Below are positions 1 through 37,291 of a stretch of 37,291 bases of DNA, one piece after another; positions within the stretch are counted from its first letter, which is position 1, and each line of letters begins with the position of its first letter. Source of the DNA: an uncultured virus (IMG/VR IMGVR_UViG_3300042516_001356) (lineage: Duplodnaviria; Heunggongvirae; Uroviricota; Caudoviricetes). The stretch lies in the IMG/VR virus record IMGVR_UViG_3300042516_001356; one strand, written 5' to 3'. The notes under the pieces are model-generated. The model ran no database searches. It was not told the DNA's origin and worked only from the letters and a program-made list of their open reading frames with translations. Made by a program: the position numbers and the translations under genes.

Positions 1-2
1 TA

Positions 3-437
3 AGATATACTGTTAGCAACCTGGGACTATCTATTAACTCTTCATTTAGACAATCAAGGACAGTATCAGAAAATATGACAATTCCATTTTACAATAAAGC
101 AAAAATTATGGAAGATGGTGTTCCAGTTACAATTGCACCAACTAAGGCCAAAGTCTTAAAGTTTAATGGACCAAGTGGTGAAGTATTTACAAGTAAGACA
201 ATTACTGTGGATAACCCTGGTGGAGATATGGTTTATGGCAGTTTTGAAAAAACGGTAGACGAGTTTGTATTAAAATATTTTAAACAATCATTTCTAAAGG
301 CTTCTGGTATTTATGACTATATCAAAAAGCCACAACTATATAAAAAAAATATAAAGACTGGATCAAGAATGGGCAAAATTAAGGGTATTGATACAGGATT
401 TAAATGGATTGCTAATGCAACAATTGGGGTAGAATAA
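3..437 (+). CDS. Virion neck/tail-completion region protein, 5'-truncated by the window edge
   Basis: The frame of ORF 75..437 is open back to base 3 (RYTVSNLGLSINSSFRQSRTVSEN-MTIPF...), so the gene starts upstream. It lies two genes before the major tail protein. Confidence 0.55.
   Translation, partial: RYTVSNLGLSINSSFRQSRTVSENMTIPFYNKAKIMEDGVPVTIAPTKAKVLKFNGPSGEVFTSKTITVDNPGGDMVYGSFEKTVDEFVLKYFKQSFLKASGIYDYIKKPQLYKKNIKTGSRMGKIKGIDTGFKWIANATIGVE
427..435 (+). promoter_or_regulatory. Candidate -10 element (TAGAAT) for a leaderless transcript of the 442 gene
   Basis: GGG-TAGAAT with the hexamer at 430-435, 6 nt before the ATG at 442. No clear SD sequence. Confidence 0.4.
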
Positions 438-441
438 GACC

Positions 442-1014
442 ATGACTATATTAACTGACACTGGATTTCCACCAACCTTTTTAAATAGATATGTTTTGTC
501 TGAGTTGGCTCATTATGAACTTGTAGCAGACTCAGATTTAGTAACGCCAAGCCCAATGATTCCAGCACAGTTTCCAACCAATATTGAAGATTTATATAAT
601 GACAGTATTCAAATTAGACAGACAGAAAGCCCTATCTTAATTGTTTATGATAGATTAATGAGATTTAGGCCTACCCCGTTTTATCTACATAAAAGAGAGC
701 AGTTAATATATTTTATTTATTCTACAGACGTTGGTAAGTTAATAGACTCCGTTCGTGTTATATCTAACGCTCTTGATCGTGAAGACTCATCCGCAGAAGA
801 CGTAAACAGATATAATATTAATAACCCTATACTGGATGCTAATGCAGATATTTCTACTCCGTTTAATCTTATGTTCCACAGTACAAGGGTATACCAGGCA
901 GACGAAAGCAGAGACATAGCAGAACTAGCCTCAGCAAGGACCCTGTTTGTAAACAAGTTAATTGTTGAATATGACTATCATGTTGCAGTTGACTCAGACT
1001 CTAGATATACATAA
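442..1014 (+). CDS. Putative tail terminator / tail-completion protein
   Basis: 190-aa ORF directly upstream of the major tail gene. Assignment is by synteny only. Confidence 0.5.
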   Translation: MTILTDTGFPPTFLNRYVLSELAHYELVADSDLVTPSPMIPAQFPTNIEDLYNDSIQIRQTESPILIVYDRLMRFRPTPFYLHKREQLIYFIYSTDVGKLIDSVRVISNALDREDSSAEDVNRYNINNPILDANADISTPFNLMFHSTRVYQADESRDIAELASARTLFVNKLIVEYDYHVAVDSDSRYT

Positions 1015-1018
1015 AAAG

Positions 1019-1027
1019 CGGTATAAT
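1019..1027 (+). promoter_or_regulatory. Promoter -10 (CGG-TATAAT) for the major tail protein gene
   Basis: Perfect TATAAT at 1022-1027 in the intergenic gap. SD GAGGTGA lies just before ATG 1089. Confidence 0.6.
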
Positions 1028-1088
1028 TGGTTTTAGAGGAAACACGCCAAACAACTTAATAAATACTTTATGAAAGAGGTGAAATAAT

Positions 1089-1730
1089 ATGCCATATAGC
1101 CGTGGTACGTCAAATAACATTATCGTGGGTGCAGCAGCATTCTTCATTAATGATACAACTTTGACTCCAGCAACTTTAGCGTCATCAGCAGTGATTGATT
1201 CAAGTGAGTCTTACAAGGAAACACTTACATCAGCCGCTACTTATACCAACGTGGGTTACACCATGAATGGTTTAGAATTACAATTCCAACCAGACTTCGG
1301 TGAAGTTCAGGTAGATCAAATTCTTGACGTTGCAAGACTATACAAGCAAGGTATGCAAGTAAATCTTGCTACCGCTTTTGCTGAAGCAACCCTAGAAAAC
1401 TTGCTTGTAGCACTAGCATACTCTGATGATAAAATAACAGGAAATAAAAACGCATCAACAGGTCAAACACTTAACTTAAGTGCAGGAGATATCGGAGATG
1501 TTCCAGTAGAACGAGGAATCGTTGCTGTTGGTCCAGGATCTGGTGACCCAGCCACTTTTGCGGACAAAGAACGCATCTATGCAGCATATCGTGCTCTATC
1601 AATTGAGAACGTAACTGTGTCAGCAAAGCGTGATGAGCCGTCAATGTTTGAAGTTTCATTCCGTCTTCTTCCTGAAGATACATCAGGTTCTTACGGTAAG
1701 ATCATTGATCGTACCTATGGACAATCATAA
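1089..1730 (+). CDS. Major tail (tail tube) protein
   Basis: 213 aa with siphovirus tail-tube-like motifs (NIIVGAA, VGYTxxGLE, VDQ, AFAEATLENL). It has a strong SD, is followed by a terminator, and sits upstream of the chaperones and TMP. Confidence 0.85.
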   Translation: MPYSRGTSNNIIVGAAAFFINDTTLTPATLASSAVIDSSESYKETLTSAATYTNVGYTMNGLELQFQPDFGEVQVDQILDVARLYKQGMQVNLATAFAEATLENLLVALAYSDDKITGNKNASTGQTLNLSAGDIGDVPVERGIVAVGPGSGDPATFADKERIYAAYRALSIENVTVSAKRDEPSMFEVSFRLLPEDTSGSYGKIIDRTYGQS

Positions 1731-1748
1731 TCTAAACTTAGATTAAAC

Positions 1749-1779
1749 AAAAGCCCACCTTTAATTAGGTGGGTTTTTT
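1749..1779 (+). terminator. Intrinsic terminator after the major tail gene
   Basis: Stem GCCCACCT (1753-1760) / AGGTGGGT (1767-1774), loop TTAATT, followed by a T-tract. Confidence 0.85.
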
Positions 1780-1789
1780 GTTTTGCCTA

Positions 1790-1798
1790 TGATAGAAT
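1790..1798 (+). promoter_or_regulatory. Extended -10 promoter (TGA-TAGAAT), probably leaderless, for the long chaperone gene
   Basis: TGnTAnAAT ends 7 nt before ATG 1806, and there is no SD. Confidence 0.6.
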
Positions 1799-1805
1799 AG
1801 AAATT

Positions 1806-2501
1806 ATGGCAACAACCGTTTATCAAAATAAAGTAATAAAACTTATTGATGGCACAGAGTTAGAAATAAATCCATTAAAAATAAAACATTTACGTGAGTT
1901 TATGGAAGCATTTGAGTATGTCAAAAAAGCCAAAAATGATGACGAAGCCATAGAATGTATAACAGAGTGCATTAGAATTTGTATGAAACAATATTATCCA
2001 GATGTAGCACTAAACAAAGAGGACATAGAAGATAGCCTAGACATGCCAACTATATATTCAATATTAGATGTTGCAGCGGGAATTAAAATAAACAAAGAAT
2101 CTCAAGAAACAGTAAAAGATCAAGCAAAAGACAGTAATGCTACTTGGTCTGAGTTAGATTTAGCAAAAATAGAAGCAGAAGTATTTTTATTGGGCATTTG
2201 GAAAGATTACAAAGAATTAGAAGAATCGCTATCTATGCCAGAATTAATGGCCACCCTTTCTAGTCGTAGAGAACTTGACTATGAAGAAAAAAAATTTCTT
2301 GCTGCAATTCAGGGGGTAGATTTAGATAAGCAATCAGGTAATGATAGGGGACAAAAAGAGTGGGAAGATATGAAGGCCAGAGTATTTAGCAAAGGCAAGA
2401 CAGGCGATGGCAAAGACATTTTGGCTCTTCAAGGACATAGTGCCCAAAAAGCAGGGTTTGGCATTGGTCATGGTTTAGATTACGAAGATTTAACAAAATA
2501 A
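1806..2501 (+). CDS. Tail assembly chaperone, long GT-like form encoded in a single frame
   Basis: Lies between the major tail gene and the TMP. The N-terminal ~96 aa are paralogous to ORF 2563..2895, followed by an extra domain starting near W114 (WSELDLAKIEAEVFLLGIWKDYKELEESLS). Confidence 0.75.
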   Translation: MATTVYQNKVIKLIDGTELEINPLKIKHLREFMEAFEYVKKAKNDDEAIECITECIRICMKQYYPDVALNKEDIEDSLDMPTIYSILDVAAGIKINKESQETVKDQAKDSNATWSELDLAKIEAEVFLLGIWKDYKELEESLSMPELMATLSSRRELDYEEKKFLAAIQGVDLDKQSGNDRGQKEWEDMKARVFSKGKTGDGKDILALQGHSAQKAGFGIGHGLDYEDLTK

Positions 2502-2526
2502 AATAATAAAAAAATAATCATCATCA

Positions 2527-2535
2527 TGCTATAAT
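2527..2535 (+). promoter_or_regulatory. Extended -10 promoter (TGC-TATAAT) for the short chaperone and TMP
   Basis: Consensus TGnTATAAT with an A-rich upstream tract. SD GGAGGA at 2550-2555 region precedes ATG 2563. Confidence 0.7.
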
Positions 2536-2562
2536 TGACATAGCCTATAGGAGGAAAAATCA

Positions 2563-2895
2563 ATGGCAACAAACACGTATGAAGAGGTAGAACTAGTTCT
2601 TTTGGACGGAAGCAAGATTAAAGCAAGACCGCTTAAAATCTCATTACTTCGTCCATTTATGAAAAAGTTTTCAGAACTAGCAGAGGTGGCAGAGGATAAT
2701 GACAAGTCAACAACTGTCCTTATTGAGTGTGTTCAAATTGCTATGAAGCAATATAAGCCAGAAATTGCAGAAGATGCTAAAAAGTTAGAAGAAAATATTG
2801 ATCTTCCAACTGTTTACAGAATTATTGAATCTGCTTCAGGGGTAAAACTTCAAGATGCAAATGCACTCTTGAACACAGTTCTTGCAAACAATTAA
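2563..2895 (+). CDS. Tail assembly chaperone, short G-like form
   Basis: 110 aa, immediately upstream of the TMP. Shares LxDG...PLKI..LR.FM...EC..I.MKQY.P...D.PT.Y.I...A.G.K with the preceding gene. Confidence 0.8.
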   Translation: MATNTYEEVELVLLDGSKIKARPLKISLLRPFMKKFSELAEVAEDNDKSTTVLIECVQIAMKQYKPEIAEDAKKLEENIDLPTVYRIIESASGVKLQDANALLNTVLANN

Positions 2896-2911
2896 ATAAT
2901 GAGGTGAAAGA

Positions 2912-5900
2912 ATGAGTGATGTTAATGCCAAAATTGGCGTACAAATTGATACGTCGCAGGCGTTAGCGGAACTTAAAGGTTTACAGCGACAGTTAGCACT
3001 ATTCCATACTTCGGTATCAAAGGGTAGTGCTTCTGCTGCTGCTCAACAAAGAAATATGCAGCAGAATCTGCTGAATTCAATAAATGCTACTGGTAAATTT
3101 TCAGCACAAATGGGTGTTGTTAGAACATCTACAGAATCTTTTACACATTCTCTTGAAAAAAATAAACTGTCAATGCGTGAATACTTCCGTTTTGCGGGCG
3201 GTTCAACAAAAACATTTGGAAGATTATTTAAAACAGAGTTTGACACAATTGGCAAGGTAGCGCAAGAGCGTGTAAAAAAATTACAAACACAATATATTAA
3301 ACTAGGCCGTGATGCAAGCGGAGCAATGAAGGCTATCTCTGTTACTCCAACTAGCCTAAACATGAAAGACTATGGCACGCAAATTGCTATGGCAGCACAA
3401 AAACAAGCACTATTTAATCAATTATTAAAACAAGGATCTACCAATCTTTTAAACTTTGGTAAAAACACACAATGGGCAGGTCGCCAACTTATGGTTGGTT
3501 TTACAATTCCACTTGTTTATTTAGGAACTGTGGCTGGCAGAACATTTATGGATCTTGAAAAACAGGCTATTAGATTTAAACGTGTTTATGGAGACGTCTT
3601 TACAACAACGGAACAAACAAATGAGGCTCTTGAAAATATAAAACAACTTGCAGAGTCATTTACAAAGTATGGTGTAGCAGTTGTAGATACAATGAAGATG
3701 GCAGCAGATGCTGCGGCAATGGGTAAAACTGGAGCAGAACTTACTGCACAAGTTGCACAGGCTACAAGACTTGCAGTCCTTGGTGGAGTAGAACAGAGTC
3801 AAGCATTAGAAACCACAATATCAGTAACAAATGCTTTTGGAATAGCAGCAGAAGATTTAGCAAAAAAGATTGACTTTCTTAACGCAGTTGAAAACCAAAC
3901 AGTTGTATCTATTGAAGATTTAACTATTGCAATTCCTAAAGCAGGTCCAGTTGTTAAACAACTTGGTGGAGATGTTGAAGATTTAGCATTTTTCTTGACT
4001 GCCATGAAAGAGGGCGGTATCAATGCATCAGAAGGCGCCAACGCACTCAAATCTGGTCTTGCATCATTAATTAATCCAACAAAAAAAGCAAGCGCCATGC
4101 TTGCAGGGTTTGGTATTAATATTAATGCAATTGTAGAAGGCAACCAAGGAAACATTAGACAAACAGTTATTGACTTTTCAAGAGCCTTGGATACATTAGA
4201 TCCACTTAATCGTGCTCGTGCAATTGAACAGTTATTCGGCAAGTTCCAATTTTCACGTTTATCAACATTATTTCAAAACGTAACAAAAGATGGAACACAG
4301 GCATCAAAGGTACTTGCTTTAACAACAAACTCAGTTGAACAACTTGCGATTATGTCTGAAAGAGAACTTGGAGTTTTAGAGAATGCTGTTGGAACTAAAT
4401 TTAAAAAAGCAATTGAAGATCTTAAGTTAACTCTTGCGCCAATTGGTAAAACATTTTTAGAAGCAGTAACTCCAATTGCTCAATCAATTGCTGGCTTATT
4501 AGATAAATTTAATAATCTTGGAGATGGCACAAAGAAGTTTATAGTAGTAGCAACTACACTGGTTGGAGTTATTGGCCCAGTATTATTAATGACTTTTGGT
4601 TTATTATTAAACGCTGTTGCAAATGGTATTAAATTATTTGCAGTAATGCGTAGTGGATTTTTAAGGCTTGGCGGTAATTCAAAAATCCTTGCAGAACAAA
4701 CAAATTATTTATCAGTAGAACAATTAGAGGCTGCAACAATAGCAGCATCACTAAATCAAAGACATACACAACTTACACAACAGTTTGTAATGGAAGCAGG
4801 TTCACTGAAATTACTTCGTCAGGCATATATTGATGCAACTGCAGCAGCAGCAAGGTTTGCAGCAACAAATCCAGGAATGATGTTACCAGGATTTAGAGGA
4901 ATAAAAGGCGGAGGAACGCAAAAGTTTTCTTCTGGAACTACAGGTGTAGTTGGCGGGGAATCAGGAAAAGATTCTGTACCAGCATTATTAACTCCTGGAG
5001 AAGCAGTAGTTCCAGAGCCAATAGCACAAGACGATAGATTTAAACCATTAGTTGCAGCACTTGTAAGTGGAAAAATTGCACAATATAATGGTGGAACAAC
5101 TGGAGTAAAGCCAGGCTTGGCATTTGGACATGCTGTAGATTATAGACAAGTTTCTGGAGCAAACGTATCAGATAAATTTAGACAACTTGGCTTTGGAAGA
5201 GAAAATCTTTATACGTCCGTTGGCTTTGATATTCCTAAAGAAATGAATGCACAATTAAACAGAACTAATTCAAGAGTAAACATTGATGATTATAGAAAAG
5301 CCCTTCTTAATAACAACTCTTTAAGAACAATGACTTTAAGTCTGGCTAAAAGAGGAATTCCAGATAGAGAAGCATATAAAGTTGCACAACAAATTAGAGG
5401 AAATTTATTAAAATCTTTAAGTGGTTTGCCATCTGGTACTTTAATTAATGACAAAATGATTTACTCTAGAATGGGTAATGAAAGAACTGGAATTATGGGT
5501 GCGCTTGCAAAATCAGGAGATCCAATTATATCTAAAGCAGCAAGATCATTGCTTGGAGCAGCATCTACAAGTGCGGTTGGCGGATCAAAAATTGCAACAA
5601 ATAAATTAAAGCCAATTGATGATGTAATTAAGGCAGTACAAAAAACTCGTTCAAATCCAGTATTGGTTAAAAAATTAAATGAGTTAAAAAAACTTAATCC
5701 AAATCTTCAAATTCCAACTAGCCTAAATAGTGCAGGTGAAATTGTTGCTTATAGAAGACCTGAAATAACAGGTGGAAAAGTTACAGGGAATAATGTAATG
5801 AATGGATTAGTTGATGGAAAGTTTAGATCACAAAGAGAATTTCTAGGTGGTGGACGACAGGTTCTTAAAATTACTAAATCAATGAATGATACCTTTGATA

Positions 5901-8900
5901 GATTAATTAGTAAACAACCTCAAAAAGAAACTGTTGCCGTTAGAGCAAGAGGAGAGTTTAAGCGTGATTCCAGTGGAAAATTAACCGCACTTACTGGACA
6001 AAACACTGAAAGAAAGCCAGCATCGGTTGGAACAACAAGCAGAAATATTGCAGATAATAGAACAACAACTCTTGGTCCAAAAGAAACTGTAGTTCAAAGA
6101 ATTAGAAGAATACGTGGCTTTGCTGATGCTCAAAAGGTTGACAGCAAAGGAGTTCCTTTATCTGAGGCTACATCTAAATTGGCAATGGGTCCTAGAGGTT
6201 TAATTGCTAAACAGCAACAAGAAATAAAAAAACAAAATGAATCAATAAAACAATCAACCCAGGCTACAGATGATCTTACAAAGCAAACAAAAACAGCAAA
6301 ACAAAGTCTGACTGCTTTTAGTTCAAAAGCAACTATGGGCCTTGGCGCTATCTCTGGACTTACAATTGCAGCATCTTTTGCTGGAGGCAAGTTAGGAGAA
6401 ATGGCTCAAACTATAATGCCATTTGTTTTTGGATTACAGGGTATTGCTATGATTCTTCCACTACTCGCTAATCCTTTGGTAGCAGTTGTTGCTGGATTTG
6501 CTTTGGTTGGTGGAGTAATATATAAAATGGGTAAAGATTTAGAAAAAGCAAGGCTAGAAGGAATTAATCTTGCTAAATCAATGAGTATGACTTCAGAAAA
6601 ATTAACTGCTTTATCTGTTATTGCTGGAACTGTAAGTGCAAGTGAAGAGGCTGCAAGAAGAAGAAAAAACATAGTTTCTGGAACAGTTGAAGGACAAAGA
6701 CAGTTTGGACAAAATACATTAGAGAGTGAGTTTGGAAAAGGAATTCTTGCAGATATAGAAAAACAATCTAAAAGTGGTAAATCAATTAAAGAAATATCTC
6801 AAAACCTTGCTAATAATTTAGCAGTTGCAGTTGCACAAGGAGCGGTAACAACAAGTCAAGCAAGAAGCATTTCTGCAGCACTTGGAGAAAAACTTGGAAG
6901 TTATGAAATTCCAGCACTAGTAAGTGGAAAACTTGTAAGTCTGCTTGGTCCAAATGGCGAAAACCTTGCAACAGATCCATTACAGGTAACATTGCAAATA
7001 CAAAAAGATTCTATGCAAAGACAGGCTGACTCTTTTAGAACAGCAGTAGATGGGGCTATTAGTGAATCAACTGGTCCAAATGTATTGGCAAGAGTTGCTG
7101 GCTTTGGATTAATAGCAGCAGGAGCAGCCGCTGCCGTTCTCACCGCAGGCGCTGCTGCAGTTCCAGGTGCAGCCCTTGCCGCTACTGGAGCGGGATTGAT
7201 GCTTGGAGGAGAGGCAGACGCTAATAAAAGAAAATCAGTAAATGTTAAACTTGCTGCAGCAGCAGTTGAACTTGGAATACAAGAGGTAGCACAAAATCAA
7301 GGACTTGTAGATTCATTAAATAAACAATATGATTTAAAGTTAAAGTCTGCAAAAACAGAACAAGAAATAAAAACAATTGAAGATCAAAGAAAAGCAGGTC
7401 TTGCTACATTAAATGCAAGTAATGCAAATGCATTAAATTTATTAGTAAAACAAAGAGATCAACTAGGAGGAGAAGCGTTTACTAAAGGAATTAAGGCAGC
7501 AGCAGATGCGATGTATAAAGAAGGTCCAATGGCAGTCTTTAAAGATCAAGCATTAGACGCATTAAATAATTTAAAAGATTCAGAATTTAAAACAGAGTTG
7601 CAGGTAGGTCTTGCATCTGGGCAGGTAGGACCAGCAGTAATTACAAAAATTCTTTCAACTGCAGCAGGAAATAAAGGATTTGAAACAGCATTTAGTCTTT
7701 TAGTTGACAAGCAAGGTCTTGCAGATGCTGCATTAATTGCAGAATTGTTACCATCTGAGGGTGCAACAGATACAACAAGAGCGCTTATGCTTGGATATAT
7801 TAATAACAACAGTGAAGATTTTGATAAAGATATGCAAGCATTAAGTTTCTTAAATCAAATAAATCCTACATATGGAATTACTCTTGATCTTAAAGCCAAT
7901 GGAATACAGCAATTGGCAACGGCTACAAATGCATTAAAACAAATTGAAGGGCTAGATCCCACATTAACTAAAGATGTAGTTGCAAAACTTGCTGAAGAAA
8001 AACCAGGAGAGTGGAAGGCTTTTTATGATCAATGGACAATTTTGTCTGAAGGAAAAGATTTTGTAAATAAAAACCTAAAGGTTGCTTTTGATGTTGTATC
8101 TAACGATCCAAACTTTAAAGGTTTTGAAGGTGCTGCTGGCAAAAGTGCAGCAGAAATTATAGCAAAGGGTGGAATATTACCAGGAGCAATACCAGGTGGA
8201 GGAGTTGTTGAAGATAAGGGTCCTGGCAAACGAGATACAGTGCTTGACGACTTATTATTAAAATTAAAATTATTTAGAAAAGAGTCTGTAAATGCTTTGG
8301 GTGGTTGGAAAGAACTTGTCAAACAACTGGGTAGCGGAAAATCTATAAATGCATTTAAGGGAACTACAAATCAATTACAAGGTATGGGTGCTAACGAAAG
8401 TTTAGTTCAGTTTGCCGAAGGACTTGGTGCAGAAGAAGCAGGAAAATTCTTTGATAAGATTACAAGTAAGGCAAAGAATGGCAAGTTAGTGCTAAACGAT
8501 TATGGTAAATCATTAAACCGACTATTCCCAACAGTTCAGGCGGGTATATATTTAAGACAACAGGACCAGATTACAAGAGAACAAACAACTCAAAATAAAG
8601 CACTATCAATGCTGAGAGCAAGAGGCGTTGATGCCGCTACTGCACTAGAATTAACTGCTGATGCAGCACAAGCAGCAGCGATCGTAAGTAAAGACCTGGA
8701 TGGCAAAGATCTAGAAAAAATGATTGATAGAACTAAAAAGGCTACTGCTGCAACAAAAGAATTTGAAAAAGCATTAAAGGCTACTCAATTTGAAGCAGAT
8801 GAATTATCAGAAGGTGGAGCAGAAGCATTAAGTGAAAATTTTGATTATCAATTTATTGAAATTCAAAAAAAGGCAAAAGATTCATTTAAAAAGATAAATG

Positions 8901-10279
8901 GTATGTCTTCAGAAGCAATAGAATTAAGCATTATGATTGACGAACAAGCAATTAATAAAATTGAAGATGAGATTAATGGAATTAACTTAAAAATTAAATC
9001 TTATAGTCGCACTCTTGACTCAATCGGTAAACAAGAAAGTATTATTACAGAAACTTATGATAAAAAAATTGAATCTTTAAATAAACAAAAAGACGCTCTT
9101 GAATCAATAAAATCAATAAATTCATTTTTGATTTCACAACAACAAAAACAACTTGGCCTTGCTAACGCATTAACTCAAGGAGATATTTCAGCAGCCGCTT
9201 CAATTGCACAAGAAATGCGAGCAAGTTCAGCAGAGGAAGCCCTTAATAGAATGGGTGGAGGATTAGAAAAAGCAACAAGCAACTTAGAACTAGAAAAACA
9301 AAAAGATTTGTCTTTAGTCACCGCTGTTGTTAATGGTGAAAAGTTAACTAGAAAACAAATTGATGCGAAAATTATTACTTTAAACGATGAAATTTATAAT
9401 ATTGAATTAAAACAACTTGAACCTTTACAAAAACAAGCAGATGCAAAAAAGAAATTGCTTTCTGATCTTGATTTTCAAATTTCAAAAGAACAACAATCAT
9501 TAACAATTAATGGAATGACAAGGGCTGAGTGGGACTTTATACAAAGATATACAGATGCAACAAATAAACATCTGAATCAAATAGTAATTGATATAGACAA
9601 GGTTGCCACTTCTTCCACCACAGCAGCAGGTGCGTGGACAAGTATTCTTGCTTCAATGAAGGCTGCATCATCGCTTTCAGGAGCAGTGCCTAGCCCTACA
9701 GCAAAAACTGCAGGTCCTGCAGACTATGATAAAATGCAAAAAGATTTAACAAAAGAATTTACAGATAGGGGAATAGCATCAGGTCCAGCATCAGGCTTGG
9801 CCGCATCATCTGTTAGATTACAGGCCCAAGCCGATGCTTATTTTAAAGCAAATCCAAACATTGATCCATTTACTGGAGCACAGAAGAAAATGTATGGTGG
9901 AAAAATTTTATCTATGGCTATGGGAGGACTAGTTCCTAAATATATGGCTAATGGTGGATCAATTGGCTCTGATACCGTGCCAGCAATGCTCACCCCTGGC
10001 GAGTTTGTAATGAACAAAAAAGCAACCCAGCAGTTTGGCCCATTGCTATCAATGTTGAATGAGTCAAAATATCCTTCAATGATTGGCAATAGAAATAGTG
10101 CCCAGGTTCCAGTTAATAGTATTTCTACATCAATGAATGATAATTCTACAGCAGTGTATAATTATAGTCTGGGATTTAATATTAACGGAAGTAACTCAAA
10201 TCCAAATGATATTGCTAGGGCAGTAATAAGAGAAATTAAAAATGTTGATTCACAAAGAATTCGGGGGCAAAGAATATAA
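2912..10279 (+). CDS. Tape measure protein
   Basis: 2455 aa, Ala-rich and helical, with a TP901-type TMP core (~aa 210-450), several hydrophobic segments and a C-terminal GSDTVPAMLTPGEFV motif. It follows the chaperones. Confidence 0.95.
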   Translation: MSDVNAKIGVQIDTSQALAELKGLQRQLALFHTSVSKGSASAAAQQRNMQQNLLNSINATGKFSAQMGVVRTSTESFTHSLEKNKLSMREYFRFAGGSTKTFGRLFKTEFDTIGKVAQERVKKLQTQYIKLGRDASGAMKAISVTPTSLNMKDYGTQIAMAAQKQALFNQLLKQGSTNLLNFGKNTQWAGRQLMVGFTIPLVYLGTVAGRTFMDLEKQAIRFKRVYGDVFTTTEQTNEALENIKQLAESFTKYGVAVVDTMKMAADAAAMGKTGAELTAQVAQATRLAVLGGVEQSQALETTISVTNAFGIAAEDLAKKIDFLNAVENQTVVSIEDLTIAIPKAGPVVKQLGGDVEDLAFFLTAMKEGGINASEGANALKSGLASLINPTKKASAMLAGFGININAIVEGNQGNIRQTVIDFSRALDTLDPLNRARAIEQLFGKFQFSRLSTLFQNVTKDGTQASKVLALTTNSVEQLAIMSERELGVLENAVGTKFKKAIEDLKLTLAPIGKTFLEAVTPIAQSIAGLLDKFNNLGDGTKKFIVVATTLVGVIGPVLLMTFGLLLNAVANGIKLFAVMRSGFLRLGGNSKILAEQTNYLSVEQLEAATIAASLNQRHTQLTQQFVMEAGSLKLLRQAYIDATAAAARFAATNPGMMLPGFRGIKGGGTQKFSSGTTGVVGGESGKDSVPALLTPGEAVVPEPIAQDDRFKPLVAALVSGKIAQYNGGTTGVKPGLAFGHAVDYRQVSGANVSDKFRQLGFGRENLYTSVGFDIPKEMNAQLNRTNSRVNIDDYRKALLNNNSLRTMTLSLAKRGIPDREAYKVAQQIRGNLLKSLSGLPSGTLINDKMIYSRMGNERTGIMGALAKSGDPIISKAARSLLGAASTSAVGGSKIATNKLKPIDDVIKAVQKTRSNPVLVKKLNELKKLNPNLQIPTSLNSAGEIVAYRRPEITGGKVTGNNVMNGLVDGKFRSQREFLGGGRQVLKITKSMNDTFDRLISKQPQKETVAVRARGEFKRDSSGKLTALTGQNTERKPASVGTTSRNIADNRTTTLGPKETVVQRIRRIRGFADAQKVDSKGVPLSEATSKLAMGPRGLIAKQQQEIKKQNESIKQSTQATDDLTKQTKTAKQSLTAFSSKATMGLGAISGLTIAASFAGGKLGEMAQTIMPFVFGLQGIAMILPLLANPLVAVVAGFALVGGVIYKMGKDLEKARLEGINLAKSMSMTSEKLTALSVIAGTVSASEEAARRRKNIVSGTVEGQRQFGQNTLESEFGKGILADIEKQSKSGKSIKEISQNLANNLAVAVAQGAVTTSQARSISAALGEKLGSYEIPALVSGKLVSLLGPNGENLATDPLQVTLQIQKDSMQRQADSFRTAVDGAISESTGPNVLARVAGFGLIAAGAAAAVLTAGAAAVPGAALAATGAGLMLGGEADANKRKSVNVKLAAAAVELGIQEVAQNQGLVDSLNKQYDLKLKSAKTEQEIKTIEDQRKAGLATLNASNANALNLLVKQRDQLGGEAFTKGIKAAADAMYKEGPMAVFKDQALDALNNLKDSEFKTELQVGLASGQVGPAVITKILSTAAGNKGFETAFSLLVDKQGLADAALIAELLPSEGATDTTRALMLGYINNNSEDFDKDMQALSFLNQINPTYGITLDLKANGIQQLATATNALKQIEGLDPTLTKDVVAKLAEEKPGEWKAFYDQWTILSEGKDFVNKNLKVAFDVVSNDPNFKGFEGAAGKSAAEIIAKGGILPGAIPGGGVVEDKGPGKRDTVLDDLLLKLKLFRKESVNALGGWKELVKQLGSGKSINAFKGTTNQLQGMGANESLVQFAEGLGAEEAGKFFDKITSKAKNGKLVLNDYGKSLNRLFPTVQAGIYLRQQDQITREQTTQNKALSMLRARGVDAATALELTADAAQAAAIVSKDLDGKDLEKMIDRTKKATAATKEFEKALKATQFEADELSEGGAEALSENFDYQFIEIQKKAKDSFKKINGMSSEAIELSIMIDEQAINKIEDEINGINLKIKSYSRTLDSIGKQESIITETYDKKIESLNKQKDALESIKSINSFLISQQQKQLGLANALTQGDISAAASIAQEMRASSAEEALNRMGGGLEKATSNLELEKQKDLSLVTAVVNGEKLTRKQIDAKIITLNDEIYNIELKQLEPLQKQADAKKKLLSDLDFQISKEQQSLTINGMTRAEWDFIQRYTDATNKHLNQIVIDIDKVATSSTTAAGAWTSILASMKAASSLSGAVPSPTAKTAGPADYDKMQKDLTKEFTDRGIASGPASGLAASSVRLQAQADAYFKANPNIDPFTGAQKKMYGGKILSMAMGGLVPKYMANGGSIGSDTVPAMLTPGEFVMNKKATQQFGPLLSMLNESKYPSMIGNRNSAQVPVNSISTSMNDNSTAVYNYSLGFNINGSNSNPNDIARAVIREIKNVDSQRIRGQRI

Positions 10280-10914
10280 TGGCTACTAGTGCCTATCTAA
10301 CAGGTAGACGTAGATATACAAGACCCCAGGGTATCTTATGGGCAAACAACCCTGGAACCCTCTCTAATGGCCTATACGTGCCCAATGGGATAGAGGTAGG
10401 AGCATCTACGGGAGAAACAAATCCAAGCCTGTTAGACCAGTTTATTATTTTATCTGATCACAATAGGGGTGATATGCAATTTAATACCCAAAGAATTGAG
10501 CAACGCCAAAGAACAATTAATGGTCGTATGCGTTCATATCATATTGCAGACAAACTAACCATGTCTGTGTCTTGGAACATGTTGCCATCAAGAGCCTATA
10601 GTGCTGATCCAGCATTTAATACATCAACTGGCATATCTCCAAGTGAAGGATCTAAAACAGAGTACACAGCAGATGGCGGTGCAGGTGGAGTAGAACTTCT
10701 TGATTGGTATGAGACACATCAAGGTCCATTTTTTATGTACCTTGCTTATGATAAATATACAAATTTAGATGGGGAAAATTATCAATATACTGGTTTGAAT
10801 AGATATAACCAAATTATTCAAGTTTACTTTGCAGATTTTAATTATTCCGTGATAAAGCGTGGAGCGACAAATCATGACCTTTGGAACATATCGGTAACCT
10901 TGGAAGAAGTTTAA
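10279..10914 (+). CDS. Minor tail protein (distal-tail/Dit-like)
   Basis: 211 aa directly after the TMP (TAATG overlap). Contains RTINGRMRSY and ends WNISVTLEEV, as distal tail proteins typically do. Confidence 0.7.
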   Translation: MATSAYLTGRRRYTRPQGILWANNPGTLSNGLYVPNGIEVGASTGETNPSLLDQFIILSDHNRGDMQFNTQRIEQRQRTINGRMRSYHIADKLTMSVSWNMLPSRAYSADPAFNTSTGISPSEGSKTEYTADGGAGGVELLDWYETHQGPFFMYLAYDKYTNLDGENYQYTGLNRYNQIIQVYFADFNYSVIKRGATNHDLWNISVTLEEV

Positions 10915-13900
10915 ATGTTTGAAAGCACCGAACTAAAAAACCATTTTGAAACATCTGCAACAATACAAACAGAATCCCTAGTTTTGGCTGAGTGGAACAT
11001 GAATATGCCAGATAATATATTTAAACTTGGCAATTATAGATATAGATCTCAAGAGCAAAGTTCTAAATTTTTAACATTACCAAACACATTTGATAACGCA
11101 GACACTGGGTTATTTTATACTGGTGCAACAGACGCTGATGTTATCATTGACGGAGGATTTGAAAATAATGAAACACCACAAATTTTTACATCTATAAAAG
11201 AAAAAAATAAACTTTTATACTCACTAGAAGATTGCGTAAAACCATTCAGGCCAAGATCTGGTATTAACAAAGCAGTTGCCTTTAAAGGAAAGTTTTTATC
11301 AAACTCTGGCAGTGACCTTGCAAGAAGGCCAAGATATTATATGGCATCACGCTATGATCAATTTAAATATTTTACATCTTTTAGAACTGAAAGTGGTATT
11401 GAAAGAGGTATTGCTAAAATAATTGTTAATGGCAATTACTATATAGATGATGCCGTACCGTTTGTAGTTTATAAAAAAAATGTACCAGCAAACCGAATTA
11501 TTGTAAAAATGCAAACTAATGTTGGAGATATAGACTTGGGAGATTTTACCGATATATCTAAAACTTTTGCAGATCCATTTTTTGGTAATGAAAATAAGAC
11601 AACACCAACAAGATGGAAAATTCAGTACCTTGAAGAAAATAATTGGACAGATGCTTACGTATTTACTGAAAATGATACTCGCAATGATGGATCTCCTATT
11701 ATTGCTTCTGACGGCTATGTTGAGTTACAGTATGGAGTAAAAAATATTCCAAGTATTTTTGAAGACAATTTTATTCATGTTGATACAATTTCATCATCTA
11801 CTTTGTTGCCAAAAGAATCAATAAATGGATACGCATATTTAGTTATTGCAAACGAAAATGAAGTTGGAACATATAGTGTTTGGAATAGCACTACAGAAGA
11901 ATATGAAACATTTGCTCCAGTTTACGGCTGGGTATTAGGAAACGAAGAAATTAATAATAAAACAACTTTTGTTACAGATCTTACAAATCCATTATCTTTT
12001 CAAGAAACAACAAACGGTAAAACTTTTTACAGAGAATTTCAAAATCTTCGTGGTCTAAGAATTGTTGTAGAGAGAATGAACAAATTTGACTCTACTTTTG
12101 ATTTAATTGAAATGTCACCAAGACTGATTGTTGATTTATCTAATAAAACAATTGAATACAGTGTTAAAAAAATTCTTTCCGATCTTGGAACATCTGCTTT
12201 GCCAGTAGGACAGTTACTTGCCTCAACTGGAAGCATGTCTCTGTTTGATGATGATCAAGCATTTAATGAAAACAATACTAATAGCATAGTTAGTGATTAT
12301 GTTCGTAAAAATATTAAATTTAATTTTTATGAAAAAATATTAAATGTAAGTGGGTTTGACTATTGGGTCCCAATTAAAACACTTTACTCCGATGGATTTC
12401 CACAAGCAGATGTCACTGCGGGTACGTTAGAAATATCTTTAAGAGATTTTTATTTTTTCTTAGAATCTATGCCTGCTCCAAGAATGTTAGTAACAGAAGT
12501 ATCACTTAGTTATGCAATTAGTTTAATCCTTGATTACATTGGATTTAGCAACTATGCATTTTATAGAACAGTTAATGAGCCAGATCCAATCATTCCATAT
12601 TTTTTTATTGCTCCAGACCAAACGGTAGCAGAAGTGTTAAACCAACTTGCAGTTTCTACACAAACAGCAATGTTTTTTGATGAATACAATAATTTTATTG
12701 TAATGAGCAAAAATTACATGCTTCCAAATTTAAATGATAGAGCATCCAGCATGGTTTTATCTGGAACTAACAACCAATCTATTAGTGGTATTGTTGAAAA
12801 TTTTTCATCTGGAACACTTCCAAACATTATTTCAATTGCCTCACAAGACAAAAAAGTTTATAATAATGGAAAAATTAATTACACTACTAGGTATATACAA
12901 AGATCATATGGTTCTATTCGCCAAGCAAGTATGATTGATATAGACAAAACTTGGATCTACAAACCTGCACTTTTATGGGAAGTATCTGGAACAGACTCAA
13001 CTAAAACAATTAATGAAGTTGCGTCTAAACAAGGAAAATATGTTTTGGGTGCAATGCCATTAAGTTCGGACCTTACTGCATCTGCACCAAGCGTAGTTAA
13101 TCATAAAATAGTAAACAATGTTTTTGATGTTGGAGAAAATATTTATTGGCTTACAAGATACCAAGGATATTTTTATTCTAATGGAGAAGTTATTAGATAT
13201 GATGCTGCCCAATTTAACGTTACTCTTGCAATTTGGTATCCAATATTATCGGACGGTATAAATCTAGATGACTCTAAACCACAAATAGTTTTACCTGGAA
13301 GACTAGCCCCAACAGGTGTTATTGATGGATTAGACAAGAAGGTTGCAAATGGAGAAATTACAGAAGCACAAAAGGGTGAAGAAATTCAGGCATGGAGGGC
13401 ATCTCATAAGCAAGGTAGTAGCAATGTGTGGATTACAAATAATCAAGAATATCAAAATTTTTTTAGATCACTACCGTTTAATGGAAAAATATATCCGACT
13501 GGCTTAATAAGGATTTATACAGTTCCATTTTATGAAGAAATTGAAGGTATTACTCGCTTACAAAATGGTGCAGTTTATGAGCATGGTCGTGCTCAATTTG
13601 GAACAACTATAACAGATCATACGGCTGGAATAAATTCTTATTGGTCAGACAATTCTTATGTTAGAGGTTGTGAAATGCAAACTGAATATTTATTTACAAC
13701 CACCCTACTTGAAGATATTTCTTTACCAGCAACTACTACTGGGGCAGCAGGAGTTAATAATTCTAAGGCTCAACAAACTTTAAGAAATGGAACAATTAAA
13801 AATTTTATGTCTTCAAGTTATACAACAGAAACTTCAGTTAATTCAACTACATCTCCTAAAACTGGAACAATTCAATCATCAGCGCTAGTAATGAATGGTC

Positions 13901-15423
13901 CAACTTTTGAAACAACAGAAACTCCAATTAATCTAGTTTCTTATGTTTATAAAGAATTAGACAATTCCTACAAACATTTTGGAACAAGAATACGTATTAT
14001 TGGAAAAATTGAAAATAACGAACGCCGTAGTCAAACGCCAAACGGAAGCACAACATATTATCAAGTTGCTGGAGTTCAACCAGACCAAAACGTAAGTATT
14101 GGTGGTGGCTCAGGTGGCCTTGCAGTATTGCTTAATCCAACCACTAACAATGGGTACTATTTTGAAATTGCTGCACTAACAGAAGACAATATAGAGTCAT
14201 ACTTAAAATTAGACAAAGAAAATAAATCAAACATTTCTATCAACAACGTTGTATTTTATAAAATTAAAAAAGATGCATCAAATAATGATGCAATTCCTGT
14301 AAAACTTTATGGAGGTCTATCAAAAATTATAGTTGACGATGGAAGGTTTACTGGCCAATATAGAATGACTGGCGAAGAAAATCCAACGGTATATGATTTA
14401 GCAGTAGAGTACCAAGATATAGGAAAAATAAGAAGATTTTATTTATACATTAATAATCAATTAATTAAGGTTGTAGATGATCCAGATCCACTTCCAATAT
14501 ATAATAATATGGCTCCGTTTGTCCGTGGATCATCTAGAGTAATGTTTGAAAACATATACGCTCTATCTCAAAACTATTCTCAAAATACTGTATTTACAGT
14601 TGGAGAAACGCTATCTTCCGCCTTTGGCGACAACGAAATAAGCGCTAGTGAGTCTTTAAGAAAATATGCAATGAGTGGTATTGTTCAGGCAACTTATTTA
14701 TCTGGAATTAGTTCTCAACAACCACCTAAATATAATTTATATTTTGATGAATTTGGCTCAATAATGAGAGAGTGCGCCTATTTTGATATTAAATATGATC
14801 GTGCATACCCTGCGCTTTATGCCAAATTATCGCCAACATTTAATAACATTAAGGGATATGTTTCATCTGGCTTTTATGCAGACTCATATGGTGCTGAGTT
14901 TTTAATATTTAACGCTACAGACACAGCATTAAATCTTGATGAGACAAGCGGTAATTATTTAAGAATTCAGGGTATAACATTTACACAGGATACCACTCAT
15001 GAATTAACTGTTGACGAGTACTTTAAAAAACGTGGCAATTTTTCTAATCCATTATTAACTGGATCTTCTCAAATTGTTTCTCCACAAGTTGAAAAACAAA
15101 AGTTTGATGAAATTAAAAGAAGCAGGATGATTTACGGAAATAACGAGTTTACTTTAGATACCCCATACATACAAACACAGGATGATGCAGAAAATTTAAT
15201 GGGCTGGACAATAAATAAACTTATGTTTCCTAAAAAATTAATCGGTTTAAAAATATTTGCAACTCCAACAATTCAACTAGGAGATATACTAACAATTAAC
15301 TATAAAGATTCTAATAATTTAGATTTGGTTACTTCAGATAACTCTAGATTTATAGTTTATAATATTGAATATACAAGAAAAATAAATGGTCCAGATATGA
15401 CTATTTATTTAGCGGAGGTGTAA
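10915..15423 (+). CDS. Large minor tail / tail-tip (hub/central fibre-like) protein
   Basis: 1502 aa, beta-rich, second gene after the TMP. The C-terminus (PYIQ...PTIQLGDILTI) resembles tail-tip hub proteins. Confidence 0.75.
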   Translation: MFESTELKNHFETSATIQTESLVLAEWNMNMPDNIFKLGNYRYRSQEQSSKFLTLPNTFDNADTGLFYTGATDADVIIDGGFENNETPQIFTSIKEKNKLLYSLEDCVKPFRPRSGINKAVAFKGKFLSNSGSDLARRPRYYMASRYDQFKYFTSFRTESGIERGIAKIIVNGNYYIDDAVPFVVYKKNVPANRIIVKMQTNVGDIDLGDFTDISKTFADPFFGNENKTTPTRWKIQYLEENNWTDAYVFTENDTRNDGSPIIASDGYVELQYGVKNIPSIFEDNFIHVDTISSSTLLPKESINGYAYLVIANENEVGTYSVWNSTTEEYETFAPVYGWVLGNEEINNKTTFVTDLTNPLSFQETTNGKTFYREFQNLRGLRIVVERMNKFDSTFDLIEMSPRLIVDLSNKTIEYSVKKILSDLGTSALPVGQLLASTGSMSLFDDDQAFNENNTNSIVSDYVRKNIKFNFYEKILNVSGFDYWVPIKTLYSDGFPQADVTAGTLEISLRDFYFFLESMPAPRMLVTEVSLSYAISLILDYIGFSNYAFYRTVNEPDPIIPYFFIAPDQTVAEVLNQLAVSTQTAMFFDEYNNFIVMSKNYMLPNLNDRASSMVLSGTNNQSISGIVENFSSGTLPNIISIASQDKKVYNNGKINYTTRYIQRSYGSIRQASMIDIDKTWIYKPALLWEVSGTDSTKTINEVASKQGKYVLGAMPLSSDLTASAPSVVNHKIVNNVFDVGENIYWLTRYQGYFYSNGEVIRYDAAQFNVTLAIWYPILSDGINLDDSKPQIVLPGRLAPTGVIDGLDKKVANGEITEAQKGEEIQAWRASHKQGSSNVWITNNQEYQNFFRSLPFNGKIYPTGLIRIYTVPFYEEIEGITRLQNGAVYEHGRAQFGTTITDHTAGINSYWSDNSYVRGCEMQTEYLFTTTLLEDISLPATTTGAAGVNNSKAQQTLRNGTIKNFMSSSYTTETSVNSTTSPKTGTIQSSALVMNGPTFETTETPINLVSYVYKELDNSYKHFGTRIRIIGKIENNERRSQTPNGSTTYYQVAGVQPDQNVSIGGGSGGLAVLLNPTTNNGYYFEIAALTEDNIESYLKLDKENKSNISINNVVFYKIKKDASNNDAIPVKLYGGLSKIIVDDGRFTGQYRMTGEENPTVYDLAVEYQDIGKIRRFYLYINNQLIKVVDDPDPLPIYNNMAPFVRGSSRVMFENIYALSQNYSQNTVFTVGETLSSAFGDNEISASESLRKYAMSGIVQATYLSGISSQQPPKYNLYFDEFGSIMRECAYFDIKYDRAYPALYAKLSPTFNNIKGYVSSGFYADSYGAEFLIFNATDTALNLDETSGNYLRIQGITFTQDTTHELTVDEYFKKRGNFSNPLLTGSSQIVSPQVEKQKFDEIKRSRMIYGNNEFTLDTPYIQTQDDAENLMGWTINKLMFPKKLIGLKIFATPTIQLGDILTINYKDSNNLDLVTSDNSRFIVYNIEYTRKINGPDMTIYLAEV

Positions 15424-15424
15424 T

Positions 15425-16291
15425 ATGGCAAAACCATTTACTCCTACTTCTGCTGGAGTGCCAAACGTAAGAAAAGAATTTGAAAAAAGAGAAGCAGCAA
15501 AAAAAGCCGAAGCAATTGCTGTTGAAGCAAAGAGAGATGCTAATAAAGCAAACATAAGAGAAGATCGTCTAAATTTTACCCCAACGCCAATCGCAAAAAC
15601 TCAAACAGTTCCTACAAAATCTTCTGCTGTTCAGTCAACATCATCAAATAAATTATTTATTGGACCTATACCGATGGGAACTGTTCGTACAGCAACTGGG
15701 TATGAGCCAGCAACAGTTAAAAAAGAATCTGAACCAGGAAAAGTTAAGCAAGAAACTGTAGTTGCAAATACAGGACAAACTACTTTTATGACAGGTGCAA
15801 TAGTTGCAATACCACAAACTCCAAACTTGTCAGTAACAGTCTCTCCACCTCCACCACCAGTTAAAACTGCAACATTAGATATTATTTTATTTGATGAAGA
15901 AGTTGTTACAACAGACGGAATGTTTGATCAAATATTTGAAAATATTGGCGGACAAGAATTAATTAATATAACAAGGTCTGATATTGTTAATGGTCAAAAA
16001 ATATCATATCAACCAATTAAAAACCTTTCAGCCATTCAACAAATATATAATTCAAACAATATTATTAGTCTTCAACAAACCTCAGATAAATTTTTTGCTG
16101 GATTTTCAATTAAATTAGAGGACAAAATTCCAGAAACTGGCAACGGGACTAATGGAGAAAACGTGTACCTTAACGCAACAGGAGACTTAATTATTGAATT
16201 TATTAATATAAATCCTGATGAACAAATAGAAACACAGATTAGCGTAAGTGGTACAATATATGAAGCAGATCTTGGAGACTACGCCTCATGA
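15425..16291 (+). CDS. Putative minor tail protein
   Basis: 288 aa in the tail-tip module. It has a low-complexity basic N-half, a PPPPP linker and an acidic globular C-half. Confidence 0.55.
   Translation: MAKPFTPTSAGVPNVRKEFEKREAAKKAEAIAVEAKRDANKANIREDRLNFTPTPIAKTQTVPTKSSAVQSTSSNKLFIGPIPMGTVRTATGYEPATVKKESEPGKVKQETVVANTGQTTFMTGAIVAIPQTPNLSVTVSPPPPPVKTATLDIILFDEEVVTTDGMFDQIFENIGGQELINITRSDIVNGQKISYQPIKNLSAIQQIYNSNNIISLQQTSDKFFAGFSIKLEDKIPETGNGTNGENVYLNATGDLIIEFININPDEQIETQISVSGTIYEADLGDYAS
16249..16257 (+). promoter_or_regulatory. Candidate internal extended -10 promoter (TGG-TACAAT)
   Basis: Matches TGnTAnAAT about 30 nt before the start at 16288, with SD GGAG in between. Confidence 0.4.
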
Positions 16292-17448
16292 TAACTAATA
16301 CTGGTAAATCTATTATTGCAAAATATTTACTTGGTCAGGCCCCTGCCTATGCCTCGTATATTGCTATTGGTTGTGGTGCTACCCCACTAGATACTGCCGA
16401 TGAAATTGGCGACTATTCAACAAAAACAAATTTAAATTTTGAAATGTTTCGTGTTCCAATATCTTCTAGAGGCTTTGTAAACGAAGACGGTGTAGATAAA
16501 ATTGTTTTGACAGCAGAACTACCAACAGAAGAAAGATATGAAATATCTGAAATTGGAATATATTCTGCAGGTTCTAACCCATCTGCGGGAGCATATGATA
16601 GTAAAACAGTTTTTGCTTTTACACAAACAGAAAACTGGCAATATGTAACAGCAGCATCTGCAGTAGCAATTAATACAGAATCCAATGCGTTAGATGCCCC
16701 AAACTATGACAACATTATCGCTATAGCAAATCCAGTATTTCAAACAAACGCAGATAACCCAATATTTTTTAAATCACCAAGAGTTGCAAGATATGAAAGA
16801 CCAAGATTTTTAAATAATGTAATTATGATAAAAGGCAATGAGGCTGATCTTGATATTGAATCAGATAGCGGTCCAACACAAGATACTTTTCAAATAGGAG
16901 CAGGATCAAACTATATTAGATTAAGCGGAGCAACGGTTGACTTTACAAGAAATGCTCCAACAGATGAACTAAGATTGGCATTTTCAATAATAAATAGAGA
17001 TGGAACATATGGGGCTGGCACTCAACCAGAAAGAGCAAGAGTTTTAGTTTCATTTGAAAATACAAGTGGAACACAATTTGCAAGACTTGAAGCAGAAGTT
17101 GCAGATGACAGTAGTGGTGGACAACATGATTTTGCTACAGAAAGGTACTTTGTTGTAACAAAACAACTTCAACAACTATATAGAACATCTGGATTTGATT
17201 GGAATGATGTTTCTGTAGTTAAAATATACGCATGTGTTATTGATGGAGTTAATCCATCGGGAAACTATTATGTAGCCCTAGATGCTTTAAAACTAGAAAA
17301 TGTTGCTACAGTAAATCCACTTTATGGATTAACAGGATACTCAGTTATTCAAACTTCAGGCGCAGCAACTATAGTTAAGAGTCCCAATACCAGTAACTAT
17401 GTTGAATTTAGATTTTCAGTAGATCTTTCTAGTGGAAATAATTCATAA
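16288..17448 (+). CDS. Minor tail / baseplate-fibre attachment protein
   Basis: The N-terminus MITNTGKSIIAKYLLG...YIAIGCG...EIGIY resembles tail-fibre/collar N-terminal domains. ATGA overlap with the upstream gene. Confidence 0.65.
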   Translation: MITNTGKSIIAKYLLGQAPAYASYIAIGCGATPLDTADEIGDYSTKTNLNFEMFRVPISSRGFVNEDGVDKIVLTAELPTEERYEISEIGIYSAGSNPSAGAYDSKTVFAFTQTENWQYVTAASAVAINTESNALDAPNYDNIIAIANPVFQTNADNPIFFKSPRVARYERPRFLNNVIMIKGNEADLDIESDSGPTQDTFQIGAGSNYIRLSGATVDFTRNAPTDELRLAFSIINRDGTYGAGTQPERARVLVSFENTSGTQFARLEAEVADDSSGGQHDFATERYFVVTKQLQQLYRTSGFDWNDVSVVKIYACVIDGVNPSGNYYVALDALKLENVATVNPLYGLTGYSVIQTSGAATIVKSPNTSNYVEFRFSVDLSSGNNS

Positions 17449-17873
17449 TGGCTGATGCAGGAATTAAAAAAGTTATAATTAAAAAAACATCTTTGCCAGC
17501 ACTAGATCATGATAAAGTTGGATACGTTTTTAGATATAGGATTGTTTCTGAAGATAAAAACAGAACCTCTCAATGGTCTCCAATAAATCTTGTATTAGAT
17601 GACTCAATTACCAGCGTTGCTGGAGCCATACAGGTCTCAACCTCGGTTATTAGTGCAGTATGGGGAGATGAATTAAATAGACCAAAGTATGATGTTTTTG
17701 TTGGATTTGATGGGGCTACGGCAACCTATCATGGGACAACACCAATTCACTCATATCAATTTATTAAAACTGGAACCACAAATGTACGTGTAATTATTCA
17801 AGTTGAATCATCTGAAAAAACATTAAATGCCAATTTGCAAATATACAATTCTGGCTTAGTTTCTTTGGTATAA
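17448..17873 (+). CDS. Hypothetical tail-module protein
   Basis: 141 aa, beta-rich, translationally coupled (TAATG). Confidence 0.55.
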   Translation: MADAGIKKVIIKKTSLPALDHDKVGYVFRYRIVSEDKNRTSQWSPINLVLDDSITSVAGAIQVSTSVISAVWGDELNRPKYDVFVGFDGATATYHGTTPIHSYQFIKTGTTNVRVIIQVESSEKTLNANLQIYNSGLVSLV

Positions 17874-17874
17874 T
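17866..17874 (+). promoter_or_regulatory. Extended -10 promoter (TGG-TATAAT)
   Basis: Consensus motif overlapping the upstream stop codon. SD GGAGGA at 17881-17886 precedes ATG 17891. Confidence 0.6.
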
Positions 17875-17890
17875 AAAATAGGAGGAATAA

Positions 17891-18331
17891 ATGGCAAAAG
17901 TACCACTACCAGAAAGAGGGCAACCTCTTGATGTTACATATTTATATCAATTGATTGAGGCTGTAAACGACCTTTCTACAAATGTTGCTTCTAAGCAAAC
18001 AAGTAAAACAATTATTGATACAGCAAGTGCGGGTAAGGCAGAGGTGCAAACTTCTAACACAAGAATAGTTGGCGGTTTGGTTGAAGTTGCAAATAACTCC
18101 ACAGTTTCAGCGGGAAACGAAAGAACATTTACTTATGACTTTAAAGACTTTAAATATCCACCAATAGTATCAGCAACACCAGTTAATACTAGAGGTACTC
18201 CAGCAGGACAAAACGTGAATATTGTTTTAAAAAGCGTTACAGAAACAAGAGTTGAAGGCGTTGTAAGGTTTGGTACCTCTGGTGACCTATCTTTATCAGT
18301 ACACTTAATTATTATCGGAATTCCAAACTGA
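17891..18331 (+). CDS. Small tail fibre / tail-tip protein (H-lectin-like C-terminus)
   Basis: 146 aa. The FTYDFKDFKYPPIVSATP motif resembles C-terminal domains of phage fibre proteins. Last gene of the tail module. Confidence 0.5.
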   Translation: MAKVPLPERGQPLDVTYLYQLIEAVNDLSTNVASKQTSKTIIDTASAGKAEVQTSNTRIVGGLVEVANNSTVSAGNERTFTYDFKDFKYPPIVSATPVNTRGTPAGQNVNIVLKSVTETRVEGVVRFGTSGDLSLSVHLIIIGIPN

Positions 18332-18341
18332 GAATAAAACA

Positions 18342-18533
18342 ATGATTTTTTGTAAAAAATGTAGGGGTAGAGTACTTGTTGACAGACAATATAGTAGTAT
18401 CCAGCATATGGAAACATATTGTGTTATATGTGGATTAAGAAAATTCTTTCATCCGCCAACAGAAAGCGAAGAAGGTAGATGGTTACTAGCAAAGGAATCA
18501 TTCAGAGCCAAGCATACAATAACGAAACTGTAA
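18342..18533 (+). CDS. Small zinc-ribbon protein
   Basis: 63 aa with CKKC...CVIC. Confidence 0.6.
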   Translation: MIFCKKCRGRVLVDRQYSSIQHMETYCVICGLRKFFHPPTESEEGRWLLAKESFRAKHTITKL

Positions 18534-19021
18534 TACAAGGAAATAAAAAAATATGGTTTCTTAATGGAGATCTTGTAAGGCTTCATCATAGTTCACGATC
18601 TACTGGCATGGTTTCTGTTTATAATATAACTAAAGATAGACTTGAAACTTGTTTACGTTCAGATTTTAGAAAAAAAAGAGAAAGAGCCTACACCGTAGCA
18701 GAGACTGCTAAATTGATTAATCGTCATAGAAAGTATATGCCTAAATTAATGAAAAACGGTGTAATTCCATTACCAGTTGGATCAAAGTTAAATGGCGAAC
18801 GTGGTTTTAGAATAAGGTCATATTATTCAGAAAGCATGGTAAAGGACATTCGTGCTATACTGGCTACTATACATATAGGGCAACCAAGAAAAGATGGACT
18901 TATAACAAATAATATGACTCCTACAAGCCAAGAATTGACACGGCGAATGGGAGACGGTATACTTACATATACGAAGACAGAAGATGGTAGATTTATTCCT
19001 GTTTGGGCAGAGAATATTTAA
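18479..19021 (+). CDS. Helix-turn-helix DNA-binding protein (MerR/excisionase-like)
   Basis: AYTVAETAKLINRHRKYM...GVIP...RSYYSES pattern in a basic protein. Confidence 0.6.
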   Translation: MVTSKGIIQSQAYNNETVIQGNKKIWFLNGDLVRLHHSSRSTGMVSVYNITKDRLETCLRSDFRKKRERAYTVAETAKLINRHRKYMPKLMKNGVIPLPVGSKLNGERGFRIRSYYSESMVKDIRAILATIHIGQPRKDGLITNNMTPTSQELTRRMGDGILTYTKTEDGRFIPVWAENI

Positions 19022-19040
19022 TAGCAGAAATGGTGGGGTA

Positions 19041-19253
19041 ATGGAAAACGAAAATACAAAAATATCTGTAGCACTTGGATATACGCTTAATCTAGGTAAT
19101 TTTCAGTCATTAAGATTTGATTTTGGAGTAGTTGATTCTAAGCGTGATGATGAAAATACAGAGCAGGCTTTTGAAAGAATTTATAAATTTGTTGAAGAAA
19201 AGTTAACAGAAAAAGTTAAAGAAGCCGAGTCAGAGGCCGACAGTAACGACTAA
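19041..19253 (+). CDS. Hypothetical protein (70 aa)
   Basis: Probable start at ATG 19041 after GGTGGGG, in frame with track ORF 18984. Contains LGYTLNLGNFQSLRFD. Confidence 0.6.
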   Translation: MENENTKISVALGYTLNLGNFQSLRFDFGVVDSKRDDENTEQAFERIYKFVEEKLTEKVKEAESEADSND

Positions 19254-19561
19254 TGGCTGAACGCAAAGACCGTATGGCTTTGCTCAGTAGATACAATAAG
19301 TTGCATCTACAAAGATATGAAGCCAAAAGCAACATGAATCTTAATGTTGAACAATGGGCTGCAGATGCTCTTGTTGAATCTTATAGCATTTCTCAATGTT
19401 ATGATTTATTAGATTATTATTTTAAGATAGCGGAAAATCCTACTTGGAATTATTTTGCATACAATGCAGAAAAAATTCTTAATGGTAAAATAGAAGTAGA
19501 GCAAGATATTAAAGAACGAGAAGAGCGAAGAAAACTAGCAAGAAAGTGGATTAGTGAATAA
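19253..19561 (+). CDS. Hypothetical protein upstream of the helicase (possible loader/initiator)
   Basis: 102 aa, coupled to both neighbours. Function is inferred from position only. Confidence 0.5.
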   Translation: MAERKDRMALLSRYNKLHLQRYEAKSNMNLNVEQWAADALVESYSISQCYDLLDYYFKIAENPTWNYFAYNAEKILNGKIEVEQDIKEREERRKLARKWISE

Positions 19562-20780
19562 TACAGAAGCAAAATTAATTACAGCAGTATTAAATGATAA
19601 ACAAATCCATGTATTGTTACAAGCCAATGTTGATAATCTTTTAAGAACTCACAACGATGTCTGGAATTTTATTAGACAGTATTCAGAAAATAACCAATCG
19701 GTTCCACCAACATCATTAGTTGTAGAAAAGTTTAGAGATTTTAATCCAGTAGAGGGGGTTGGTGCAACTAAGCACCATCTTGAAGAATTACAATCAGAAT
19801 ATTTAAATGATAGCCTTAAAGATATTTTACGAAATGCAGCAGGTGAAGTTCAAAGCGGTAATGGTAATAATGCTCTTGAACATTTAATTACCAAGACATC
19901 AGAACTTAAAAAAAATACTGCTGCAATTAGAGATATTGAGGTAACAGACCTTGACTCTGCAGTTGCTTATTTTGAAAATGTAAAAAAAATGCAGGATCTT
20001 GGACAGGTTGGAATTAAAACTGGGCTTCCAGGGTTTGATAACTATTTACCTTCTGGAATTATGCCAGGACAACTTGGAGTCTTCCTTGCATACCCAGGTA
20101 TTGGAAAGTCTTGGCTGGCCTTGTATTTCGCTGTACAGGCTTGGAAACAGGGTCGTAGCCCACTAGTCATAAGTCTTGAAATGTCTGAAACAGAAGTTCG
20201 TAATCGTGTATTTGCAATTATGGGTGAAGGTCTTTGGTCTCATCGTAAACTTAGCAATGGCGAAGTAGAGATTGATATGCTTAAAAAATGGCATGCAGAT
20301 AAATTACAGGGTAAGCCAGAGTTTCATATTATATCTAATGACAGTGGTGGAGAAGTGACTCCTTCGGTTATACGTGGAAAAATTGATCAGTATAAACCAG
20401 ACTTTGTTGTTGTTGACTATTTACAACTTATGTCTCCAAATCAAAAATCAGATAATGAAACGGTACGAATGAAAAACCTTTCACGAGAACTTAAACTTAT
20501 GTCTATCAGTGAAGAGGTTCCAATTATGGCTATTTCTTCTGCTACACCAGATGATGTTAAGGATTTATCTAGCCCACCAACACTGGGTCAAACGGCTTGG
20601 TCAAGACAGATTGCCTATGATGCTGACTGGGTAATGGCTCTTGGTCGTGCTACGAATAGTGATATTATTGAATGCGTATTTAGAAAAAATAGAAATGGTT
20701 TTATGGGTGATTTTTTAGTTCAAGTAGACTTTGATAGAGGATACTATCGCTATAAAGACTATGAGGATAAAAATGGTTAA
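19554..20780 (+). CDS. dnaB: Replicative DNA helicase, DnaB family
   Basis: GTG start. Walker A AYPGIGKS, SLEMS, Walker B VVVDYLQLM, SRELK, IAYDAD and KNRNG arginine finger. Confidence 0.95.
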   Translation: MNNTEAKLITAVLNDKQIHVLLQANVDNLLRTHNDVWNFIRQYSENNQSVPPTSLVVEKFRDFNPVEGVGATKHHLEELQSEYLNDSLKDILRNAAGEVQSGNGNNALEHLITKTSELKKNTAAIRDIEVTDLDSAVAYFENVKKMQDLGQVGIKTGLPGFDNYLPSGIMPGQLGVFLAYPGIGKSWLALYFAVQAWKQGRSPLVISLEMSETEVRNRVFAIMGEGLWSHRKLSNGEVEIDMLKKWHADKLQGKPEFHIISNDSGGEVTPSVIRGKIDQYKPDFVVVDYLQLMSPNQKSDNETVRMKNLSRELKLMSISEEVPIMAISSATPDDVKDLSSPPTLGQTAWSRQIAYDADWVMALGRATNSDIIECVFRKNRNGFMGDFLVQVDFDRGYYRYKDYEDKNG

Positions 20781-21696
20781 AGATGTGTATACTGCAGAAC
20801 AGGTACGTCGTGTACTAACTGGCGCTGGAATTGACATTGAAGCAGAGTATGGAACTGACTACATTGTTTTTTGTCCATATCACAATAACAATAGAACTCC
20901 TGCTGGAGAAGTATCAAAAGATCATGGGATGTTTTTTTGTTTTGGATGCCAGACAACAAAAACACTTATTGAATTTATAATGCACACATCTAATAGAACA
21001 TACTTTGAATCAATTAGGTATATTAAAAGCAAAGAACAAGAGACAAGTATTGAGGATTCAGTAAACAGGGCATTAGTTGAAAAACCAGAATTTATTCAGT
21101 ACGATGAACTTCTTATTAAAAGATTAACTAATCAAGCATTGGAGTCTCCAAGAGCAGTTAGATATTTTGAAGGAAGAAGTATTACAAAAGACTCTATTAA
21201 TAAGTTTAATCTTGGGTATTCAGAAAAACAAGATTCAGTAACAATACCAGTACACTCCCCAGATGGAATGTGTATAGGGTTTGTGGCTAGAACTGTTGAA
21301 GGAAAAGAATTTAAAAATACACCTGGATTGCCAAAAGGTAAAACATTATTTAATTTACATAGAATAAAGACTTCAAGTATTGTCTATGTAGTAGAGTCTT
21401 CATTTGATGCAATTAGGTTAGATCAAGTAGGATTCCCTGCGGTTGCTACGCTGGGTGCTAATGTTTCTGCAGCACAGATAAAACTATTAGAAAAGTATTT
21501 TAATAGCATTGTTTTAATTGCAGATAACGATGATGCAGGAATAATAATGAGAGATAAGTTAATTAAAAGACTTGGGCCTGTTGTTACTTCTGTGTATATA
21601 GATAAAAAATATAAAGATATAGGCGACATGGATGATGATGCAATTAAAAAACTGGAGTTTAAGTTTGACAATTCCATTACCAGTATGTTAAAATAG
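20773..21696 (+). CDS. dnaG: DNA primase (CHC2 zinc finger plus TOPRIM)
   Basis: CPYH...CFGC zinc finger, VVESSFD and ADNDDAG TOPRIM motifs. Start taken as ATG 20773 after GAGGA. Confidence 0.92.
   Translation: MVKDVYTAEQVRRVLTGAGIDIEAEYGTDYIVFCPYHNNNRTPAGEVSKDHGMFFCFGCQTTKTLIEFIMHTSNRTYFESIRYIKSKEQETSIEDSVNRALVEKPEFIQYDELLIKRLTNQALESPRAVRYFEGRSITKDSINKFNLGYSEKQDSVTIPVHSPDGMCIGFVARTVEGKEFKNTPGLPKGKTLFNLHRIKTSSIVYVVESSFDAIRLDQVGFPAVATLGANVSAAQIKLLEKYFNSIVLIADNDDAGIIMRDKLIKRLGPVVTSVYIDKKYKDIGDMDDDAIKKLEFKFDNSITSMLK
21665..21694 (+). promoter_or_regulatory. Sigma70/SigA-type promoter TTGACA-N18-TAAAAT with TG extension
   Basis: TTGACA at 21665-21670 and TGT-TAAAAT at 21686-21694. ATG 21702 is 7 nt downstream. 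Confidence 0.65.
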
Positions 21697-21701
21697 AAAA
21701 G

Positions 21702-22016
21702 ATGAACATGAAAAATAAAACAAAAAATAAAAACATGCAGTGGGTTATTGCTTTAAAAACAATGGGTCATAAAAAATATTGGACTAAAGCCAATACTGTT
21801 GAGTTTTTTGCTTTTGTTGCCAAAGGCCTAATTATCATTCCAGGCCTTTTATTTGATATTAGCATATGGTGGTTTTACATTTTTGCTTTAGTGTCAAGTT
21901 TGGGGCTAATCTGGTCATCAACAGTAAAAACTATACCAACTTTAATTTGGTTTAATATATTATGGAGTGCTCTTGCTATCATATTTATTTTAAAACATTT
22001 TGGGTTAGTACTATAA
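21702..22016 (+). CDS. Small membrane protein (about 3 TM segments)
   Basis: 104 aa with a basic N-terminus followed by hydrophobic, Trp-rich stretches. Confidence 0.65.
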   Translation: MNMKNKTKNKNMQWVIALKTMGHKKYWTKANTVEFFAFVAKGLIIIPGLLFDISIWWFYIFALVSSLGLIWSSTVKTIPTLIWFNILWSALAIIFILKHFGLVL

Positions 22017-22042
22017 AATAAAAAACAAGGAGAAAAAATAAT

Positions 22043-22699
22043 ATGACTATTGTAAAGGGACTCAAAAACATTAATGCCCTAGTTGACAAGCCAAAGTATG
22101 ATGAAAACTCTCCAAAGGTAAGATGGTTAAAACTTGCCGATGGACAGTCTGCAAAAATTAGGTTCGTTGAAGAACTTGACGAAGACTCTGCAAATTACAA
22201 CGCAGAACGTGGTTTAGCACTTGTTGTTAAAGAACACACAAATCCAAAGGACTATAAGCGTAAGGCTGTAGACACTATGGAATCAGAAGGTCGTGACTGG
22301 GCTGAAGAAATGCATCGCAAGGATCCAAAGGCTGGCTGGAGAGCACGTCTTCGTTTTTATTGCAACGTACTTGTAGATGATGGAATTGAAGAGCCATATG
22401 TGGCTATTTGGTCAATGGGCGTAAGCAAGCAATCTGCATTTAATACTATTCGTGAATACGCACTGGAGACAGGCAGTATTTCAAATCTTACATGGAAAGT
22501 GAAGCGTAATGGTCAGGGAACTGAAACAAGTTATACACTTATTCCATCTGCACCAGACAAAGAACCATTTAACTGGGCAGCACTAAAGCCATATGCACTT
22601 GAGTTAGCACTAAAGAAAATTCCTTATGCTGAGCAAGAAGCATTCTATTTGGGGTTTGATACTCCATCCGTAACTTCATCAACCAACACAGATTGGTAA
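22043..22699 (+). CDS. Single-stranded DNA-binding protein, T4 gp32-like
   Basis: WLKLADGQSAKIRF...RFYCNVLV...KVKRNGQGTETSYTL pattern and a C-terminal DW. Lies between primase and polymerase, with SD AAGGAG. Confidence 0.75.
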   Translation: MTIVKGLKNINALVDKPKYDENSPKVRWLKLADGQSAKIRFVEELDEDSANYNAERGLALVVKEHTNPKDYKRKAVDTMESEGRDWAEEMHRKDPKAGWRARLRFYCNVLVDDGIEEPYVAIWSMGVSKQSAFNTIREYALETGSISNLTWKVKRNGQGTETSYTLIPSAPDKEPFNWAALKPYALELALKKIPYAEQEAFYLGFDTPSVTSSTNTDW

Positions 22700-22700
22700 T

Positions 22701-25700
22701 ATGAACTACGTAGGCTTACATGTTCATACTCACTACTCCCTATTTGACGGCATAGCAACTCCACAAGAGTATGTAGACCGTGCTAGCAAGTTGGGTATGA
22801 ACGCTCTTGCAATTACAGATCACGGTTCACTTTCTGGTCACAGAGAGTTTTACCGTTCTGCAAAAGAAAAGGGTATTAAGCCAATACTTGGTCTAGAAGG
22901 ATATATGTGTGCAGACATATCAGATAAAAGAGATAAGTCTGAAAGAACAGGTCAACAAGATCTTGTTTATAATCATATTATCCTTCTAGCCAAGAACCAA
23001 AAAGGTTTAGAAAATCTTAACAAGATTAGTGAAATAGCATGGACAGATGGATTTTTTAAAAAGCCAAGGTTTGATTTTGAAATTCTTCAAAAATATAAAG
23101 AAGGAATAATTGTAACATCTGCTTGTCCTAGCAGCGTTATCGTTAAGGCATTAGAAGAGCAGGAATTTGCACTTGCTAAAAAACACATTGGGTGGTTTAA
23201 AGATAACTTTGGTAGCGACTACTACATTGAGGTTATGCCACACAATACACCAGAAATAAATAAATACCTTATTGATCTTGCCGATGAATTTAATATTAAG
23301 GTTGTAGTTACGCCAGATTGTCATCACGCTGATGAATCACAAAAGCATATTCAAGAGTTTAAACTTTTAATGAATACTCACGCTAAGGTACAAAAAGATA
23401 CCACATATGCAAAATCTATAAAGATTGATTCTATGATGGAGCGCCTTGACTATCTTTATGGGGAAGATCGTCAGATAACATTTAATAAATTTGACATTCA
23501 CTTACTTTCTTATGAAGAGATTAAAGCAGCAATGGAAAAACAGGGTATTGATAGAGAAGACATATACTCAAACACACTATTACTAGCAGAGACAGTAAAA
23601 GACTATGACATTAAAGATGGTCTTGATTTACTTCCAGTTCAATACAAAAATCCAGATCAAGAATTAGCAAACTTGGCCTTTGCTGCGCTAGAAGAAAAAA
23701 ATTTAAATTCTAACTGGCTTGGAAATGATGCCTATGAACTTCGCCTAACAGAAGAACTTGACATTATTCGTGATAAAAAATTTGCACCATACTTCTTAGT
23801 AGTTCAAAATATGATTTCTTGGGCAAAGAAAGAGGGAATCTTGGTTGGTCCAGGACGTGGCTCTTCTGCTGGCTCTTTGGTTTGTTATCTTCTTGGTATT
23901 ACTGACATTGATCCATTAGAACATGGTCTTTTGTTCTTTCGTTTTATTAATCCAGAACGTAACGACTTCCCCGATATTGATACAGATATCCAAGATACTC
24001 GTCGTGATGAAGTAAAAGATTATTTAGTTAGACAGTATAGGCACGTAGCATCTATTGCAACATTCCTTCAATTTAAAGATAAGGGTGTTGTGCGAGATGT
24101 TGCAAGAGTCTTAGATATTCCACTTACAGATGTTAACAAGGTTTTAAAACTTGTTGATACCTGGGATGAATATTGCACATCTAAAACTACATTATCTTTT
24201 AGAGAAAAATACCCAGAGGTAGAGATTTATGGAGAGCAATTACGTGGCCGTATTAGGGGTACGGGCATTCACGCTGCTGGCGTGGTTACTAGTAAAAATC
24301 CAATCTTTAGATATGCGCCATTAGAAACCCGTTCTTCTCCTGGATCTGATGATCGCATTCCTGTGGTTGGTGTTGATATGGAAGAGGCTGAAAAAATTGG
24401 TCTTATAAAAATTGATGCTCTTGGTCTTAAAACTTTAAGCGTAGTAAAAGATTGCATTGATATGGTTAAAGAAAATCATTATAAGGATATTGATCTTTTA
24501 TCTATTGACATGGCAGATCCTAAAGTATATGAAATGCTTTCAGATGGATATACCAAGGGTGTATTTCAATGTGAAGCAACTCCATATACAAACCTTTTAG
24601 TAAAAATGGGAGTAAAAAACTTTAATGAGTTAGCAGCATCCAATGCCCTTGTCCGTCCAGGTGCAATGAATACTATTGGAAAAGATTATATTGCTCGTAA
24701 ACATGGTAAGCAAAACGTTTCTTATATTCATCAAACTATGAAAGAATTTACAGATGATACATATGGGTGTATCCTGTATCAGGAACAAGTTATGCAGGCT
24801 TGCGTTTATCTTGGTGGAATGACAATGGCAGAGGCTGACAAGGTTCGTAAGATTATTGGAAAGAAAAAAGATGCGAAAGAATTCAATTTATTTCAAGATA
24901 GGTTTGTTGCTGGGGCGAGCAAGTTCATATCTCCTAATAAGGCCTTGGATCTATGGAAAGACTTTGAAGAACACGCAGGGTATTCGTTCAACAAATCTCA
25001 TGCGGTTGCTTATTCTACGCTCTCGTATTGGACGGCGTGGTTAAAATACTATTACCCACTTGAGTTTATGTTTGCTCTTCTTAAAAATGAAAAAGATAAA
25101 GATGGTCGTACAGAATATTTAATTGAGGCTAAGCGTATGGGAATTTCAATTAAACTACCACACATCAATGACTCAGGTTTAGATTTTAAAATTGAAGGTA
25201 AGGGTATTCGTTTTGGACTAACTGGAATTAAGTTTATTTCAAATAATATTGCACAAAAATATATTGATGCAAGACCATTTACTAGTTATAAACAACTTGA
25301 AGAATTTACTTTTACAAAAGGTAATGGCGTAAACAGTAGAGCACTAAATGCACTTAGGCTAACTGGTGCTGCAACATTTTCTGATAATCCACGTAATGAT
25401 GAAGACATTAAAGAAAATCTTTATGAGTATTTAAATCTTCCAGAGTTTAATGTTTCTATTCCATCTCACTATTATGCATTTATTCAATCAATTGAAGATT
25501 TTGAGGAAAAAGGATCTTTTATCTTAATGGGCATGGTTAAAGCAATTAAAAGGGGAAAGGGTTGGTCACGAGTTGAAATTCTGGACAAAACTGGGAGTGT
25601 TGGTGTATTTGATGAAGAGTCAACAACTGTTGAAACGGGTCGCACTTACTTGGTTCTTGCTAACGATAATAGGATTGTTTCTGCAATTCCTGTTGATGAA

Positions 25701-25988
25701 ATAAAAGGATCTACAAATGCACTTGTTAAATTTTTAAGTTATAAACAACTACCTTATACAGAAGATGAGATGTTTGTTGTTTCATTTAAATCAAGAATAA
25801 CAAAGGCTGGAAAGAAAATGGCTTCTTTAACTTTGGCAGATACCTCAAGAGACTTACACTCAGTAACAGTATTTCCTACGGCATTTCCAAAAGCATATAT
25901 GCACATTGAAGAAGGCAAATCATATAAATTTAGTTTTGGTAAAACCAAAGATGGCACGGTAATTATGGAGGATGTAAATGTCAGTTAA
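22701..25988 (+). CDS. dnaE: DNA polymerase III alpha subunit (family C)
   Basis: PHP motifs HVHTHYSLFDG and TDHG, plus GPGRGSSAGS, catalytic PDIDTD, GIHAAGVV, KIDALGL and YSFNKSH. Confidence 0.97.
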   Translation: MNYVGLHVHTHYSLFDGIATPQEYVDRASKLGMNALAITDHGSLSGHREFYRSAKEKGIKPILGLEGYMCADISDKRDKSERTGQQDLVYNHIILLAKNQKGLENLNKISEIAWTDGFFKKPRFDFEILQKYKEGIIVTSACPSSVIVKALEEQEFALAKKHIGWFKDNFGSDYYIEVMPHNTPEINKYLIDLADEFNIKVVVTPDCHHADESQKHIQEFKLLMNTHAKVQKDTTYAKSIKIDSMMERLDYLYGEDRQITFNKFDIHLLSYEEIKAAMEKQGIDREDIYSNTLLLAETVKDYDIKDGLDLLPVQYKNPDQELANLAFAALEEKNLNSNWLGNDAYELRLTEELDIIRDKKFAPYFLVVQNMISWAKKEGILVGPGRGSSAGSLVCYLLGITDIDPLEHGLLFFRFINPERNDFPDIDTDIQDTRRDEVKDYLVRQYRHVASIATFLQFKDKGVVRDVARVLDIPLTDVNKVLKLVDTWDEYCTSKTTLSFREKYPEVEIYGEQLRGRIRGTGIHAAGVVTSKNPIFRYAPLETRSSPGSDDRIPVVGVDMEEAEKIGLIKIDALGLKTLSVVKDCIDMVKENHYKDIDLLSIDMADPKVYEMLSDGYTKGVFQCEATPYTNLLVKMGVKNFNELAASNALVRPGAMNTIGKDYIARKHGKQNVSYIHQTMKEFTDDTYGCILYQEQVMQACVYLGGMTMAEADKVRKIIGKKKDAKEFNLFQDRFVAGASKFISPNKALDLWKDFEEHAGYSFNKSHAVAYSTLSYWTAWLKYYYPLEFMFALLKNEKDKDGRTEYLIEAKRMGISIKLPHINDSGLDFKIEGKGIRFGLTGIKFISNNIAQKYIDARPFTSYKQLEEFTFTKGNGVNSRALNALRLTGAATFSDNPRNDEDIKENLYEYLNLPEFNVSIPSHYYAFIQSIEDFEEKGSFILMGMVKAIKRGKGWSRVEILDKTGSVGVFDEESTTVETGRTYLVLANDNRIVSAIPVDEIKGSTNALVKFLSYKQLPYTEDEMFVVSFKSRITKAGKKMASLTLADTSRDLHSVTVFPTAFPKAYMHIEEGKSYKFSFGKTKDGTVIMEDVNVS

Positions 25989-26991
25989 TATACAAGATGT
26001 ACTAGCACAGTTAGACCCAAGAATTAGAAAACGTCTTGGCACAGGAGAGGGAATTAATTTTGAGTATCAGCCCACTCCAAGTTTTGGTTTAAATCGTGCT
26101 CTAGGTGGCGGATTGCCATACGGAAGGCAGGTTCTTGTTTGGGGTAGCAAGTCATCTGCAAAATCTTCTATGTGTCTACAAATGATTGCTTTAGCACAAA
26201 AAGAAGGCAAGACTTGTGCATGGATTGATTCTGAAATGTCCTATTCAGAAGATTGGGCTAAACAAATGGGGGTAGATCCAACAAAATTAATTTACTCACA
26301 AGCACGTACTATTAGCGACATGGTAGATGTTGGTGTTGGACTTATAAATGCTGGAGTTGATCTTATTGTTATTGATTCAATTACATCAATGCTTCCTGCA
26401 ATATATTTTGAAAAAGATTCAGACGAAATGAAAGCACTTGAAAATACAAAACAGATTGGTGCAGAGTCTAGAGATTTTAGCAATGCCTGGAAAATGCTTA
26501 ACTATGCCAACAACAAGGTAAAACCGACATTGCTTGTTCTTATTTCACAATCAAGAAATAACATTAATGCGATGTACACAAGTCAACAGCCTTCTGGCGG
26601 TCAGGCTACAAAATTCTATTCATCTTGCGTAATTAAATTGTTTTCTTCTGAGTCAGAAAATCAAGCAATTAAAGGAAAGATTAAAGTGGGAGATAAATTA
26701 ATTGAAGAAAAAATTGGTAGAAAGATTCGTTGGGAACTACAATTCTCTAAAACCTCTCCAGGGTTTCAATCTGGTGAGTATGATTTTTATTTTAGAGGTG
26801 ACAATATTGGTATTGATGCAATAGGGGACTTAGTTGATACCGCAGAATCAATGGGATTAGTCAATAGAACTGGAGCATGGTATCAGTTAGATGATGGAAC
26901 AAAGGTGCAAGGTCGTGATGGGTTTATAGACCGTGTCAAAGAAGACCTAATTTTACAAGAACAACTTAAGGCAAAAATAATTAATGCTTGA
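25978..26991 (+). CDS. recA: RecA/UvsX-like recombinase
   Basis: LNRALGGGLPYGR, P-loop variant GSKSSAKS, AWIDSE, Walker B IVIDS, SGGQATKFYSS and GAWY...QGR. Confidence 0.9.
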   Translation: MSVNIQDVLAQLDPRIRKRLGTGEGINFEYQPTPSFGLNRALGGGLPYGRQVLVWGSKSSAKSSMCLQMIALAQKEGKTCAWIDSEMSYSEDWAKQMGVDPTKLIYSQARTISDMVDVGVGLINAGVDLIVIDSITSMLPAIYFEKDSDEMKALENTKQIGAESRDFSNAWKMLNYANNKVKPTLLVLISQSRNNINAMYTSQQPSGGQATKFYSSCVIKLFSSESENQAIKGKIKVGDKLIEEKIGRKIRWELQFSKTSPGFQSGEYDFYFRGDNIGIDAIGDLVDTAESMGLVNRTGAWYQLDDGTKVQGRDGFIDRVKEDLILQEQLKAKIINA

Positions 26992-27172
26992 AAAAAATTT
27001 TACCGTGTATCCTGGCCAGTGGCCATGTAAAACTTGCCAAGAAATTGTAACATCTTTAAGATATTGGAGAGAGACTGGAGATGCGACATGGATGTGTACA
27101 CAAAAACATATTTCAAAAGTTAACCTACTTCCCCCAACAAAGAAGGATTATGAGCGAAAAGAACGAAAGTAA
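26984..27172 (+). CDS. Small zinc-binding protein
   Basis: 62 aa with CKTC...CTQKH, overlapping both neighbours. Confidence 0.6.
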   Translation: MLEKNFTVYPGQWPCKTCQEIVTSLRYWRETGDATWMCTQKHISKVNLLPPTKKDYERKERK

Positions 27173-27449
27173 AAGAATAGGTGCTAAGCAGCATAAAAAT
27201 TCTGGTAGAAACACACAGAAGGGCGATGCAACATGGCGTGAATTTGTTGTTGACTTTAAAGAAGCCAGCAAATCTTTTACATTAAATAAGGACGTATGGG
27301 CAAAGGCTGTTACTGATTCTATTCAAGCAGGTAGAGATAAGTCTCCAGCCATTGTTGTAATTCTTGGAGAAGGAAATACAAAAGTAAGACTTGCCATAAT
27401 TGAAATGAACATGCTAGAACAATTAACAGAGGAGAAATATAATGTCTGA
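27150..27449 (+). CDS. PD-(D/E)xK Holliday-junction resolvase-like nuclease (Hjc-like)
   Basis: E...NSG...KGD...VVDFKE motif. Start taken as ATG 27150 after AAGGA. Confidence 0.7.
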   Translation: MSEKNESKRIGAKQHKNSGRNTQKGDATWREFVVDFKEASKSFTLNKDVWAKAVTDSIQAGRDKSPAIVVILGEGNTKVRLAIIEMNMLEQLTEEKYNV

Positions 27450-27756
27450 ACCAGGATCACAAAAAACAACACTTGACATGGTAAATGGTTTAACAGAGAT
27501 TGCAGACTATATGCAAGATGAGGAATTGACCGTTGCTTTAACTATGATCGCAAAAATTATTATAAAACCAGATATCCCCCTTCAGGCTGCTAGCCTTGAA
27601 ATTGTAAGGCTACAAGCCATTGCAGCAAAAATGTCTTTTAAAGCCACTTGGATGGCCAATGTTGACAAATCTGACAGGGCAAAGAAAAACATATACTTTA
27701 CAGCAGCACAAGCAATAAACGATCTGGTATCAGCGCTTAAATACATAATGCGCTAA
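27442..27756 (+). CDS. Hypothetical helical protein
   Basis: 104 aa, SD GAGGAG, coupled to the upstream gene. Confidence 0.65.
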   Translation: MSEPGSQKTTLDMVNGLTEIADYMQDEELTVALTMIAKIIIKPDIPLQAASLEIVRLQAIAAKMSFKATWMANVDKSDRAKKNIYFTAAQAINDLVSALKYIMR

Positions 27757-27758
27757 CC

Positions 27759-27767
27759 TGCTATAAT
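27759..27767 (+). promoter_or_regulatory. Extended -10 promoter (TGC-TATAAT)
   Basis: Consensus motif in the intergenic gap. SD AAGGA precedes ATG 27790. Confidence 0.65.
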
Positions 27768-27789
27768 TAATATAAACAAAGGATGAAAT

Positions 27790-28653
27790 ATGGCTAAAAA
27801 CTTACTAAAACAGGTTATGATTAAAGATACCAAAAAGAAAAAAAGAAATAGCGAAGAAGACGAAAGTCTTGTTGAAGGTTTAGATACTGCCATAAATGCT
27901 GGCTATCTTACTAAAACAAAACCAAAGTTTACTAAGAAAAATAATTTTTCTGCATCTGGTTTGACTTATGGCGCAGGTGAGTGTCCAAGATATTGGCACC
28001 TAGGGTTTGATGGACAAATATTTTATGATAACTCAGACGCCATTGGCGTAGCAAATAGAACACAAGGAACTCTCGGACATGGAAGAATACAAGATGCAAT
28101 AGAGGCTTCTGGTTTACTTGCACAAGATTTAGAGTTTGATCCAATACCAAGAAAATATAGCAAGCAAACTCACCCAGCAATGGAGTTTAGAGTTAAAACT
28201 GATGATCCACCTTTTGACGGGTATGGAGATGTCATGATTGACTATAAAGGTGAAAGACTTGTTGGTGAAATTAAAACAATAAGAAACGACGACTTTGAAC
28301 ATAAAAAATTAAGTAGAAAACCTAAAATGGGTCACTTAATGCAATTACTAATGTATATGAAGGTTTGGAAAATTGGCAAGGGTGTAATGATTTATGAAAA
28401 TAAAAACAATCATGAACTACTTACATTGCCCGTTGTAGTAAATGATCAGTATCGTACTTGGGTAGATGAAACATTTGAATGGATGAGAGTAGTTTACAAG
28501 AGTTGGCAAGATAAACAATTACCAGAAATTCCTTATCGTTCAAATTCAAAAATTTGCAAAGTGTGTCCTATTCAAAAGGCATGTGCTGAAGCAGGAGACG
28601 GAACAATTAAGATTAAACCTATGAAATTATTAAAGGACGAGAAAGATGAATAA
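27790..28653 (+). CDS. Solo Cas4-like (RecB/PD-(D/E)xK) exonuclease
   Basis: CPR...GTLGH...GYGD...EIKT...QLLMY plus C-terminal CKVCPIQKAC, giving four Cys Fe-S ligands. Confidence 0.85.
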   Translation: MAKNLLKQVMIKDTKKKKRNSEEDESLVEGLDTAINAGYLTKTKPKFTKKNNFSASGLTYGAGECPRYWHLGFDGQIFYDNSDAIGVANRTQGTLGHGRIQDAIEASGLLAQDLEFDPIPRKYSKQTHPAMEFRVKTDDPPFDGYGDVMIDYKGERLVGEIKTIRNDDFEHKKLSRKPKMGHLMQLLMYMKVWKIGKGVMIYENKNNHELLTLPVVVNDQYRTWVDETFEWMRVVYKSWQDKQLPEIPYRSNSKICKVCPIQKACAEAGDGTIKIKPMKLLKDEKDE

Positions 28654-28655
28654 AT

Positions 28656-28949
28656 GTGAAACTATGTGAAAGGTGCGAGACCCAATTTACACCAAAGGTA
28701 AGTTATCAAATTTATTGTGGAGATGTTTGTAGAGAAGGAGCCACCAAAATAAAGATAGCCGAAAGGTATCAAATAACTCGTAGACAAAAAAGAATAGGCA
28801 AAAAAAGACTTTGCTTTGGTGGCTGTGGAGAACAACTGTCAATATATAATGACTCTGGATTTTGTCCTAATTGCAATATAAATAAAAAAGAAGTAGATAA
28901 AATGTTAAAACAAATAAAAGGATTTATTGACTATGAACAACAGTGGTAA
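28656..28949 (+). CDS. Cys-rich (double zinc-finger) protein
   Basis: GTG start. CERC, CGDVC, CFGGC and CPNC. Confidence 0.65.
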   Translation: MKLCERCETQFTPKVSYQIYCGDVCREGATKIKIAERYQITRRQKRIGKKRLCFGGCGEQLSIYNDSGFCPNCNINKKEVDKMLKQIKGFIDYEQQW

Positions 28950-29511
28950 TTCAAAAACAGTTTGTGCTATTGATGCAAGCACTAATAGTCTTGCCTTTGC
29001 TATTTTTAATAATAACAATCTAGAAAGTATTGGTAAGATTAGGTTTGAAGGAAATACAAATTATGAAAAAGTTATGGATGCTTGTGCTAAGACAAAAGCA
29101 TTTTTTGAATATTATGGTGGATTTAAAACAATTGTAATTGAGCATACCGTTTTTATGAATAGCCCTAAAACTGCTGCGGATTTGGCTTTAGTCCAAGGTG
29201 CGCTATTAGGAGCAGCAGGACTAACTGGAACAAAGGTTATAGGAACTGTAGCACCAATAACTTGGCAAAACTATTTAGGAAATAAAAAAATAACAAAAGA
29301 GGAACAGGTTGTAATTAGATCAAAGAACCCAGGAAAGTCAGACTCTTGGTATAAAACATATGAAAGACAAATTAGGAAAGAAAGAACTATCAAACTAATT
29401 GAAATTAATTATAATAAAGTTATTAATGATAATGACGTTGCTGACGCTTGTGGTATTGGGCATTGGGCTATTAATAATTGGGACAAGTGGAACACGGTAA
29501 AAAATAAATGA
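28933..29511 (+). CDS. ruvC: RuvC-like Holliday junction resolvase
   Basis: AIDAS, VIEH, LALVQGA and DVADACGI give the RuvC acidic tetrad. Confidence 0.8.
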   Translation: MNNSGNSKTVCAIDASTNSLAFAIFNNNNLESIGKIRFEGNTNYEKVMDACAKTKAFFEYYGGFKTIVIEHTVFMNSPKTAADLALVQGALLGAAGLTGTKVIGTVAPITWQNYLGNKKITKEEQVVIRSKNPGKSDSWYKTYERQIRKERTIKLIEINYNKVINDNDVADACGIGHWAINNWDKWNTVKNK

Positions 29512-30968
29512 AACATGTGAAAAGTTTAACTGTTGTTGGTGGGGGAACTGCTGGCTTAATTTCTGCACTTATTTTAAAAGAACGTAGCACTTTAGAGGTT
29601 AATTTAGTATATTCTTCAAATATTGGAATTGTTGGTGTAGGAGAAGGATCAACAGAACATTTTAGAGAGTTTATGGATTTTGTTGGAATTAAAGGTAGTG
29701 AAATCATTACAGAATGTGATGCAACATTTAAGATTGGAATTATGTTTGATGGCTGGATTAAAAATAAAAAATATATGCATACGGTTGGTCCACCATTTAG
29801 CAATATAGTTGGTCAATATTCACACGTATACGCAAAACAAATATCTGAAGGCTTACAATACATTTATCCAGATAGTGTTTTACAAAATAAAGTTATTGCT
29901 CAAGCAATAAACATAGATAATACACCAGTAACAAATCAATATCATTTTAATACATTTAAATTAAATGATTTTTTAAAAAAGAAAGCAATTGAAAAAGGAA
30001 TCAATGTTTTTGATGATAATATTTTATATGTTGAATTAGATCAAAATGGATTTATTGATTATGTAGTGGGAGAAAAAAATAAATATAAAAGTGATTTTTA
30101 TATAGATGCAACAGGATTTAAACGAGTTTTAATGAATAAATTAGATGTTAAATGGAAATCTTTTAATAAATATTTAAAATTGAACTCTGCAATTACATTT
30201 CCAACTGTTGACGAAGATAATTATAATTTTTGGACATTAGCAAAAGCCATGGATTCTGGTTGGAGATTTAAAATACCAACTTGGGGACGACATGGAAATG
30301 GATACATATATGATAATAATTTTATAAATGCCGATCAAGCAAAGTTAGAAGTAGAAAAAGAACTTGGTTACAAAATAGAAGTTGGAAAAACTTTTAATTT
30401 TGATCCAGGGGCTTTAGAAACTGTATGGACGAAAAATTGTGTTGCAATGGGATTAAGTGGATGTTTTTTTGAACCACTAGAGGCAACATCAATTGGATTA
30501 ACTATTCAACAAAGTTTTTTATTAATGCATAGACTTCAAAATTATAACGAAAGAGTTATAAAAGAATATAATGAGTCATTTGAAAATATTACAGAAAATA
30601 TTAGAGACTTTATTGTTTTACATTATTTAACAAAAAGAAATGATACCGAATTTTGGAAAAATATTTTAACTATAGACATACCAGAATCTTTAAAATATAA
30701 TTTAGAAAAATGGAAAACAAAACTTCCAATTAAAGAGGATTTTAGAAAAGATTCTTCTTATGCTATGTTTTTACCATTAAACTTTGTCGTTGTCATGGCA
30801 GGTCTTAATTTGTTTGACAATGATGCAATTTTAAACGAGTATCAATTTTTATCAAAAAATATAAAAAATAATGCAGAAATAATGATTAATTCAGCGGTTT
30901 TTCAAGATCAGTCTAAACAATACTTAAATCATAAAGAAATAATTAAAATTATTAGAGGGATAGGTTAA
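29508..30968 (+). CDS. Flavin-dependent halogenase, tryptophan-halogenase (PrnA/RebH) family
   Basis: GGGTAG, GVGEGS, ATFK (catalytic Lys position), YHF, DFYIDATG, GWRFKIP, GNGYIY, FFEPLEAT, DFIVLHY and TEFW. Confidence 0.88.
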   Translation: MKHVKSLTVVGGGTAGLISALILKERSTLEVNLVYSSNIGIVGVGEGSTEHFREFMDFVGIKGSEIITECDATFKIGIMFDGWIKNKKYMHTVGPPFSNIVGQYSHVYAKQISEGLQYIYPDSVLQNKVIAQAINIDNTPVTNQYHFNTFKLNDFLKKKAIEKGINVFDDNILYVELDQNGFIDYVVGEKNKYKSDFYIDATGFKRVLMNKLDVKWKSFNKYLKLNSAITFPTVDEDNYNFWTLAKAMDSGWRFKIPTWGRHGNGYIYDNNFINADQAKLEVEKELGYKIEVGKTFNFDPGALETVWTKNCVAMGLSGCFFEPLEATSIGLTIQQSFLLMHRLQNYNERVIKEYNESFENITENIRDFIVLHYLTKRNDTEFWKNILTIDIPESLKYNLEKWKTKLPIKEDFRKDSSYAMFLPLNFVVVMAGLNLFDNDAILNEYQFLSKNIKNNAEIMINSAVFQDQSKQYLNHKEIIKIIRGIG

Positions 30969-30971
30969 AAA

Positions 30972-31616
30972 ATGCCAGAATTAAATGCAAACATACCACC
31001 TATAGAATGTTATGTGCGTGGAAACTATTTAAGAAATCAATTAGATAGTCATGATAAATATTTTCCATGTGTTATATTTGGTGTTGCTAGTATTAAAAGT
31101 AGAAGTCCCTTATTCCACATAATGATGGAAGATGGTGGTTTGTGGTGGAGAATGCCAATCAGCGCATTCTGTACACAACCTGGAGTACAAGAACAAGACA
31201 TACACAATTTGGTTTTATGGAATGCCTTTAGTCATCATATATCTGTAACAAAATTTGAAAACTTAACAAATCTTAAAATGTCTTACATTGATAGAACAAA
31301 GACTATGCATAAGGGGACATATTTGTTTACACTTGACTGGCACAATCCAGACTCCAATGTTTTAGATGACGGGTACTCAGAGAATCCAGCGGAACATAAA
31401 TGTGGTCATGTTATACAAAGAGACGATGGGAACTTTGCTATACAGCCAAACAATAGAGTTCGTATTTATGAACCTTCTTTTACTTTAAAAAAGGAATATG
31501 TTATTGATAGAATAATTAATGATTATAAGTGGGACGTAGAGAATCAAGACAAATGGACCTTAGAAGACAGTGATAGGTTTAACTATGAAATTAATGAGAC
31601 TGAGGTTGACAAATAA
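30972..31616 (+). CDS. Conserved phage hypothetical protein
   Basis: 214 aa with LNANIPP...YLFTLDW...EHKCGH...QPNNR. I recognise the pattern from aquatic phages, but the function is unknown. Confidence 0.7.
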   Translation: MPELNANIPPIECYVRGNYLRNQLDSHDKYFPCVIFGVASIKSRSPLFHIMMEDGGLWWRMPISAFCTQPGVQEQDIHNLVLWNAFSHHISVTKFENLTNLKMSYIDRTKTMHKGTYLFTLDWHNPDSNVLDDGYSENPAEHKCGHVIQRDDGNFAIQPNNRVRIYEPSFTLKKEYVIDRIINDYKWDVENQDKWTLEDSDRFNYEINETEVDK

Positions 31617-31634
31617 TACTATGACTGGTAAACT
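31606..31634 (+). promoter_or_regulatory. Candidate promoter TTGACA-N17-TAAACT with TG extension
   Basis: TTGACA at 31606-31611 and TGG-TAAACT at 31626-31634. It straddles the HTH gene start. Confidence 0.45.
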
Positions 31635-31776
31635 GTATACAAGTGAAACTTGGCTTCGTAAGAGATACCTTATGGATAAAAAGTCTCCACAAGACATTGC
31701 CAAAGAGTGTGGGGCAAGCGTAGAAACAATCTACGTATACCTTGCTAAATTTGGATTAAGGAAATCAAAACGATGA
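31621..31776 (+). CDS. Small helix-turn-helix protein (51 aa)
   Basis: WLRKRY...KSPQDIAKECGASVETIYVYLAKFGL is an HTH pattern. Start taken as ATG 31621. Confidence 0.75.
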   Translation: MTGKLYTSETWLRKRYLMDKKSPQDIAKECGASVETIYVYLAKFGLRKSKR

Positions 31777-32108
31777 AACTAAATCCAGTTTATAAGGATG
31801 TAAAAAGTTTTAGTTGTGAGGATTTATATCTTTATTCTATTAGCGCACCTTCTGGAAAAGAGATTTGGTCAACATGTCATGGAATTGCACAGATGCTTAT
31901 TGATAAAAATATTGCATATGGAGATTCTGCTTTAGATCCTGTTAGAATTTTTAGCAAGGCAGATCCAGTAGAACAACTTAGAGTAAGAATTGATGATAAA
32001 TTAAGCAGACTTATGAAAGGCACGGACTATATTGGAGACAACGATATAGATGATCTTATTGGATACTTAGTATTGCTTAAAATAGCAAAGGAAAAAAATG
32101 TCAACTGA
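31773..32108 (+). CDS. DUF1599 / nucleotide-modification-associated domain 1-like protein
   Basis: LIDKNIAYG...VRIDDKLSRL...DDLIGY motif. Confidence 0.65.
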   Translation: MKLNPVYKDVKSFSCEDLYLYSISAPSGKEIWSTCHGIAQMLIDKNIAYGDSALDPVRIFSKADPVEQLRVRIDDKLSRLMKGTDYIGDNDIDDLIGYLVLLKIAKEKNVN

Positions 32109-32634
32109 AATAGAATTAATTCAACATCTTGATGAAGTAAACAAAGTTGTTGCAGAATATCTTAAAGGCCAAGATCCTACAAAAATTTCTAAAGATTTGG
32201 ATATGCCAAGAACTCGTGTTGTTGCATTAATTAATGAATGGAAAGTTATGGCATCTGCCAATGACGCTATACGTGCTCGTGCAAAAGAAGCCCTTGCTGG
32301 AGCAGATGCACACTATAGCAAATTAATTACAAAATCTTATGAGGTTATTGATGAAGCATCAATGACAAATAATCTTAGTGCAAAAACTCAAGCAATTAAA
32401 TTAGTTATGGATATAGAAAAATCTAGAATTGAAATGTTACAAAAGGCTGGACTTCTTGAAAACAAGGAACTAGCAGAAGAAATGGTGCAGATTGAACGTA
32501 AACAAGAAGTTCTCATTGGAATTCTTAGAGACGTTGCTTCTGAGCATCCAGAGGTTCGTGATTTAATTATGCACCGTCTTTCTGAAATTGCTAAAGAGGG
32601 AGAAGTGATTACCATTGTCCAAGATGTTCAATGA
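32098..32634 (+). CDS. terS: Putative terminase small subunit
   Basis: N-terminal HTH (YLKGQDPTKISKDLDMPRTRV) and a coiled coil, overlapping the large-subunit gene. Confidence 0.7.
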   Translation: MSTEIELIQHLDEVNKVVAEYLKGQDPTKISKDLDMPRTRVVALINEWKVMASANDAIRARAKEALAGADAHYSKLITKSYEVIDEASMTNNLSAKTQAIKLVMDIEKSRIEMLQKAGLLENKELAEEMVQIERKQEVLIGILRDVASEHPEVRDLIMHRLSEIAKEGEVITIVQDVQ

Positions 32635-34399
32635 TTTTTTTGAGGTACTAAAAGAAAAACAATTTGAAGAACAGCCAGTAGATGCAAAGACATTTGTTGA
32701 GTCTTCTGATTATTTGGGGCAGCCACCGCTATCATCAATTCAATATGACATTGTAGAAGCAATGAGTCAAATATATAAAAAAGAAGACTTGCAAGAATTG
32801 TATGGCCCAGTAGAAGGCGCAAGATATTATGACAAATATACTAAAAATGAAATTATTTTACAACTAGGAAAAGGCTCTGGTAAAGACTTTACCTCTACGG
32901 TTGCCTGTGCCTATATTGTATATAAGTTGTTGTGTCTTAAGGATCCCGCTAGATATTTTGGAAAGCCAAGCGGAGATGCAATAGATTTAATTAACGTTGC
33001 AATAAATGCACAGCAAGCAAAAAATGTTTTCTTTAAAGGTTTTAAAAGTAAGATTGAAAGATCACCATGGTTTGCTGGTAAGTATAATGCTAAAGCAGAC
33101 TCAATAGAGTTTGATAAATCAATTACAGTTTACTCTGGACACTCAGAAAGAGAATCGCATGAGGGATTAAACTTATTACTTGCAGTGCTTGATGAAATTT
33201 CTGGTTTTGCATCTGAAGTTGGAACTGGCAATGAGCAAGGCAAGACAGCAGAAAATATTTACAAAGCGTTTCGTGGCTCAGTTGATTCTCGCTTTCCAGA
33301 TTTAGGCAAAGTAGTATTACTTTCATTCCCTCGTTATCAAGGTGACTTTATTTCAAAAAGGTATGAAGATGTTATTATGGAAAAAGAAATAATTGAAAAA
33401 AAACATACATTTATTATGAACGAAGACTTACCGCATGATGACGTTAGCAATCAATTTGAGATTATCTGGGAAGAAGATTCTATTATTTCTTACAAGGTAC
33501 CAAAAATATTAGCATTAAAAAGACCTACATGGGAAGTAAATCCTACTCGCAAAATAGATGATTTTAAATTAGCATTTTATACAGATTTGGGTGATGCAAT
33601 GATGCGTTTTGCCTGCGTACCAACCTTTGCCTCAGATGCATTCTTTAAACAAAAAGAAAAATTAGAAAAATGCATGAACACAAGAAATCCACTAGACTCT
33701 TTTAGAAGGTTTGATGAAACTTTTAAAGCAGATCCAGAAAAAATTTATTACATCCATGCTGACCTTGCACAAAAACACGATAAGTGTGCAGTAGCAATTG
33801 CTCACGTAGATAAATGGGTTAATATTCAGGTTATTAAAGATTATGAACAGGTAGCCCCCATTGTTGTTGTTGATGCTGTGGCCTGGTGGGAGCCAAGAGC
33901 AGAAGGACCAGTAAATTTATCAGAAGTAAAACAGTGGATTATTAACTTACGCAGAGAAGGTTTTAATATTGGAATGGTTTCTTTTGATAGGTGGCAATCT
34001 TTTGATATCCAAAATGAATTACAGGCTGTTGGAATTAAAACAGAAACTGTATCAGTTGCTAAAAAACACTATGAAGATTTAGCGATGATGATTTACGAAG
34101 AACGTGTTGCTATTCCTATGATCCCAATTCTGTTAGAAGAAATGTCAGAATTGAGAATAATGAAAGGTAACAGAGTTGACCATCCACGTAAAAAATCTAA
34201 AGACTTGGCTGATGCGGTTTGTGGAGCGGTATTTGGAGCAATTTCTCATACAGCAAGGACTAATAATACAGAGATAGATGTCCACACTTGGAGTTCTGCA
34301 ACAAGACTTGCAGAAAAACAACAACTTATGGTAGAATTAGATAATCGGGAAATGCCTAACGATGTTAAGGATTTCCTGGATAAATTAAACTTAATATAA
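32615..34399 (+). CDS. terL: Terminase large subunit
   Basis: TTG start. Walker A GKGSGKD, Walker B AVLDE, coupling motif LSFP, and nuclease motifs IHADLA, FDRWQS and DLADA. Confidence 0.92.
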   Translation: MSKMFNDFFEVLKEKQFEEQPVDAKTFVESSDYLGQPPLSSIQYDIVEAMSQIYKKEDLQELYGPVEGARYYDKYTKNEIILQLGKGSGKDFTSTVACAYIVYKLLCLKDPARYFGKPSGDAIDLINVAINAQQAKNVFFKGFKSKIERSPWFAGKYNAKADSIEFDKSITVYSGHSERESHEGLNLLLAVLDEISGFASEVGTGNEQGKTAENIYKAFRGSVDSRFPDLGKVVLLSFPRYQGDFISKRYEDVIMEKEIIEKKHTFIMNEDLPHDDVSNQFEIIWEEDSIISYKVPKILALKRPTWEVNPTRKIDDFKLAFYTDLGDAMMRFACVPTFASDAFFKQKEKLEKCMNTRNPLDSFRRFDETFKADPEKIYYIHADLAQKHDKCAVAIAHVDKWVNIQVIKDYEQVAPIVVVDAVAWWEPRAEGPVNLSEVKQWIINLRREGFNIGMVSFDRWQSFDIQNELQAVGIKTETVSVAKKHYEDLAMMIYEERVAIPMIPILLEEMSELRIMKGNRVDHPRKKSKDLADAVCGAVFGAISHTARTNNTEIDVHTWSSATRLAEKQQLMVELDNREMPNDVKDFLDKLNLI

Positions 34400-34415
34400 A
34401 CTAATAAGGAGAAAA

Positions 34416-36017
34416 ATGAATTCATTTAAGAAAATCGCTTTAGTCATGGCTGCAGCCTTGTCTATTAGCACCTTAACTGCAACTCAGGCAAATGCTGTGC
34501 ATAATGCAGACTCTCTTACTATTGATACAGTGTCAAGCACTATTTCAACAGGTGAGACTGCAACGGCAGTAGCAACATTGTCTTTTTTGGCAGGTAATAC
34601 TGGAGATACTCTCACGGTAACTTCATCAGTTGTAAGTCTTCCAACAGGGGCTGCTAAATTAGCAACTTTGTCTGTAAAAGAAACAACTAGCGCTGTAGTT
34701 GTTGTAGCAGCAGATTTATATTCGGCTGATGTTTCCTCATCCGTAAATGCTCTTACCTCAGTATCCACAAAGTTAAATGTAAGCCTAGTAAACCCAACGG
34801 TTGCTGGAACTTATGTTATTAAATTAACTCCATCTGTAAAGGGTGGTGGAGGAACATTAAATTCTTCTGCTGTTCTGTGGTCAGTTGTAGTTAGTGCAGC
34901 AGATGTAAAAGCATCTGCATCAAATTCAACATCTATTATTAACTCTGGAGAAACAATCACAGCAACTGCTGACGCAACTGTTTTTGCCCCAAAGACTGTA
35001 TCTTCTGATGCTGCTGCGGTAATCGTAGTAACACAAAAGAATGCTGCTGGAACATCTGTTTCAGAATCTTTGATAGCAACAGTTTCAGGTTCTGGTCTTA
35101 TTGGAACTGGTTCAAACCACGCAACAATTTCAGCACTAGGACGTTCTATTTCAGTCGCTGCTGGCAACTACATTGGTGTATTTGCTGATGGTACATCTGG
35201 AGTAGGAACAGTTACAATTACAACACAATCTGGTGTGGTGCTTGGAACAGAATCAATAACATTTTATGGTGATATTGCCAAGGTAGTAACTACAGTTAAG
35301 AAGCCTGTAATTTCTACAGGATCAAATGCTGATGCTATTTCTGCAATTGCCTATGATTCAAGTGGTGTAAAGGTTGGTGCTGGAACACTTTCAGCAACAT
35401 CAGATGCGTTATCTATAGTTAGCAACTCTGCAACAACTGCTTCCATCGTAAATGGTGAAGCACTGTTCTCACTTACTGGTGTTGCAACTGGTAAGGCTGG
35501 AATTGTTGTAAAAAGTGGAACAATTGTTGCTGATACAGTAACTGTTCGTGTAGAAGGAACTGCATCATCTGTAAAGGTTGCTTTTGATAAGACAACATAT
35601 GCACCAGGTGAGGCTGCAACAATCACATTGTCAGTTCTTGATGCAAGCGGATTGGCTTTATCTGGAAAAACTAATACAAACGTATTAACAGATGGTGGAA
35701 TTTCAACAAATTATGCATTTGGTTCAGGTAGCGATACTTTAACTGCAACATCTGTAACAACAGACGCTAACGGTGTAAAGATTTACAAAGTATTTATGCC
35801 AGCAGTAGAGGGTGATATTAAAGTTACTGCAAAGGGTGGATCATTACTACCAACTGCTGGACAGGTAGAAGTATCTGCATCAGCAACAGTGGTAAGTCCT
35901 GCTACAGTTGCACTTACACAAATTGCTGCTTTAACAGCAACAATTGCATCTCTACGCACCTTGATTGTTACATTAACAAACTTGGTTCTAAAGATTCAGA
36001 AGAAGGTAAAGGCTTAA
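34416..36017 (+). CDS. Secreted Ig-like/beta-sandwich surface protein with a Sec signal peptide
   Basis: MNSFKK + hydrophobic core + ANA cleavage site. The body is Ala/Thr/Ser/Val-rich and the C-terminus is an amphipathic basic helix (LTNLVLKIQKKVKA). SD AAGGAG, with its own terminator. Confidence 0.8.
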   Translation: MNSFKKIALVMAAALSISTLTATQANAVHNADSLTIDTVSSTISTGETATAVATLSFLAGNTGDTLTVTSSVVSLPTGAAKLATLSVKETTSAVVVVAADLYSADVSSSVNALTSVSTKLNVSLVNPTVAGTYVIKLTPSVKGGGGTLNSSAVLWSVVVSAADVKASASNSTSIINSGETITATADATVFAPKTVSSDAAAVIVVTQKNAAGTSVSESLIATVSGSGLIGTGSNHATISALGRSISVAAGNYIGVFADGTSGVGTVTITTQSGVVLGTESITFYGDIAKVVTTVKKPVISTGSNADAISAIAYDSSGVKVGAGTLSATSDALSIVSNSATTASIVNGEALFSLTGVATGKAGIVVKSGTIVADTVTVRVEGTASSVKVAFDKTTYAPGEAATITLSVLDASGLALSGKTNTNVLTDGGISTNYAFGSGSDTLTATSVTTDANGVKIYKVFMPAVEGDIKVTAKGGSLLPTAGQVEVSASATVVSPATVALTQIAALTATIASLRTLIVTLTNLVLKIQKKVKA

Positions 36018-36034
36018 AACTCCTTATAAAAATT

Positions 36035-36064
36035 GAGGGTAGATTAATTTCTACCCTCTTTTTT
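36035..36064 (+). terminator. Intrinsic terminator
   Basis: Perfect 9-bp stem GAGGGTAGA / TCTACCCTC, loop TTAATT, followed by T6. Confidence 0.9.
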
Positions 36065-36075
36065 ATTGCATAAAA

Positions 36076-36084
36076 TGATATAAT
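36076..36084 (+). promoter_or_regulatory. Extended -10 promoter (TGA-TATAAT)
   Basis: Consensus motif just downstream of the terminator and upstream of the last CDS. Confidence 0.65.
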
Positions 36085-36123
36085 AGTATTGTTAGATATG
36101 GGGGCTAACGTAAAGGACCCCAA

Positions 36124-37291
36124 ATTAAAAAGTTGTTTATTAGGTTAAGTTTAATAGCATTATTATTGTTTATGTGGACCTTGCTGTCCCCAACAGAAAA
36201 AGCACATGCTGAAGAGACTGTACAACTAGAGACAACTAACCAACCCATACTAGATACTGCCACCGTGGTAGCCCAAACTATAGAGTCAGCAACTGCTGCT
36301 ATTGCTCAGGCTGAAACTGCCACGGCAGTCATAGAAATCCAAGCAACAGCCATTACAAGCCCTACAGAGACCATTACAGCCACTATCACACAGGCACAGG
36401 ACTCAATATTACAGGCTCAAACAGTAGTAGATAGTGCTACTGTGGCTGTGGCTCAGGTTGATTCTGCTACCGTTTTAGTTGCTGAGGCTGAAGAAAATGT
36501 TGCTATTGCAGAAATAGCGGTAGAGTCTCAAACAGCAGTAGTAGAAGACAAGACATTGGTTTTAGAATCAGCAACAGCAGTGGTTGAGGCTAACACAACT
36601 CCTGGATTAAATGTAACAATATATCATAATCCTGGAACAAACAACATGCCAGCCATGGGTGGAAATGTTGTCTATACTGGTACAGATACAGATGGAATTG
36701 ATGAGCAGTATGGTAGTTCAGGACCAACAGTAAATGGTGCAACTACCACAACAACAGTAACTGAAACATTTGCTGGTAATCGTTTAAATACATCTATTGG
36801 AATCACAGTAAATGGAACCCCTGTTTCTACTGAAAATAATAATAATGTATATATAGGATCAATCGGATTCCCTGGTCCTGGACAAGATCCTTCTCTAACA
36901 CTTATAGGTTCAACTGCAGATACTCTTATAACTATGCCAGCAAACACAACCTCTGCAAGTTTCCAGGTTTTTGCTAAAAATGGTGATCATAATGCCGTAG
37001 TTACATATACTGACGGAACTACAAGTACTTTTAGTATTCAGCATAATGTTAGTCAGGAATACCCAAACTATGTTCATCAAGAAACAATTACTGCACCAAC
37101 AGGAAAAACTATTGCAACAATAAATATTCCTGCCAACTGGGATTATTATGGAGTAGACAATGTGTCTGCTACGAGCCAGGTTACTTCAACAACAACAGTG
37201 GCAGAAGATTTCCAGGTTAAGTGGGAAGGTATTTGGACACCACAAACAACAGGAACACAGTACATAACTGCACCAGCAGATGATGGAGTTC
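36124..37291 (+). CDS. Secreted PA14-domain protein, 3'-truncated, probable ATT start (absent from the ORF track)
   Basis: The frame is open from 36109 to the window end. It encodes signal peptide IKKLFIRLSLIALLLFMWTLLSPTEKAHA, an A/T/V/E-rich stalk, and PA14 motifs GLNVTIY...IDEQYGSSGP...EDFQVKWEGIWTPQTTG...ADDGV. Confidence 0.8.
   Translation, partial: MKKLFIRLSLIALLLFMWTLLSPTEKAHAEETVQLETTNQPILDTATVVAQTIESATAAIAQAETATAVIEIQATAITSPTETITATITQAQDSILQAQTVVDSATVAVAQVDSATVLVAEAEENVAIAEIAVESQTAVVEDKTLVLESATAVVEANTTPGLNVTIYHNPGTNNMPAMGGNVVYTGTDTDGIDEQYGSSGPTVNGATTTTTVTETFAGNRLNTSIGITVNGTPVSTENNNNVYIGSIGFPGPGQDPSLTLIGSTADTLITMPANTTSASFQVFAKNGDHNAVVTYTDGTTSTFSIQHNVSQEYPNYVHQETITAPTGKTIATINIPANWDYYGVDNVSATSQVTSTTTVAEDFQVKWEGIWTPQTTGTQYITAPADDGV

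Follow-up and report, generated by a model that had tools for sequence, protein, structure and literature searches.

Complete or near-complete loss of restriction sites from viral genomes is a known kind of phenomenon, and restriction-site avoidance itself is textbook. According to Rusinov 2018 (PMC6286503), sites are eliminated chiefly where they are of the orthodox Type II kind and the dsDNA phage is non-temperate. Whole genomes can lack a four-base palindrome. The enterobacterial phages of 345-359 kb that are free of GCGC are attributed to HhaI-like restriction in the account of Poirot et al. 2019 (bioRxiv 10.1101/712018). The same account describes pandoraviruses from which AGCT is wholly absent, in a clade-specific way and via undirected substitutions; a restriction-modification (R-M) model was rejected there for these viruses. 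Here, we analysed a stretch of 37,291 nucleotides of an uncultured virus (IMG/VR IMGVR_UViG_3300042516_001356), hereafter the window. It lacks AGCT and three other palindromes.

Gene content and affiliation

The window is 98% coding, with every ORF on the + strand (Table 1), and many ORFs have no assigned function. It is part of a WhiB-encoding siphovirus of about 105-110 kb from lake metagenomes. Among cultured phages, those of Streptomyces in the Stanwilliamsviridae are closest to it. At 54-55% identity the phage counts as a relative of this family, membership not being implied. Megablast of 25 kb of the window against cultured phages gave no match.

Table 1. Features assigned in the window
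Feature	Position	Strand	Evidence and remarks
Tape measure protein, 2455 aa	2912..10279	+	phrog_10030, E 8e-96; marks a long-tailed siphovirus
Minor tail protein, 1502 aa	10915..15423	+	phrog_10359, E 8e-61
DnaB-like replicative helicase	19554..20780	+	phrog_19, PF03796
DnaG-type primase	20731..21696	+	phrog_47, PF01807, PF13155
DnaE-type DNA polymerase III alpha	22701..25988	+	Profile matches
RecA/UvsX-like recombinase	25978..26991	+	Profile matches
Cas4/RecB-like PD-(D/E)XK exonuclease	27790..28653	+	Part of the recombination module; same setting in Streptomyces phage BillNye
RuvC-like resolvase	28927..29511	+	Profile match
Flavin-dependent (tryptophan-type) halogenase	29508..30968	+	Profile matches
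Terminase large subunit	32615..34399	+	54% identical to Streptomyces BE-cluster phages

WhiB (PF02467) scored above cut-off in all five related records, G001 included, and lies outside the window itself. Among 14 control genomes, PF02467 was found in Corynebacterium only. A tblastn search with WhiB matched 172 records, and every one is a phage of Streptomyces, Mycobacterium, Rhodococcus or Gordonia. The phage looks virulent, and freshwater Actinobacteria are its probable hosts; WhiB and the kinship with actinophages are the two grounds of this host call. No integrase was seen among the scanned ORFs of the window and of the complete relative G003. The halogenase is an accessory insertion and is likewise free of AGCT, TCGA, CCGG and CGCG; its look-up in the Atlas returned mostly viral clusters and gave no host lead.

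A scan of GTDB genomes recovered only four short phage contigs, in MAGs labelled Beijerinckiaceae, Acetobacteraceae, Flavobacteriia and Polynucleobacter. These four unrelated labels were rejected as host assignments and are most simply explained by mis-binning. In the sequencing-run search the labels were solely lake-water, freshwater or plain 'metagenome', and the runs of 10 studies covered 83% or more of the words sampled.

Four-base palindromes missing from the window

Words were counted on both strands of the window, and expectations were obtained from Markov models, dinucleotide-preserving shuffles and synonymous-codon shuffles. AGCT was not found once. Its expectation was 117 under the zero-order model and 120.3 under the maximal-order Markov model (z = -15.4, a stronger deviation than for any other of the 256 tetramers). 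In 100 dinucleotide-preserving shuffles the mean was 163.2 (sd 11.2), and in 300 synonymous-codon shuffles of 33 ORFs it was 149.2 ± 9.8, with a minimum of 124. Three more palindromes had a count of zero: TCGA (22.5 expected by Markov, 33 ± 5 by synonymous shuffle), CCGG (15.7 and 19 ± 4) and CGCG (11.3 and 12.7 ± 3.3). GTAC and ACGT were partly depleted, with 53 copies against 82.7 ± 7.2 and 61 against 82.1 ± 6.8, respectively, in the synonymous shuffle.

The preliminary description, made by eye, had claimed that AGCT is absent from 37 kb, and the counts bear this out under three null models (0 matches for 120-163 expected). GATC, GGCC, TGCA, CATG, CTAG and GCGC, which it had listed as present, do occur in the window. 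It had named a depletion of AGCN and NGCT words as evidence against its reading; these non-palindromic words were not depleted (O/E 1.21-1.72), part of the excess being arithmetically forced by the zero count of AGCT.

The one-mismatch neighbours of AGCT were not depleted either and thus gave no sign of a relaxed-specificity nuclease. Avoidance of RGCY (CviJI-type) was considered and rejected: RGCY is low solely through AGCT, and GGCT and AGCC are enriched. No 5-mer or 6-mer was eliminated other than those containing the four tetramers. CATCC/GGATG showed only a moderate deficit (O/E about 0.6 across the relatives G001-G003). GTGCAC, TGCGCA and GRGCYC had zero counts in the window, for expectations of just 4-10.

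Avoidance through codon choice and its maintenance

The genes avoid AGCT by their choice of synonymous codons and of codon pairs. Although GAA, AAA and CAA are about three-fold commoner overall in the window than GAG, AAG and CAG, they preceded GCT in 0, 0 and 0 cases, compared with 13, 14 and 12 for the G-ending codons. A codon ending in A preceded GCT in 0 of 291 cases and GCA in 243 of 543. AGC was never followed by a codon starting with T (0/87), nor was CTN ever preceded by NAG (0/458). The dodging of the site by codon pairs, including the avoidance of GCA-GCT for Ala-Ala, had already been noticed in the preliminary description; no GCA-GCT pair encoding Ala-Ala exists in the window.

Substitutions were compared between the window and G003 and G002; G001 runs the other way and was left unscored. 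Between the window and G003, words one step away from AGCT had changed 81 times to some other base and never to AGCT. The control palindromes were reached in 32/78 (GATC), 62/161 (TGCA) and 35/74 (CTAG) cases (40-47% range). A single 'to AGCT' event was scored against G002 and is an alignment-gap artefact, since G002 has no AGCT. AGCT avoidance is maintained by purifying selection and is still enforced.

Missing words among the relatives

The DnaE-type DNA polymerase III alpha was used as the marker for collecting relatives and for building their tree. The clade comprises at least 598 IMG/VR contigs and recurs widely in lakes. The absence of AGCT was genome-wide in the large relatives. G003 (complete, 109,757 bp, direct terminal repeats) has no AGCT and no CGCG, for 343 and 56 expected. 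G002 (104,477 bp) has no AGCT (313 expected), TCGA (70) or CCGG (52) and only two copies of CGCG (43). All four words are missing from G001 (57,683 bp). Among the first 80 loci, AGCT was at zero in 76 and CCGG in all 80. The comparison with related phages, proposed as a check in the preliminary description, showed AGCT to be eliminated in 137 of the 149 DnaE-bearing relatives. Deeply diverged relatives share the avoidance of AGCT, CCGG and CGCG, and the absence spans more than 20% nucleotide divergence.

Elimination was largely confined to palindromes: across the 149 relatives, it affected 352 of 2,221 scored palindrome cells and 3 of 17,865 cells for non-palindromic word pairs. Ten of the 16 four-base palindromes were eliminated in at least one lineage, in varying combinations; TGCA, CTAG and the four all-A/T palindromes never were. 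The minimum number of changes on the DnaE tree was 4 for AGCT, 7 for TCGA, 9 for GGCC, 3 for ACGT and 2 for GCGC. L168 and L169 lack GATC, GGCC, GCGC, CCGG and CGCG and keep AGCT, L167 has no CATG (64 expected), and L164 bears AGCT at expectation (58 for 57). The residual AGCT sites of L030 and L057 are AAGCTG, CAGCTT and CAGCTG rather than G-flanked ones. CpG is low throughout the freshwater clade (O/E 0.45-0.69), including in lineages without purged palindromes.

The preliminary description had proposed long-term selection against a restriction-type site specific to AGCT. Strong, long-term selection against such a site at the level of DNA is supported, the elimination being complete, synonymous, palindrome-specific and genome-wide in the relatives; its restriction to AGCT did not hold, since TCGA, CCGG and CGCG are absent too. 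The pressure extends beyond AGCT, and related lineages lack other sets of words (GGCC, GCGC, ACGT, GATC, CATG, GTAC).

Possible causes of the avoidance

These data are probably best explained by multi-site restriction-site avoidance in a virulent-looking siphovirus of freshwater Actinobacteria that evades Type II-like restriction by its hosts. We infer that selection is exerted by a set of restriction endonucleases of planktonic Actinobacteria. Unmodified phage DNA would escape by having no recognition sites rather than by methylation, in line with the lack of methylase matches in five large relatives, although virion DNA may carry a base modification. The purged set in the lineage of the window is AGCT, TCGA, CCGG and CGCG. 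A new palindrome arising by mutation would be selected out because a single site would let a host endonuclease cut the incoming genome. The constraint would be absorbed by synonymous codons and codon pairs, leaving the proteins unaffected, and sister lineages would face hosts with other restriction repertoires and so carry other purged sets. The missing words may serve as a 'fingerprint of host defence', as the preliminary description had suggested. Some observations run against restriction by the hosts. R-M systems usually vary from strain to strain, whereas AGCT, CCGG and CGCG are avoided even among deeply diverged relatives; and the sparse published data on abundant freshwater Actinobacteria do not show cognate enzymes. 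The planktonic freshwater members are described as streamlined, with few defences. Published data on acI Actinobacteria contain few candidate or matching methylases, and for seven Actinobacteria MAGs from Lake Biwa (17-77% complete) Hiraoka 2019 (PMC6329791) lists 0 methylated motifs and 0 methyltransferase genes.

An avoidance of methylation marks, the second variant raised in the preliminary description, would leave an identical sequence signature: the hosts would mark the sites on progeny DNA with methyltransferases, whether stand-alone or belonging to R-M systems, and Type IV nucleases of the next host would cut the marked DNA, so that a phage without the sites would escape marking. Most of the purged words are indeed classical m5C methylase targets (AluI, HpaII/MspI, BstUI/FnuDII, HaeIII and HhaI sites), and LanE-43 is annotated with a McrA-like HNH nuclease (COG1403), though this COG is generic. 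We consider this route improbable. It also requires site-specific host methylases, which are equally unobserved, TCGA and GATC are usually m6A sites, and chronic m5C marking should leave an excess of deamination products, which is not seen (O/E 1.07-1.13 for AGTT and 1.02-1.04 for AACT). It is very improbable that the phage itself encodes methylase-free restriction, with nucleases that shred host DNA at palindromes absent from its own genome. Methylases (PF00145, PF01555, PF02086) were found in none of five large relatives, while the control genomes gave matches; this fits such a system, as do the many ORFs of unassigned function and the conservation of AGCT, CCGG and CGCG avoidance like a lineage trait. 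Against it, restriction-endonuclease families gave no match in 32 of the 33 window ORFs (the tape measure was left out) and in 109 of the 127 G003 ORFs, and each phage would need 3-5 specificities that change at least 20 times across close relatives. The nucleases that were found (Cas4-like, RuvC-like, resolvase) lie in a recombination module syntenic with that of BillNye, which keeps AGCT, and nothing marks the Cas4/RecB-like exonuclease as a restriction enzyme.

A cause outside defence, whether mutational bias, a DNA-structural or RNA-level constraint or an assembly artefact, is close to refuted. The clade-wide low CpG, seen also where no palindrome is purged, means that the deficit of CCGG, CGCG and TCGA is partly compositional; however, the Markov and synonymous-shuffle nulls include the CpG bias and still expect 11-33 copies where none is present. 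Non-palindromic words of the same composition are not eliminated, the missing words differ among close relatives, and AGCT-bearing relatives such as L164 occur in the same collection. An artefact of assembly is contradicted by the same absence in independently assembled contigs and in the runs of the 10 studies.

Significance

This lake phage clade is one of the cleanest multi-site cases, with genomes of more than 100 kb that lack up to four or five tetramers. The purged set shifts repeatedly among close relatives and would therefore provide a sequence-only read-out of the restriction specificities of the hosts and make it possible to subdivide an uncultured clade by type of host defence. The purged sets are at odds with how little evidence of Type II R-M the dominant freshwater Actinobacteria have yielded, a conflict that points to m5C systems of the flexible genome missed by MAGs and SMRT methylomes. 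A speculative and rather doubtful idea is that AGCT, CCGG and CGCG are the targets of a DNA-cutting activity that is widespread and long-lived in planktonic freshwater Actinobacteria and has escaped both SMRT methylomes and the usual searches for Type II R-M genes. Such an activity might come from m5C-based systems concealed in the flexible genome or from a new kind of restriction, either methylase-independent or working by base excision. If it exists, its specificities could be read from the purged-palindrome barcodes of these abundant phages, and the barcodes would sort the clade by the defences of its hosts. In practice, the phage DNA should resist digestion by AluI, HpaII, BstUI and TaqI, which might be used for its enrichment from viromes.

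Comparison with known systems

BillNye and the other BE-cluster phages of Stanwilliamsviridae share with the window the order tape measure, tail genes, DnaB, primase, SSB, DnaE, RecA, resolvase, RecB-like exonuclease, RuvC and terminase. The identity is 55% for DnaE and 54% for TerL, and both phages encode WhiB. BillNye is likewise wholly without one four-base palindrome, GATC (0 for 145 expected in 50 kb), in keeping with the proposed strategy applied to a different site. Unlike the window, it keeps AGCT (252 for 295 expected in 50 kb) and has CCGG, CGCG and TCGA at expectation; its G+C content is 53% compared with 35% here, and its CpG O/E 0.97 compared with 0.49.

The pandoraviruses described in 10.1101/712018 are eukaryotic giant viruses in which AGCT alone is affected, whereas the present case concerns a bacteriophage, several palindromes and an R-M-type pattern. 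The GCGC-free enterobacterial phages mentioned there differ from the clade of the window in lacking only one word and in having known, cultured hosts. The likeness to the phages treated in Rusinov 2018 (PMC6286503) lies in a near or complete loss of orthodox Type II-type palindromes, here with no methylase match in five large relatives and no integrase in the scanned ORFs. Unlike the cases described in that work, four tetramers were purged together, and the purged set can be traced as a changing 'barcode' over about 150 uncultured relatives.

Gene content and relatives

The window is 98% coding and every ORF lies on the + strand. Among cultured phages, those of the Streptomyces BE cluster (Stanwilliamsviridae) come closest, with 55% identity in DnaE, 54% in TerL and the same module order. 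At least 598 contigs in IMG/VR encode a DnaE relative. Among the related IMG/VR records, G003 is a complete genome (109,757 bp, direct terminal repeats) and G002 (104,477 bp) has an estimated completeness of 96%. A WhiB gene was found in 5/5 large relatives, one of them G001 (57,683 bp), which is the closest record to the window. Of 14 control genomes, Corynebacterium was the sole one to have it, and tblastn matches in cultured phages (172 records) all belonged to phages of Streptomyces, Mycobacterium, Rhodococcus or Gordonia. Near-identical sequence is contained in runs labelled as lake-water metagenome. No integrase was found among the scanned window and G003 ORFs; for G003 the scan covered 109 of 127 ORFs, the other 18 being counterparts of window ORFs that were scanned there, except for the tape-measure ORF. 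Gene content, kinship, WhiB, the lake-water runs and the lack of a visible integrase suggest that the window comes from the genome of a large freshwater actinophage that appears virulent. Four clade contigs (L096–L099) lie inside GTDB species-representative MAGs labelled Beijerinckiaceae, Acetobacteraceae, Flavobacteriia and Polynucleobacter, and are most likely binning contaminants.

Features of the window and of the complete relative G003 (L084–L086 are G003 stretches)
Feature	Position	Strand	Remark
Tape measure (2,455 aa) and tail proteins	window	+	
DnaB, primase, SSB, DnaE-type polymerase, RecA	window	+	
Holliday junction resolvase, Cas4-like exonuclease, RuvC-like resolvase	window	+	
Large terminase	window	+	
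Flavin-dependent (tryptophan-type) halogenase	window 29508–30968	+	inserted between RuvC-like gene and 214-aa protein
Conserved 214-aa protein	window 30972–31616		PHROGs label ferredoxin; no Pfam match
20-kb stretch of higher G+C	G003 ~70,000–90,000 (L084–L085)		G+C 0.38–0.41; small minus-strand ORFs (DUF932, GP88, tRNA-Asp)
GlcNAc-transferase (PF11397), 2OG-Fe(II) oxygenase (PF13640 family), DUF6065 protein	L085:14983–17249 and L085:11354–12085		a few kb away from collagen-repeat protein gene
Six paralogous proteins with Gly_rich_2 domain	L084:7495–14760, L085:17648–18862, L086:100–1296		5/6 also with fibronectin type III domain

The window and G001 have the halogenase, whereas G002 and G003 do not; of the 63 loci covering both flanks, 9 carry it. 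Its nearest Atlas clusters are mostly viral. The oxygenase family PF13640 is prolyl-hydroxylase-like, and in G003 this gene, the transferase and the DUF6065 gene could act together in glycosylating the hydroxyprolines of a collagen-like fibre. The Gly_rich_2 paralogues may have diversified as surface proteins or for receptor binding.

Palindromes missing from the window

The preliminary description had claimed that AGCT is missing, and counting gave 0 occurrences. Expected numbers were 117 from base composition, 163 ± 11 from dinucleotide-preserving shuffles and 120.3 from a maximal-order Markov model (z = −15.4, the lowest among all 256 tetramers). Synonymous codons were shuffled inside each of 33 ORFs with proteins and codon usage preserved; this gave 149 ± 10 sites, with a minimum of 124 (n = 300). 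The site is dodged through codon pairs exactly as had been described: GAA, AAA and CAA precede GCT 0, 0 and 0 times in the window, and the rarer GAG, AAG and CAG 13, 14 and 12 times. A codon ending in A precedes GCT in 0/291 cases vs 243/543 for GCA, AGC is followed by a T-starting codon in 0/87 and CTN directly follows NAG in 0/458. A general depletion of AGCN or NGCT words, the outcome that the same description had set against its claim, was absent; both have O/E of 1.2–1.7 in the window, an excess in part forced arithmetically by the zero count of AGCT.

AGCT is not the lone missing palindrome. Three others overlooked in that description also have a count of 0: TCGA (22.5 expected by Markov model, 33 ± 5 by synonymous shuffle), CCGG (15.7 and 19 ± 4) and CGCG (11.3 and 12.7 ± 3.3). 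GTAC (53 vs 83 ± 7) and ACGT (61 vs 82 ± 7) are partially depleted relative to the synonymous shuffle. No 5- or 6-mer is eliminated from the window apart from those containing AGCT, TCGA, CCGG or CGCG.

The non-palindromic CATCC/GGATG, a FokI/BtsCI-type Type IIS site, has an O/E of about 0.5–0.6 consistently in the window, G001, G002 and G003, which could reflect partial avoidance or a codon effect. CpG is low in the window and all freshwater relatives (O/E 0.45–0.69, vs 0.97 in the cultured Streptomyces phage BillNye), including two loci without any purged palindrome (L164 and L165). Purged palindromes alone do not account for this clade-wide depletion.

Purged sets across the clade

Counts in the three large relatives (observed/expected)
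Record	AGCT	CGCG	TCGA	CCGG
G003	0/343	0/56	present	8/86
G002	0/313	2/43	0/70	0/52
G001	0/177	0/17	0/39	0/24

The 20-kb stretch of higher G+C contains every one of the 8 CCGG sites of G003 and 13 of the 31 GGCC sites in that genome; AGCT and CGCG are still 0 there. This stretch looks like a recent import from a phage pool under another restriction regime.

A first collection comprised 80 loci with DnaE 80–100% identical. AGCT was 0 in 76 of them and totalled 58 vs 3,969 expected, 55 of the 58 sites being in L072 and L078; CCGG was 0 in 80/80 (0 vs 429 expected) and CGCG totalled 4 vs 355. The divergent L072 polymerase then served as seed for a second collection, which brought in 76 further loci, 5 of them second copies of contigs already included. 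Words were scored over 149 DnaE-bearing rows as eliminated (at least 5 expected and observed at most 10% of expected) or not eliminated (at least 30%).

Elimination over 149 rows; changes are parsimony minima on a midpoint-rooted FastTree DnaE tree with local support values only
Word	Eliminated	Not eliminated	Minimum changes
AGCT	137	12	4
TCGA	44	98	7
CCGG	75	3	2
CGCG	50	2	1
GGCC	24	113	9
GCGC	9	131	2
ACGT	3	133	3
GATC	2	147	1
CATG	1	148	1
GTAC	1	148	1

TGCA, CTAG, AATT, TTAA, ATAT and TATA were eliminated in none of the 149 rows. Some loci retain AGCT and have lost other words: L168 and L169 are without GATC, GGCC, GCGC, CCGG and CGCG, and L173 and L176 without TCGA and CCGG (L176 also without CGCG). 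CATG is 0 vs 64 expected in L167, and no word is purged in L164 and L165 (AGCT 58/57 and 92/106 observed/expected). Non-palindromic control words were pooled with their own reverse complements; 352 of 2,221 palindrome cells were eliminated vs 3 of 17,865 control cells, all three being CCCG/CGGG.

Selection and its probable source

The comparison used window words that differ from AGCT by a single letter and whose remaining three letters are unchanged in G003. At the differing letter, 81 substitutions led to other bases and 0 to AGCT; substitutions next to the control palindromes produced the palindrome in 32/78 (GATC), 62/161 (TGCA) and 35/74 (CTAG) cases. G002 shows the same picture. Selection against AGCT is still acting. 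Neither a G-flanked context of surviving AGCT sites (L030 and L057) nor a shortage of words close to AGCT was found.

The strong, long-term selection proposed in the preliminary description holds as DNA-level selection against restriction-type sites; a pressure specific to AGCT does not, as several palindromes are purged and the sets vary by lineage. Avoidance of restriction by several host Type II-like specificities is quite a probable cause, because elimination is complete and confined to palindromes, takes a synonymous route, differs between close relatives and is actively maintained, and because no phage methylase was found. No member of the three main DNA methyltransferase families (PF00145, PF01555 and PF02086) turned up in the five large relatives examined with each family (six records overall); the same searches were positive in 9–13 of 14 control genomes. 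The replacements of AGCT do not have the look of m5C deamination (O/E of AGTT 1.07–1.13, of AACT 1.02–1.04). An escape from methylation recognised by Type IV nucleases, a variant that sequence does not separate from classical avoidance, is an unlikely reason for the loss of sites. A methylase-free nuclease set encoded by the phages themselves is very improbable and unparsimonious, as each phage would need 3–5 specificities, with at least 20 state changes in all. A compositional or artefactual cause is nearly excluded.

m5C is poorly detected by SMRT sequencing. Seven Lake Biwa Actinobacteria MAGs, 17–77% complete, had neither a methylated motif nor a methyltransferase gene (Hiraoka 2019, PMC6329791, Table 2). 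In lake bacterioplankton, R-M genes are often located in within-population deletions, and MAGs may miss them (Okazaki 2022, PMC9426551). Available data on abundant freshwater Actinobacteria offer little that fits, and this counts against a simple restriction reading. The Lake Biwa negative is mitigated by the weakness of SMRT for m5C, the incompleteness of the MAGs and the possible loss of R-M genes from them. AGCT, CCGG and CGCG have long been avoided, with less turnover than is usual for R-M systems. This conservation and the sparse evidence for R-M in freshwater Actinobacteria are the basis of a rather doubtful proposal, that these hosts carry a widespread, long-lived cutting activity against the three words which standard searches miss.

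Comparison with known systems

No published report on palindrome avoidance in this clade was found in open-access full text. The missing-tetramer phenomenon as such is already known. The pattern matches restriction-site avoidance as a survey of cultured phages describes it (Rusinov 2018, PMC6286503). Poirot 2019 (bioRxiv 10.1101/712018) reports tetramers missing from large phage genomes, such as GCGC from enterobacterial phages of 345–359 kb, and also that some pandoraviruses are AGCT-free, which is unexplained there. In BillNye (L100, record positions 30000–79999, 50 kb), GATC is 0 vs 145 expected, whereas the remaining four-base palindromes are all close to their expected counts (AGCT 252/295; CCGG, CGCG and TCGA at expectation). 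With GATC alone absent, elimination in the cultured relatives thus concerns a single site.
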